Shown one piece after another: positions 1 through 64,000 of a DNA stretch of 64,000 nucleotides. The notes beneath the pieces are model-generated. The model saw only the letters and a program-made list of their open reading frames with translations. It was not told the DNA's origin and made no database searches. The position numbers and the translations under genes are program-made. Where the stretch lies: assembly GCA_030295235.1 (NCBI GenBank), contig AP026124.1, forward strand, positions 1,674,001 to 1,738,000. Direction: 5' to 3'. How positions within the stretch are numbered: the first letter of the stretch is position 1; each line of letters begins with the position of its first letter. The DNA is from Fistulifera solaris (taxonomy: Eukaryota).

Positions 1-52
1 CGTGTAGTTCCGAAGATAATCGAAGATTTAAATCAGCTTACGATCTGCGAAA

Positions 53-1287
53 CTATTCCTCTAGGTCGACTGGATTCACCAAAAGCTCCGAGAATGGTTT
101 GAGCTTTTCAACACCGCGGACCTCGTGATCCAATAAAGGCATGAGCGTCACGTGGAAATCATCTCCGTACAGATCGAAGCACTGACCAATGTACTTGTCT
201 TGCATTCGCTTTCGTGCCAGCATTTTGGAACAAATTTCCTGTGCTTCTTTCGGCAAACCACTTGCGTTCGCTTCGTACCACTCGGACAACTCCTCGGCAT
301 CTTTCTCGGGGAAGAGTACTTGGTTGACAACAATATTGTGCGAATCAATCCCGTACTTGGACAGCTCTTGAACCAAACGCTCTGTCTCATAAATGGACAA
401 GAATTCAGGAATGCAAACACAAACGAATGTGGTCTTTGCGGGGTCCTGGAACTGCGCGTTCACCTTGGCGATGACCGCTCTAGTTTCTTCTAATTTTCCG
501 AGCATCTGTTCTTGAGCCGCGGCCGGGTTGTTTCCCCCCGACATGAGAGCCGTGGCTTGTCCAATGAGACCCCCGAAGCGATCCTTGAGTTCCCAAACCT
601 TGGCAAAGGCCTTTTCAAGGATGGTAGGGAACGACAAAAGGCGCAAAGTGTGCCCGGTGGGTGCCGTATCAAAGACGACAACATCAAAGTCCAACTGTTG
701 TACCTGCTTCATGAGTTCCGAGAACGACATGGCTTCGTCAATCCCGGGGATGCTGTTTTGCAAGTCGCTAAACATTTGGTTGAAAATATCATTTTCATCC
801 TCGGCCGAATCGATTTCTGAGGCGACTTCCTGTGATGCGTCAATCTCCATGGCACACAGATTGTCAAAGCCATTGATGGGTGTGGGTTCTCTGCCGATTT
901 TCTGGCAAAAAGCATCCGAAAGATTGTGTGCTGGATCTGTCGAAACCAGAAGAACCTGAATGAAAGCAAGACGACGAGTTAGGCAAAAATTCTCAATGTT
1001 TCCATGCGAATTGCTCTGATTTTCCCGTACGTACCTTCTTTCGGGACATGGCGAGCTGCACACCAAGGCAGCACGACGTTGTAGTCTTACCAACTCCACC
1101 TTTTCCACCTTTCAAAATAGCAGACAATGAGTCGATCCGTCATCGTAATACATTTGACATTAAAAAATAAATGAACATGCTCGATGTTTTACTCACCCAC
1201 AAACACCCACTGAAGGGTCGTTTGGTCGATGATGTTTTTGAGGCTGGGATCCGGGAGATCGGCGTCGTCAATTTCGTTGGCTGTCAT
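53..1287 (-). CDS. GET3: ArsA/GET3 (ASNA1/TRC40) tail-anchored protein insertion ATPase, 3 exons
   Basis: Spliced reading MTANEIDD...WVFVG|GKGGVGKTTTSC...|VLLVSTDPAHNLSDAF; also PGIDEAMSF, FDTAPTGHTLR and CIPEFLSIYETERL motifs. GT-AG introns at about 1196-1109 and 1034-956. Confidence 0.95.
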
Positions 1288-1762
1288 GTTTTTACAAGCT
1301 GAAAAGAAGTTACGATTTTGTTTGTTGTTAGCATTCACAACGCCCTGCTTTCGAGTGTTGTTGCTCCTCGCTCACGATGCTGATCGAACGATGAATAAAA
1401 TACAACCGTTAAAAAATACACATGAAAAGCCATAATAGTAGTCATGACCAGGGTCCAGAGTGTAGGATCTGTTTGTGGTCCGAATTGTTCGTGACTCCCC
1501 TGACGACGGAGTTCTCGTGACTGAAAGGCTATCCTCTACTCCACGTGGATCTGCCTCGCGACTCCTCGTGGTCTCGCGGCTTGTCGGCTTTTTTGCTGCC
1601 AATAATCTCGTCTTCGCCAATTGCTGTGTTAAGCAGAGTCAAATTAACCTTGACAGAGCAGTAAGCTCCGTCTTACAATTCACTGACCGCGTTAAAGGTG
1701 CAATTGTCGTACTCCTTTCAATGGAGCGACAATCGCCGATCAAGCAATACGAAAACTCGAAA

Positions 1763-2818
1763 ATGAGACGAGGCTCTCTACTGCACGTCTTTTTCAATTA
1801 CATCTTATTTTCGCCCTTGTGGATTTTTGTAAACGCGAAAGCAGATGCACCTCGCCGGACGTTTCAACACAGAATACACATCTCTCGATCATCAGAAGCG
1901 ACGGCAACAAGAGTCTCGTCTCGTCAAAGCGTATCAAAGTCATCGCTGAATATTTTGTTTTCACTACCACGAGGAGGTTCCACAGCCACGAAAGACAACC
2001 TCGATGCGTATTATTTACAACAACAGCTATATTTACAAAGTCGATCGCTTCAGCTGCGACAAGCGCTCATTCAGCGTGGTATCTTGGAATTTCAGCACTC
2101 CGAATCGAGTCAAGTCGCCCAAAATGTAGACTGGGACTGCGCCTTGGCTACAGCCGAAAACCCCAAGTCGTGTCTTTTTTCATTCGATGCAGAGGAAGGC
2201 TGCAAAGTCATTGCGCCGATTGATACGCAACAATGGATTACATTATCTGCTCTCAATCGGCTTCGTCGCAATGATCCGACGAAAGTAGAACCTCTGTGGC
2301 ATTCTCAATACAATATCTTGCAAACATGGTTCCACCCCAACAAGAGTCCCTACTCTCTTTACACGCACCTGTCACCGGTAGGCACCTTTCTTTCTTGTCT
2401 CTTGGATGCGCCTCTTTTGCTCGGCGCAACCATAATCCTCGCATGCACTTTTCTTTTTCTTGCTACGTTTCCTTTCTGGGAATGGCTTATCAAAAGGATT
2501 TTGACAAGTCACATCATGTGGATTAATTATCACCAGTGGGCTCGTTTTACGCGTGCTGCTCTGCCTCTGAAACTTCTTTTGGGTCAGATGGCCTGGAAAG
2601 GTCTGGCAAATGTGTTTGGTCAGATCTACGGCAAAATCCGGACTTATTTGGTAGAGATTGAGTGTCAACAACTGGAGCAAGCGATTCCGTTAACTATTGT
2701 GGAGGGTACCAGTGGAGGTGCGGACGCAGACGAAGAGGACGACGATGACGAGTTCGACGGTAATGATAGCGACGAGGATGATGCCGCATCGGATGATGAC
2801 GAAGACAAAGATCTATAG
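1763..2818 (+). CDS. Hypothetical secretory-pathway membrane protein with an acidic C-terminal tail
   Basis: Open frame from MRRGSLL with a signal-peptide-like hydrophobic stretch, an LPRGG motif, a hydrophobic segment LLLGATIILACTFLFLATF and a D/E-rich tail. Confidence 0.7.
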   Translation: MRRGSLLHVFFNYILFSPLWIFVNAKADAPRRTFQHRIHISRSSEATATRVSSRQSVSKSSLNILFSLPRGGSTATKDNLDAYYLQQQLYLQSRSLQLRQALIQRGILEFQHSESSQVAQNVDWDCALATAENPKSCLFSFDAEEGCKVIAPIDTQQWITLSALNRLRRNDPTKVEPLWHSQYNILQTWFHPNKSPYSLYTHLSPVGTFLSCLLDAPLLLGATIILACTFLFLATFPFWEWLIKRILTSHIMWINYHQWARFTRAALPLKLLLGQMAWKGLANVFGQIYGKIRTYLVEIECQQLEQAIPLTIVEGTSGGADADEEDDDDEFDGNDSDEDDAASDDDEDKDL

Positions 2819-2867
2819 TCAATGCAAAAATAGAAACGTGTTACGAAGTATTCCATTCCTACTTGTA

Positions 2868-4542
2868 TTATCCTAGCCAAGCTACTAATTCGTCATGACG
2901 CGGCACATGACTTAGATCGCTTCCAACTGACGCCAAGCAAGGAGGCTTCTCAAGTGCCTTTGAAGCAACTTGCCTCAAATCTTCTTTCGTTACCGCGTCA
3001 ATCTTCTTACAGGTCACGTTCATGTTTTCTCGTTGCCCATACGTCAATACCTGTCGCCCCATGTCTTCAAAAAGTACCAGTCGAGACTCCAATTGCGTCA
3101 AGACGTTGCATTTTAGCATGTTTCGCGCACGATCCAGCTCTTCGTCGCTAACATGATTGACTGCCAACTGCGCCAAGTGGTGCGTAAAAACTTGTACCAT
3201 GTTACGGGCGTTTTCTGGCATCGTCGAGCCTGAAATCCCCCAGATGCCTGATTCGCTGTGAAAAGCAGTGTAGGCTTCCGCGCTCTCTGCCCAACCAAAC
3301 TGGTTCAAAACTCTGCGATATAGGCGACTGTACATGCCTTTACCCGGTCCTCCTGCAGAAAATGAGGAACCTCCGCCCAGCAGCGTCTGTAACACACAAG
3401 TAGCAACTAATGCGTCAGAATGCCACCCTCCAACTTCAAACCCTACGCCTATGCGCACAAGACCATCGACCGTAGGGCTTTCAACTCGTTTTTCACCTCC
3501 TTGATACTGGGATGGTTTTACAATGCTTCGTCCCTCGTCCTTTTGCTTCAAATGTCCAAACAATTCATCTGCTTTTTTTAACCAAAAAGTCGTGTCGAAC
3601 ACCAGCTCCACCTATCACCAAGCCTTTTGGATTCTGAACGAATTGGCGCTGCCAGTAGCCGTGAACTGTGTCGGCAGATAGTTCAGCTAGTGCTTCTGCG
3701 GGGCAGAAATGCGGTTGACCTAACTGTTGATTCGCCCCATAAGCTGCTTCTTGCAATGCCTCGCCAAGCAACAACTCTGGCATCATATCCATGGCTTGAA
3801 ATCCAAGTGCCATCTTGGCATCTTCTACTTCCTCTGGCAAAACTTTGCTTCCAGCAGGACCTCCCTTAACAAATCCAGCGCATTCTCTATGTTAGGTCGC
3901 AACAAATCAATACAGTGCAAGGACTGTTCCCGACCAGTCGACACAAAGCGTTGACCTCCCCAATCCTGCAACAAAGTGTTCACTTGGGGTCCCATGTACT
4001 TTTTCGTAGCCCCGAAGGCTAAAACTTCCAGCAAATTCGTCACCCCAGTCTCACCAGCACGTTCGAGGCGACTCCCCACCTCACACACGGCACCAATCGT
4101 GCTGACTTGACCATACGTTTCTTGCGACACAACCCGAATGCCATTATCCAGTGTAGTTACTAAAGTTTCAGGAACTTCCAATTGATCAGCCGGGAAATTA
4201 GGGGGGAATGGAGGCGGGGACTTCGTTCGTAATCGCATAAGCTGAACTAAGTTTTGTGTTCAGTGTTTTACGCTGTTCCGATCGGATCTGTTCGATCTGC
4301 TGCGGAGTTAATGCTTGCGCATCATCGAAACGATCCTCTGACAACCGAGCTGAGCGTTGCCATGAGCGAGGGTTTTTCTCGACTTCCTTAGCTTTTGTGC
4401 GTGTGATCTCTGGAGGTTCTTTCGCTAAAGGGTATTCATACACACTGTAAGAGCTTGTACAACGCTTCGATCGAAGAACCGGGGCCACAAAAGGCCGACG
4501 CCTCGCAAGATTACGAAAGGCCACGAGGCTGTAAGAAGCCAT
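2868..4542 (-). CDS. PMPCA: Mitochondrial processing peptidase alpha subunit (M16 family), with 3 apparent homopolymer frameshifts
   Basis: Arg-rich presequence; TTLDNGIRVVSQ...VGSRLE; glycine-rich loop LLGGGSSFSAGGPGKGMYSRLY; LESRLVLFEDMGRQVL. Four ORF pieces join at about 4203, 3840 and 3575. Confidence 0.92.
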
Positions 4543-4860
4543 AGCAAGCCAGCAGAATGTCGAGGTTTATGCGATTCAGTCTAACACAAAACGGACGACT
4601 TTCAAATCATCATGATCAGCGAAAGATTTTGCCTGGAGTTGAACGGAGGATAAACCCGCCAAATAGTTGGTTACGAGAGACGGATGGACAGGGCAGATGT
4701 ACTGTTCCGGTACTGGTACCCGTGAAGAAATAATTTAAAAGACGCCTTCGGAGGAGAGATGGTACCTGGTAGGTCTAAATCGCAGAATGAATAAAGAAGT
4801 GTATTGTAAATGCTGCAAAAGGTAACTGCATACTACATACTATTGACAACTAAATAAGCT

Positions 4861-5976
4861 AACAAGCTTGTATAACGGACGAAGATTTATAGGTAGCACT
4901 CTCTAGCTAGAGAGAGAGTCGGGAAAAAATCGATTGATTCATGACTGAAAAGCAGTCGCGGATAAAGGTTGTATACACATTCGGCTAGAGTAAAGTCGGA
5001 AGTCAATGTTGATTGACAAGTTTTATCGACGTTACAAATCGCTTGGTATACAGCAAGTGCTGTCTGGAGTAAATGGACCTTAATACAAAACAAAGAATCT
5101 TGACAAGTTTGCAGAACGGATGAAAGTTAGGTAGCAGTCTGGTTCGAAAGAGTATTGATTCATGACACAAATCCAGTCGTGGTAATGGTGATAGAACACT
5201 TCAGTCATCTAGCTAGAAAATACGGAAGACAACGAATCACAAGTTTTATCGAAGTTACGAGTTGATACTTGTATTTCAATTACTGCCTCAAAGATTTGAC
5301 AGTAATGAAAGCCACTTTGATCTCGACAAGCTTGCAGAACAGATGAATGTCAGATAGCAGTCTGGCTCGGAAGAATATTGATTCACTACTCAAATGCAGT
5401 CGTGTCGAAAAACGGACGACACTTTCGGCGCATAGTAAATACGGAAGAAAACAAGTCACAAGTTTTGTCGACGTTACGAATCGTTTCTCGCAATTCCGGA
5501 AAATCTGGAAGACTTCTCGGTGATACAGAAATTCTGTGGATGGTCCAGAAATTCTGGACCGTCGGTGTTTGGGTCATACCTGGTACAGAGGAATCTTTGG
5601 AGGTTCCACAAATTCTGGAATCGATGTTTTGGGTCATAGATAAGATCTTTGGAAGTTCCAAATAATCTGGAATCGTTTTTTTGTCGTTCAGAAATTCTGA
5701 GGACATTCCGGAAAATCTGGAAGACTTCTCGGTCATGCAGAAATTCTGTGGATGGTCCAGAAATTCTGGACCATCGGTGTTTGGGTCATACCTGGTACAG
5801 AGGAATCTTTGGAGGTTCCAGAAATTCTGGAATCGATGTTTTGGGTATAGCTGGATTGTAAATTGTACGTAGTAACTAAAACCAATTTGTCCTGACAAGC
5901 ATACAGGACGGATGAAGGTTAAGAAGCAGTATGGCTCGGCAGAATACTTGTTCATGACTGGAATCCAGTCGTGGTA
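4861..5976. repeat. Degenerate ~223-bp tandem repeat (about 3.5 units) interrupted by a minisatellite block
   Basis: The anchor (G/A)ACAAG..(T/G)CAGAACGGATGAA...GCAGTCTGG...TTGATTCATGAC...CAGTCGTG recurs at 4861, 5102, 5325 and 5894. Confidence 0.75.
5492..5850. repeat. Near-identical direct duplication (212-bp period) built of CAGAAATTCTG(G) subrepeats
   Basis: TTCCGGAAAATCTGGAAGACTTCTCGG...GAATCGATGTTTTGGGT starts at 5494 and again at 5706. Confidence 0.9.
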
Positions 5977-6229
5977 AATTACATTGTGAGTAAGACTAAT
6001 ACCAAAGAACGAGGTGAAATAGTTGCGTTGCTCACAAATAACCTCGGTTCCTCGATGTATGACGGATGATTCCAAATGGCCGACGCAAATACTAGATCTT
6101 ATTAAAGCTTCAATTGAAACGAGGCTAAAAATGGATCTTCCATGCAAATGACTTGACATGAATAATTAACTATACACTCCGTATTACTTAATCCTCCCAA
6201 AATCGCTAGAACAACAAGTAAATCGGCAT

Positions 6230-8320
6230 TTATTCTTGAGTCCTTGCAGCTGTGCTCTTGGTTAAGCTGCACAAATTATTTAATATGGCATGGTATCGTC
6301 TCATACCGCTATCGAGCGAGGTAGACCCCGGATTTTTCAAATGAAAACTCACGCTTGATCGTGATATCTGACCCAAACCTTCTTTCCATGCTATGCCATG
6401 CTGTTCGACAAGCTTCTTCCAGTCTTGAGCGGGTTTCTCTTTGTTCCAGGCAGCATGCTGGTCAGCATTCCACGTGTGATATCGAGTCTCATTGTGATCA
6501 TCATTCGTATCGGTGCAGAGTACACCAGCTGATCGAAAGCAGGATGATACAAGCCTATCCTCATAAGAAGCTCTCCAATGCGGCATACATGTTGGATGAT
6601 TGAACAGCTCTTCCACTAAAAGTTTCAATGCGGCACTGTTTACTGTATATCCGGATCCACCATTGCAGTACCGTCGCTTCTTGAGCGCGAGAGAACCACC
6701 AATAGCAAGGGCATTGTATCATCCCAAGGTCCCTTCCACGACCCAGTTGCTGCAGTAAAACGCAAATTCTCAGGAATGAGATAATGATCGTCCCCACCAA
6801 TATGAAACAGATCAAAATCGTTCAAATAATGATCGTATGCATATTGAAACATAGCTCTCACTTTCATCCACATATTATCATATATTTCCGGACCCTCATG
6901 CAACAAATGAACGGCCCCAATCGACTTGTCGGTTAGATTCGACGCCGCAAAGAAACCATCACATCGAGGGGCCCATGTCTCTGCAATTGCTTGTAAGCGA
7001 AAATGCCCATTCGATTGCGTGTAAACCATACAAAGGACCCGTTTCTGGTTCTGGTGTGCTGTTGCGATTTCGATCTTTCTCAGCCCTTGGTATCCGTATT
7101 TTCCTTCGTCTCCTTCCCCAAAGGGATCTCACACACCCCTTTCGATTCTCCAGATACATGGTAGTTGAAAGGATGCGGGTGGTTCTTGATGTAATAAGGG
7201 TCATGGACGTATCCAGGATTACCGTGCTCATCTACAGCACCTAAAACTTTGTTCCAAAACTTATGACACGCTCCATGAAGAATCGAATGAACCCTGATGA
7301 GAGATAGCACTATATCAGAAGGCTTTTGTGACTGTGTTGCCCAATCCTCCCACGCACTCGGCAACGCTATTTCCGAGTATCGCCTTAAGTGCGCCCATTT
7401 TTCTTGTCGGTCGCGGGTTTTGTTGGGACGAAGACACGAAACGGGCACTCCCAAAAGACAGGATGATATCCAATTTTGAACAGCCAAAAAGTTATCACCT
7501 TGCCTTACCTGGGAGCAGTGTTGGAGTAGCCTCGCAGTCGGTTGATTGCCAGCACGTGGACTGTCGCAGCCGGGTGCTTTCATTGGGTCAGTCCCAAACA
7601 GATCTCGATATTCTTTGTTTGTTTCGGCATTATGAAGGATCCAGCTTTGTAAGACAACAGGATGGTCATGATTGGAGACCTGGTTGGATTGCAAGATGTA
7701 GAAGAAATTCTCGGGAACAAAGTAGGACCGATGCGGATCCATCCAATGAAACCACCGGTACTGACTCAATTCCGAAATAAAAACAAAAACAGCTTGTAAT
7801 CCGTCAGTTGTTACGGGGATATGAATTTGGTGAAGATTGTCGTCTGAATATTGAGATAAAGGAGCGTTCTCGTTCGCCATGTAAACTTGTAAGAAACCAT
7901 CACATTGCCCTTGGAGTGTTTGGAAAGAAAGTCATCCGTTTCTTTGATATCGGCAATCCAAACGCAAAGAAGCGGATTCTCGGTCGTTTTTAATGATCGC
8001 GTTTTCTGAAAGAAATAGTGCAATCGGTAAAGCACTTGATATCCCATTCTCCCGCCTTCTTCTGTTCCTTCCCCTGGGAGGACCGAACATACCTCAGGAA
8101 GATGCGTTTCCCATGGAGACAGCGTCTGGTTGCTAGCGGCTCCCAAACTAGATGATAAACTGGATATTTCATGCCGATTTCGAACTGTTTCCGGAATGAA
8201 AGATAAAGCAGTTTCCGAGGAGTCGGTGCTTCGAATAGCGCGACCATTCAAGAGAAAGGCAATGCTCGTCCACGCCAAGAACACGATGAGACAACTCAAT
8301 TTGAGGCGCGGAGACGTCAT
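6230..8320 (-). CDS. GT31-family (C1GALT1/core-1 beta-1,3-galactosyltransferase-like) type II membrane glycosyltransferase, frameshifted in the assembly
   Basis: N-terminal TM (LSCLIVFLAWTSIAFLL); AIAETWAPRCDGFFAASN, NMWMKVRAMFQYAYDHYLNDFDLFHIGGDDHYLIPENLR, EDRLVSSCF and SVSFH motifs spread over consecutive ORF pieces. Confidence 0.8.
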
Positions 8321-8855
8321 TCTTCTCGCATCCTTTCGTTTCGCCGACTAGATACTAGGGATAATGCGTGATTATGGTGCTACTTGATTTTTGAGTGAAA
8401 TTTCAGATACAATGACAACATCGTGATTGAGGAGCAAGTACAAGAGGTGCAAGGGGAAGCGAACTAACGATGACCGACGCTGGAGCGAGTTTTATCGATC
8501 TTTTTTTCTTTTTGCGCGACAGCCCATTGCGCCAAAGCGAGCCAACGCAGAGAGTACTAAGTGGAAAAAGTACATCAGCAGAAGGTGATTACGAACGTTA
8601 AATTTATTTAACAAAAATAACGGCTAAATGTATTCTTTTTTACTAAAGTGAACCGGCCGGCGCTTCTACCTTTTCTGCGTTCGAAAAATCACGCGAGATG
8701 CATGATTGAACGCAACGCAACATGTTGGTTATTTATTGACGATTTTTCGAGAACAGCAAGCCAGAATTGAAAAGAATTAAATATATCAATTAAGTGGGCT
8801 GGACGTGTATTCGCTTCTCGACAATCCTCGCGTCAAACACAAAAAAGAAACGAAT

Positions 8856-11800
8856 ATGGTGAAATTTACCGGCAGGTCCGACAAGGCACCTCTCTTGTCG
8901 AGCTCGTCTTCCATCGTTTCTTCCGATGATCGGCGACACAATACACCGGTGCTTTCTTCCGGAGACCATAAAGGTGGCTTTATAAAACTCTTTGCGAGGC
9001 ATCGTCCCATAACGCCGACGAGTAAGCCTCTCACGACAAAGACCAGGAAAACTGTCGATACGCGCTCTTTGGTCGTTGAGACAGAATCTTCCAAAAAGAC
9101 TGTACCCGCTACCAAAAGAACGAAAAACAGTCTTCGTCCACAGCCTCTACAAGAAAACAAAAAAGATTCGCGACGCAAACAGAGACCTCGCAAGGATGCG
9201 ACAAAGTCCGATCCGCCTGTCGCCGCGGGTGACCTAACGGCAGTGATTTCACAGGGCGATTGTACAACAGGATGCTCTCATACCATAGCGACAACGCAGT
9301 CGGATACCGGAGGCCATGATCTGCAGACATTTCATTCGTTGGGTGGCTCCATTTCCCAGGAGGATCACGAATATTGTTCCTTTCCGGCTTCGTTTGACGC
9401 AGCAGAAAATGGCGACGAAGTGCAACATCTGTCGCCGCTGTCTTCCAACCGCTCTTCGGGTAAACAATTTACCAGCGACGCATCTCAGGGTTCTCCCGGT
9501 AAATCAGCAAAAGTGCAGCAAACGGGTTCGATGAATGGCAGCGTAGCGGAATGCCCCGAAATTATAATGTCGACGGAAGTTTCTTCTTCGGTCAACGAGA
9601 CTCCGCCGTCGGTTTCTCGCTCGGTTCCTACGGTTTGTTCCAGAGATGCTGAGCAAGAATCAACTTCACACAAGAAAGAAATTATAAGGAGCGAGAAGGA
9701 CACTTTAGAAAGTAGTCCACCCTCTTCTCCAAAAGGAAAGCCGAAATTACATTTACAAGAAGGTAGCAATCGAACTCGGAAAATTGTCGCGACCGTGAGC
9801 ACCTCGCCAGTCAACGACACTCTTCACGTTCCAGACAACAAATCTTCCCAACCCAACTTACCTGTGCGAACGAAGCGTCCTTTGAGCAAAACGAAAGCAC
9901 TGTTGTCACGACCCTTTGGGCGCTCTTCACTTCCCCCCTGAGATTATTCGCAAGTGGGTCGTGGAAGTGAGTCCAGCAGAATGGGATGCCGACGAAAGCG
10001 AATGGAAATATCGACTACTGATTCAAAGCCGGCATGTCAACAAAGAACGAAAGAATGACCTCATGTTTCCTTATCAGCAATCGTTCACGACGGCGTTCAC
10101 ATGGAGATCGATCGCTGACTTTTTCTGGCTAGAGGAGTCACTGCAACAGGAGTATCAAGGTGGGCTGTTGCTGCCAGATCTAAGTAAAGCTCTTCGCGGT
10201 CCAATCAACGGTAACATTCGGGAAACTCCGGTCGAGGCAGAAAAACTAAGAAACTGGTTAAGTGATGTTTTGAATGGCATACGAGGACAGGGAGAACTTC
10301 TCATGGACTATGAAGCCGAGGGGATTCTTGGGTCCGAGAGTATGGAAGCATTTCTGTACCGAAGTTCGGGGCCCACTTCGCTCACTCGTTCCCCCGACCC
10401 AAAGTCACCAACTCTTTCGCCTGATCGGACTTCAGCGACCTCCTTCATTGAGCATCTGTTCTCTCCAAGTGGTATTTTAAGTCCTTTTACAGCTTGCGCG
10501 GGAACAACTAGTGGCCATGGAGACATGTCAAAGAATAGACGCGCTGGTCTACTTAAACAAATCGATGCTATTTCATGCCAGTCTAGCGCCTTGGAAGTCG
10601 ACCGGTCGTTTGATCAACAAGAATCATTCTTGGATAGTGACCCGGTCGTCCGGGAATGTCCGACGTTTTACATTATGTTCATTGAAGCGGAGCAAGCCTT
10701 GCTTCGGAATTATTTGGCCACGGCCCATCGGACAACGCAAAAGTTGAATAATTTAATTGACGAGGAAGAGAAGGCTGGATATGCTTGGAGCGTCTTTGTT
10801 CAAAGTCTCGTTATGCTATTTGCCTTTGAGAAGGAATTCGAAAGCTCTCATATCGCTGATTTTAAGCTCAGACCAGAGAAAGTACCATTCTGTCAAGTTG
10901 AAAAGATTTGGTCGAACAGAGTCTTGAAGCTTTTACGAAAGCCAAAGTTGATCGCGTGCTTCCTGCGTTAAATGTATTCGGCGCTATGCTCCGAGCGTTT
11001 GTCGACGATTTAGAATCCATTGATCCAGCCTGCAAGGCGTTCGCGGATGCGCGAATAGATCTGATGAAAATTCCGCAGGCACATGATCGCCCTGCATCGC
11101 AGACATGGGAAGATAAAATAAAGGATATGGCGTCACGATCGTTCGGTTCTCATATAGCCGAAGAAAAGCAACTGGAGATGCAGCTACAGAATGAAGTAGA
11201 GAAGAATCGATTACTCAAGAATGAGAAACTTTTATACAGATCATTGACGACGTTTTGTCGCGGTGTTCCCATACGTTCGTCTCGGATGGCCTGGCGCTAT
11301 TTGAATACAGAAGCGACTCAATGTGCCGCAATGTATGCTGCATCTGTCGCGCTACGTAAGAGCTTAACAGTTGGCGAAAAGACGGCTTCAAAAACGGTCG
11401 CTCGTCAAGTTCAGCAAGAAAGACAGGATTTTGAAGCAGAGATAGGTCTCGTAATGAAGATTATTGATCTTTCGCCAAAAGGATTGAGTAGTTACGACGG
11501 AAAGAGACTCTTGAAATTAGCTCACGAACGCGCTGGAAAATGGGATCTAGCTCTAGCTAAAGTACTTCTCGAAGCAGTTGGGTTTGCTGACGTGGAAATA
11601 CAGCTGCCAGAACTCTCTCGAGACCTTGAATCGGTTTGCAAGTACGCATGTGGCTTACGTGACAATTTGGACCGCTGCATTCTTTCTTTACATCAACTTC
11701 GGAAGGCGTGCGTTGGTAGACTACAGGTCAACAAACAGAAAGGCCCTTTGGAGACTGCCAGAAATGAGTTTTTCAGTGAGCTTGCCAACCTGTTCAGTGG

Positions 11801-12533
11801 AACTTTTGTCAATGTCGACAAACGATATTCAGAGCAACGAAAACAAGTTCTCAGCCAGGCTGGGGTAGATACAAGCGACCCTTTTCAATGGAAAAGATTA
11901 TGTCCGTCATCCCAGCAAAACGGGAGGGCAACATTCACACAGGGAAGTGCAGCTGATCTTATTAATGCGTACTTCGTCGAACGCGATTCTAAAACTGGAT
12001 GGATTTTTGACCAGCTGGCCCAGCTCTTACAAGACTATTCCAAACAAGTCGAAGTGATCGAGAGTTTCGTCTACATGAATTATGTTGGAACTAAATTAGA
12101 GAGCTTTTTAAAGTCTAAACGGGCGGAGATGCTGGTCGCTTTTGAGAAAAAGACGGACGTAACAGCGGCAATCAACGTCGCCATGAAGAAGAGACTTCCT
12201 CACCTCGTATCCGAGTTACAAGTAAAGCTAGGCGGATTCGGCTCGGACGTCTCGCAGACTAAACTGAAAGAGATGAAGGCATCTCATCTTGCTAGCAAAG
12301 AGATCAAAGCGGAGTTGCATGAGCTTGCAGTGAGGCGTTTAGTTCGTTCTCGAGAAGCGTCGACCGAGAAAGTTATTTCGCTAATTGGGTGTCTTTCCAG
12401 AGAAATTGAAATCACTTCGACACAGGAACTAAAAGCAATAGGAGAAGCAATGGCAGTGCTCGAACGAAGTATTGACAAAGAAGATTTTGATACAGTTGTT
12501 TACAAACTTTCGAAGAAAAGTCTGAAGGCTTAA
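8856..12533 (+). CDS. Large PX-domain-like (sorting nexin-like) protein with a disordered N-terminus and helical C-terminus; frameshifts at about 9935 and 10907
   Basis: WRSIADFFWLEESLQQEYQGGLLLPDL resembles the PX RRYSDF.WL...L.....G..LP motif. Three overlapping ORFs lie on the same strand. Confidence 0.6.
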
Positions 12534-12615
12534 ATGACATAAAGCATAATGGTATCATGTGTGATTACTTTTAGTTTAAAAACATGTAAGTGTGGTGATT
12601 ATAGCAATAAATTCT

Positions 12616-14368
12616 CTAACGGGACAGTGGGGAGAAGCGCCTTATTAAATCCACGACACGAAGAGGTACATCTGCATCCTCCGCTGGTTCTAGCGAACGG
12701 GCGCTTCCCCTGCTTCGCCTAGACTCGTTATCTGAGCTGTACGGGTCCACATCTACGTGAGCTGACGCTAAAGGGTCGTGATGATAGATTGAGTCCTCAT
12801 CGTGCACTGCTTCGCCAAGCCTGATCAAGTGCTCGTACGACGACAAGTCTCCTAACTGATGTTCTAATGTATCTTCCCCAAACTCCATACTTTGCCCGCC
12901 TTCAGACGCACAATCTTCCGTACCAGCTTTCGTCGATATACCCCACATGGACTGAGTGTCGTCGCACATGTGAGTCTGGTGAATTCTGTTTACGACTCCA
13001 GAAGATGAATACATAGTAGATCCCCCAATGTACGTCTCTCCAGCCACCGTAATGTGCTGTCCATCATAGGCCAATTTGTCCAGATCAACGTAAAAACTGC
13101 GCTTTCGGTAAAAAGCGACTCCAATCAGAAGTGCAATGAAAGCACCCGCACTTGCCGATGCTCCGATCGCCACGTTGGATTTCCTAGCAACAGCATCATC
13201 ATTTCTTGGAATTGAATCGTAAACATCCGAAGTCGTAGAAAAATGTTGTTTTCTGGTAACTGTCCCAGCAAATCTAGGTATGTCCTAAGATTCTCCCCGG
13301 AGAAGGCGAGCGTCGTGAGAAGATCCATTTCTCCTGCAGTTGGTAATGGATCTGTACCAGCGACGAAGAAGGCGGTAGATTTGAAGCCAATCTGATATGA
13401 AGAAGGCGGCTCTGACGGCTGAGAGGACGATTTCCTCGTATCTAGTTCCTTCAACTCGTCAAGACGTTGTTTACTAAAACCATTCAGATAAGTTCTTGTG
13501 ACAGTGACTGCTGCCTGCACATCTGAGTCCGATGGAACGTCATCGCCTTCAAACACGTAGGCTAAAACGAAGTCGGAAAGTTGCAGCGTCTCCCCAGCGG
13601 GTGTTGGGGCAACTGGGTAAAATGAGAAACGACAAAAAATAGTATTTGAGAAACAAGAATAGAGACTTACCTGATGGATTTGCAGTAGGACCTGATGCCG
13701 ACGGTGGCGTCGGCGTTACATCTGGTGGATTTAATGATGGACTTGACGGTGAAGGGAAATGCACGGGAGATTGACTAAGAGAGGAGTGAGGAGAAGAGGC
13801 AGGAGATAAAGTCTCGCTACCATTTCCTTTGCCGCTAACATAACTCTTAGAAGAGTGATTATGTGAAGCGGAAGGTGGGGATTTGTGCCCTTTTCCTTTT
13901 CCACTAACGTGATTCATATGACCTTTGCCGCGGTTTTTCTTTTTGAAAGAATGACTAGACTTCGATTTTTTCTTCGAAGCCAACTTGTCTTTCTTCGACG
14001 ATTTCAATGATTTGGAACTGCTACTTTTTCCTTTTCCCTTTCCTTTGCCGCTGCTCTTACTCGACTTGCCTTGCCTTTTTTCCTGAAGGTATTTCCGATT
14101 CCGCGACTTGTTCTGCATCATGAAAACTGCTGTTATACTCCGTCATTGTGCTGTGTTCTACCTCGTTATCATGGTCACTTTGATACGAGTCTCTACGAAA
14201 AAGATTAAGATCATGCAAAGGTTCACGAGCAGCGTCTTCTGAAGGTTGCAGCCGCCGTTCTCCGCGATTCGAAAAGGATAATGTCCGGGTGGCATCGTCG
14301 TATCCTCGGAGGCGCAGAGTCCCGTGCGCAAAGATCGTAATCCATAGCAGTATCCTCATGGTCGTCAT
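12616..14368 (-). CDS. Type I membrane protein with signal peptide, RxL sites, a K/S/G-rich (KSSK, GKGKG) region, a P/S/T linker, a luminal domain, a TM and a cytosolic tail
   Basis: MTTMRILLWITIFAHGTLRLRG...ERRLQ...KSSKSSGKGKGKGKSSSSKSLKSSKK; intron 13670-13613 (GTAAGT...CCAG); TM AIGASASAGAFIALLIGVAFY followed by RKR; indels at about 14125 and 13240. Confidence 0.7.
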
Positions 14369-14961
14369 CGAAAAATTTCTTTGCTCGCTTTCCACTTGAA
14401 ATTGCAAGCGCGCTACGGGAGTCTTGTTGTGATCATGATGTTACATTTTTGAATCATCATGGATTGCCAAAATGTGAGCTCAACGCTCGTCGCACGAAAG
14501 AGATCATCAGTACGGGAGGACGTTAAAATTCTGCCTCCCAGTACAAGATTCCACGTAGCGTCTACGACGAGGCAGAATTTTAACACCATTCCCTGTCGTA
14601 TCAACACACAAAATATTATTATACTCCGTACTCTGTAGTCTGTAGTGAAAATTTATAGTTTGAAAACATATCGATCCAATAAGGTTTTGAGTAAAGAAGA
14701 GCAACGGAGTACTCCGTAACAGGTATACTTGTAAACCTTACCTGGTTGCGCATGAATCATCTTCATCATGAGTCCTTAAAGTTTAGGCGGACTCCAATCA
14801 TTCGCAAACCTTTAGCAATATTTCGCTGGAAAGAAGATACGAGTCGACCATCTAGGGTGTAATTATAATCGTTGACATGAATTTTATTCTCTGCATCATA
14901 GCCATTTCGACACCTACCTTTCCGTCGCTTAAAATCGCAATGCTACACTTTGGAATCATGT

Positions 14962-15648
14962 TTAAGAACTGAAATTTATATCAGCATCCTCGAATTTGAA
15001 TATTCCGGCGTATTTGGACATGAAGTACGTCAGGAACTCGTTTATTGTACCGCGAATACGGGGATCAATCTCTCTCAGTCGGGGTGTTTCATCCTCCAAA
15101 GCAAGTCTCATATGATGCATCCATCGTTCTGCTCCTGATTTCGTCATGATTTCCTTTGCTCTTGTCATTTCATGGTGAACATTCATTCGCTGCTCGCCTC
15201 CACTGTACAATGGACCGCTTCCAAAGCAATCGAGGTACATCGTCGTTTGCATAAAAATGTGATACTTTTTGGACGCTAAGGCCGTGAAAATGTCTCGAAA
15301 CCACGGAGCTTCCGCGTCGTCAAAGACACGTTCGTAAAAGTTTGTAACGAAAGAGAATACTGGGTCTCGGCCCATCAAATCGTAGAGCTGCCAAAAATAC
15401 AGACGGTCTTCTCGGTTGCGAGATGCGTGCAAGGATAAGATAGAATCGTCCTCTTTGCAAGACGGCTCCATCATTCCCTTCTTGATCTGTATATCAAGGA
15501 AGTCATCTCGCGCGAGTTTGGTCATCATTCCAGTTTTGGGAGGTTTTGCTTTTGCGGCATGGTTGCCAGACATTGGACAAGAATGTGGCTTTGCCCCGGC
15601 GGTTGCCAATAATCTATCTTGATCTGTGCTCTCCGCTGCTACAACCAT
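14962..15648 (-). CDS. Truncated (2/2) hemoglobin-like globin
   Basis: LYDLMGRDPVFSFVTNFYERVFDD...FGSGPLYSGG...HH...AERWMHHMRLALED matches the truncated globin pattern. Confidence 0.8.
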   Translation of the reverse strand: MVVAAESTDQDRLLATAGAKPHSCPMSGNHAAKAKPPKTGMMTKLARDDFLDIQIKKGMMEPSCKEDDSILSLHASRNREDRLYFWQLYDLMGRDPVFSFVTNFYERVFDDAEAPWFRDIFTALASKKYHIFMQTTMYLDCFGSGPLYSGGEQRMNVHHEMTRAKEIMTKSGAERWMHHMRLALEDETPRLREIDPRIRGTINEFLTYFMSKYAGIFKFEDADINFSS

Positions 15649-16263
15649 TTCGTGTATCTTCTCTCAACGGTTGGTGCGTCTTTTTTGCTGTTGTTTGATC
15701 AAAGTGAGCAAATGAAAGGTTCGACAAGGTTCCACTTCATGTTCAAGGTTCGTGTTTGTGTTAAGTAGTTAGGATGTTTCCGTTTTCCAACTCCTTTGGT
15801 TTTCCGTAGAACTGATCGGGTTCTTTGGGTGTAGGTTACAGTACAAATGGTGCAACGTAGTTGATACAGGTTTGGGCCTTTTAGGGTACCGTACACCGTA
15901 CGGGTACGGATTACGGATCAAAGAATTGTACTGGTACATTGTAGGTGGTTCTTTCATTATTTTTTATCTCTTCCGGTTCTTGCGCAGTTTTCACGTTTGT
16001 CTTTGCGGTTTTGCCATAAAGAGCATAATTTCGGAAACGCACCTCATTTCTCATTGCACTGCGAACAACCGCCCAGCGATCCACACACCAGATACCAGGT
16101 AACAATCCATTGCGTCTTTGTCAACCTTTGTTTGATATAAAAGAAATATTTTGTCCCCATCGCACCAAAACATCTTCTCTATCCGCAATCGTACGAAATT
16201 GCAAAAGCTTTTGGTGCTTACTTTCTCGCAAGCCTTACAAAGAACAATAAAGAATTTCCCCAA

Positions 16264-17649
16264 ATGTCGACGCGCTTCTCCCTCCGCAATGACACGGGAC
16301 AGCCGTCTGGAAATACTGCAGCTATCAGTCTATGGCAGAAATTCAGCTTGCTGCAGCAATCTATCGAGAAATGTATCAAGGATCGTAAGGAGATCGATGC
16401 AAGAATCGACGCGAGTCAAATGCGACAAAGCGACTTACGTGAATTGCGACGTGAAAGCCTGCAAGGAACGTGCGAAGCGGAGCGCAAGCTAATTGAGATC
16501 GAAGAGAAATTAGCAGCTCTTCAGAATCATTACGACATCGAAATTCAGCCTGTGTATGCTTCTTCCCTTTGGGAGAAACGAAACTCGGAAATCCGAATGA
16601 AACAATGGAAGGAGTACAAGGCATTAGCCCTACAACTTTTCTTGGACCGATCCGCCAATTTTCGTTCAAAGTGCAAGCGTCTCCAAATGGGATGTGAATC
16701 CTTGGATCTCACACATGCAAAATGCCAGGCATGGATGTATGTTTTTAGCTATGATCGGGGCGATGACGCGGATGGTGTTACCTTCGATGACTTCACCGAA
16801 GAAAATGATCAATTTATTTGTCCTACTGACGACGACGAATCAAAAAGAGACAACCCTTTACTCTGGGAGATTCCGAAAAACGACTACGAACTTTTGGATT
16901 TAGCCGAAAAGTACAAGCAGGAATTGGATGTTTACGAGATCTTTTGCAAAGAGCTGGACACGTTGAAAGAAAGAAAATCTGAATATATTCAGCAAGAGCG
17001 CACTCTCACAGAGCGAGCCAGTTTGATGCAAAAACAGTTGGATCGTATCTTAAGTGACTGCAGCGGTTTGGAGTCCCAGATTGAGGACCAGCGCGCATCG
17101 CGGTCGCATCAAGGTAATTCCTTCGTGATGGACCAGCCGCAAATCATCTTGAACCGCCCTAACCTTGTATCAGAACAATCCATTGCCATCTCTGACCGTT
17201 CGATACAGCATCAACAACATCAAATAGAATCGTTGGATGAACCGCCGGTAAAGCGACCGCGAACAAATCCTTATTGTCAAAGCAAAACAAACAGATCAAA
17301 TCTCTCAGCTTTAAAACGTCGCAAAGCTCTTCGGTCAGTCGTGCTTGGGTCGACAGCTGTTGCTCCCGTTTCTTCACCTTTACGGTCCGAATTAACTACG
17401 AAAGAATACGATTTTTCACGTTTTCAGCATGGTCATGACGTAACGGCGGATATATGTGAGGTCCCATCTTTAGGGAGGAATGCGCATGATACTGAAGAAG
17501 CTCGAATTGAAGGGAAAGGCTCTGAACGTAGCAGCGCACATTATCGCGCTAGTGCGGCAATCGACGATGACGATGAAGACGATGATCTTTTTCTCTTTTG
17601 TAGGTCTACGCAAGTAGTGCTATCAGCCTTATCACTTCTTTCGAGCTAG
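16264..17649 (+). CDS. Hypothetical coiled-coil protein
   Basis: 461-aa ORF with two heptad-rich E/K/L/Q segments. The 3' end may be affected by an indel. Confidence 0.7.
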   Translation: MSTRFSLRNDTGQPSGNTAAISLWQKFSLLQQSIEKCIKDRKEIDARIDASQMRQSDLRELRRESLQGTCEAERKLIEIEEKLAALQNHYDIEIQPVYASSLWEKRNSEIRMKQWKEYKALALQLFLDRSANFRSKCKRLQMGCESLDLTHAKCQAWMYVFSYDRGDDADGVTFDDFTEENDQFICPTDDDESKRDNPLLWEIPKNDYELLDLAEKYKQELDVYEIFCKELDTLKERKSEYIQQERTLTERASLMQKQLDRILSDCSGLESQIEDQRASRSHQGNSFVMDQPQIILNRPNLVSEQSIAISDRSIQHQQHQIESLDEPPVKRPRTNPYCQSKTNRSNLSALKRRKALRSVVLGSTAVAPVSSPLRSELTTKEYDFSRFQHGHDVTADICEVPSLGRNAHDTEEARIEGKGSERSSAHYRASAAIDDDDEDDDLFLFCRSTQVVLSALSLLSS

Positions 17650-18940
17650 CTCATAAGATACGAAGCCCTCGCTTCACACGATTGTCGAGCAAAATTTGCG
17701 GATTGGAAATGACTCTAGAGCCTAAGAATTTGGAAACTTCCTGGACGACTACCAGGTACTTGTACCATGTCGTATTGTTTTCGAGACAAAAACTGTTTGA
17801 TTCTTGACTCCGTATCGTATTGACCACCCATATGACACATAATGACCACTGGGCCACTTCTAGGTTCTAGTTCTAGTTTCTTGGTAAAGTACACCAATAG
17901 AGCGAGTACACATTCGCGAGCGAACAGCGATGGCTCAAAGCATTTTTTCCTTTTCAAGTCGTACACTAGGTCTCTAGGTCGTAGTTCGAAAACCCTGCTT
18001 ACTCGTAGAAACCAGAAGCTAGCAAGCTAGAGAAGAGAAAAGCTGGAAGACAAGTAAGCGATCACTAGTCTAACCACTAAGGCATAGAAAATCATAGATA
18101 ACCTCCCTGGCGTCTGTCGTCTCTAAAAAAGACTCTTGAGTCCTTTCCAATCCTTTTTAACGTCGTCTCTCGTTATAGCTATAGGCTATAGGCGTTACGT
18201 TTTACATGGCTCGGGGCTCGTGGGGAACTCCTTTCTAGATTTTGACTCTCTTTTCGGGCTTGTCATTTTAGATTCAAGCTTTACCCTGGAACGGTACCAG
18301 GTGTACCTCTCTACGTTCTCTATTCTCTATTGTCTCTCACTCTTCTCACCCTAGCCCGGGACTCCAACACTCAAAAAGGCCCAAATAATCGAGAGAATTC
18401 TTCGTTTTAAGTCATAAGAACAAAGGAAATTCTTTTCCGTTTCCAGTCCCATAGTCAATGACAAAACACACAATGAGCAATGACCCTTTCCATGACCCAT
18501 GACAACAGTGCTCACTGCTCATTTCTCTGCCAACGGCCAACAGCCGGTCTTCTTTTAGCTTCAAACTAGCTTCCCCAGCGAAATTTCTTAGGAAATACAT
18601 AGGTAAAAGGAGCGTGATCATAATACAGGAACTGCAACAATGATGATTATGAGACGCTTGCTCCTTGCTCCTCTGGAATTCTAGTCGTGCATTGTGCTAA
18701 ATGGGCTATGGGCTGTGGTGGCTGTGGCAGGCTGTGACTACCTGGTACCTGGTATGCCTGTGCCCTGTGCAGGATACCGCCACATCTTCTTCAGTATTTC
18801 TTACGGAGTAGGCTCTAGTTGGCGCTTAACCGACTGCCCACAAAATTAACTTGAACAAAAAGACTCACAAGAAATTTCATTCGACTGAGAAAGCCGGGCA
18901 AAAGCTGTGAGAAATAGCATGCGTTCAATAGCCTATCAAG

Positions 18941-19538
18941 ATGAGCGATCTGTTGGTTCGTCCTTCACTGTTGACAAAGTCGTGAAGGAAAGGTTTTGTC
19001 AATCAAATGTGATCTTTCGCAGCCACATCGTGTGAGATTCGTCGATACAGTGGCGGTGGCTGAATTTAAAAAGTATCCTTTTTCAATGCATGAGCTTATA
19101 TGGTACACACAGGATGATTACGATATGATAAAAGCTCGCAATTCGTTTATTTTGTCCATGGTGAAACAAGGTTCTTTCAAAGAAAGTGAAAAACATTCAT
19201 TCCGAGGCCTCGAATACAAGCTACGCGAAGGATACAAGCAACGGAAATGGAACAAGATTACATCGATCCTAGCCGTTCTTGATGAACAAGAACAGCAGCT
19301 AAGCCAGAACACTCGCAACCCTGAAGCCATCGCCGACGTTTACAGGGATGCGGCTGAAAGTGCCAAAGAGTCTGCCCGGATCAATGGAGAAAGAGATTCA
19401 CTCATCGATCATTCGCCAATCGACATAGCCACTGAATTTCCAAGGCTTAAATCGACACCAGAAGATACTTCCTTCTCAATAAGAACCGCCCAGAACGTTT
19501 CCACATTCGATCGTATCCGTAACCAAAACGTTGCTTGA
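18941..19538 (+). CDS. Diatom-type hypothetical protein (VRF...WY...RGLE...AVLDEQ pattern); start uncertain
   Basis: RVRFVD...IWYTQDDY...SFRGLE...ILAVLDEQ...IADVY, a motif order typical of an expanded diatom family. Confidence 0.65.
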
Positions 19539-19841
19539 AATGTTTGTGAGTCGATCCATTGAACATGAATGGAGCGCTAGACTCGTATCAAATAAAATTT
19601 TTCTTTCGATTTTCAATGTTTACTTCATCTCTCATTGTATGCACTGCAAAAACCAAGCCTGTTGCAAATACTTTCCAGTTGATCGAATTCAAGGTAACTG
19701 AAACTCGCTTTTCGTCAAATCGGAAGATAAATGGCATCATTTGAGAACAAAGTGTGTTCATCTAAAGACGATCTGTATCAATTCTATTTTCATGAAACGA
19801 GTAACACATTGACTCAAACGAAGGTTGCTTCTATACGAGCA

Positions 19842-20805
19842 CTATCGAACAACACTTTCCTTGATTGCCAGCTTTTCCAAGTTTACATCCCATAGTATTC
19901 GACGTTCTCCTTCCAAGTCATGAAGAACGACATATCTCGCGACACACTGATTGCCATGTTGTACCACCCAATGACTTGCTACCACTTCGTCAGAATTGCG
20001 AATGAAAGGACTAGTTGTCTGACCAGCGTCTAATGTAAGCTCTGCCCAGAGAGATTTTGCCGATGAAGTGATGCAGAAGGAGAGCGGACAAATGGGTATA
20101 GAGGAAGTTACGGCAGTCATTACAGCAGGTTGAGTTGCTACTTGGTTTCGTTTTTGTTTCGTCAGGCAGTTTGCCGTGTCAATGAGAGTGGCCACTGCGA
20201 CGAAAGATGAGTGAAACAATTGAAAGATCGGAAGACTTTCCTTTGAAAAACGAAAACTTACTCAATAGCGATTGTCGCGCTCGTCTTTGTATAGGTGTTG
20301 GAGATTGAGGCTCTTCTTGCGCACATGAAGTGATACAATCTAAGCCATCGAGAAGCAATGCGTAGGGCTGCTCGTGCCATCCTGCACCTTGTATCTTCCA
20401 GAGCTGCTGCTGTATATCACGAGGGTTCGCAATACGTCGTATCTGTATCCGTTTGAGTGTTTGCTTGTCAAATGACCGCAATTTTTCTCCTGGTTGCTGT
20501 TGACAATGTAACGGGAATTCTTCTTGCGCCAATGGAAGAAAGAGTACAACGGCCAGACAACAACAAGGACGATCACCAACACACCAACAAGGAGCTCTCG
20601 CCGCAAGATCACAAGCTAGATCCATGAGAAGACTTGACCTCCCTGACTTGCTCGGTCCTTGAATGACCAATTGACGGCAAGACAAATGATCTATTAGCGT
20701 TGACAGCAACGAACCGGGTGGATTAAAGGTTCGTTCAAGGTGCTGGGTCTCCGCGTTTGGTTGCAACAGACTGTGTCCGAGGAGAGACCTCTCGGAATCG
20801 TCCAT
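19842..20805 (-). CDS. SWSAP1-like RecA/RAD51-fold ATPase, 2 exons
   Basis: Walker A-like LVIQGPSKSGRSSLLMDLA, TLKRIQIRRI and Walker B LLLDGLD. Intron 20261-20195 (GTAAGT...GCAG) joins LL|MATLIDTA in frame. Confidence 0.6.
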
Positions 20806-21408
20806 TTTATTTCTCTAATCACTCTGTAAATGGCGAAATTCAGCGCCTACAAGATGTTTGAGCGAGTTTTACTCAGCGAAGACAAGCAATTGAAGTTCGA
20901 CGCACACGGGAAACAAAGCATCGAGAAGTGAAACCACAGCACAGTAAGGTTGGGGACCTCACCACAAGAGCTACTACACGTTACACGTGATAATCATCCG
21001 GGTACCCCTTTGTCGATAAATTTCCGTACGAGAGCAACGTCAACGCTACGTAGACATTCGAAGCGTTGCATCTTTCATGCCTTTTACGTATTGGAAACCA
21101 GTTTGATGTCGATTAATCATTTACTGGAACGAAGCATCAAGGTTGGGAATGCGATGAGGGCCACAGAGAGACGGACTATCGCAACAAATTACACCGGGAA
21201 AACTTTGCCGCCGTACACAGCGTACTAGAAACGTTAAACCAAGATGAAGTTGTGGACTGGTATCTGGTACTTGATTCAAGCTATCCTCTGAGCTCCGAGA
21301 GGCTGTCTTGGGTAAGGTTTTTGGTGAACATACACTTTTGTGAAAAGAGCGACAGAAACAGATCCTACAAGCTAGAAACAAGAGAAAGCCCCTTCCAGTT
21401 CGATTCGC

Positions 21409-22545
21409 TTATACCAGATACTGATCGACATCAATGCATCGCAAAATTATATCAGCTCCATGTTCGAAGACCGTAAAGGCAAGGGCTGATGGAAGGAAAC
21501 CTCTGGCAATCATTCGCAGCGATGGGCGTTTCGGCATTCGTCCAAGTGTAGAGTTGCTGCTTCGTGAATGGTTTCGCATTTTCCAATGTGACGCGTAATG
21601 GATAAAAACTGCATGCGCTTGGCCAGCAAAACCTCCTGCAAGAAAAGTTGCCGACAATGAAACTACGAACATATCGTAAACACCATTTGACTGCTTAGTA
21701 ACAAGGCCGTACTCGGTAAGTACATATATCCATGGTGCTGTTGGGTGAGAAGACAAAAAGCCAACTGCACCTTCCAAGAACGTTCGTCGGAATACTTCGT
21801 AGGATCCAAACAAAGTTGAGTGGCTGGCTGCACTATGGAAGAAACGTCGGTAGAGAAGATGAAAATTCACACCTTTCCGTAACGTGTCAGGAAAACTTTG
21901 ACTTCTCATGTGATTCCACCAGTAGGCGTTAATTTCCCATACGTCCATGACAAGGGATTGTGCCACACCCGCCAAAGCTCCGGCAATGAAATGGGCTACA
22001 ATGGGAGAAGAGTTGATTGTTTGACGAATCCCTTCGATGCCTTCAAAGTCCCGAAAAGAATTTCGCCGTTGAAGTGGCACATCGCTTTTGCATTGTTCGG
22101 GTGTTTGTTGGCGAGGAAAAAACCAGTCCTGAAGTATTAAAAGATCGTAAATGCCAAAGGAGGCAAAGCCCTCCAAAGTAAGCTTAATGTTCGCTAGAGC
22201 GGGAAGGCAATACATTGAGAACCGATAGTAGAATGCGACTTCTACCCCTTAGCCACTCGTACCTGAGATTCGAGACGACATTTTGACCTTTTTGTCCGTA
22301 CTTGTAGAGGTCCTCTCAACAGAAACAACACTTTCCTCGGGACCGTGCTTAGCAGCGAGTGACCCCAAGCTTAGAAAAGCGCGTTTGCGAATATATCCTC
22401 CAAGTGCTGCTGAAGATACACCAAGCTGTCGCAGCGTAGAAGCTGCAGATCGCGTAACACCTGCGAGAAGAGAATCATTATTTCGAGGCGTCTCGCTCTC
22501 GCCGGAAGGTGTTGCGGGAAGTTTGTTAGTCTCCGCATCCTGCAT
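21409..22545 (-). CDS. Divergent mitochondrial carrier-like membrane protein, 2 exons
   Basis: HFIAGALAGVAQSLV, TLFGSYE, FLAGGFAG and PSALAFTVFE carrier-like helices. Intron 22262-22194 (GTACGA...CTAG) restores the frame. Confidence 0.6.
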
Positions 22546-22764
22546 TGCTTTTGGATGGAAGTAAGCTACTACGCCACTAGACCTACACCCTCAAAGACGC
22601 AAGTTAATTTTTTGTCGGTGTTCATTTTCAATGAAATGCTTTGCTTCAAATTTACTATCCTTAAAAGTGTTGCTTTTTCGACAAATCCGACTCAAGTAAT
22701 TTTCAGTCCCGGAGATGAAAGGCACCGTATATGCGTTGTTGCTAAAAGCCAGGACTTTTTAGCT

Positions 22765-23486
22765 CTATTCAATGAAAGTATCATTACTCCTTATTGCGTA
22801 CTGGTCAGTGACAGGAACCTTGAATCTGGTTATAAGAAGTTTTATTTCAGCGCAAAGTGCATAATTTAGATGTTTGTGCGTCGTGACGAGCAGTGCCATG
22901 GAGATGACTGACTCTATGTCAGAGTTGCACTGCATATTTGAAGATTGGTGTGGCGTTCTAGGGTTGTCGGCATGATGCAATTATACTTTGCTGGCTTACG
23001 TGTAAGCCCTTTCGGTCGATTTGGCACACTTGTGCATTCCTGGCTGGTGCGGAAGTCTATGACTCTGACTTTCTCTTCTTTACTTCTTTTTTCTCCTTTT
23101 TCAACGATTTTTCTTTTCTTTTTTTCCTCTTTCTTTACCTTTTTGGTATTTGACTTCTTTTCATTCGATTCATGGCTTTCCGAAGCATATTCGGCGTCTT
23201 GCTTGATGCAAGTTTCCGATCCTGGAATGATCTCCAGTGCATCGAGATCCAGCGGTTTCTCACTCAATTTCGATAATCGAGTTCTTTGTTTGTCTGTTTC
23301 AGCCAAACTTTGAGCAAGACCCAAAAGATCTTCCCAGTACGATACTCGACAGTGTAAGTCTACTTTCGTTCGCTCCTTTTCTAGAAAAACTGTGACGAGG
23401 TCACAAACGGCGGAGGCAGAACGAATCGCCCGCGATGATCTTGTTGCCAAGACTTTCGGAAAGTCTTGATCATTGTAACTCGGCAT
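22765..23486 (-). CDS. Hypothetical protein with a Lys/Glu-rich (NLS-like) segment; C-terminus uncertain
   Basis: 190-aa ORF from an ATG at 23486 plus an overlapping downstream ORF suggesting an indel. Confidence 0.45.
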
Positions 23487-24112
23487 ATTAACTGCTACTT
23501 TTATTCAGTTCGTCGGAAGTTGGGGATGGTAGTGGCGAAAGAACGAAAGAAATGGCGATGTACGTAGTGTTTACAATCAATAGCCATCATTCTCGTGAAA
23601 ATGGTCGATGATGATTGGTTGTCGCTTCTCGTCCGTCCATTATTATTATTTTTTGACGCTCACTTTCAGTCATGAGATCTGTCAGTCCTGTTACAGTGCG
23701 CCCCAATGTTTGAGAGGATGGCCGGCTTGGCTCTCACGTTCAACAAGTACTTGGAAAGAGTTGACGGCGGCAGTCGTCCCGCTGCTTTCCCTTTAAATAA
23801 AATTTCGTCATACTGTCCCGCCTCAAGTTACTATAGTTGATTTAGTATTTCAGTTTCAAATTTACTCAGTAGGAAATTCTACGCAACGGCAATAAGGGCG
23901 CGCAGAAATTGCGCCGGACTCGATGATGGTCTCGTCCGACCCGCTTTCCCTCGTCGTTTTTTCTCACAGTGTGAAAAGCTATCGCGGCATGGCGCCTGGT
24001 GGATTTCAATGAATAGTTAGACTCTTCGTATCATTCGGTAACTTCACTTGTCCTTCATCAAGTTCACTTGGAACTTAAAGACGCAAGATAGCCTCTTTTA
24101 GCGAATTAAGAA

Positions 24113-26013
24113 ATGTCGGCAGCTGTCTCGAAAACACCGGAACCCGCTCGTCGCAACGACAACTGCGAAAATGACGGACCTCGGTCGTCGGAACGAGTCA
24201 AGGATTTATTCTCTCCTAGATCGGCTGCGGCACTAGCTTTGTCAAGCTTCTCCAAACAAGAGCCTGACCTTGTTGCAAGCCAAACTCAAGCGCCGCCGTC
24301 GTCCGGTCCTCCGTTTGCCCAAGCAATGCCGCACAACATATCAAGGGAAGCAGCCCAAGCGGCAATGCCCCAAGCATCAACTGACCATGCGGACGTTTTC
24401 TATGAACGAAATTACGATTCGATGCCTTCCATGATTCCTCCGAGTGTTTTGAGAAGACCAGGAATACATCCGTCGCCTCCCAATGGAGTTCGATTTCACT
24501 ATCCTCCGCATCATCATTTTCCCCCAAATGCTCCTCTTCGTTTACACCCCATGTCTATTCCTAATTCCATGCCCTTGCGTGCGTGGACTCCCCAACATCG
24601 TCCCATGCCTCAGCAAGCTTCTTCGGGCCCCCATCAGGAAGGGGCTCCTTCGTTTCGGCAACCAATGCTGCATCCGCATCTGCCGCCCTATGGTGGCCGA
24701 TGGGAGAGTCATGTAAGTTTACAACTTTGATATTGATCTTCTATATTGTCGCTCTTCAAGCATTCTGATTCTTTCTTGTGGATTTTTTCAGCCCCCGGTA
24801 GCAAGCAGCTATCAATCTCAGACCCAAGTCATGGAAAGTAAGGCGCGTCAGGCCAGTGAAGTACAAAGCCTCGTCACCCCTACACCCAAAAAAGCCCGCA
24901 CCGCTGATAGCAATTACAACCGAAAAAAGAAATCCTTGGGTCTTCTGGCGGAGACCTTTCTCTCCCGGTTCCAAAACGCTCCGCAAGGAACGGAAGTCTT
25001 CATCGACAAGCTGGCTAGCGAGCTGCAGGTGGAACGCCGTCGTATCTATGATGTCGTTAACATCCTAGAGAGTCTCCGGATTGTTATCAAGAAGGGAAAG
25101 AACGCGTATCAATGGATGGGAACCGATCATCTCCCTTTCATGTTTGCCATTCTACAACACGATGCCATCTATGACCACGCGGAGGATGCCTACGAATTTG
25201 GCGTCATTAGTACGAAACCATCCGATGAGGAAATTCATGCCGCCAAGGCCAATCATGATAACAAAGAAAGCAAATCGCTTTCAAGACTGAGCCAGTTGTT
25301 CCTTCGTTGTTATCTTGTTGGACACTTGACGCTCAGTTTGCCTCAAGCATCCGACAAAATTCACGGTGAAGAGACTTCCGTGAATGACCTGGCGGCACTC
25401 GGATCCAAAAAATCGTGGAGAGGTGCCCACCGATCCCAAGCTCTTCCAGCAGGCGGCAATGCGCGGCCTCAAGACGAAGATTCGCCGTTTGTATGACATT
25501 GCGAACGTTTTCATTTCCATGGGGCTCTTGTCGAAAGTGGATGAAAGGTCGGTGCCGTTGGACTCCAGACGCCCTCGATTCAGTTGGGCGTATCATTTTA
25601 GTGCCAAGGAAATCGCCGCTGTCTACGAACAGATGCCAGAGAGCATGAAGAGAGACCGTGATCCGTTCCACAGCAGCTCGCTTCCCTTGATTCTTCTCCA
25701 GGCTCAAGAGAACACGACTAACATGGAGTCCGTTCAGGTTAAGATCGAACCAAACCTTCCGGATCAACTGCAAACGGCTTCTCTCTCTCAGCTCTCGAAC
25801 TCCTCCGACGACACAACGTGCCCATTGAGCGCCGAAGGAGATATCTTCAGCAAGGAAATCAAGCATGACCCTGAGTTGTTTTCGAACATCAACGTGACGG
25901 GTGGTGCCGTTGATTTGAGTAGTACCAAGCGTGCGGCACCAACCGGGGGCGACGATGGCAACCTATTGCGCCTTCGCTTCGGCTCTATTCCTGGTAAGCC
26001 CGTCGAAATTTGA
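24113..26013 (+). CDS. DEL: Atypical E2F (DEL/E2F7-8-like) transcription factor with two E2F/DP DNA-binding domains
   Basis: YNRKKKSLGLL...VERRRIYDVVNILESL...YQWMG, and a second domain KSLSRLSQLFL...KTKIRRLYDIANVFISMGLL. Intron about 24713-24790; an extra A in a homopolymer at about 25410. Confidence 0.9.
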
Positions 26014-26215
26014 TAAGTGCTTCTGCTTCCGTTTCACATTCGGTCCAGTTTAAAAGGCAGCTAATGTGGAACGCTCTTCAAAGGAGAACTTAATAGTAGA
26101 ATGTGTCACATATCAATTACATATTCAAATCACGAAAGTTTGTATAATTGTCGGAACTGCACGTGTTGCGTGTCCTTAAATTGATTCTTTCGGTAGAATC
26201 TATGTAGCTTTTGAT

Positions 26216-27269
26216 CTAATCTATCTGAAATCGGTGATTGGATAGGCGCATCCCTTCCGCCACAAATCCCAGGCAAAACTGAATGCGACCCATAGCCTTT
26301 TTAGTTTCTTGTATTCGATGATTTGCTTCTTGTAAAGCCTCTAATCGCTTCGTCTCATCAACAAGAGAACTACTGTGAAAGTTGGAAGCCACTTTTAGTC
26401 GCTGCCATAGTGTTGCTTCGATGTGAAGTGCTTGTTCATAATAATCGCGGGCCAACGACCAATCACCCAAGCCATACTGTGCAATATAAGCTAGATCGTG
26501 GTAGGTCCTTGCCACATCCAGATTATTCCCGGCCATCGCACGCCTGTAGAGCAGTTCGTGTGTGATATTCGAGAGCTTTCGGGTAGTCTTTGAGTATGCG
26601 CGACAGACGTCCGCACGAGTAGTAAATGGAAACAAACTCCGCGGGAGTGCATTCGTTCATCGGCTGCTTTACCACATGTTCGAACAATTCCAAGCTACCG
26701 CAAGCATCTCCTTTTCGAGCATAAGCCTCTGCTTTTAAAGCATTCAGTTTCCAGTAATAGGGGCTGGTTATATCAACGACAGCGAGGCCTTCCTCGATCT
26801 CCCTGATTGCATGATCTAAGCGATTGCAGGAGAGACATTCAAGAGCTCGCATGAACGGTTCAAACATTTCGATAGTCTTTCCGGTTTGTGTGGCTATTGG
26901 AAATGAGTTGCGGAAAGTACTCGACTCATCTCGTTGTTCGAAGGTTGGTGCGCACGGTTTTGAAGATAAGGTGTCCACGCTGGAAGTAAAGTTGTCATCG
27001 GCGTCTTGAACAACAATCTCCACTTCGGCAAAAATTACGTTGCTGACAGTGACGCGCTGAGAAACTAGGGGCGATTTACATAGGATGTCTTGAGAAAACG
27101 TTGACTCGCTGTCTTCGATGCTGGTTACCGAAGGATTGCTGCTGGAAGGTCGCAGACGAGAAAAAAAGCTCCGGCGCGTCTTGCTTTCCCGTCGCCTCAC
27201 CGAGTGTTGCTTGGTAAGTTCTGTAGCTCCGGGAACTTCTGAAAGCTCCAATTGTATTTCGCTGATCAT
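26216..27269 (-). CDS. TPR-repeat protein (kinesin light chain-like TPRs); one indel at about 26560
   Basis: YYSCGRLSRILKDYPKALEY, DVARTYHDLAYIAQYGLGDWSLARDYYEQALHIE. Confidence 0.65.
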
Positions 27270-27411
27270 GGGAATTGCCCTGCAAAAGTGAACTTCGTCA
27301 TTTTCTCAACCTCTCGACCTCTCGGTTCACTTTTTGCGACGAAAGACGTTATGGGGGCATGGCGCGTGTACTCCAAATGCGAGTGTACCGGTACCGGTAC
27401 GTATGCGCCCA

Positions 27412-27660
27412 TCAAAATACCAAATGCCCACCGTTTCTGGACACGTCAAAATACCAAACCCCCAGATTTTCTGGACACGTCAAAAATACCGAACGCCAAG
27501 ATTTTCTGGAGACGTTAAAATACCAATCCCCAGATTTTCTGGAGACGCCGTCAAAACACCACATGCCCTGATTTTCTGGCACAAAACTCCTCATCCCAGA
27601 TTTTCTGCCTACCACGTGAAAGCACCCCATTCACAGATTTTCTGCGTACGTGAAAAAACC
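27412..27660. repeat. Minisatellite, about 7 units of 34-36 bp (TCAAAATACCAAACCCCAGATTTTCTGGACACG)
   Basis: Units start at about 27412, 27446, 27480, 27515, 27551, 27583 and 27617, and diverge toward the right. Confidence 0.9.
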
Positions 27661-27813
27661 ATTTTCGCGCTCACGGTGACAAATTCGTGTCGGGCATGAA
27701 GAGGCGAGAAAAGCTCTCAACCGTAACTGGATGAAGCACATATACATTACGAATAATAAGAGACAAGCCTATGGGTCATCTAAGACTTTCAGACTGTCGT
27801 AAAAAGTTTATAA

Positions 27814-29360
27814 ATGTGCTCCCCGAACAGCAGCTTGGCGAAGAGCATTCGTCTCTGGACTCCTTCCGCAAAGCGGTTAAGATCCGCTCCGCGGAATCGA
27901 AAGGAGTTTTCGTTGATCGTTCTCACCAATGAAAATCGTATACTTATTGGGTTGAAACATCGTGGATTCGGAAAAGGCATGTTCAATTCGTTTGGTGGCA
28001 AGCTTGAGAAGGGTGAAGATCCTGTTGTAGCAGCTTGTCGCGAGCTTCACGAAGAGACAGGAATAAGCGTAACTGTGAAGCATATGACGGAATCGAAAAT
28101 CGGCATTTTGCATTTCACTTTTGAAGATGACCCGGTAGAAATGTGTGTCCATTTGTTTCGTGTGAATGTTTCTTGCTGCGGCCATGCGACGGATAAAGCC
28201 GACAACGCTGCATCGGAGCAGATCCTTGTCGATCCTCTCACTATTCGAGGTTGCGATGAAATCACGCCCGAGTGGATTGAGAACTTTTATCACATACCTC
28301 TTCATAATATGTTTGCTGATGACTCAATTTGGCTGACGTTCGTGTTGGCGTCAAAAAGAAAGTGGTTCTGGACGGCTGGTTTCATTTTTTGGCAGGCGGT
28401 CAAGAAGTCAATACAATTCATCACCATTTCGTCGACATCAAAACCGACCCAAAATCCGAATTACCAAAAAGTGAAACGATGACACTGGAAAAGCGTCTTT
28501 TTCATAGGATGCACAGCAAGAGCATAATTTCTCCTTCGCCGAAAGAATTTAACGAGGCTTGGGCATTTTCGAAGGTTGTCAAGAAATCGTTGCGATGCAA
28601 TGAACTAGATTGCATCATCGATGTTGCGGGTGGGCATGGCGCCCTTGCAGCAATTTTGCTGATAACTACAGCAGCCACTCGAGCTATTGTGGTAGATCCT
28701 GCCCAAGTGGGACGAGACAGCGTTAGAAAGGCTTGGGCTGATTTCTTTCCTGAAAAGGAACTGCGTTATCGACACGAATGCTTACGCAGTGGACTCCCTG
28801 CGGAACTTGAATTGGCACTTAAAGCAACATCTCGTGACCGTATTCTTGTTGTGGCATGTCACGCTTGTCAACACCTGTCTGATGAAACGGTGAAACTCTC
28901 TTGCAAGTTTGGAGTTCACGTTTGCGTGATGCCATGTTGTCAGAAGGATCCCTCAACTGGTTCATCATGGAAAGCTTTTAGCAAAAATGTATCTTTTCCG
29001 ATTGAGCAAACGATGGATATTCTTCTAGCTGGTAAAGCAATGTCATGGAATACAGGACAAGAAGCCGGAGTGAGGTACGATGTTCGAATCAAATTTATCG
29101 ACAGTAAAATCACTCCTCAGAATCGAGTAATTGTATGTCGGTCGTCTCCAAATGATGGTGAGGTACCACGCACCGAAAAGTCTCATAGGAAATTACAGCA
29201 AGCGTATAGAAGGGCTCATAAAAGACAAAAATCATTTTATGACATATCCAAGCTTGTTGGGATGCACCCGTCACTTCATCTCGTTGGGGGTTTCATCTTG
29301 GGCGCTCTCACCAGCGCTTTGTTATTTCGCACTAGAGAAAAGATAAATGCGGACTTATAA
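27814..29360 (+). CDS. NUDT1/MTH1-like Nudix hydrolase fused to a class I SAM-dependent methyltransferase domain, with a C-terminal hydrophobic anchor
   Basis: LIGLKHRGFGKGMFNSFGGKLEKGEDPVVAACRELHEETGI (Nudix box, MTH1-like), IPLHNMFADDSIWL; then IDVAGGHGALA, VVACHACQHLSD, MPCC and ITPQNRVI. One missing A at about 28355 joins the two ORFs. Confidence 0.8.
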
Positions 29361-29776
29361 TCGTAGCTATCAATGGTTTTCAGTCCTTGGATATCTTTCT
29401 TTAAAGTTGTGTATTGGGGCTGCAAAACTAGATTTCCACCTACCTTAGCGATCGATCTAAGACTAACACCCGTCATAGCGGGACTCCAATATCGTGCACG
29501 GGCAGCTGGAAACACTTTCTGAGCAATAGTGTGGTTCGTGATTGATGTAATTGGCACCCATCAGACAACCACAACTGCACTGCGGAGCAATTCTTCATTG
29601 TTCTTCGTGGAAATTGCACCAATTTACTGCCAGCACCACAAAAACAATTCCAACAAACGAAGCCACAAATAATATAACTTATAAACCATCGCAATCCATT
29701 GCTCTAACCCTCTGCACACCTATTCTGACTGCATCAGCTGTCGATACTCAAACACGCCCCAAAAATATTTAACGAC

Positions 29777-30774
29777 ATGCAAAAAACCAGTGAACCGAAA
29801 AAAGGCTTATCCATCTATCAGATCGCTTTTCGATCGACAATATACAATCGCCATGAGGCTCGAAGGGCACGAACGCTTGCTATGAAAGATGATACTCGTA
29901 ATTCGTTAATACGCGTCATGTCGGGGCTTCCGATTTTGAATTTGATCGTTCCTCCTTTTGAGCCGCAGCATCGTGTTGCGTCAACCGAGTCTGTCGGTAG
30001 CACCTCTACAAAGGCCGGCGAAACCATGTTTTCAGTTTATGAGGGAAAGAAATCGGCATCTTTTCCGGGTGCGCCGTCTTTACTTTCCGTTGCGATAGCA
30101 GCTGCTTGTGGGGGAATGATAGCAGAGGCTTGTTTGGGCAAGAAATCGGCGTTAGCCTCCCCCTTCGCTTCCCAACATTCGCAAACACCCTCTCGGCGTG
30201 TGGTTCCTGTCTTTCAATACGAAGGTGCTGCTGTATTGAAGTCGATCCGTAGTCACACCGTATTTCCTGTGAGCAGCACCGGGGCTGGTGGTATCCCACT
30301 AACCGGCCTGGCACGATCAGGAACATTTGCATTTTTCCTGTTTGGATCCAAGGCGACAATAGAAAGGATTCTAGTCGACAAGGTCGAAGTAAACTGTCAT
30401 TTGGCTGGTGTAGCAGCCTCCGCTTCAGCAGGGATATTACGGGCCTTTTCCAAAAGTGTGATGGGACACTATGTTACGTTTTCTCGAGAGGTCGCTGCCG
30501 TAACCGTGTATTTCTCTGTATACGAAGGATTCAAGCATCTACTTAATAAGGAGACATGCGACAGACCTTCCGTGTTAGCATGCGCGATCTCTGGAGCCGC
30601 CGCCGGTGTATCTTCTGTGCATGTGCGAGGAAATTTGTCTCACGCGGTGACGCGAACAATGCCTTTGTCTCGATATCGGCCCATCGGCTAAGTTTGTCAG
30701 CCTTACGAGCAGCTCCTTATCATGCGCTTCTATTTGTTGGGTTCGAAACAGCATCTTCCCTCTTAACTCAGTAA
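29777..30774 (+). CDS. Divergent mitochondrial carrier-like protein
   Basis: SREVAAVTVYFSVYEGFK, CAISGAAAG and (after an indel) LRAAPYHALLFVGFE. Confidence 0.55.
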
Positions 30775-31028
30775 CAAAATGAAATTACTTCAAATGGGGC
30801 ATTTTTCACCTTAATGATTTTTCGGAAATAGATTGTTCTGACTGTAGCTCAGACGCCCTTCTCGAGCGCTCTGTAATTTTAAAAAAGTACGGAGTATGTG
30901 GATAGCGGAAATCGTTTATCTCTAGTACTAACATCTTATTGAGATCTCAGTATTTGTGACTCGTCCCTAGCGGTACCTACTCATCGGTGCTAGCACGTAA
31001 TGAAATCAAGCAAACTTCCTATTGCACA

Positions 31029-32582
31029 TTAAATTCCACCTATTTGCATCCTACCATCGCTGTCGAATCCTGGCATGAACATATCGTCAGCATCGGGATT
31101 TGACCACGGGGCGACTTCCCCATTTCGTTCAGCTTCTATTTCCATTCTTTCGAGATCGAAGATAGAGGTTGTTTGATCCTTCCATACTCGATCTTGGTAT
31201 TCGCGTACAGACATTCCTTGGCCATAAATGCGTGTTGCAACAACCTCTGCTTCGCTGGCAAGCTTTTTGATACGAGAAGCCAAGTCCCCGCGATTTTCGT
31301 CGTCAGAACCGAGATTGCCAAAATTCAAAAGCACAGCCTTGCATGCGTTAATGAAATCCGGAGGTGGTACATCGGGAACAGGTTTTTCTTGGTCAGGAGC
31401 TTCACCGTCCACTGCCTTTTGAGCATTTTCGGCTGTTCCTGGGACCAAAAGGACAGTTTTGGGAGTGAATGCATCCTCCAGAATTTGTTCACGCGCAGCC
31501 GCGTCGTCTGTGCGCAACAGTTTTCGAATCAAACGAATTTCTTTTGAGCTCAACTGCTTGTCTTTTTCGTCGGCAGCCCGCAGTCGGAGTCTTTTCATTA
31601 ACTCAGCTGGACCGTTGGCACCAGCGATTCTCGCTTGATTTTCATTTGCCTCGAGCAAGAGTAAAAAGGCCTCGTCGACCTCTCCCTCGCGAACCTTTTT
31701 GATAAGTGCCCCTTCCATACGAGCTGGTTCTCCGAGTGATAAAACAGACTTTAAAAGCTCGGCAGCTTTGGCCATTCGTTTTTGTTGTTCAACAGCCAGA
31801 GCCGCCAAAAGTTCCGCGGCATCATTTTCTCCATTGCTGGCACGCTCGTTCAAGACTTTGACGAATTGTGCGTCAAACTGATCGTAGAAGTTATATACAA
31901 CAGAGGCATACGATTCTCCTCCTTTGTAAGGTGGCATGACTTTTTTGAGCAAGCTTTCGTAACTGAGACGGATTTCGGGAGTCAGTTCGGCATCGTAAAA
32001 ACTGTTCTTTTTGTTCGTCCTTTGCTCGCTTGTCACTCCCATTTCTCCTTTCTCAATAGCTGCCGCCTTTTTCAAAATATCGGAAGTCGACAATTGCCGA
32101 CCAGCATCAGCATCGGCCTCGGCAGCTTCGATTCGCTTCTTCTCGGCCTCTTCGGCTTCCTTGGCCGCACGTTCTTCAGCAAGTTTGCTAACTTCCATCT
32201 TCGTTTTAATGTCAATAATCATTTCATACAGGTCCTTGAGTGCTAGACGCTCTTCGGGATCACTCGATCGTTCGACTTTCTGATCGAGAAAGTTGACAAA
32301 CTCATCCGAACCAGCGAGTTCAATCTTGTTGATAATATCGACGCGGGGATCGTTGGTGGAAAACACGAGATCCGCCAGAAACATTTCGTAGGCATCGTTC
32401 ATATTCACATTTGTGCCCTCATTATCGGATCCCAGGAGATTGTAGGAGTCTGAATTGATTTCATCCAAAATACCGTAGAGGGGACGGATTCCTTTGGAGA
32501 GTTGACAGAATGGATTGACGGTGAAGGACGACACTTCATAAGAACATGACAGCAAGATAACGGCAGCAGCAGAAAATTTCAT
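31029..32582 (-). CDS. Plastid-targeted helical protein resembling the At4g37920-like chloroplast family
   Basis: Signal peptide ending VSS-F (ASAFAP-type); VDEAFLLLLEAN...KEIRLIRKLLRTDD...LEDAFTP pattern. Confidence 0.6.
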   Translation of the reverse strand: MKFSAAAVILLSCSYEVSSFTVNPFCQLSKGIRPLYGILDEINSDSYNLLGSDNEGTNVNMNDAYEMFLADLVFSTNDPRVDIINKIELAGSDEFVNFLDQKVERSSDPEERLALKDLYEMIIDIKTKMEVSKLAEERAAKEAEEAEKKRIEAAEADADAGRQLSTSDILKKAAAIEKGEMGVTSEQRTNKKNSFYDAELTPEIRLSYESLLKKVMPPYKGGESYASVVYNFYDQFDAQFVKVLNERASNGENDAAELLAALAVEQQKRMAKAAELLKSVLSLGEPARMEGALIKKVREGEVDEAFLLLLEANENQARIAGANGPAELMKRLRLRAADEKDKQLSSKEIRLIRKLLRTDDAAAREQILEDAFTPKTVLLVPGTAENAQKAVDGEAPDQEKPVPDVPPPDFINACKAVLLNFGNLGSDDENRGDLASRIKKLASEAEVVATRIYGQGMSVREYQDRVWKDQTTSIFDLERMEIEAERNGEVAPWSNPDADDMFMPGFDSDGRMQIGGI

Positions 32583-33086
32583 TGTTCGGTTTGACTCGAA
32601 TTAGAACTTTACAAAAGACTGTTCTCGACGTTAGAGTTGGTCGACAACACGTACTTGTAGTTAACGTTTTAGCTTGCCTCTGTCTTGGTTTGGAGGCAGT
32701 TTCTTGCAACAACAAAAACAAAAAAACATAACAGAAAATCATTCGCAGAAAATGGACGGCTTCAGTGTTGTCTCGCACGTGCGTCACTGAACTATCAATT
32801 GGAGAGAAGCCTAAAGTGTCGGACACGTCTCTGATCTGGGTTTTTCGATAGTCACTGTGATCGCTACGACATCTGAAATACCGATTGATTTTTTACATTA
32901 GTGCAAAGAGTAAGCGTGTTTTTCACTTTCACTCTTTTCTGCCACCATGGCAACACGGTGATGTGTTCTTTGCAAGGTTGTAGAAAGGATGAATGATAAA
33001 GTGCGACGCGGAGGACTGTGTTTACCTTTTATCCTATCATCGTTGCGTGAAATATACTACTGTATTAGCTGATGACACGGCAATGG

Positions 33087-33874
33087 ATGAGCATTTTGCT
33101 TTTGCTGAGGACTTTTCTAGCTTCCAAAGGCTTTTTCCATTCCTCTTCGAGAAGAACCGAGACCAGGTCCATTTGCTATTCTCAATCACCCAGTGAAAAG
33201 TTGGTTCAAGATGCTAAAGCCATGCTTGAAAAGGCTCGTCTTCTTCGAGAAGGTTTACCCGAAGACAAAGTCGGTCCTCCTCCGACACCTTCGCCGTGGA
33301 ATGTTCCCGATAGTCCCCAGGCGGCTCTAGGATATCGCCTGTACATGGATATTGGTCGTGAACCTGGTACTTGGATGGATCCACGATGGGGGCCAGTGGC
33401 AAACGAATCGAGTTGACTCTGGACGTGAACTTTATGATCGACGAAGCAGCGGATCCGGAGACTGTGCAGGACATGGTTAAGGATAATTTGGGTGGAACGA
33501 GGTTGCCGGTCATGATGTTACGAACAGCGGAGAACGCCCGATTAAGGGGTGGATTCGACAAAATGAAGTGCAAGAACGGTGGCTATCGAATTGATGTATC
33601 TAGCAATCCACAAAAATCAAACACACTTCGGTTTTTTGTCCGAGCGGATGGCACTCCGCAAGGTGAGTTTGGCGATATTTACATACCTCCGGGCAATTTA
33701 TACTTCTCGCTCCCCGTATTCGGCGACGATGCTTCTCAGTTGTCGAGAAAAGAGGGAATTGTGACAGTACGACAAATGGGTTGGAACACAGGATGGCGCA
33801 GAGAAGAAAGTCGAATTGTGGGGGTCTTCCGGGCTGTTCCGATCAATGATGCGCGACGGCTGGATAAATTCTAA
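33087..33874 (+). CDS. Hypothetical, probably plastid-targeted protein; indel at about 33390, 5' end uncertain
   Basis: ILLLLRTFLASKG-F presequence; LYMDIGREPGTWMDPRWG(A)SGKRIELTLDV...IYIPPGNLYFSLP...REESRIVGVFRA. Confidence 0.6.
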
Positions 33875-34149
33875 GGTGGCCGTCCGTATGCAACTAATTC
33901 CCTTGAAAAACAATATGTCGTAATAACTAATAATGTATTGATTATAGAGAAAATTATCCGGGGCTTTATTTGTCGAAAATAGGGTGTAGTGTGTGTACGC
34001 CGTAGTTCCCCTTGCATTTGTTTATTGTAGCGTGCAGTTTTCCCACTGTATCTGCGAAAGGAAGCAGCAGATTGATGATGTATTCGGATCCCTCCAGTTC
34101 CCTCATTGGGGATGCATATGAGTCATGTTCAGTTCTGTAGTTGATTGAG

Positions 34150-35646
34150 TTAAGCATTTAGAGGGTTGGCTATCCCGTATTGATTGAGCAAGGTCACTTT
34201 CTTCTCACGGCAAACCGGCGATAAGAAGGAGACCAAGGGGTTACCGCAGAGGTTCTTGAAGTCATCCAAAGCCTTCGTTTTCTCCGTCGCGGCTTTGGCA
34301 GCTTCGGCGGCGTTTGCTGCAGCTCTACGGGCTTCTTCCTTCTCTGCCTCCTCCTTAGCTTTCTTCTCCTTAGCGATCTTCTGGGCTTCTTCGGCTGCCA
34401 CCTTAGCAGCAAGCTTTTCTGCAACATCGCGCGCGGCATCTGCTGCAGCTTTTCTTTTCTTTTGCATAACGTGCAGCTTCCTTAGCTGCCACCTTAGCAG
34501 CAAGCTTCTCTGCTGAAGTCATTTCATTGACCGAGGGACCAAGAGTAGAAAGACGAACTCGATAAATCACATCGCCCACAGTTTTCCATTGCCACCATGC
34601 AATCGCAATCAATCCGGCAAGTACAACCGCGACCGCAGCCATTCGGATGCGCTTCTGTCGCTTCCTCAGGCGACGAAGCGTGCTGCGACGTTGATTTCCA
34701 AAAGCAGGTAACGGATCCGGTGCAAAACTAAATTCTTCTTTTCTTTTCGGAGAGTTGAGTCCAGTGCTATAATCTTTCATAGAGGAGTAGTCCTTATCGA
34801 ACTTGCTAGGCGAAGCGAGCTTTTCCCACTTGATTCCATCCTTGTCGATAGTCTTTCGTGGGGCGTCATCTTCTTGGAATAGTCAACTATGGGAACGTAA
34901 TCATCATCGATTTCGCGAGTATAGGCGACCTTCTCCCACGTTACATCGCCGCCTTCAATCTTGGATTTCGCATTGTAAATATCGATACCATTGCTTGAAT
35001 CAGCCGGATTGTCGCCTGTTAGATGAGAGATAGGAACCGTTGTTTTTGAATCTCCGCAAATGGAATCAGGCGACGCGGGCGAAGGCGTCAACGAACGAGG
35101 GGACGAAGCCCTGGTATCGGGTGTATCCTTGACAGGCGCGGCGACCTTACGCGTTGACACAGGTGACGACACTCGAATGGCTTCCAGTGCTCGAGCCATT
35201 TCTTGTGAAGCTTGAACGATAGCATCTACATCATCAGATGTTCTCCTCGTACTGGAAAGGTCACTGAGATCGGCACTATTCGATGAGATGTTGGCCTCGA
35301 TTTCAACTTCAGGGACATCAGCAGAAAAGATCTCGTTTTCTTCGATTACTTTTTCCTTGACGCTGTAAACGTTGTTGCTGCTGAAACTTTCGGCCTCTTG
35401 AACATGATGCGCATCGAAGATGTTGGTAACTTCCATCGAGCTGCAAACCGAGTCCTTGTCTTTAATTTGAATGGTTTCGGGGAAACCGCTGGAAAATGAA
35501 GCTCCTGACATGCTCTTGCTAGAAATCGTCCGCATTTCGTTTGCAAGACGCTCCGCTTGTGCTAGCATTTGCTCGAGTTCATCGTCTTGTGGGTCCAAGT
35601 CAAGGGCATCGGGCTTGATAGATCGCTGTTCTGTCGCGCTGCTCAT
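34150..35646 (-). CDS. Hypothetical single-pass membrane protein with an Ala/Glu/Lys-rich coiled coil; two indels
   Basis: Three chained ORFs; RRLRKRQKR followed by TM MAAVAVVLAGLIAIAWW; repeated AEKLAAKVAA. Confidence 0.6.
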
Positions 35647-36444
35647 TTTGCCAGATGCCTATTTCGTAATATAATGCACCGGCAACTAATAAATTGATAA
35701 CAACAATAATGACCGGACAGTCGACAACGAAATCTCCCATCGCCCCCGTCCGCATTATTTTTTTCAAATCGAAGGGGACGCGTGACGGCAGAATGCGTCT
35801 GTTTGCATTCTCCCTCTATGGAACCGGTACTGAAATCGTTAACAATCCGTAAACGGTTTAGAGCTTATTAGACAAAGCTGCGTGACATCTTTTGTTCCAT
35901 TTTCTAGAGTTCTGTGTAGCACTACGCTAAAATGTACAATAGCGCCGTCCACAGTTGCCTTTTAAACTTAGACATATAAAGACTATCAATAGGATAGTGA
36001 CCATAAATATATTCATACATGTATAAATAGGCACATTTTCTTGGACTTCCTTTTCAAATTTTGGTTTTAACAAACTTTTCGAATTACGAAGCGACACAAG
36101 CACAGCCTATGACGGAATAATCTAGCTACAGAGATACCAGGTAAAGCTAGTAAGGCTTAATTTACAATTATTTACAACAAACGTTGACGGCAAACTGAGA
36201 AGCAATGGTTAGCAACAGGAGGATGGGAAACCATCACGCATATTAAAGTTGTGACCTATGACGCTGCTACTAATGTAACAGGCCCGAAATGTAGTTTGTC
36301 GTCAAGTTATTGCCGATTAAATATCCGTCGTGAGTCACGATAGCTCATTATTTTCTTTCAGTCCGCTCCTCCGACTTTTCCTTGCTAGTCTAAGACGTAT
36401 AAGAACAAGCCTTTGGTATTCAGCCACTCCGCCATTCGCTAGCG

Positions 36445-36728
36445 GAACCGTAACTGCTTCATCAATGCCAGACGACTATACCTTAAATTTTTAACCTGAA
36501 CCGTAACTGCTCCAAAAAAGCCAGACGACTGTAGCTTGAATTTTTAACCTGAACCGTACCTGGTAACTGCTCCAAAAAAACCAGACGACAATACCTTGAA
36601 TTTTTAACCTGAACCGTAACTGCTCCAAAAAAAGATACGGAGTAGACGACAATACCTGGTACCCTGAATTTTTAACCTGAACCCGAACCGTAACTGCTCC
36701 AAAAAGCCAGACGACTAGACCTTAAATA
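36445..36728. repeat. 53-bp tandem repeat, 5 units, some carrying 7-bp insertions
   Basis: GAACCGTAACTGCTCCAAAAAAGCCAGACGACTATACCTTGAATTTTTAACCT units start at 36445, 36498, 36551, 36611 and 36679/36685. Confidence 0.95.
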
Positions 36729-36838
36729 ACTTATACGCGAAGCAACGTGCAACAACACAAAAGTTTTGACCCTTTCTCAGGCAAAGCATTTGATCATTTG
36801 CGTTCATCAACGAGCAAACCACTTTCATTGTCTGATCC

Positions 36839-37268
36839 ATGTCACTGCCGATAGAAACGCCTAGCGTGAAGGTCACGTATTGGATCAACGGCGAGCAAAC
36901 CGAACAAAGAACATGGGATGGAAGCAACACGCCTCACGCCGTCGTGGGTCTGCTTGCGGGACAAGATGCTGCTGAGAGGGTACGATATAAAAAGTTATAT
37001 TTAGTATAAAATAATCTCGCTTTTCTAACCTTTTTTTGTATGAAAACCGAATCAGCCAGAGCCAGGTGAATTTCGCTACAGCGGACGCCATGATGGCGGT
37101 CTGTTGCCAGCCCCCAAAGAAGGAGGACCAATGGCGTTAATGATAGGATGTGTACAAGAGGCAAAGAAAGCGAATGATGAATACTTAACTAGTGTAATAG
37201 AAAAGGAGAAAGACGAAATTCCAACTAAAAAAGTCAAAGCACGACTCCTGAATGGCTGCGCAAAATGA
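36839..37268 (+). CDS. Small two-exon protein (117 aa), Gon7-like candidate KEOPS/EKC subunit; absent from the ORF track
   Basis: Exon 1 36839-36979; intron 36980-37055 (GTACGA...CTAAC...TCAG); exon 2 37056-37268. Translation: MSLPIETPSVKVTYWINGEQTEQRTWDGSNTPHAVVGLLAGQDAAERPEPGEFRYSGRHDGGLLPAPKEGGPMALMIGCVQEAKKANDEYLTSVIEKEKDEIPTKKVKARLLNGCAK. Confidence 0.7.
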
Positions 37269-37795
37269 TTTTCTATCGAATGGAAAAGGATTCGAAGCGT
37301 TTATTATCAAATGGGACAGTAATTTGCTTTGCAAGTATGCTTGCTGGTCGCTTTCTTCAGAAGTACCGGTAAAGGAAGGAATAGGGTATACCTCGGCAAG
37401 CAAAAGTTATTTCTCAAAAGGCTACCTAGCACCTAGCTATTTTCCTTTTCCTCACAATTTGATTCACCGGTTAAGATAACTGCTTATAGTTCGATTCTGC
37501 TTTTTAGTATTTGTTTCGAAGATTACAACTTATATGAAATAGCATAGAGGAAGAGGTTCATCTCTTTTGCTTGTTACTGGATGCGATAACGATAGCCCGT
37601 GACTCATCCAAGCATGAATGTGCCAGCGTTCGCCACGTACCGTGTCTGGTACCAACGAATGACGAGCGACGCACCTTCGTTTTCCTTGCATTCTTGCATT
37701 GAAAAGGGCTGTCGAGGCGAGGGGGATAAAAAGGTAAAGCAATTTTAAACTAACCAAAGAATACAACTCTTGTTGAACTCTTGCAACATGCAACG

Positions 37796-40700
37796 ATGAT
37801 TCCACGCTCTTTTCATGTCTTACCAGTGTATGTTTTCTTCATAATACTTCGATGGTCCTCAACAACCGTACAAAGTCTTCTGTTTCAGTCTAATCAACGA
37901 CACCCGTTCACTTGTCGACGCCATCATACTTCCACTATTGTGTTATGCAGTAACAACTCAAACCTATTAGAAACGAGAGACGATGCTACCGAATCTTTCT
38001 TGCTGGATGTCGAAGAGGATCAAAATTATTTTCCACGAAATTCTGCTTGGTTGGAGGAGGCAACTTTGTCGTTGCTCAATGAAGATCTCTATCCCATCGG
38101 AGAGCTTTCGGAGGAAGACGTTGTGACCATAACAACTCTCATGGCGGCTTGGTCGAAACGAAAGTCGGTGGATGCTGCTATCACCGTCGAACGCTTACTA
38201 AAGCGCGTTGTGGACGACATGCAAGTGGGGAACTCGGTCGTGCAAGTCACGACGCGATTCTATGTATATGTAAGTCCACAATGAGTGAACGGGTATTTCT
38301 TGGCAGCAATCGAGCCGATATATCTAAAAAATTGTGTTGCTTGCATCCCTAGGCGATCGATGCGTGGTCACGCTCTGGTGCAGAGGGCTCGGCGCAAAGA
38401 GCTCAACAAATTCACGATGCCATGATACAAACATGCCACGCAACAGACAATCCGCTTATAGCACCTTCCACAATTAGTTACAACAGTGTCATGAATGCAT
38501 GGAGTAAGTCAAACGATCCAACGGCTGCAGAAAAAGCGGAGGATTTGTTGATGGAGCTCGTAGATTCGTATCGAAACGGCAACAACGAATTGAAACCAGA
38601 TGCTATCAGTTTCGCGACCGTTTTACATGCTTACGCCAAATCACAACTTCGGGAACGGGTCGCTAGAAGCGAATCCCTTTTGAAATGATAGACACCTTGG
38701 GAATGCCTCCGAATCCGTATGCGTACTCAGCATTGCAAAGATGTACGCCCGTGCGGGAACGCATGATGCTCCACAGAAAGCTTTCGAAGTGCTAGATCGC
38801 ATGAATGAACTATATCGAGCGGGCAATCTCAGTATGAAGCCTTCTACAATCAATTACAATGAGGTTTTAAATTCATTGTCTCGGACCCCCAGTCGGAAAT
38901 CAGCAGAAATGGCGGATCGACTGTTGATGAAGATGGAGCTCCCGGTGGAACAAGGCGGATACGATGTTGAACCCGACCGTTTGTCGTACGCCGTTGCAAT
39001 CCTTGCTTGTGCCAGATGTCCCGACGAAGCTTTTGCCGCACAAGCTGCAGAAGCCAATTTAAGAAAGTTAGAAGCTCGCGCGAGACGAGAGGACCAGCGA
39101 CGGCGTGAAATCTCGAGTGCTGCGCCTCCCGCCGTAACCCTGGATATTGAATCGTTTAACGTTGTTCTGACGGCAATTTCAAAATGCCGAGAACCAGATG
39201 CACCTGAGCGAGTTCTGGATATTATTCAGCGAATGGAACAGTACGCGGCCGACGGCAATGAGTCGCTGCGACCTAATCTCAGAAGTTGGAACGCTGTTTT
39301 GAACGCTTTTGCGCGAGCCACAAAACGGCAAGACAGGAATTTTGCTGACGAATCTCAGCGTATTTTAGAGAGATTGCTTTTTCAAAGTAAAAAGGGACAA
39401 AGCTCTATCAAACCCAACGCATACACGTTCGCTGCTGTTCTCAATGCTCAGCAGCGATCTGGTGATCCCGATGCCGCAGAACGTGCCGATTGTATTGTTC
39501 GGCAAATGGAAGAGTTATATGAATCGGATGATCTTGAAGCACGTCCTGATGTTTTCCATTATACCATACTTCTTAGTGCATGGGCTAGGTCGGGGTCCCC
39601 GCGTGCTGCCGACCGATGTTTGCAAATTCTAACTCACATGTACGAGCGAAGTAACGTGGGGATCGATAATGTGAAGCCAAATGTTCGAACATACAATGCG
39701 GTTCTTGATTGTTTGTCTAAGTCACGCAAAGAAGATATTGCTGAGCAGTTGTTGTATCACATGCTGGATTTATTTCGAAGGGGGGATCACGCATCAAAAC
39801 CCGATGCATTTTCCTTCAACTGCGTTATTCAAGCATTCGCGAAGTCCGGTGCGAGAGGCAGTGGTAAAAGAGCAGAAGCTGTTCTCGATCGTTTTCTCGA
39901 ATTCCAAGAAGAAAATCCTTCCGTGGGACCAGATACGCGCGCGTTCAGGTATATAATGTCTCATTACAGCCGAAGCTCAAACATGGACGCACCCTACCGC
40001 GCTGAATATGTGCTGAACCGGATGATTTCACTCTACAAATCAGGACATAGACATTTAGAGCCATCATTGTCGATGTTCACGACAGTAATGGATGGCTACT
40101 CGTATGCTAACCATCCAGATGCTGGAAACAACGCCGAACGTCTTCTTCGACTAATTCGAGAGTTACAAAGAAGTTATGGTTGTTCCCATTTGGTCGCCCA
40201 CACAGCTCTGATGAACAGTGTCCTTATGGCTTATGCGACATCGGCTGCAAAGGATGAACAAGCTGGTTTTCGTGCAGAAGAGTTATTACTAGACATGGAA
40301 AGAAGTTACGCCGCGGGGGACGCGTCACTCCAACCTGATACTAAAAGCTATGGATTGGTTTTGTCCGCGTGGTCCAAATCTTGCAGTTCGCACAAAGCTC
40401 GCAGAGCACTCCAGCTCCTTAGACGTATGGAACAAGCCCAAAGAGAAGGAAACGATCGGGTTAAAGTAGATGAGCATGCATATTCTCTCGTAATCAACAC
40501 TTGCGCATTTTGCAATGACGCAGTTGACGTCGAAATCGATGCATTTGAAATTGCCTCAAAGATTTTTGACGAGATGCTGTCTTCCTCAGACAACAGCCCA
40601 TCTAGTCTAACATACGGCTGGTTCATTCAGGCATGTGGGCGGCTGCGTGTGTCGAAAGATGACAGTGCAAAGGCAATTAAAAAAGCTTTTAAACGATGCT

Positions 40701-40873
40701 GTGATGATGGCCTTTTGAATGACTTCGTATTCCATAGGTTGAAAGGCGCTGCATCGGATGAGGTTTTCTTGTCGCTACTAAGTGGGCCGGCTCTGAGTAA
40801 TCTAAAAGACGCAAGAAAGCAAAATGTTTCAATTCATCAGCTACCGTTTGATTGGCGAAGAAACTGCAAATAA
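37796..40873 (+). CDS. Pentatricopeptide repeat (PPR) protein, diatom type, probably plastid-targeted
   Basis: Many P.T.SYN.V.NAWSKS....A..AE.LL..M repeats; signal peptide; intron 38270-38352; indel at about 38685. Confidence 0.9.
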
Positions 40874-40898
40874 TGTCACAAAGGCGCTGTCATGGGAT

Positions 40899-43800
40899 TT
40901 AATTAATCCTGATTGTCCGGACGTTTTCATCCATCTGTAAGCCCATGTCATTCCACGATGACAAGAGGAGGTAATTCAAAAGTTTTTGCACGGCGAAGAC
41001 CAGGCGACTTCTTGTGCTCGCATCATATTTCCCTTCGCGTTCCATTACCTCTACGGCAATCGTATGATCAGAATGTTCTGTAAGAATCAGAAACACATTT
41101 TCACTCCGACAGTAAAATAGTTTTCGTGCCAGCCCTAGAGACCATGAAGGAGAAAATGCAGGCTCTCTCTCCAAGCGAGAACAATAACGAGTCCACTCTC
41201 CAAGAACGTTTCCGTTGCAAATCATTTTGATTCTTTCCAAGTCAAAACTTGATTTTAAAATATCTGAAACGGGCTTCACGACACAGAACCTAATGAGCTC
41301 TTCAATTTCACTTATTATTGGGGCTCCAGCTTTCGTCATGCCCGATAATTTTGTCCATAAATTGTCTCGATACAAAAGTCTCGCAGCCATCCGCAGCTCT
41401 CGATATGCGAGACCAGCAGCTTCCACTGCTATATTGTCAATTATCGTTATTGCAATGTTCGAACCGGGTCGAAACATGAATTCATGAAGATTTCTGCCCT
41501 GTGTACGACACAGGATGATTAGGCCAAAGCTATCCGTCGATGAGGGATTGTGAGTTATTGAGCAAAGAGAGAATGTTCCGTTCACGAGGATTTCCGTCTT
41601 GAAGCACAAACCGTTTTCTCCGCATCGCAAAATATTTGTGTTGTTGGAGGTGGAAGAAAGCCACTGGAATAATGTGGAAGCATCGTATCTTGATAGTGAC
41701 GGATCGCAGAAAGATGTCAGGACTATCTGGGTAGAGAAAGCCCTAAAACTTGATCTTAGTACCAATCTTTGATCAGCTAATGCACGGTGAAAAATCAAGT
41801 CTTGTAGCAACTTGAAAGCGTCCTCGTACTCAAGGGGTCCGTCCACTGATTTCAATGCTCTCTCGGCAACCGAGGCTGCGTGATCAAAAAGAGCCTTGTC
41901 CAATCGGAGCTTTTGCTTGGAGTGAAATAATAAAATGTCCATCCCAGTTGCATCTTTTTCTCGCATTGCGCTAGAAGAATATCTTCTTTTTTTCGTTTGA
42001 TCCCAACGGTCTCTCTCCTTTCGACGGCGAGGCAATAGAAGGAGAAAAGATTCGGCCGAAAGCATGGAAGATGTAAATGACAGGATCGAAAGTCTCGTAA
42101 CGCAAATGCACTTGGCCGACGTCACTGATCTTGATTCTGAGGAAATGACCGTTCTGTCCGACGAGTTACCATTGTTCTGGAGCGGCATGACCATGAATCC
42201 ATCAACCAAAGATGTTGTCACCTGGGCAAAGGAGACAATAAACGAGGGCCTGAGTGCAGAAGGAATTGGGAGCATTTCTGAGACAAGTGCCACGCCACAA
42301 CTATTCTCTTGGAGCAACGACCACGCGCTAGCCAATGACACATCCTTCTTTGGTGCCAAATGCCAAACAGCTGAATTCGCTGCCTTGGTCGTTCTGGCTT
42401 GTTCAGTGTGTGCGCGAGTCTGTCCAGAGTTGGCTAAGCTACTATATTGTTTTTGGATGCTAGCTTCCTGTGGATCAACGTAGTTTGTTCGAGTCGTCTG
42501 TATGGCTACGTTTGGAGTAACGCCTTTGAGTAGTGCCACCTGGCCCTTTCGTGTCTGTGTAGGCTGCCTCTGAACATTTGTCGTGTTTCCAGAAGGTGTG
42601 CCTTTAAATAAATTTGAGCTAGCTCTAGCCCTTGAAGCGGCTACTGCGTGCAACGCCGACCCCTCAACAGACTTCCCAATCAATTTTGGCTTCCTTATGC
42701 TCGTCGGGCGGCTTATCCGACGCCTTGGTGCCGATTGCGATTCTCCCAAGAGAACATCTGGAGCACCAGATTGACCAGACGAGTTTATTTTGGATTTCTC
42801 CTCTCTGTTGTTGATCTTTGAAAGCTTTCCTGGCTGCTTTGCTGGCTCTTTTGTGCTTCTAGGTGCTAATATCCTGAGTGAATTCCTCTGCAGCGTGTCT
42901 ACCGAGGACCTTGCGACGTTGCTCATCTGGTTCTCTTTAGAAGTTACCCGAGCTGCTATCTTTTCAAACAAACTTGTAGTCCAGTTATAAGCGAGTAGAG
43001 AACGCTTGTTGCGTTTTACGACTAGCACGAAAGCCAGAGATCTTGAAAAGAATAATGGGCTGTTCTCTTTCATTTGTTCAAGAGCAGCAACAACAAGGTC
43101 CGACTTCGCACCTTTGTCACTTATGGCTACCTCTTCAAAAAGCTTGGGTGGACCTTTTTCATGTTGACGAAAAAGACAAAATATAATGTATTCAGGACAG
43201 TCTACGGGCTCGTCTTCCTTCGGGCGAATATTCGATAGATTCACCATTTCGGGGGGTTCATTCCGTGACAACCGTATTGTACACAGTTCGAAAAGAAGAT
43301 CATGACCCTGTAGTGTCTCTTTTGACTCCAGTCGCATCTGGTCTAAAATGATTCCATTTGTGAGCTCGAAAGCAAACTTGGCGACATTCGATGCCCGTAG
43401 ATCTGCTGCATCGTATTGGAACTTTAGCACAGCAGGATGCGGTAAATTGTACGACGATTCAAGCATGCTTGTGATGGCAGGTAATCCAGGGCAAAGACAT
43501 TCAATTGCCTCATCTCTTGACAAATCACCCGAAACTCTGTAGTCCAGCGTTTTATCCATGTCTGCACTTCGCTTCCTTCTAAGTAGATTCTCCAGGGTCC
43601 AAGCTGCAAGCCCTTGATTCAAGGTCAACTTGAGCCAATCATGAAGAACCTCCCTCTTCAAAACGGTATCATAGATTTTTATTTGCACGAAAAACTTAGA
43701 TTCCATTCCAACTTTGTCTTCATCACTAGAGAGATCTAGTAAGTCAATCAATCTGATGTCCATTACGTCCACGCTCAATTTATTGTCCAAAGCAGCCGTT

Positions 43801-46800
43801 TCGCCAATGGAGGGTAGCGAAGAAACCTTCTTCCCTTGCTCATTGATCAGAGACACTTCGATCAACCCCACACCCGTTCCTGTCATTCTTGAAAATTCGG
43901 CGCCCTTTTTAGTAAGAGTACTTAAACCCTGAAACTCCGGGTCGAGCTTAGACGAATGGTTGTTGTAGTAGAACATCATATTAGGGACGTCTTCCCCCAC
44001 GCAAGAAGTGTCATCGTTCCCATCTAAGCCCTGAAAGAAGATGGAATCAGGTGCTAGTAATTGTTGGAAGAAAGTAGATCCGCAAATATTTTGCTTGAAG
44101 TACAAAGGACCATTCCAGGATCGACAGCAAGCTTCGGAAAAGCGTACTTTTTGACCCTGGGCGACGACAATCGCGATGTTTCGTCCCCGTCATCAAGTCG
44201 GCTCCAAATTTCTTCAAATGTCAAAACGAAGTTGATGTCAACCTGTTTCCAAAGATATCGTGGATTTTTCGTGAGAACACTTGAAAGCATTTCCACTGCT
44301 ATGCCATAAAGCTTCTTTTGAAGTAGTTCTCGCAACTGCTTAGTGATGGAAGGTCCAGGTTGATCAATACCGTGAACAAGAAGCTCAATTTCTCCGTCGG
44401 GTTCAATGCCTCCGCCACGAGCGGATAACATCATGTAGAATATTGAACCTTGTTCATCTTTATATACAAAGACTCTCATACGATTTGAGACTGCGAATAT
44501 ATGAAGAACAGTTGCTTCTAACGTCCTCGCGACCTGCAATGGATTCGTAGCACAGCGATGGAAGAGATCGAAGGTGGTCCTAAACAATATAGGACACTGA
44601 AAAACGCCCGTATCGAAGACGTCTTTTTCTTTCACCACAAAACTACTTTCGCTAGTTGCCACAGAATCCGGTGGAATAAGGAGAATGCTAGCGCTTTTGG
44701 AAGCATGCAAACGTTCCAGAAGCAAGATTTGGTTCGTGCGGTGAGCGCACTGCGATACAAGCTCTTGTATTCTTTGCATTATTCTCAAACTCTCTTCTTC
44801 GCCGTCAGGATGGTGAACCTCGACGACAACCAAACCGCGGGATCGCCGAATACTAAGAAAACAAAAGTATGGAAGTGATGTTAACTCTGAGTGGTTCAGA
44901 ACAACAAAGCTGTAGCCATCGTCAAAAGCCTTCAAAGACACTAGCTTGTTGACAGCGAATTGATCTGATAAAAGTTGGAAGGATCCTTCAAAAGTCAGAT
45001 CATCTCTCGCTGCCGAGGATGCTGGAACCATTAAGTCTAACTTTGAAACGTAAAAGTACAAATCAACAGTCGACGCTACCGAATGGCGTGCTTGTCTGAG
45101 GCAAAGCCGGGCGAGTCGTAGATCGGCGTCTCCAATTGCAGAGCCTTGCCTGCGGAGTCTTCCGAGATGTTGCTCCGCTAAATTGCCGAATCAGAATGTA
45201 TAAGTAATGGGCTAAGATGAACAAATTGATTTTTTTACCACTTACCAACGTGGGCATTCAACAGCAAGGCGAGATCGGATGCCGCCGACACATGCGACGG
45301 AGGGAGCTCTCTTACTTGACGCTTACTTGCTTTCTCTGGGTCTTCCGTGTAAAGGGAAAGCATAACGGCAATACTCGTGCCTCGCTTAACAGCTTTCAGG
45401 TCCTGAACGGATGCGATCTTGTCATCTACTAAAATTCTTGCAAACAGAGGAACGGGTCGTACACCACCGTGGTATCCACTTTCACCAATGGAACTCGAAG
45501 ATACGCTTATGGCAGACGAGCTATCCAATGATTCCCCGTCAACGATGGATCGAAAAACAACATCTTCTTCCTCTATGTTTTTTACAACGTTACGGTCGTC
45601 TCCGTCATCATTGTTGTCGAATGGCTCAATTGGCGTTGGGTCACCGTCTTCGTCATGACTCGCAAGCATGTTTCTGAGTGGACTGGGATGATAAGCGAAA
45701 CATAATTGGTCGCCAGGGACAGGTTCTAAAGACGAGGAAAGAATTTCGAACAGCTTCGACTCGACGCCTCCTCCTTCGTCCAGTATTTCAACCCTTACTA
45801 CTTCAACAAAGCTTAGCTCGTTGAGAACTTGAATGAAATCACTCGGTGCGAAACAGAATGGTTCATTGCGTAAAGTGCTATCTAAGGCAGCCAAATACGC
45901 GGAACTCGCGTAGTTTCGCCTATGGCCACGATCCAGAGAATCGGTAAAATCAGTGACGCACATATGCTCCGTGATGTGATCGTCGTCGATACCATCCTCA
46001 ACGACATCGTCGCGTCGACTATAGAGCTGAAACGAAGTAATAAGTTGCAGGCCTTTTCAATTCAGATTCAAAAGGGACGCCGGTATGGCTGCACTTACGT
46101 CTCCAACGCCAATGGTGAAAAATGCCATGTCGATGTGCGTGGTAGATACGTCAGCCACATTTGTAGTGACTTGCTCTTGCGGCAAATGGACTATGCTAAG
46201 AGTATTTTTGTCATATTCAACCAAAAACCAATCACCTGATCCTTGACCGTCCATCGCAAAGCTGGGATCAATTTCCAGCTTCGCGACTCTTGGACCGAAA
46301 ACTTGAGACAAAAGCATTTGTTCCGTCAACCTCCTAAGATGCTCGTTAGCTGTTGTTTCCATATCATGGAAAAATCGCATTCGTAGGAAAGAGTGTGATG
46401 CGTACCCAAGCAATCTTTGTACAAATGCTGTTTGAAGTGGTGATATATCACTGAATTCATTACTTTCGTTTGACAATTGCAGCAGTGCCCTTCGACTTTG
46501 CAAAGCTAAAGCGCACTCTTGATCCCTTTTCCCCAGAGTTTGAACTAATCGGTAAAATTCAGAAAGAGGCGAGGGAATGAACAAAGAAGACCGGGAAAAT
46601 TGGCCGCTTTCGCTTTCAATGTGGAAGTCGACAACAACTTTGTCGGCAAGTATAGAGAGCTGGTATTGAACAAGAGTTCCCGGCTCATTCCTTGCGTCTG
46701 ACTTGTGAACAATTTTGGCAAGAAGCGCGTACTTGTCGCACGAATCCAACAGAAGAAAGTTGCCTATTTCTGTCCTTCGCTTTATGAGCAGAGGAAGAAG

Positions 46801-49208
46801 CTCCGGGTCCGTTACAAGGTCCCAAGTGGAGTGGTCGCAGTATTTCTCTACCATCAACTCATTAGTAGTTCTCTGGTCGGTTCCGAAGTGATGATTTTTC
46901 GTGCTCACTAGAAACTTCCCCATTTGTACTCTGAGAACGCGCACATGGCTAAGTTTTCCCAAAAGCTTCTTCAACGAAAACACGCAGGAGAGCCGATCAC
47001 TGGCCCCGCACCCACCTATAGTGTTGACTGTGACAGTCCAGATTCTTCCCGCGATAGGAGACCGGGCGATTTTCACTACACAATACGCTGGAAGAGACTG
47101 ATTCTTGGATATTGTCTGTTTGACGAAGCATTCTCGCCTCTTTATACACTGCGAAGACCACACTTCGAGTGCTTCAATCAGTTGCTCGGATCCGTCGTCC
47201 TGGTCTCGAAAATCACTCAAAAAATCATGCTCCCCAACATCGTATGGCATATTTCCGACACACACACAATCGAATTCATCCAGGCGAAAATGGCGTCTTT
47301 CTTGCAATGAACTAAGAGTCCCGAGCCGTTTCACAAATGGACTCTCGGGTGACTTCAGCTGATCACCCCACCGGACCGGTGTTAGCGATGACAGCAGCGT
47401 ATCTTCTTTCCGCATCCAGCGCAACAGCTTGCATATGCGGTCAGACACTTGCTGGTCGCTGCTCTTGGGAGAACCGAAATTCCCGTGAACAAAATCTCTC
47501 TTGACCAGTTGGATCAGTGACGGATTCCCCAACAGTTCAATTTTCACGTGCGCAAAGCCCATCATGTTGTTTAGTCCTACCAGGGACTTGTAGGCTACTT
47601 CGTAATACAAAATGACACTGGCATCCAATCCGAGAGTAAATTGGATCGAAACCTTCCCCGGATCCATAGTGCTTTGGCCATACTGTTTCACACGATAGCC
47701 TTCTCGGACTCTCAACATGATAAGACCTTTGATGGGAACCGGGTTAATAATATAACTCGAAAGCATGGTCCTTATGTGAGTGTTCGTTAGACTCGATTTG
47801 TCAACTTCACCACCGAAGACACGTCCCTCGGGCACCGACAGAGTTTTGACGGGGGCATCCGAAAAGTGCGTTTTGTCACGGATCGAGGGAGCGACACCCA
47901 GAGTCGGATGCGGACGGGGGGTGAGATGTGACAGACCAAAAATCGTGTACCACTGGACCGCATTCGACTGTAACGTATGCTGTGGAGACGAAAAGAAATG
48001 ATCCGCATAAAATGGTGAATTGGCATTGACATTTCCCACAAATGTGCGAGTACCTTCCTCCAGAAGGTTCGCATCCCAAAAAACACCCCCACTCGCTCGG
48101 CAAACCGATTTCAAAGCTTCTCTATCATCAGATAGATGCAGCGGATACGTGCCGCCCAGTGGATCGGCCGTAAGCAGCGTAAAGGCGGATAAATCGGTAG
48201 TATCTCCCAAAGTAGTAGCCACCGCAGCAGATCTTCCCGAAAGATCCAAGACCGAAATCGGTAGATCCGCACGATCCTTCTCCCACAACAAGTCCCCGGT
48301 GCTATCACAATCGATTGCCGAACCATCTGTCGCAATGACGACCGCCGGTCGCGCGGACGACGAAAGATTCTCCAAGCAAACATCGGCCGCATCGAGGATA
48401 TCCCGCAACGATGAAGAATGAAAGGGCATGGACCAGACATCGTACGAATTTCTTCCCGACACATTGTTGCGATACAGCAAACGCTCCGCCAGGGCCGATT
48501 CAATTTCGTGAAGTGCCCACTCTTTGATTTTTTTGCGACAATAGCTCCGCCGATGGTCGATCGGTGACACGAAAGTCTCTAACGAGCAAATGAATATCGG
48601 GTTCTTGTGACGGAAAGACGGCAATGACACTGACCGCGATTTCCGGTTTCCAGATCGTATCGTCCATTCCTGTGACGGGCTGTATCAATGCCGTAAAATA
48701 CAGTCGCACCAGGTCCGCCAATCGATCGAGGGGACACACACTGTGCGCGGTAATAGTACTTCCGAACGTAGTCGTCAAGGTGGCCTTGGCATCCAAACAA
48801 AAAAGCAATACGGGTCAATTCGTACGCAAAATACACGCGCGATGCCGGAATGAGTCGTAATGGTAGTACAGGTGGTTGATGACAAAAGAATTGTTTTTGT
48901 TGCAGAACGGTCTGAGCCATGGCGTGGAATCGGAGCAACGATCGTTGGAGGGCCCTGGTTTCCTTGCGTGACAATCCCGTCGTCGGCACACATTCCAAGA
49001 GCCGCACTACGCCACAAACCGATTCGCGGGTAAGACCCTCTTGTGTCGACGGATGATCTTCGGAATGAACCGTCACCACATCGAAATGATAACAAACACG
49101 TTCCGCGAGGCCGTATTTGATCCAGTCACTCAAGAGTATAACGACATGCAATGCCGGACTGCGAATTGTTACGAGTGATGGGAGCTTTCCGTCATGGATT
49201 TTGGTCAT
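40899..49208 (-). CDS. SZT2-like giant protein (KICSTOR scaffold homolog); introns 46098-46027 and 45245-45178, plus several indels
   Basis: About 2700 aa across chained ORFs; vWA-like N-terminal region (RIAFCLDA..., AVVIATDG); LIMLRVREGYRV; VLHIFAVSNRMRVFVYKDEQGSIFYM; IELLVHGIDQPGPSITKQL...LSSVLTKNP, all recalled as SZT2-like blocks. Confidence 0.7.
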
Positions 49209-49708
49209 GATTTAACTTGCGTTCGTCTTTTTCTTTTTTAGTAGTAGTATGAGGATGAGGATGACATTTTGGTTTGACAAACAACAAGAGTCTACTAGGA
49301 TCTAGGATAGTACGAAAAATGAAGGAGCGAACGTCGTCTCCTCTGTCGTTCTAAAAGTCAAAAAAGATGCGATGGGCGGTTCGTGATTGACGTCCACATA
49401 CAAGACTCCTTTATCATTCTCCGTTGTTTTCAAAAAAGTTCTGACAGGCGGAAAACAATGACAACCGGGAGAGACGAAGAGGCATAATGCTGGTAATAAC
49501 CCACTTTACGTTCACGTCCTTTTTTTTTAGAATTCTTTGGATGACTGGAAGCTGTCATTTGCGGCAATCAACTCCTCTAAAAACAATACTTTCATTATCA
49601 TTCAGTACCCTGGTAGTACCATCATCCTTCTTGCTCGTGTCGTGAACTTGAGAGAGAAATAATTCATTCACTTTCGAGATATCAAATCATTCATTCATTC
49701 ATTCATTC

Positions 49709-50896
49709 ATGTTGATATTCTTTTCCACAACAATTACCACACTCCGCACGGCCACTCGTTGCTCGTCCATCACTACGCGCCGCAGCATTCATTCTTCGCA
49801 ATTGACGATTGAACGAACCCAAGACACGACACGCTTCGACCAACGACCCCCGAACGAACATCTCCAATTCGGTACGACCCTGTCCGATCATATGCTCTTG
49901 ATCGAATGGCACCAATCGGAACAATGGAGTGCTCCCCGCATTGTACCGTACCAAAATATACAACTCAGTCCAGCGGCGAGTTCGTTGCAATACGGTTTAC
50001 AGTGTTTTGAAGGAATGAAGGCCTACAAGTCATTAGTCGATGATGATTCCTTGCGGATGTTTCGTCCCGACAAAAATATGCAACGACTCGCGCATTCGAT
50101 GGAGCGATTGCAGATGCCCGGGGCAAATTTTGATCACGAAGAATTATTGCGATGCATTGCGGAATTAATCAAAGTCGATGCCAAATGGATACCCTACGGA
50201 GAAGGATATTCGCTCTATTTGCGACCGACCGTCATTGCGACCACGAAAGCATTGGGATTGGCAGCACCAGATTCGATTTTGTTGTACGTCATTACCAGTC
50301 CAGTCGGGCCCTACTACAAGACGGGATTTCAACCAATTCGACTCATGACGAGTACGGACTATGTGCGGGCCTGGCCGGGAGGAACGGGGAATGCCAAAGT
50401 TGGAGGCAACTATGCTCCGACCATGAAACCACAATTCTTGGCAGCTGAGCATGGGTGTTCGCAGATTCTATGGCTCTTTGGGGAAAACGAAGAAATTACC
50501 GAAGTGGGAGCCATGAACGTTTTCTTCTATCTCATCAATGAAGATACACAGCGACTCGAATTGGTCACGGCGCCTTTGACACGAGGAGATATTCTACCGG
50601 GAGTCACACGGGATTCCATTTTGCATTTGGCAAGATCGTGGGGTGATTTTGACGTTTCAGAGCGGTATGTTACTATGGCGGAAATTGCAAAGGCAGCCGA
50701 AGACGGCCGTCTCATCGAAGCTTTTGGAGCCGGTACGGCGGCGGTTGTAACACCCATCTCCAGCATTCGACACAAAGGCAAGGATATCGATATCTCGACT
50801 GAAACGGGAGAACTCACGCGAAGGATTTGGAACGAAATTACTGGCATTCAGTACGGTAAAATAGCCGGTCCACCGGGATGGAGTGTCAAACTTTAA
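49709..50896 (+). CDS. BCAT: Branched-chain amino acid aminotransferase, mitochondrial
   Basis: LQYGLQCFEGMKAY, SLYLRPTVI, VRAWPGGTGNAKVGGNYAP, ITEVGAMNVF, ILPGVTRDS, EAFGAGTAAVVTP; Arg/Thr-rich presequence. Confidence 0.97.
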   Translation: MLIFFSTTITTLRTATRCSSITTRRSIHSSQLTIERTQDTTRFDQRPPNEHLQFGTTLSDHMLLIEWHQSEQWSAPRIVPYQNIQLSPAASSLQYGLQCFEGMKAYKSLVDDDSLRMFRPDKNMQRLAHSMERLQMPGANFDHEELLRCIAELIKVDAKWIPYGEGYSLYLRPTVIATTKALGLAAPDSILLYVITSPVGPYYKTGFQPIRLMTSTDYVRAWPGGTGNAKVGGNYAPTMKPQFLAAEHGCSQILWLFGENEEITEVGAMNVFFYLINEDTQRLELVTAPLTRGDILPGVTRDSILHLARSWGDFDVSERYVTMAEIAKAAEDGRLIEAFGAGTAAVVTPISSIRHKGKDIDISTETGELTRRIWNEITGIQYGKIAGPPGWSVKL

Positions 50897-51214
50897 AAGT
50901 GAATGAATTCATGGTGATATTTGCATGGAAAATTAGAATAAAGTAGAAAGTGATTGTGAATCGAAAACATCTAATCGTCATCGATCACTTAAACCTCCGT
51001 CGATGTTTCAGAGCTTAAAAAGTAGCAACTACCTTATACGGAGTGATAAAGATTCTGTGGCTATTTGCGGGCTTGCAATGCAAGTCACGACTTACTTGTT
51101 GCAGCGTTTGCGGATCGTTCTCTTCCCTTCGTGTTCCAGTTGTAAATTGAGACTCTCCCGAGTTAGATAAATACCTAACCTTTCTTCGCCCAATTAACAT
51201 GATGGGCTATGTGG

Positions 51215-51565
51215 AAGTCATCAGCGCAAGCTTATCGCAAGAATTCAGCAATAGAAAGTGTCCCTTGTCGGCTTCTCTTCCTTTACAGAGAAAGCAATTC
51301 AGGGGTTAATTTCACAAGTAGAGTTATATTCGCAGTAGTTTTCTATTGTCAACTCGGTACCAGGTCAGAATTCTCTGGTCGTTCCGAAGTGAAGATTTTT
51401 CGTACTCGTAAGATGTTTTCCTAGTTGTGCCCTGAGAACGCCCACATGATTAAGCTTATTCCATCGAAAGCACGCACAAAAGTCGATTGCTTGCTCCACT
51501 TTCTCCTAGTGCACTGACTGCCAGTGTCCAATTACTTCCTTTTTCGGAAGACCGCGCAATCTTAC
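51215..51565 (-). pseudogene. Decayed partial duplicate of SZT2-like coding sequence (source about 46720-47075)
   Basis: Colinear similarity, e.g. TTCTCTGGTCG-TTCCGAAGTGAAGATTTTTCGTACTC vs TTCTCTGGTCGGTTCCGAAGTGATGATTTTTCGTGCTC, and CTGAGAACGCCCACATGATTAAG vs CTGAGAACGCGCACATGGCTAAG. Confidence 0.75.
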
Positions 51566-52221
51566 GGCCGAAATGAAGCCACCGTCGAGCTGCTGGTAAG
51601 ATCACGCTCTGCGGCGACAAGTGCCACCGAGGAAATCCGTTCTATTACGAAGGGTTAAACCCTTAGTGCGACGAATTTCCACGCGCATCCTTCATCGACG
51701 CATTGTTAATAGCATAAAGATCATTATCTGCAGGAAAAACAAGAAGGATTTTGTCATGTTGCTTCAAAACGTCGCTCAATGGCACGAACATGAGGGTGAA
51801 AAGAAATGGTGAAAAATCTTGCATTTTTGCCCGAAAAGCACGGTTTGAAAACACTACGTCCTCAAACTACACGTAAAGTAAGTGTAAGTGTACATAGTGC
51901 TTGGTACTTCGGAACGGTACTCATGTGTCGGTCTCTGTCGGAGTCTGGTTGCAAAATGTCGCAGAGGATGATGCACGGACAAACTGGACCATCTTTGAGA
52001 CTCGTGACTCATGGATGAATAACTTTTACACTGACACAGAATGTATTGTCAACATACACGGGACAGAGTGTTTTTACTACTCCGTACTTGTGAAGAGAAC
52101 CAGAGAACCCCCCTGCCTCCCCCTTTTTGCGTCATCGGCGCTTATTTTTGTTGAGAGTTCATTCACAACGACGAGCAAGGGTAATCTCAGAACCGAGATA
52201 CTCAGTATTTGAATTGTGAAA

Positions 52222-53070
52222 ATGAAATTCTTTATGTTTGCAGTTTCTTCTTGTTCACTTGTTTCGCTCTCCGCTTTTCATTCCTCGCAGGTGTACCATC
52301 GACGCCCTGACACGGTCCTTCATCTCGAGAACACGGACCGACGCTCATTTTTACGAGAGGCGGCCCTCGTTGCTGCCACTTCTTCCATATTTACAACCGC
52401 TATCGTTGCGAACGCCGAAGATGAAGACTTAACAACCAAATTGTTCAATGAAGATGGGTCACTGAAAGATGAGTCTATTGAGATCGAAGCAAAATTTCGA
52501 AAAGTAGAGCTCATGTGGGATGGATCCAATCAGTTGGCAATCGCAGTCGACGGAGAAAACACAGGAAGTACTTCGAAAGGATCTTCCTTACGTCTGAGCT
52601 ATGAACTTCCAGAAAAATGGAACACCGATTCCAAGAAGTATATCGACAAAGCCGAAGGTGTCAAAGTATGTGAGCGGATCACAATTTACAGATCGGAAGG
52701 AACAGCAACCCCGAAAGTGCTAGAGAAAGCTTCCGTCAAAGGCATTGGAGAGTCGCTCAAAGTGACCGACGACTTGAAAGGAATTTATAAGGCTGATCTT
52801 ATCGGTGGACGCACTAGAGCGAAAGGCGATCAGAAATATTATGATTTCGACATGGCGGTTGCTCCCTCCTCATGTTCCAATTCACAGGAAGATCTCGGTT
52901 TAGGGTTTTGCCCCTACGATTCTATTTATTTATTATCATCAACAGTATTCGACAACTCTCTCTATGTCTTTGCATTAGAGTGCGACAAGGCCGAGTGGAA
53001 ATTGGCAAACAGTGACCTTCGGAGGGTGAGGTCGAGTTTCTCTGTCGAACGCATGGCCGAGGCCATCTAG
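52222..53070 (+). CDS. PsbP-domain thylakoid lumen protein
   Basis: Signal peptide ending LSA-F; twin-arginine TDRRSFL followed by a hydrophobic A-N-A cleavage segment; YELPEKW, YYDFDM and LRRVRSSFSV PsbP-fold features. Confidence 0.75.
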   Translation: MKFFMFAVSSCSLVSLSAFHSSQVYHRRPDTVLHLENTDRRSFLREAALVAATSSIFTTAIVANAEDEDLTTKLFNEDGSLKDESIEIEAKFRKVELMWDGSNQLAIAVDGENTGSTSKGSSLRLSYELPEKWNTDSKKYIDKAEGVKVCERITIYRSEGTATPKVLEKASVKGIGESLKVTDDLKGIYKADLIGGRTRAKGDQKYYDFDMAVAPSSCSNSQEDLGLGFCPYDSIYLLSSTVFDNSLYVFALECDKAEWKLANSDLRRVRSSFSVERMAEAI

Positions 53071-53189
53071 ATCCTGTAGTATTTGCCACAGAATAGCAAG
53101 AGATAGAAACATAAAGGCTTGCTAATGGAATAAACTTTGAAAAGCGAGAAAAACAAACACTTTTATAACTACTTTGCCCATTAAGGTTG

Positions 53190-54510
53190 TCACAAAACTG
53201 ACACTCCATTTTGTGCCGACCGGATCTCCAATCATACACTTGACACAGCTTTGAACAATACTTAGCACGGCTGCAACGACTGCACATCTTCATCCTAGAC
53301 ACTTTCACTCCAGAATGATTGTGAGCTTCATGTGGTGCAGCACCCCTATCAGTCGAAGCGTTCGTCTGATTACCCGAGGTACTCTGATTTGCGTGTGAAG
53401 GACTGTGATGACGATGTAGATGCGGATGGGCTGCTACACCATTTGCAGGGATGGTGGCCTTAAAAGCCCATCGACCACAAAGAGGGTTCCAGCAGTGACT
53501 TGTGCTGAGATTTCGCAAGTCGGGAGAACGGATGTAATGACGAGATAGCAGTCTGTTCAGGCACAAGTGATCCAAATGACAACGAAGTTCGTCGGCAGTT
53601 GGTTCACCGTATTTTTCTTTCATTTGACGAGCAGGAAGGAGCTCATGTAAAGCAGGAAGGTAACCGGCGTTCGCCGCCATCCTCATATACTTTGACGCAT
53701 CGTCAAAGCGTGAATCGCGAAGGACCAGTCCTAGTGCGTAGGATGCTCTGGCATACCCTTGGGCAGAAGCTACTTCTAGCATACTAATTCCATTCTTGGC
53801 ATCGCGTTGACAATAGGACTGAATAATCCCGAGCCTGAAACGAAAGAAGAATGTCTGAGAAAAATGATCGACAACTCAATTGTGAGATTCTGCATTCAAA
53901 CTTACATATAAAGAGCTTCCAAGTTCCCCGCAACTGCAAATGGCAATAATTTATGTACAGCCGTGTCAGGCGTATCATCTTCAAGAAGAATTCCGTGTAA
54001 ACCCGACACGGGGTCACCTCCTACTCGAATTCCAATTCTCATTGCATTTGAATTCGAAATGTCACGAAACTGCTTTGACGTGCACTGAAGATTGTGTCGA
54101 TCCTCAACAGAATTAAGAAAAGAAAGACAGTGAGCTATAACGTCCTCGGGCATGCTCGTCAGGGAAAGCTTTTTCTCAGGCGTAACAGCGGGTCTCTCGA
54201 CGTCGACTTTGGGGGGAGTCAGCAAAGTCCCATTTAGTCCACGAAAGCGCTTGACGGGCCGGACATCGTCATCTTCCTCAAGAAACGAGGGAACAGCAAT
54301 GTCTAATTCTCTACGAGAAATTAAACACGGTGTTTTAATGCTGCTTTCGCAAACCTCGATAGGAGTTTCGCAATCCCGAGTCCTCTTGCGCCGGCTCTCC
54401 TCGTCCAAGCTCACTTCCATTGGCACCGCGCGCTCGTCAACCTTTACAACAGGAGAACGATTGTTCCCAAAGAGACCTCTGGGAAATATGGAGAGAATCT
54501 GATCCATCAT
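53190..54510 (-). CDS. F-box-like + SEL1-like + MYND zinc finger protein, 2 exons
   Basis: LTSMPEDVIAHCLSFL (F-box); AVAGNLEALYM|LGII...ASAQGYARASYALGL; MCSRCSRAKYCSKLCQVYDWRSGRHKMEC (MYND). Intron 53905-53835. The true stop is probably near 53190 after a homopolymer fix. Confidence 0.8.
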
Positions 54511-55299
54511 GTTGGCTATCGCCTTGCCCCGGGCAACCTTGGCCCTGGCGTTATGTGGTTGTTTTCCTGTCCAGCAAATTCAGTCTAATCCACGCTGCGT
54601 ACGATACCAACGAAAAAGAAGGGGGGAGACCGAGACCGAGAGGGGCGTGCGACCTGCGAAACATGACAGGTTTTTTGTACAGAACTGTATCGGCCTGACA
54701 TCATTCTGGACTATAAATGTCTAGGCACAAGTAGATTAAACGCCAAGACAGGAGTAGTAAGTAGTCATTGTTGTCGACAGGTCATTCTTTATTTAAGTAA
54801 AACGGAAATCCATATTTCAATCCGGCATTCAACGGCTGAAAAAACTTCGCTAGGCATTAAGTATTCTTTCCGCCTACATTTAAATAGGTCTATGAATCTG
54901 GTTGAAACAGTAGTGTGATGATATGGCCTAAATAAACACCCTGTGCTATACACCAAACTTAACAGGCCAATCTTTCTGGTTGAGTCGAGTCCTGGGTCTC
55001 ATAAGACTTGTTCTCGACGCTACTAACTACTAACAGTACTTTGCATCTAGCTTAATCTCTCAAATCTTGGACCTCTTAAGCGAAAAAGGAGGTGAAAGTT
55101 GTCACATGGCATCTAGAGAACATGGCTGATTGGGATGGAACCAGCGCATCATTCATGACTTCCGGGGCGATGAAGAACATGGAAACTTTTCCATAGCGAT
55201 CGTATGTGTGTGTGGTCCTCCCAGCTCTCATCTCTCATCCGCATAGCAATAGCCACACTGAGAGTTTCTGGCATAATTTGATCCAGCTTGCTCGTATTT

Positions 55300-55445
55300 T
55301 ATGCATTAGCCGACAACGGTTTCCAAGCTCGAGCTCTGTAGTTGTACTGTGACCCGGATGTCATGCATCAGCAGACAACGGTTTCCAATCTCGAGCTACG
55401 TAGTTGTACTGTGGCCTGGACTGTTTTCTCAACATGCAGACGACC
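55300..55445. repeat. Short direct repeat, 62-bp period, 2 copies plus a remnant
   Basis: GACAACGGTTTCCAA(G/T)CTCGAGCT..GTAGTTGTACTGTG at 55312 and 55374. Confidence 0.8.
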
Positions 55446-55687
55446 GGATTTCAGTCATAAGTCATGAGACGATCACATTTTTTTGTAAATGTAGAAGTAT
55501 CCTCCTAGTCTATAGTAGCTGCTCACGAACGGTTGTTTTTCCAAAAAAAGTTCGCCTTGGAATGAACATTTCTACTTGATGATGTTCCAATTACTAGTAA
55601 GCCTTTATTGTCAGGATTTCGGATATTTCCTTGATGACTAACCCTGACGAAAAGGAACATTCACAAGCGACTTACGCATCAAGCGCC

Positions 55688-56923
55688 TCAGTCGACTCGG
55701 TAACGCTGTTCTTCCTTCGCGTATTGACTGAAACCTACAGCATCCTTTGTCTCAGCGAAGGAAAGAATTAAATCATCAGTTGGAAGCCCGTCCCTAATAC
55801 GATCCAGAGAAGTTTGCATCGCCTTGATGGACGCTGAAAGTAGAGTCAAAGGATAAGCAGCAACAGTGTAACCCATTTGTTTCCAAAACTTGTGGGGGTA
55901 ATATAGGCGTCGCACCCATTTCGAGCATATTAGCAAGTTTCGGACCGGGAACTCTGCGGCAATATTCTTCCATTTGTTCTACCGACTCTGGAGCTTCCAG
56001 AAACGTCATATCACATCCTGCTTCACGAAACGCCGAACAGCGCTCGATCGCCGCTTCAAAGCCATCCGTTTTCAGTGCATCCGTGCGGGCAAGTACCAAG
56101 GGACCCGAGCCTTTCCCAAATTGTTGTTCGTATTCATCCCTCGCATCACAAGCTGCTCTTACTCGTTGGACAGCTTCATCAAACGAAACGACAGATTTCC
56201 CCGCAACGTGGCCACATCGCTTCGGAGCCACCTGATCTTCAATCATAATACCAGCCATTCCGGCTTTGGCGTATCCGTGAACCGTTCTTTTGACATTCAT
56301 AGCATTCCCGTATCCTGCACAATGGATGAAAAAGATTGTGATGATGAAACAACGGACAGGACGAAGTACACATTGCACCGTCCAAACGAACCTGTGTCAC
56401 CATCGGCAATACATGGAATGGGTTCCATTCCTTGCTCTACTGCTACTGAAGAGAGTCCTTCGGCTACCGAAAAGCAGGCCGACTGCATCTCACCGTACGA
56501 CACGAGCTGCGTGTCCGGGTAGCCGTTGGCGCCCGAGACGCCGAACCCTGTCATAAAAGTCGCCTCAAAACCAGCCCGAGCCACCAAGCGCGCCGTAAGT
56601 CCGTCATAACAACATGGGAGAAGAATCGGTTTGTCAGAGGGTCGCACACCCTCCATCTCTGCCTGCAACAGATTCCTCAGTCGCTGCGGTGGAGGGCCGG
56701 CCATGGCGGGCGTGTGCGAAGCGCCGACCAAAGAAAGGTTCCCGATAGTCAGCGATACCGTCAGTAAAGCTATGCGGGAGAAGGAAACGTACAAGCGGTC
56801 CTGTTTTGCGCGGAGTGAATTCATGATTGAAGATGTTGATGATGAAGATGTATTCATCTCCGTGGTACGGAGTAATATCTTTTTCATTTTTGTGATGGAT
56901 GCTGCATCAGAGATCTGAAACAT
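55688..56923 (-). CDS. ICL/PEP-mutase superfamily lyase (2,3-dimethylmalate lyase / carboxyPEP mutase / PrpB-like); start may be 56704
   Basis: PCCYDGLTARLV, GYPDTQLVSYGEM, IADGDTG|YGNAMNV, IEDQVAPKRCGH, LARTDA, FLEAP, KLANM. Intron 56391-56315; indel at about 55897. Confidence 0.9.
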
Positions 56924-57230
56924 TCGTAGCGGTTCCAGTCACTTTCCAAGTATAAAGTGGTATTCGAAATCGAGCAAACTTCTATAAGACAAAACGTCAA
57001 CGGATCGGTCGATTTTTGCGAGTTTGTATCACGAGGTGCGCATTACCGGTTCCGCACCGGTACCTGGTACATATGGTGCCTGTACCAGGCAAGGTACGCT
57101 GCAACACGCAAGAGTTTGATACTCGTGCAATCAAGACAAGTTTGTCGGCGTCGTCCACGGGCAATAAGTCAACTAATCAGCTTGTTGATCATCATTTCGG
57201 TAACTGCTTCTTTTGAAAAACAACAGAGAA

Positions 57231-58879
57231 ATGATTCCTTCTTTTCATCAGAGACAGCCGAGCTCGCAGAAGACTTTTCGTCCTTCAAGTCGTTGACCGA
57301 TTTTCAAAACGAAATTTACTCGCTCTACCGAGGGAAACAATGGAAAAGCGCCGAAATCTTGGCCCGCTTCGATTTGTCTCACTGTATCTCGAAAGGACAA
57401 AGTCAACATTTTCCGCTGGCCATTCTCGCCGAGTGTGCCTTGGAGCAACATCAATACGTGCATGCGAAGCAATTCTATCAGAGACTCTACGCGTTCGACG
57501 AGAACAAGTACCGATGGAAAGAAGCACAGTGTTTACACAAACTCGGATGTCCCGTGGAAGCCGCCGTTGTGTTAGAGCAAATACCACACAACTGTCGGAC
57601 ACTGTCCATGAATATGATGTTAGGGGATTTATACGAGGCGAACACGAGGCATTCCTCGGCGACGGCGGCCTATTTGCATGCCTTGCGACAGAATCCCTTT
57701 GCTCTGGAAGCCGCGGAGCGCCTCGCCAAACTGGGTGCTGATCGGAACGTCATTTTAGACGCCATGAACGAAGGAGCGCGGAGCAAAGGAATCGGTTCAT
57801 CGGTTGAACTGGAAAACATGCAAGAGCTGGTTTCGGCATTGGTCGCCAAACACAAGTTTCAGACCGCTACGGCGTTGCAACAGCTCACCAAACTGGGACA
57901 GATGTATCCGGATAACATTTATTTGTTGTTGAAACTTGCGAATGTGCATCTATGTATGAGCGATCCTCGGAGTGCCGAAATAACATTTGAGCGTATTCGA
58001 TCGCAAGAAATAACTCAAATAGATAGCATGGATCAATATGCGCACATCCTTGGAAGAGAACACCGGATTGATGATCTTAATGCCTTGGCGGAATCACTTC
58101 TCGCTGTTGACGACAAACGACCGGAAGCTTGGGCTACTCTTGCTATTTACTACGAAGCACTGGAAGATCATAGCAAAGCAACTACTTTTCTAGAAAAAGC
58201 GATTGCTCTCGACCAGAGACACGCTTTTTCGTTTCGATTACGCGGGGCTATGCTCATGACAGATGGACGTCCCGAACACGCTTCTGTGGCCTTCTTCCGA
58301 TCCAACATTATTGAAGCGGACATTGCAAACTATGAAGGGCTCGTCGATGCGTATATAGCAGCCGGAAAGTTCAAAGAAGCAATTGCATCAGCGAAGGAGG
58401 CTATCTCGTTGGCGCCTCGTGATCCTCGTGCCATTACTTTAGTTGGTTTGGCGCTGGCACACGGTTCCACGGATCGACAAGGTGGACCGAACGGACAGGG
58501 TCTCGATAAGGCCAAACGGACATTACGAAAAGCACTTTCGTTTAATCCCAGCTCTCTGCGTCCGCTGTTTGCTCTTATTGATCTGTATATCCGGGAAGGT
58601 GAGATTGATTCGGCAATCGAGGTATTGCAACAAGGTCTGGAAGGGTCCAGTTCTGTTCAGAACGACATGTACGGACTCGATCATATTTCAAATCGTCTAG
58701 GAGAGGTGTACGCCCTCGGAGAGCGCTACTTGGATGCCATTACATGTTTTCATAAAGCTTTAGGAATCAATCCAGAGCTACATGAAGCACAAAGGAACCT
58801 TGATAGAGTGGAGAAGCTAATACGTGGACATGAACCTGAATCGCTCGACGATCTTTCCGTCGAATCTCCCCACCTCTAG
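57231..58879 (+). CDS. ANAPC7: Anaphase-promoting complex TPR subunit, most like APC7
   Basis: YRWKEAQCL...LEQIP..RTLSMNMMLGDLY, ALRQNPFALEAA, SMDQYAHIL, DKRPEAWATLA, YEGLVDAY, AITLVG. The ATG at 57231 needs one extra T in a T-run. Confidence 0.75.
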
Positions 58880-58965
58880 CTATAATCATAGACAACTTTT
58901 TAGAGCGTAAAGCTGTCATCTGTGTACTTCTAAATTTACAATATTTGAATATGGGGAAACGCAAG

Positions 58966-60663
58966 TTATCTGCGAGCGCGACCGTTTCGTCGTTTGCGAC
59001 TGTTGTTCTCTTCCTGCTCCAACATGAACATGGCGCTGAGCTCCTTGAGCGTAGCTTGCTTTCCCTCAATGCTTTCAGTCTTTCTCAAGTGAGCCATAGG
59101 TCCATGAAGTAATTTGTTTACAATTCCCCGCGAAAGGCGCTCCACAGCCTCGAGCTCTTTGTCGCTCAAGTTGGCATTCGAAAGTCTACGTGTGCACTTC
59201 TTCAACTCCTCTTGTCGGAATTCGTTCGCGCGCTCCTGCAGCTGATAAATGGTAGGAATGGTCGAAAGAGCCTCGCGCCATGCAATAAAAGACTCGGCTT
59301 CTTCTTGCAAAAGTTTCTCTGCCTCCAGGATTTCTCGTTGACGCATGGCAGTGTTTCGTGCCACAACCGCCTTGAGGTCATCCACATTGTAAGCTTTTAC
59401 ATTGGGGATCTGGAACACGAATTCGTTAGAAATGAAACGCAACAATCATTCAAATAGTACTTGTACGCCAAGCTTTCTTACCTCGTTGCAGTTCTCATTC
59501 ACATTACGGGGGACCGAGATATCCACCAGCATTAGAGGTCGTCCCCCGACCAGTCCGTTGACATCTAACTTATGCTCGTCAATAACGTAATCAACACAGG
59601 ATGTAGCGGTGTAAACAATGTCGGATCGTCCGACCACGTCCCACAAGTCATCCATCAGTTTGATTTCAATGTCAATATCAGGAAATTGTTCCTGAAGCTC
59701 CTTGGGTCGATCCAGGGATCGATTGACAATGGTAATCTTCTCCAAGCCACGGGAAGCCAAGTGTGTAATCAACAATCGCGTCATTTTCCCGGCACCCACT
59801 GCCGCCAGACGGCACTCCGAAAAGGGCAGTTTCAAATCTTTCATCGACAACATTTCACTAAGTTCGACTGCCGCCGATGAGATACTCACGGACCCCTTGG
59901 AAATGGCCGTTTCCGAGCGCACACGCTTCCCCGCCGCCACCGCGTTATTCAAAAAGACGGGAAAGCACTTTTCCACCACATCCATCTTCTTCAATCGAAT
60001 GCAAATGGCACTGTCGCACTTGCGATAGAATTTGTCCTTCCCCGACAATCAAGGAATCCAAGCCACCCGCCACGCGCATAATGTGCCAGACGGCGTCATC
60101 GCCCGACAACATGAACAAGTTGCGACGGAGCGAACTGACAGGAATACCGGATCGTTCCGACAGATACTGCGTGACATGCGCCATGGCGGCTCGTGCGTCG
60201 GTCGCGGCATAATAGACTTCGAATCGATTGCACGTACTGAGGACGGCGGCCTCATTGACCTTGCCGTTGGCACAGAATTTCGTTGGAAGCCGCATTCCAT
60301 TCGGCTTCAGGAATGGCAAGTTTTTCGCGAACTTCGACTTCAGCGTGATGAATCGAGAGTCCGACGACGTGCACTTGCAGTCCTTTTGTGGCGGCTTCGA
60401 GTCGTTCCTGTGTGTGGCGACACTTTTGTGTCAGAAAAACAAAAGGGACGAGTCTATTTTCGACTATTTCCCGCACGATTGACACGTACCTCACGCGTCT
60501 TCTTTTTCGTCTCCCCGTTAATCATTTCTCCTGTGGCAATCATGGATAGTTGTTGTAAAGGCGACGCGGTCGATGTAATAGCAACCGACGGAAGGGGTGC
60601 TACAAAGGCGCTCACTGGCGCAATAGCGACAACGCACACAAGTACACTCGTAACGAACTTCAT
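58966..60663 (-). CDS. hemA: Glutamyl-tRNA reductase, plastid-targeted; introns 60489-60408 and 59481-59410, plus indels
   Basis: VSA-FVAP presequence; VVGLSIHHAEVEVREKLA, VLSTCNRFEVY, AGGLDSLIVGEGQILSQV, VGAGKM, DISVPRNV, GIVNKLLHGP. Confidence 0.95.
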
Positions 60664-61176
60664 TTTTCTTGACTATTGTAAATTGAATATGAAACGCTCG
60701 TCAAATAATTACAGAGTCAATAGAACCAAGACACAAACCCTCTATGTTCGGTAAACGGATTGGCGAATGTCGTCCTTCTATCCACGTGACCGTGTTGCAC
60801 CGCTGCCAGCGAAAAACGTTCTCGAGAGAACGCATTGCGACAACCGATGGGCTTCCGCGTAGAGTGCCGTAGAAATGTTACGTCGTTCGTTCAGATGTTA
60901 CTTCAACTTGGCAGAATGGATTTCACTTCAAGACCATCATGGACTACTGTATTATGGATTGAGATCACTGCTCGGTAGTTCCTACGGAGGACAGACGGGA
61001 CCAGGAAGAAGGACGACGGACGGAAAGTGGACGAAAAAGTAAAAAAAAAACTGTAATATGGAACGAGTGAGAGTGATGTGTTGGCGACGAAAAAAAATGG
61101 TCAGCGACATCGTTCGTAATAACAATCCCGACTCATTCCGGAAAAATATTAGCCAGCCGAGCAACTCTTTTCACTC

Positions 61177-62114
61177 ATGGGCTCGTCAGTTTCAACGCCA
61201 AAAAAGGACGACAGTACGGACACACCGGCGGGACCGACCGAAGAAGTCTATCCTACTCCGACGGGCCACGAATACGACACCATCGATAAACTAGCTGCCG
61301 AATTACCGCACATTATTGATGATGAAAGTCGACAACAAGTAGAAGACTACAAACAAGCTTGTGACGATGGAAAGGGACCCATGGTAGCGTGTTTTTCGAC
61401 CGCCGAGTATCTCAGTCTTTTGAACGAAAACACAAAGAAGCGGCCGATCTTTACCGCAATGTCTGTTTCCGACCCAAAGAGGACAAGAGTCCCAACCGTA
61501 TGCTCGTCGACGGCACCATGGCGTACCCTCCTGGTTGTTATAATTTAGGGAAAATGCTCATGACCGGCAAAGGTGTCGTGCAGTACGATCGCGACGAAGC
61601 GTACCGGTTACTCGATCGGGCGTGTCGCGGGGAACACGGAGGTGCGTGCTATTTACAAGCACAGATACTGTGTTCGCGACCCGGATCTCTCGGCAAGAAT
61701 ATTCCGCACGATCCACACAAGGCCATGGAACTTTATCAAAAGACATGTGATCAAGGTGATTCGATTAGTTGTTATACTTTGGCCACCATGCTGTTGCGCG
61801 GGGACCGCGTTTCGAAATCGGCCAACAATGTCTCACCACAAGAAGCCCGGGGCGAAGCGCCTCTTTTAAAACGCGAAAATGAAGAAGATCGCCGTCGTGT
61901 TCCCGAACAAGATCCTTACGTGATTCCGCGGAATCCGAAACGCGCTGAGAAGTTGCTGGAGCACGCTTGTAGGACTGGGTCGCATATCACTTCTTGTCAC
62001 AATCTAGCGGTCATGTACACACACGGAGATGACGGAGTCGATCCAGATCCCGAAAAAGCGGAGCAATACAAGAAAATGACGCAGGACAAGATCAATATGT
62101 TTGGCGGGTTTTGA
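61177..62114 (+). CDS. COA7: COA7-like SEL1-repeat cytochrome c oxidase assembly factor; indel at about 61420
   Basis: Cys-paired SEL1 repeats (ACFSTAEYL, GCYNLG, ACRGEHGGACY, TCDQGDSISCY, ACRTGSHITSCHNLAVMYTHGDDGV). Confidence 0.75.
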
Positions 62115-62494
62115 AAACATTTTGAAGAAAGAATCATCTTTGAGCGTAAGACCAATCGTGTCGACCGCAAACTTGTAGAAAACAGTTTGACGTGATAAAG
62201 TAGAGCACAAGTAATCATGTTCGTTGACCTAGTTCGTATTTCATCTGTGTTACTTGTAGTTTAGAACATCGTATTGTTGTTTTGAATGCCTTACCAGGGT
62301 ATAGAAAAAAGCTCATAACCTCATGTTCGTAGCCAAGTATTGGACAGAAGGTCAGATGCTGAAGAAAAAAGCTGCATTGCAAATCCCAACTTCTTAAAAA
62401 GAAAAAACGAAACTGAGCAACAACAACAACATCATCTATTTTGAACGAAAATCACAAACGCCTTTCCCAACATACTACAAGTCTATTGTAAATA

Positions 62495-63482
62495 ATGGTA
62501 GTTTTTACGTGCGATGGTTGCGGGGACATTCTGAAGAAAAATCAGGTGGACAATCACGCCAACCGATGTCGTCGATGCGATTCCGTCAGTTGTGTCGATT
62601 GTGCTGTTTCATTCTACGGAGGTAGGTTTTAATTGTCTGTAACGGAATGATGCGTTTCTTTTTTCCAAGTGATGGAGATTCTGTTCGAGCTCGAATGGCA
62701 TCTCTGCCGTGGGAGTTTCAAAATGTTTTAATTAAACTCTGATGGACAATCAAGCGGGTAGTGTTGGATTGATTGTCCGAAGAAACGTTTCTTCTCAGTT
62801 CATCAATTTCTTCTTTGATTAGACGACTATCGAAAGCATACATCATGCTTAACAGAAGTCGAGCGGTACGAGAAAAGGACTCCTTCGTCCAAGCCAGCGA
62901 AAACCAATCCTCAGGATCAGTGGATGGAACTGATACGCGATTCGATCGCGACAGCACCGGGGCATTTGAAGCATTACTTGGAAACCATGGCGGCCTTGGA
63001 TAATGTTCCTCGCAAAGAAAAGCAATTTCGTAATTTTACCACAAACTCACTGAATTTGAGTAAAAATAAGGCAGCAGAGAATATTGTGTCGGGTATATGG
63101 AGCCATTTAAAAGGATTAAGAGAGAAACAATTATCCGAACGAGCTGGAAGCACAGGCTAAACTAAAGAAGGAAGAAGATTTAGTCGACACAAAAAACGTG
63201 AAAGACGACCCGATAGAAGAGAAAGAGACCTCGGACGATGGCAAAAACAACAAGGGGAAACTGGATGCGAAAACGGTCAAGAAAGCAATGAAAAAAGTGT
63301 TGAAGAAATCAAAAGATAGATCTTTGACCGAGAAACTTCTTCGAAAAGCCGTCCAAGAGTATCTTGGGCTGTCGAAAGATTCGAAATCAGATATCAAAGC
63401 ACTCGTGAAGACCACTGTGGCTAGCTCGAAGGATGCTGTTTACGAGATGAACGGGAAAACCATCTCGCTAAAATTAGATTGA
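62495..63482 (+). CDS. LYAR: LYAR-type C2HC zinc finger nucleolar protein, 2 exons (exon 1 absent from the ORF track); indel at about 63150
   Basis: MVVFTCDGCGDILKKNQVDNHANRCRRCDSVSCVDCAVSFYG, then intron 62622-62822, then DDYRKHTSCLTEVERYEK...NVPRKEKQFRNF and a Lys-rich C-terminus. Confidence 0.9.
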
Positions 63483-64000
63483 GTGGAGATAGATAGCTGA
63501 ATATCATATAAATCATTGTAGTACCAGCCGAATGGTACAAAGACATGGAAGAAATTCCACTGATAAATACGACGATGACGATGAGCAAGCATTGCGGTGC
63601 GCGATGCGATGTGTCAAGCATGAATTTAAATTTAGCAAGCCCTTTAAGATTCCGATGATTCATGAGTCAACGATGAGTACTTGTACCGGTACTGTACCGG
63701 TATCTGGTACAAAGTATGTACCGTAAGATTATCTAGGTTGCCCCTACATCAATAAATTTCCTACGGCGGCCACATGAAAACGGCGTAGACGTTCCAACTT
63801 TCCAATATATTTCATCATGCTTTGTGCTCGAAAAACGTCGCTCATTGTTAATCACTAAACAAGTAAATTCCTGGGTACATTGATCAAAGTAATAGTGATA
63901 TTGGTGTTCTGCAGACCGGATTTTTGCTGTAGTCGAATTATACAACATCCGGGGTGCCCTCGGCGGCCAGGAAAAAACTGCGTAAGGTTTCCAAGCGCTG

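Follow-up and report, generated by a model that had tools for sequence, protein, structure and literature searches.

Over-represented TA-flanked words in non-coding DNA of the diatom Fistulifera solaris are probable excision scars of TA-inserting DNA transposons

A single 9-mer, TACCTGGTA or, in the other orientation, TACCAGGTA, occurs 11 times in a 64-kb stretch of Fistulifera solaris contig AP026124.1 (positions 1,674,001 to 1,738,000; ‘the window’ below). What has produced so many copies of one short word, and why are they found between genes? The initial annotation read the word (here fam1) as the footprint of a very active TA-specific element. Our analysis makes it probable that the 9-mers are excision scars of TA-inserting cut-and-paste DNA transposons of the IS630/Tc1/mariner type; this is the best explanation of the observations and not a proven one.

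All 11 copies were confirmed (Table 1), eight of them reading TACCTGGTA and three TACCAGGTA on the + strand. The copies at 5577 and 5789 lie inside one direct duplication (142 nt, 97% identical, 212 bp apart), so that 10 copies are independent, in agreement with the initial count; the tandem TACCTGGTACCTGGTA (18739-18754) was likewise confirmed. Dinucleotide shuffles gave a mean of 0.16 copies and a maximum of 1, with none of 100 shuffles reaching 11. The enrichment persisted when re-tested with Markov models of the window of orders 1-4 (expectation 0.11-0.31) and with a background restricted to 19.9 kb of non-coding-like DNA (0.16). The Poisson tail for at least 10 fam1 events at lambda 0.2 is 2e-14, and 3e-9 after correction for ~131,000 possible 9-mers.

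Among 9-mers with at least six occurrences the fam1 word has the top enrichment. It holds rank 1 of the list as TACCAGGTA; ranks 2 and 3 (TACCGGTAC and GTACCAGGT) are overlapping extensions of fam1 words, and rank 4 is TACGGAGTA. Words flanked by TA dominate this list; a random 9-mer begins and ends in TA with a probability of ~0.002. The window contains 80 CCWGG sites, of which 11 have TA on both sides; the next flank pair is seen at 3. Similarity between fam1 copies stops exactly at the two TAs, the flanks having nothing in common.

The rank 4 word belongs to an unrelated second family (fam2, TACGGAGTA/TACTCCGTA) built in the same TA-N5-TA frame, with 7 copies observed and 0.28 expected (0.14 against the non-coding-like background). 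All 11 fam1 and 7 fam2 copies consist of a short core between two TAs, at which similarity ends. Cores of other lengths were found too: next to the dominant 5-nt core (11 sites), the 4-nt variant TACCGGTA has 5 sites versus 0.45 expected and the 6-nt variant TACCCTGGTA/TACCAGGGTA has 2 (TACCAGGGTA: 2 versus 0.04), with no occurrence of TACCSGGTA in the window. The cores CCWGG, CCGG and CCAGGG/CCCTGG are palindromic except for the centre; CGGAG/CTCCG is not palindromic. Units are chained head to tail through a common TA 11 times, compared with 0.52 expected and a maximum of 3 in simulations. The wider class TA-C..G-TA numbers 85 versus 44.9 expected (maximum 62 in 60 order-3 simulations), and the control class AT-C..G-AT 110 versus 106. 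The class TA-G..C-TA is also enriched about 2-fold (54 versus 27), for which we have no explanation and which counts against the scar reading.

Table 1. Copies of the two word families, core-length variants and reference repeat arrays in the window
Positions	Strand	Feature	Context
4763..4771	+	fam1 TACCTGGTA	~220 bp upstream of M16 peptidase gene (-); last TA common to TAGGTCTA at 4770
5577..5585	+	fam1 TACCTGGTA	within repeat sub-unit; insertion vs 4 motif-less paralogs
5789..5797	+	fam1 TACCTGGTA	duplicate of 5577
16093..16101	-	fam1 TACCAGGTA on +	divergent spacer, globin ORF (-) / ORF 16264-17649 (+)
17750..17758	-	fam1 TACCAGGTA on +	~100 bp past stop of ORF 16264-17649; TA-chained to TACTTGTA at 17757
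18739..18754	+	fam1 tandem TA-CCTGG-TA-CCTGG-TA	2 copies (18739, 18746), one TA in common
36135..36143	-	fam1 TACCAGGTA on +	in spacer 35659-37043
36557..36565	+	fam1 TACCTGGTA	unit C of 53-bp tandem array; clean 7-bp insertion at TA
36653..36661	+	fam1 TACCTGGTA	array unit D; 7-bp insertion, placement ambiguous (CCTGGTA + one substitution, or GGTACCC)
57061..57069	+	fam1 TACCTGGTA	divergent spacer, PEP-mutase gene (-) / TPR gene (+)
14622..14644	-	fam2 TACTCCGTA on +	heads chain TA-CTCCG-TA-CTCTG-TA-GTCTG-TA
14703..14733	-	AA-CGGAG-TA-CTCCG-TA-ACAGG-TA-TA-CTTG-TA	fam2 copy at 14710 beside inverted one-mismatch copy
18802..18810	+	fam2 TACGGAGTA	TA common to TAGGCTCTA at 18809; 48 bp past fam1 tandem
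30888..30896	+	fam2 TACGGAGTA	convergent 3'-3' spacer, ORF 29777-30691 (+) / ORF 31029-32582 (-)
36636..36644	+	fam2 TACGGAGTA	array unit D; net +8 bp vs paralogs, TA insertion not clean
52078..52086	-	fam2 TACTCCGTA on +	upstream of PsbP-like ORF, in-frame stop between
56866..56874	+	fam2 TACGGAGTA	42-50 bp upstream of PEP-mutase start (ATG 56824, - strand, homolog-supported)
27386..27399		tandem TA-CCGG-TA-CCGG-TA, then CG-TA	4-nt core, 2 copies
37364..37371		TACCGGTA	4-nt core variant
63678..63724		chain TA-CTTG-TA-CCGG-TA-CTG-TA-CCGG-TA-TCTGG-TA-CAAAG-TA-TG-TA-CCG-TA	TACCGGTA at 63684, 63695
49606..49615	+	TACCCTGGTA	6-nt core variant; ~100 bp upstream of BCAT ATG
62292..62301	-	TACCAGGGTA on +	6-nt core variant; ~180 bp past stop of Sel1-repeat ORF
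36445..36735	+	53-bp tandem array, 5 units	internal ‘empty site’ reference
5493..5846	+	sub-repeat array of CCAGAAATTCTGG type	also used as internal ‘empty site’ reference

Repeat units of the window that lack the motif serve as references for how it arose; the comparison covers sites with paralogs, 7 fam1 and 6 fam2 sites being without one. In the alignment of the 53-bp array, unit C reads GAACCG-TA-CCTGG-TA-ACTGC and four paralogous units read GAACCG-TA-ACTGC; the copy at 36557 is an addition of exactly 7 bp (CCTGGTA) after a TA intact in all four other units. A second 7-bp insertion, of ambiguous placement, creates the motif at 36653 in unit D. In the other array, the sub-units at 5565 and 5777 carry an insertion directly after GGTCATA in comparison with the four motif-less paralogs; it represents one event and has one extra base beyond 7 bp. 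A related protein record that translates this repeat family (P0243) has a three-residue gap at the motif-encoded CTRYD. At three sites the motif is an insertion, and the alignments support reading fam1 as 7 bp gained at a TA, made up of 5 nt and the duplicated TA. The insertion at 36636 points against scars: it adds 8 bp, is accompanied by flanking substitutions and has paralogs without an ancestral TA. The ambiguity of the placement at 36653 weighs on the same side. Only substitutions distinguish two 8-mers of the TA-C..G-TA class, TACTTGTA at 5266 and TACTCGTA at 51403, from the paralogs of each, so that not all members of the wider class are insertions.

With all stop-to-stop ORFs of 100 codons or more taken as an unedited mask, which covers 81% of the window, seven of the 11 fam1 copies are outside the mask. 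The other four are in unsupported ORFs or in ORF extensions: 5577 and 5789 in an ORF built of repeats with negative codon score and no Pfam match, 17750 in a 103-codon ORF without support, and 57061 where the TPR ORF extends 5', its first 160 codons lacking Met. The initial statement that no copy falls in a supported CDS was borne out. Taking 25 sites together, 17 are outside ORFs of at least 100 codons, in 19% of the window (binomial p = 1e-7); counted by loci, the figure is 11 of 17 (p = 5e-5). For the remaining sites, either the ORF has no support or the site precedes a start that homologs support.

How could a transposon leave such words behind? The TA would be duplicated on insertion. On excision the transposase would cut slightly inside the element, so that both flanks keep 3' overhangs of a few nucleotides from the inverted ends, to be paired by host end-joining. 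If the element ended in CC(A)...(T)GG, the paired overhangs would have a central A-A mismatch and yield TA-CC(A/T)GG-TA; loss of the mismatched base would produce TACCGGTA and a one-base slip TACCAGGGTA. The variants with altered core spacing (0.45 expected and 5 found; 0.04 and 2; TACCSGGTA absent) fit such end-joining outcomes. A net gain of 6-8 bp would usually frameshift a CDS and be purged, so that scars would build up in non-coding DNA alone. TA-CGGAG-TA would call for one or more additional element families; the non-palindromic core CGGAG/CTCCG does not follow from symmetric inverted ends. Chains sharing a TA may have come from re-insertion into the TA of a scar or from templated or slipped repair; re-insertion, proposed initially for the tandem at 18739, is one of several ways to make it.

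The Sleeping Beauty scar is TAC(A/T)GTA. Like this footprint and that of another Tc1/mariner element, mariner/Mos1 (PMC2642840), the window motif has a duplicated TA around a short near-palindromic core with an A/T centre; the Mos1 5' end starts with CCAGG (PMC2642840). The core would likewise derive from the outermost nucleotides of the two inverted ends, and in a CDS the net gain would mostly cause a frameshift. The core begins with C and ends with G as do termini of the CA/CC...TG/GG type usual in this superfamily. A passage of PMC7913693 puts the usual Tc1/mariner footprint at 2-4 bp, a range that the 5-nt core (CCWGG) exceeds; this would imply either a deeper cut or overhangs of 3 nt that overlap by 1 nt on joining. 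Tc1/mariner scars do not typically have a core of 5 nt, nor one that is non-palindromic like that of fam2. Also unlike known footprints are the high density, with the two families contributing ~25 putative scars to ~20 kb of non-coding sequence, and the chaining of scars through common TAs.

Ciliate internal eliminated sequences are bounded by TA, have Tc1/mariner-like ends and are excised by a transposase-type enzyme in the somatic nucleus; their excision is precise and one TA remains. The window sites share the TA boundaries and differ in keeping extra nucleotides, in what is presumably the sole nuclear genome. The staggered cut known for Tc1/mariner is 2-3 nt. A more specific version of the scar reading is an unusually intense, lineage-specific diatom cut-and-paste regime with 5-nt cores that preferentially re-targets its own scars, or a host-controlled excisase purging TA-bounded elements; we consider this version unlikely. 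The regime would imply a staggered cut deeper than that of Tc1/mariner, with scars acting as landing pads and growing into TA-chains in gene-proximal spacers; the excisase would imply a wholesale purge, after which the genome would retain scars in the thousands but hardly any elements.

We found no transposase domain in a Pfam comparison of 274 (45 + 142 + 87) ORF translations of the window, as the initial annotation had stated. Terminal inverted repeat (TIR) pairs of the types TACC...GGTA, TACGG...GAGTA and TACTC...CCGTA, searched at 30-8000 bp, reached no more than 11 matching positions of 14, a value expected by chance, and a general inverted-repeat search of the window returned nothing flanked by the motifs, neither an element nor a MITE. 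These absences count against the scar reading. The element ends CC(A/T)..(A/T)GG proposed initially are inferred, no element with such ends being present in the window. The initial footprint claim is supported in part: the 7-bp insertion at TA stands, and the transposon origin is probable. The attribute ‘very active’ was not borne out: in non-coding DNA, copies with one mismatch outnumber the expectation (14 versus 6.6 for fam1, 20 versus 8.8 for fam2), and a part of the scar population would thus be old.

It is conceivable that TACCWGGTA is a palindromic site of a dimeric transcription factor and TACGGAGTA a second site, with promoter copies kept by selection. The fam1 motif is indeed palindromic, ~12 of the 17 loci occupy divergent spacers or precede a start codon by no more than ~600 bp (as read from ORF coordinates), different motifs cluster in the same spacers as regulatory modules do, and exact copies equal one-mismatch copies in number. 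However, comparison with paralogous units shows copies originating through a gain of 7-8 bp and not by substitution, and the enrichment extends to half-sites spaced by 0, by 1 and by 2 nt, a latitude that a single factor would not usually have; we found neither the fixed spacing nor the origin by substitution that would mark a transcription-factor site. Two unrelated cores in one TA...TA frame and 11 unit overlaps of exactly TA are further points against cis-regulation, as are the distances to start codons, which vary from ~45 to ~1200 bp, and sites away from promoters, at 30888 in a 3'-3' spacer and at 17750, 62292 and 63684, 100-220 bp past stop codons. Our literature search found no publication tying the fam1 word to a transcription factor. 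We regard this explanation as improbable.

Repair or replication at TA-rich fragile sites (polymerase-theta templated insertion, slippage), independent of transposons and followed by local copying, would account for the two-copy tandems at 18739 and 27386, the degenerate 7-bp periodic chains at 14622 and the small inverted copies beside sites (CTCCGT-GGT-ACGGAG, 56853-56867; GCCTG-TAC-CAGGC, 57078-57090) that resemble snap-back synthesis. Templated repair copies the local flank, and inserts should therefore differ from locus to locus, whereas each family shows one and the same 5-mer at many independent loci (10 and 7) whose flanks are unrelated, mostly as single copies outside arrays; such an origin is quite improbable. 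A microsatellite or slippage array would need at least three tandem copies, and we saw at most two identical tandem units (18739, 27386), copies being mostly solitary. Stowaway-like MITEs, non-autonomous Tc1/mariner elements with TA target duplication, share the TA flanks and the gene-near non-coding location; they were rejected, needing TIRs around ~50-800 bp between TA duplications, whereas the best TIR match is the one given above and the window features are 8-10 bp long, with no internal sequence and no TIRs beyond the core. A chance artefact of GTAC- and TA-rich non-coding DNA, suggested by the composition of this DNA differing from that of CDS and by the word having been spotted by eye, is effectively refuted by the shuffles, none of which exceeded one copy, by the non-coding background for both families and by the correction over all 9-mers.

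If the excision-scar reading is true, the most over-represented short words in the non-coding DNA of this diatom would be transposon scars rather than regulatory signals, and studies of motif discovery in diatom promoters would need to have such words filtered out. From the 5-nt length of the first core and the missing palindromy of the second, testable predictions would follow for element ends and cleavage geometry. Scar counts and their decay, exact versus one-mismatch copies, would be a direct measure of past excision even without elements, and recurrent gene-near 7-bp indels would be a concrete way in which promoters and UTRs come to differ from strain to strain or from one sub-genome of a hybrid diatom to the other.

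All 11 copies of the 9-mer TACCTGGTA/TACCAGGTA (TACCWGGTA; family 1) claimed in the initial annotation are present in the window, each exactly where it was claimed to be. They amount, as was also claimed, to 10 independent copies, since those at 5577 and 5789 share a 142-nt duplication (97% identical, 212 bp apart). The expected count was 0.11–0.31 under Markov models of order 1–4; dinucleotide-preserving shuffles averaged 0.16 and peaked at 1, with 0 of 100 shuffles reaching 11. The enrichment held against the non-coding-like background alone (19.9 kb), where 0.16 copies were expected versus 11 observed. For 10 independent events and λ = 0.2 the Poisson tail is 2e-14, or 3e-9 when corrected for all 9-mers; chance is excluded as the origin of the pattern. 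The window contains 80 CCWGG sites, of which 11 are flanked by TA at both ends, every other pair of flanks being seen at three sites or fewer.

Family 2, a second word that is unrelated but has the same architecture (TACGGAGTA/TACTCCGTA), was observed seven times (0.28 expected). It is ranked fourth among enriched 9-mers, with ranks two and three taken by overlapping extensions of family 1; the chance of TA at both ends of a random 9-mer is ∼0.002. Length variants of family 1 are enriched as well, namely TACCGGTA with a 4-nt core (five sites versus 0.45 expected) and TACCCTGGTA/TACCAGGGTA (two versus 0.04), with TACCSGGTA having no occurrences in the window. The wider class TA-C(N0-4)G-TA had 85 members versus 44.9 in order-3 simulations (maximum 62 over 60 runs); the control class AT-C..G-AT was observed 110 times versus 106. 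Two 8-mers of the wider class are separated from their paralogs by substitution only. The 8-mer class TACAAGTA/TACTTGTA (10 versus 2.05 expected) was left out of the count of scars, i.e. of short TA-flanked residues proposed to remain after excision of a cut-and-paste transposon, because substitutions alone separate at least one of its members (5266) from the corresponding paralog. Over the whole window, TA-G(N0-4)C-TA words are enriched ∼2-fold (54 versus 27.1 in simulation), examples being TAGGTCTA/TAGACCTA (four sites versus 0.36 expected) and TAGACTA (five sites); two such words have a TA in common with copies of family 1 or 2 (4770, 18809). These words may belong to additional scar families or reflect some unrelated bias.

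In two repeat arrays, units with the motif could be set against paralogs that lack it. In the 53-bp tandem array, unit C reads GAACCG-TA-CCTGG-TA-ACTGC versus GAACCG-TA-ACTGC in the four other units, a clean 7-bp gain at TA. In unit D a second 7-bp gain creates TACCTGGTA, with ambiguous placement (CCTGGTA plus one substitution, or GGTACCC), and a net change of +8 bp, without a clean ancestral TA, creates TACGGAGTA. This array received three short insertions within ∼100 bp. The array at 5493-5846 contains two sub-units with the motif, representing a single event duplicated afterwards; they carry extra bases directly 3′ of GGTCATA in comparison with four motif-less paralogs (e.g. GGTGATACAGAAATTCT); the related protein record P0243 has a 3-residue gap opposite the motif-encoded residues. 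The proposed 7-bp insertion at TA is thus supported in both arrays, cleanly at unit C; judged from this comparison of paralogs, the copies originate as short insertions at TA and not by point substitution.

Palindromic CAGAWWWTCTG cores (CCAGAAATTCTGG and CCAGATTTTCTGG; 10 versus 0.19 expected) are all situated in two tandem-repeat clusters, 5493-5846 and 27412-27650, in gene-proximal spacers, both adjoining scar-like words. The cores resemble heat-shock-element half-sites, with a spacing that is unusual here; the clusters could be real regulatory arrays.

Confinement of family 1 to non-coding DNA, as initially described, was confirmed, no copy lying in a supported CDS. Stop-to-stop ORFs of ≥100 codons occupy 81% of the window and seven of the 11 copies fall outside all of them; the other four are in unsupported ORFs or in a 5′ extension. 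ORF 5389-6165 (− strand, 259 codons), which holds two of the four, has a negative codon score, no Pfam match and a single weak database match, P0243, annotated as a hypothetical protein. It is open only through the absence of stop codons from the repeat array in several frames. P0243 represents the same family of DNA repeats in translation, so probably neither the ORF nor P0243 is a gene. For all related words, 17 of 25 sites (p = 1e-7), or 11 of 17 loci (5e-5), are outside ORFs of ≥100 codons, i.e. in 19% of the window. Under a mask with ORF 5389-6165 removed and two 5′ extensions trimmed by hand, 25 of 25 sites are non-coding, a figure circular to the extent that this mask was edited with the sites already known, for which reason the result with the unedited mask is also given. 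The single site within a Pfam-supported ORF (56866) is 42–50 bp upstream of a start codon common to five of five aligned homologs. ORF-length masks were adopted because codon bias in this genome is too weak for a codon-usage coding score; several Pfam-supported ORFs scored below threshold.

TA-flanked units are chained head to tail via shared TAs in 11 cases versus 0.52 expected (simulated maximum 3), and different words cluster in the same spacer, e.g. 18739, 18746 and 18802, or 36557, 36636 and 36653. The chains may result from re-insertion into the TA of a scar, as was initially proposed, or equally from templated or slipped repair; the small inverted copies at 56853 and 57078 hint at the latter.

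Positions of family 1 copies within ORFs, of chains and of other features in the window
Position	Feature	Context
5577, 5789	Family 1 copies	Within 259-codon ORF made of CCAGAAATTCTGG-type repeats
17750	Family 1 copy	Within unsupported 103-codon ORF
57061	Family 1 copy	In 5′ extension of TPR ORF; first 160 codons without Met
17750	Chain TA-CCAGG-TA-CTTG-TA	
14622	Chain TA-CTCCG-TA-CTCTG-TA-GTCTG-TA	
63678-63724	Chain of eight units	
27386	Tandem TACCGGTACCGGTA	Two TACCGGTA-type units, counted among its five sites
56853-56867	Hairpin-like inverted repeat CTCCGT-GGT-ACGGAG	Adjoins scar word
57078-57090	Hairpin-like inverted repeat GCCTG-TAC-CAGGC	Adjoins scar word
57044-57062	TA-CCGGTTCCGCACCGG-TA	CCGG at start and end
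36445-36735	53-bp array, five units, consensus GAACCGTAACTGCTCCAAAAAAGCCAGACGACTATACCTTGAATTTTTAACCT	In divergent spacer
46880-46956 / 51381-51457	77-nt dispersed direct repeat, 78% identical	One copy within long ORF 46060-48684 (−), other in spacer 3′ of aminotransferase gene
58969-60430 (−)	Glutamyl-tRNA reductase gene	Three ORFs in different frames (GlutR_N, Shikimate_DH, GlutR_dimer)
40902-44189 (−), 46060-48684 (−)	ORFs of 1096 and 875 codons	No Pfam domain at E ≤ 0.001

The words are most economically explained as excision scars of TA-targeting cut-and-paste transposons, and we consider it likely that the copies were left by TA-specific transposons of at least two families, with a putative parent element. 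Insertion by templated repair independent of transposons does not explain why the same 5-mers recur across unrelated loci. Transcription-factor binding, with which both the palindrome and the gene-proximal position agree, does not fit copies of indel origin, three spacings, unrelated cores within the same TA frame, chains sharing TA, the site at 30888 in a 3′-3′ spacer or the sites at 17750, 62292 and 63684 just 3′ of stop codons.

According to passages of PMC2642840, mariner footprints formed in vivo agree with cleavage at the element's 3′ end, with the 5′ break 2–3 nt inside it, and in the oligonucleotide table of that paper the Mos1 5′ repeat begins TA|CCAGGT. For an element with CCA...TGG termini, two 3-nt overhangs joined by a one-base overlap with an A-A mismatch would yield CC(A/T)GG; dropping of the mismatched base would yield CCGG, and a one-base slip CCAGGG. 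We infer this overhang-joining geometry for all three cores. Alternatively, 5-nt overhangs could anneal in full, in parallel with Sleeping Beauty, the scar of which is TAC(A/T)GTA; this would mean a cut deeper than those known in the superfamily. The core here is 5 nt long, above the 2–4 bp called usual in PMC7913693. The family 2 core, CGGAG, is not palindromic and is not expected from symmetric ends.

Within the window no element was found, nor any MITE or matching TIR pair. A scan for TIR pairs 30–8000 bp apart (TACC...GGTA, TACGG...GAGTA, TACTC...CCGTA, TACA...AGTA and TACT...TGTA) gave at best 11 of 14 terminal matches, reached by only three pairs, none convincing, and a general inverted-repeat search of the window gave nothing relevant among the 25 longest of 57 pairs. 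The claimed absence of a transposase from the window agrees with a Pfam scan of 274 ORF translations, in which no transposase domain was detected: 45 ORFs of ≥150 aa, then 142 + 87 stop-to-stop ORFs of ≥75 codons, the second pass omitting 16 ORFs that were all covered in the first. At the level of full-text search listings and abstracts, the words are not described as footprints or diatom motifs; among the matches listed, all occurrences of the two words are unrelated uses. At this level no relevant paper was found by combining the words with footprint or transposition terms, and none on mariner-like elements, diatoms and TIRs.

Pfam matches in the window, which is nuclear DNA from a pennate diatom, include GET3/ArsA, M16 peptidase, globin, E2F, NUDIX, PPR, PsbP-like, MYND, F-box, PEP mutase, TPR, glutamyl-tRNA reductase and Sel1; there were no Rfam matches and no tRNAs. 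Short introns presumably account for the splitting of the glutamyl-tRNA reductase gene; the M16 peptidase, E2F and PEP mutase genes are among several others split in this manner. The aminotransferase ORF 49709-50896 encodes a product with 93% identity to an F. solaris protein, with diatom proteins as other close matches; against genome contigs it matched one bacterial locus (34% identity).

One-mismatch variants are in excess for family 1 (14 versus 6.6 expected; seven non-coding) and for family 2 (20 versus 8.8; 13 non-coding), mostly within non-coding-like DNA. Part of the population is therefore decayed, with family 2 seemingly the older of the two. Of the initial interpretation, short insertions at TA and the enrichment stand and the scar reading is probable, but a parent element very active at present is not borne out. 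Excision scars are in themselves a known phenomenon; the putative scars in this F. solaris sequence are unusual in density, core length and chaining.

What the first reader, a model, noticed from the sequence alone, without database searches (positions are those of the whole stretch)
36445..36728. Filled and empty sites side by side: exact 7-bp TA-duplicating insertions inside a 53-bp tandem array
Seen directly: units 1-2 are 53 bp, unit 3 is 60 bp and unit 4 is 68 bp. Unit 3 has GAACCGTA[CCTGGTA]ACTGC where the others have GAACCGTAACTGC. Unit 4 has CAATA[CCTGGTA]CC where unit 3 has CAATACC, and also GATA[CGGAGTA]GACG. Three separate events each converted a TA into TA-(5 nt)-TA within about 110 bp, using two different 5-mers. 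Established: Tc1/mariner/pogo-type elements duplicate TA and leave short TA-x-TA footprints on excision. Inference: the array records repeated visits by at least two DNA transposon families, or by an unknown TA-targeted micro-insertion process, and supplies the ancestral empty-site control for the window-wide motif excess.
Basis: partly seen in the sequence, partly recalled or inferred. Interest (0 to 1): 0.8.

Follow-up and report, generated by a model that had tools for sequence, protein, structure and literature searches.

The report
Mariner excision scars in diatom repeat
The 7-base insertions in this short tandem repeat are real and are most likely scars left when mariner-type jumping genes cut themselves out; jumping genes whose ends spell both scar words sit elsewhere in the same diatom genome, which carries thousands of such scars.

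Summary
The array and its three 7-bp insertions are real, but only site 1 has an exact empty counterpart. Site 3 needs one extra substitution; site 2 has no TA in any other unit. The host is an allopolyploid diatom (Fistulifera solaris or very close). TACCWGGTA occurs 4,372 times genome-wide against 329 for the reversed control. Between homeologous chromosomes both words resolve mostly as filled versus empty TA (8 of 10 resolved sites; controls 13 of 622). I found TA-type DD39D mariner-like families whose ends spell the inserts. Family A (ends CCA…TGG; 10 paired copies; TA duplication shown at empty sites) gives CCAGG/CCTGG, CCAG/CTGG and CCGG, all enriched. Families B and C (ends CTCC…GGAG) give CTCCG/CGGAG. 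Best reading: excision footprints of two transposon groups. No locus shows element and scar as alleles, and an unseen CCAG-ended donor is not excluded. The scan noted the TACCWGGTA scars before on other DNA of this genome (e1-7531050) and one DD39D copy (e1-7505220). New here are the candidate donors. The word is published only as an unexplained promoter motif in the papers searched.

The parts
36445..36497 (+). Array unit 1, 53 bp, empty at all three sites
36498..36550 (+). Array unit 2, 53 bp, empty
36551..36610 (+). Array unit 3, 60 bp, carries site 1
36557..36565 (.). Site 1: TA-CCTGG-TA, exact 7-bp gain at a TA; inferred family A footprint (CC + TGG)
   Evidence: donor ends
36611..36678 (+). 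Array unit 4, 68 bp (53 + 7 + 7 + one extra A)
   Evidence: contig of X1
36636..36644 (.). Site 2: TA-CGGAG-TA, 7-bp gain; pre-existing TA not seen in other units; inferred footprint of a CTCC-ended element (family B or C)
   Evidence: donor ends
36653..36661 (.). Site 3: TA-CCTGG-TA, 7-bp gain at a TA with one neighbouring T/C difference
36679..36684 (+). 6-bp tandem duplication GAACCC between units 4 and 5; not a TA scar
36685..36728 (+). Array unit 5, partial, empty
36135..36143 (.). A further TACCAGGTA 310 bp upstream, in the same unalignable block
36104..36763 (.). 660-bp block holding the array; the homeologous chromosome (G000:C1) has 100 unrelated bases here

Best explanation
The inserts are excision footprints of IS630/Tc1/mariner (ITm) transposons of the DD39D type. 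Step 1 (shown): family A elements insert at TA and duplicate it. Step 2 (established for Tc1/mariner, inferred here): on excision the transposase cuts a few bases inside each element end, so each flank keeps its TA plus a short single-stranded piece of the element end. Step 3 (inferred): end-joining fuses the stubs. Family A stubs (CCA on both sides) give mostly 3+2 bases, TA-CCAGG-TA or its reverse complement, and less often 3+1 (CCAG/CTGG) or 2+2 (CCGG). CTCC-ended elements give TA-CTCCG-TA or TA-CGGAG-TA, as 4+1 bases (family B or C) or as the 5 terminal bases of family C. Each scar adds a TA, so scars stack. The array recorded two CCWGG events and one CGGAG event after its units had duplicated. 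Odds: footprints of ITm elements 0.82; family A or close kin as the CCWGG donor about 0.65; B/C-type elements as the CGGAG donor about 0.75.
For: Genome count 4,372 versus 329 reversed control. Homeolog test on 224 kb of C2 and 240 kb of C1: CCWGG 5 empty-TA, 1 shared with change, 0 shared exact, of 38 (20 unresolved, 12 unaligned); CTCCG/CGGAG 3 empty, 1 shared, of 23 (19 unresolved or unaligned); other TA-N5-TA 13 empty, 609 shared, of 1,095; Fisher p 1.5e-11 (shared controls are counted from both sides, so p is overstated). Further exact filled units in another satellite at C1:1840340 and at C13 versus C14. Family A: ends TA|CCATTCGGGTC…GACCCGAATGG|TA, 22 exact ends = 10 pairs + 2 single, 4-13 mismatches between copies over 1.1-1.9 kb, D246 and D286 39 residues apart, single TA at the empty homeologous site of the C13 copy and in intact copies of the small hairpin repeat that hosts the C9 copy. 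Spectrum in 824 kb: 3+2 74/2.5 expected, 3+1 53/17.3, 2+2 42/6.1; words needing a fourth family A base or both full stubs are not enriched (CCATG 5/3.9, CCATGG 0/0.6), nor is CCTG/CAGG (13/9.9). Five metagenomic relatives of family A with clear TA-flanked ends begin CCT (36 of 80 loci examined), which under the 3+2 rule gives the same 9-mer. Family B: C31:501517-503593, CTCCC ends (left end reads CACCC); family C: C18:151171-152701, CTCCG…CGGAG. Plant DD39D elements leave 1-4 terminal bases between two TAs (PMC9632168, PMC1925063; passages).
Against: No locus was seen with the element in one allele and the scar in the other. About 4,000 excess CCWGG scars stand against roughly a dozen family A copies, and the one long copy found is frameshifted; B and C are single decayed copies among the 13 matches. 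Family A's 3+2 join needs an A:A mismatch or loss of one base, with no microhomology, and differs from the 4+1 rule that fits family B. Most motif sites could not be resolved between homeologs (51 of 61). Enriched words CTTG/CAAG (57/23.5) and CTACG/CGTAG (19/2.5) have no donor among the families found. In rice, exact scars were rare: 8 perfect among 94 excisions (PMC4423477, passages), so this precision is itself unexplained.
Confidence: 0.8

Rival explanations
1. The scars are transposon footprints, but CCWGG comes from an unseen or extinct element with CCAG(G)…(C)CTGG ends, cut 4 or 5 bases inside, with a central mismatch as in Sleeping Beauty's CAG/CTG scar.
For: One 4+1 rule would then cover both words; CCAG/CTGG would be the 4+0 product. 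The donor search was limited: Pfam family searches were insensitive (family B scores only E 0.026 on DDE_3, and was missed), and pogo was tested only by DDE_1 (whose control also rang nowhere).
Against: No such element in 464 kb screened for TA-flanked TIRs, among the 13 matches, among 12 SPDLxPxD/E-pattern loci or among the relatives' ends. The matching 4+0 word for CTCC ends is not enriched (TACTCCTA 9/10.4). Family A explains three enriched words at once.
Confidence: 0.1
2. A non-transposon process inserts fixed short words at TA steps (a repair polymerase with a fixed template, or integration of tiny clipped element ends), with no element ever resident at these sites.
For: Thousands of scars against few elements; high precision; 16 of 74 CCWGG sites are stacked on another scar.
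Against: The inserted letters match the ends of TA-duplicating elements in the same genome and stop matching where a 3-base stub would end. Re-use of a scar's TA is reported for Stowaway (PMC1925063, passages). I know of no such enzyme (own knowledge).
Confidence: 0.06
3. The words are transcription-factor sites made by slippage or fold-back from local sequence and kept by selection; the array insertions are chance indels.
For: CCWGGTA, MCCTGGTA and GGAGKA are listed as promoter motifs with subgenome bias in F. solaris (PMC5935921 Table S4 rows). 14 of 18 window sites lie outside frames of 200 aa or more. Site 3 is a quasi-palindrome that fold-back could make.
Against: None of the 38 CCWGG sites was scored as exactly shared between homeologs, against 260 of 1,095 control words. 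The same 7 bases appear in unrelated flanks that cannot template them. Absence from coding DNA is expected for 7-bp frameshifts.
Confidence: 0.03
4. Assembly or sequencing artefact.
For: Site 1 is not covered by a listed read contig; run X1 may not be independent.
Against: Sites 2 and 3 lie in a contig with no other letters; the same words recur as clean indels between chromosomes.
Confidence: 0.01

Closest known systems
Excision footprints of plant DD39D mariner-like elements and Stowaway MITEs (Osmar5, Ppmar2, Triticeae Stowaway; PMC9632168, PMC1925063, PMC4561436; passages read)
   Same: TA kept on both sides with 1-4 terminal bases of the element between; CTCC ends (families B, C); repeated use of one TA.
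   Different: Here one or two exact words dominate and number in the thousands; family A has CCA ends, not CTCC, and about 85 extra residues between the first two catalytic aspartates.
Canonical Sleeping Beauty / Tc1 footprints TACAGTA, TACTGTA, TACATA (bioRxiv 10.1101/659086; passages read)
   Same: A pair of reverse-complementary scars from staggered cuts and end-joining at a duplicated TA.
   Different: Five inserted bases, not two or three; the CCWGG word needs bases from both ends of family A; no Tc1-type transposase was found.
PlantMar family (PMC7325037; passages read)
   Same: DD39D spacing, short TIRs, 2-3 kb, TA target; family B's best relatives include plant DUF7769 proteins at 50-57% identity.
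   Different: That paper lists plant and oomycete hosts. Family A is only about 26% identical to family B in short stretches; among the 120 relatives listed nearly all are unnamed or 'hypothetical', one from Nitzschia inconspicua.
Published promoter motifs: CCWGGTA and GGAGKA in F. solaris (PMC5935921, Table S4 rows), TACCGGTA and TACATGTA in Phytophthora infestans (PMC3597505, passage), TACGGAGTA in Ustilaginoidea virens (PMC8344781, passage)
   Same: The same or analogous TA-C…G-TA words, enriched upstream of genes.
   Different: They are reported as candidate binding sites; the passages found do not link them to transposon excision. Only the diatom case was tested here.

Membership tests
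ITm (Tc1/mariner) excision footprint | Empty site has one TA, filled site has two TAs around a short insert | tested here: met
   Site 1; homeolog pairs. Not shown for site 2.
ITm (Tc1/mariner) excision footprint | Insert consists of terminal bases of a TA-duplicating element of the same genome | tested here: met
   CCA+GG / CC+TGG from family A; CTCC+G / C+GGAG from families B, C
ITm (Tc1/mariner) excision footprint | Element and scar seen as alleles of one locus, or scar made in an excision assay | tested here: inconclusive
   Homeologous DNA located for 4 family A copies: C13/C14 clean empty TA; C23/C24 aligned but diverged at the site; C1/C2 and C34/C35 unalignable at the site; no scar seen.
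ITm superfamily (family A element) | DDD/E triad with Tc1/mariner-type motifs | tested here: met
   DEKW…DNAGGH…SPETNMLD; D246 and D286 invariant in 34 aligned sequences; Pfam DDE_3 only E 0.003
ITm superfamily (family A element) | Terminal inverted repeats and TA target duplication | tested here: met
   About 30-bp TIR, TA at both ends; single TA at empty sites
PlantMar / Stowaway-mobilising DD39D | 39 residues between second and third D | tested here: met
   Family A D246-D286; family B D197-D237. Family C is too decayed to count with confidence.
PlantMar / Stowaway-mobilising DD39D | TIR begins CTCC (Stowaway consensus CTCCCTCCRT, PMC1925063) | tested here: not met
   Not met for family A (CCATTC; relatives CCTTTC), so A is not filed as PlantMar. 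Met for B, and in the first four bases for C.
PlantMar / Stowaway-mobilising DD39D | Falls inside the PlantMar clade on a tree | not tested
   No tree was built.
Tc1 DD34E / mariner DD34D / pogo as donor | Transposase of that type in the genome | tested here: inconclusive
   No match for DDE_1, DDE_3, Transposase_1 or the SPDLxPxD/E pattern, but these searches also missed families A-C.
hAT-type hairpin footprints | Insert is a palindromic copy of the flank and varies with the flank | tested here: not met
   The same insert in unrelated flanks; only site 3 could be read as fold-back.

The most novel reading that the evidence does not exclude
A little-described DD39D-like clade with conserved CC(A/T) ends and an enlarged catalytic domain leaves a fixed 3+2 scar. 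Its past bursts wrote thousands of identical words into diatom promoters, unequally in the two subgenomes, so the subgenome-biased 'promoter motif' CCWGGTA is a transposon scar, some copies of which now affect homoeolog expression; analogous TA-C…G-TA motifs in oomycetes and fungi arose the same way.
Probability: 0.25. Interest if true: 0.72.

Novelty: new variant of a known kind. Interest (0 to 1): 0.5.

Why it matters
Footprints are usually seen one locus at a time. Here they are a genome-wide, countable record (about 4,000 excess sites of one word) of transposons that are now nearly gone, which allows dating of bursts against the subgenome split: at one site a CCAGG scar private to C13 sits on a CGGAG scar shared with C14. 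It offers a plain origin for motifs published as candidate regulatory sites, and a named, testable donor family. The mechanism class itself is long known.

Tried and rejected
Pfam searches of the genome for DDE_1, DDE_3, Transposase_1 and DUF7769 found nothing; these negatives proved uninformative, because families A-C exist. The rice Stowaway end TACTCCCTCCG is not enriched (13 versus 15 control). A TA-flanked TIR screen of 464 kb found no long TIR pair beginning CCAG or CTCC. Three large one-sided blocks inspected held satellites and unrelated inverted repeats. The SPDLxPxD/E pattern gave 12 loci, none matching the DD39D profile or reading as a transposase. Single-protein scan of metagenome contigs found no relative; the alignment scan did. 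PDB search with the family A protein gave nothing significant. Homeologous sites were not located for the C1:2587243, C9:1067081, C23:550849, C30, C36, family B, family C and C37-array loci in the stretches fetched. A profile search of the whole genome could not be run, so further ITm families may be missed. Paper searches found no paper treating these 9-mers as footprints; subscription journals and bioRxiv supplements were not visible, and the Osmar5 yeast paper was seen only as cited by others.

Full report
Observation. The array is as described: units of 53, 53, 60 and 68 bp from 36445, a 6-bp GAACCC, and a partial fifth unit. A second, unfilled array of the same unit lies on G000:C37. Site 1 is an exact TA to TA-CCTGG-TA change. 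Site 3 fits the same change with one neighbouring T/C difference, though another 7-bp insertion explains it without substitution. Site 2 is a 7-bp gain reading TA-CGGAG-TA, but none of the other six aligned units has a TA there, so its empty state is inferred. Both words are far above chance in the window: 11 versus 0.16 and 7 versus 0.19. A contig of run X1 matches across sites 2 and 3; site 1 is not covered by a listed piece, and X1 may not be independent.

Setting. The window is gene-dense eukaryotic DNA with PsbP, PPR, Sel1 and MYND genes, at G000:C2:1674001-1738000 in a 51.7-Mb assembly. A homeologous chromosome, C1, is mostly 80-90% identical. A transposase from this genome is 100% identical over 79% of the query to a Fistulifera solaris protein, a known allopolyploid diatom (PMC5935921, passages). 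The array lies in a 660-bp block with no counterpart on C1, about 100 bp before a transcribed stretch with a GT..AG intron at 36979-37054.

The words are insertions. TACCWGGTA occurs 4,372 times in the genome against 329 for the reversed pattern. I aligned 224 kb of C2 with 240 kb of C1. A strict test scored, of 38 CCWGG sites, 5 as empty TA in the homeolog, 1 as shared with a change, 0 as exactly shared, 20 unresolved and 12 unaligned. Of 23 CTCCG/CGGAG sites, 3 were empty (one of them doubtful), 1 shared and 19 unresolved or unaligned. Of 1,095 other TA-N5-TA words, 13 were empty and 609 shared (Fisher p 1.5e-11, overstated because shared controls count twice). Six-base TA-CCAG-TA / TA-CTGG-TA indels occur as well (3 of 37 clean 6-bp indels). 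A satellite at C1:1840340 shows another exactly filled unit.

Donors. Pfam family searches of the genome were blank. An earlier scan note (e1-7505220) said a DD39D element exists here, so I searched with a recalled DD39D catalytic motif and got one hit: family B, C31:501517-503593, frameshifted, with a C-terminal Znf_SCAND3 domain and Stowaway-type CTCCC ends flanked by TA. Its protein found 13 matches. Nine of these belong to eight copies of family A: seven deletion forms of about 2.03 kb (one interrupted by a 5.9-kb insert) and one 2,746-bp frameshifted long form, all over 99% alike, with ends TA|CCATTCGGGTC…GACCCGAATGG|TA. The end pattern gives 22 exact hits, 10 pairs and 2 singles, including 787-bp MITE-like forms; two further 790-bp relatives differ by one base in the pattern. 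TA duplication is shown: the C13 copy has a clean single-TA empty site on C14, and the C9 MITE sits in a small hairpin repeat whose intact copies have one TA. One match is family C, C18:151171-152701, decayed, with TIRs of about 57 bp running CTCCG…CGGAG, TA on the right and AA on the left. The remaining two matches are one decayed family B relative on C34 with no ends found.

Fit of ends to scars. In 824 kb held, words built from at most three bases of each family A end are enriched: CCA+GG 74/2.5 expected, CCA+G 53/17.3, CC+GG 42/6.1. Words needing a fourth base (CCATG 5/3.9), both full stubs (0/0.6) or the other one-base deletion of CCWGG (CCTG/CAGG 13/9.9) are not. For CTCC ends only CTCC+G is enriched (40/3.7). 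Relatives of family A in metagenomes have TA-flanked ends beginning CCTTTC in the 5 loci with a clear TA-flanked TIR, of 36 examined out of 80; two others showed TIRs without that form. CCT ends would give the same 9-mer under a 3+2 join. Plant DD39D transposases leave one to four terminal bases between two TAs (PMC9632168, PMC1925063, PMC4561436; passages); Sleeping Beauty leaves TACAGTA/TACTGTA mainly through end-joining (bioRxiv 10.1101/659086; passages).

Mechanism. Shown: TA-targeted insertion by family A; fixed 7-bp gains at TA; letter match between inserts and element ends. Inferred: staggered cuts 3 bases inside family A ends and 4 or 5 inside CTCC ends, end-joining of the stubs, and re-targeting of the new TAs (16 of 74 CCWGG sites are stacked on another scar). 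At C13/C14 a private CCAGG scar sits on a shared CGGAG scar, which suggests for that one site that CGGAG activity began before the subgenomes split and CCWGG activity came later, in keeping with decayed B/C and young A copies.

Against. No element/scar allele pair was seen. Scars outnumber family A copies several hundred to one, and no intact transposase frame was found. The 3+2 join lacks microhomology. An unseen CCAG-ended donor cannot be excluded, since the genome could be searched only twelve times and not by profile. CTTG/CAAG and CTACG/CGTAG are enriched without a known donor. Exact scars were rare in rice (PMC4423477, passages).

Prior knowledge. CCWGGTA, MCCTGGTA and GGAGKA are rows of Table S4 of PMC5935921, as biased promoter motifs with no factor assigned in those rows. 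Similar words are reported as motifs in Phytophthora (PMC3597505) and Ustilaginoidea (PMC8344781), one passage each. Seven searches found no paper calling these 9-mers footprints; the library lacks most subscription journals. Scan notes already proposed the footprint reading in this genome (e1-7531050) and in other diatoms (e1-7565046, e1-7565380), the listed text naming no donor; family A had no look-alike in the notes.

Verdict. A real feature and most likely a known mechanism at unusual scale and precision, now tied to candidate donor families. New variant of a known kind; interest 0.5.

Noticed in passing
L071 / G000:C34:572948-575693: Family A transposase has DD39D spacing but about 85 extra residues between the first two aspartates, CC(A/T)TTC ends and 194 relatives at E<=0.001, nearly all unnamed among those listed; it may be an undescribed ITm clade.
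   Followed up: partly
window 5577-5797: Two copies of a CCAGAATTTCTGG-type repeat unit both carry TACCTGGTA where related units on C1 (about 1927043-1928081) read a single TA: a scar made before the unit duplicated.
   Followed up: partly
window 63677-63725, 18739-18754, 27386-27405: Stacks of TA-bounded words (CTTG, CCGG, CTG, CCTGG) sharing their TAs; likely repeated scars at one spot.
   Followed up: no
C1/C2 alignment: About ten of the 23 clean 7-bp indels are plain tandem duplications of unrelated 7-mers (judged by eye), a second 7-bp process like that of scan note e1-7529114.
   Followed up: no
window 14524-14582; L056, L077, C1:1948597: A 55-bp hairpin repeat (AAAATTCTGCCTC…GAGGCAGAATTTT) recurs at many loci and hosts a family A MITE on C9.
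   Followed up: partly
L079 / G000:C13 about 665600-671470: A 5.9-kb insert with long inverted ends (GGGAGACTTCCG…CGGAAGTCTCCC) and a CCHC zinc-knuckle-like frame interrupts a family A copy; not classified.
   Followed up: no
L075, L076, L091 (C17:580531, C24:88659, C18:487109): Further TA-flanked ends beginning CCATTCG(G/A)GTC but diverging after 12 bases; possibly other families mobilised by family A-type enzymes.
   Followed up: no
G000:C1:1810112-1810583: A 470-bp element with inverted arms over 100 bp inside a 4.2-kb C1-only block that also holds a satellite of about 200 bp.
   Followed up: no
window 20990-21100 and 27412-27579: High-copy repeats (depth far above background in run X1).
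   Followed up: no
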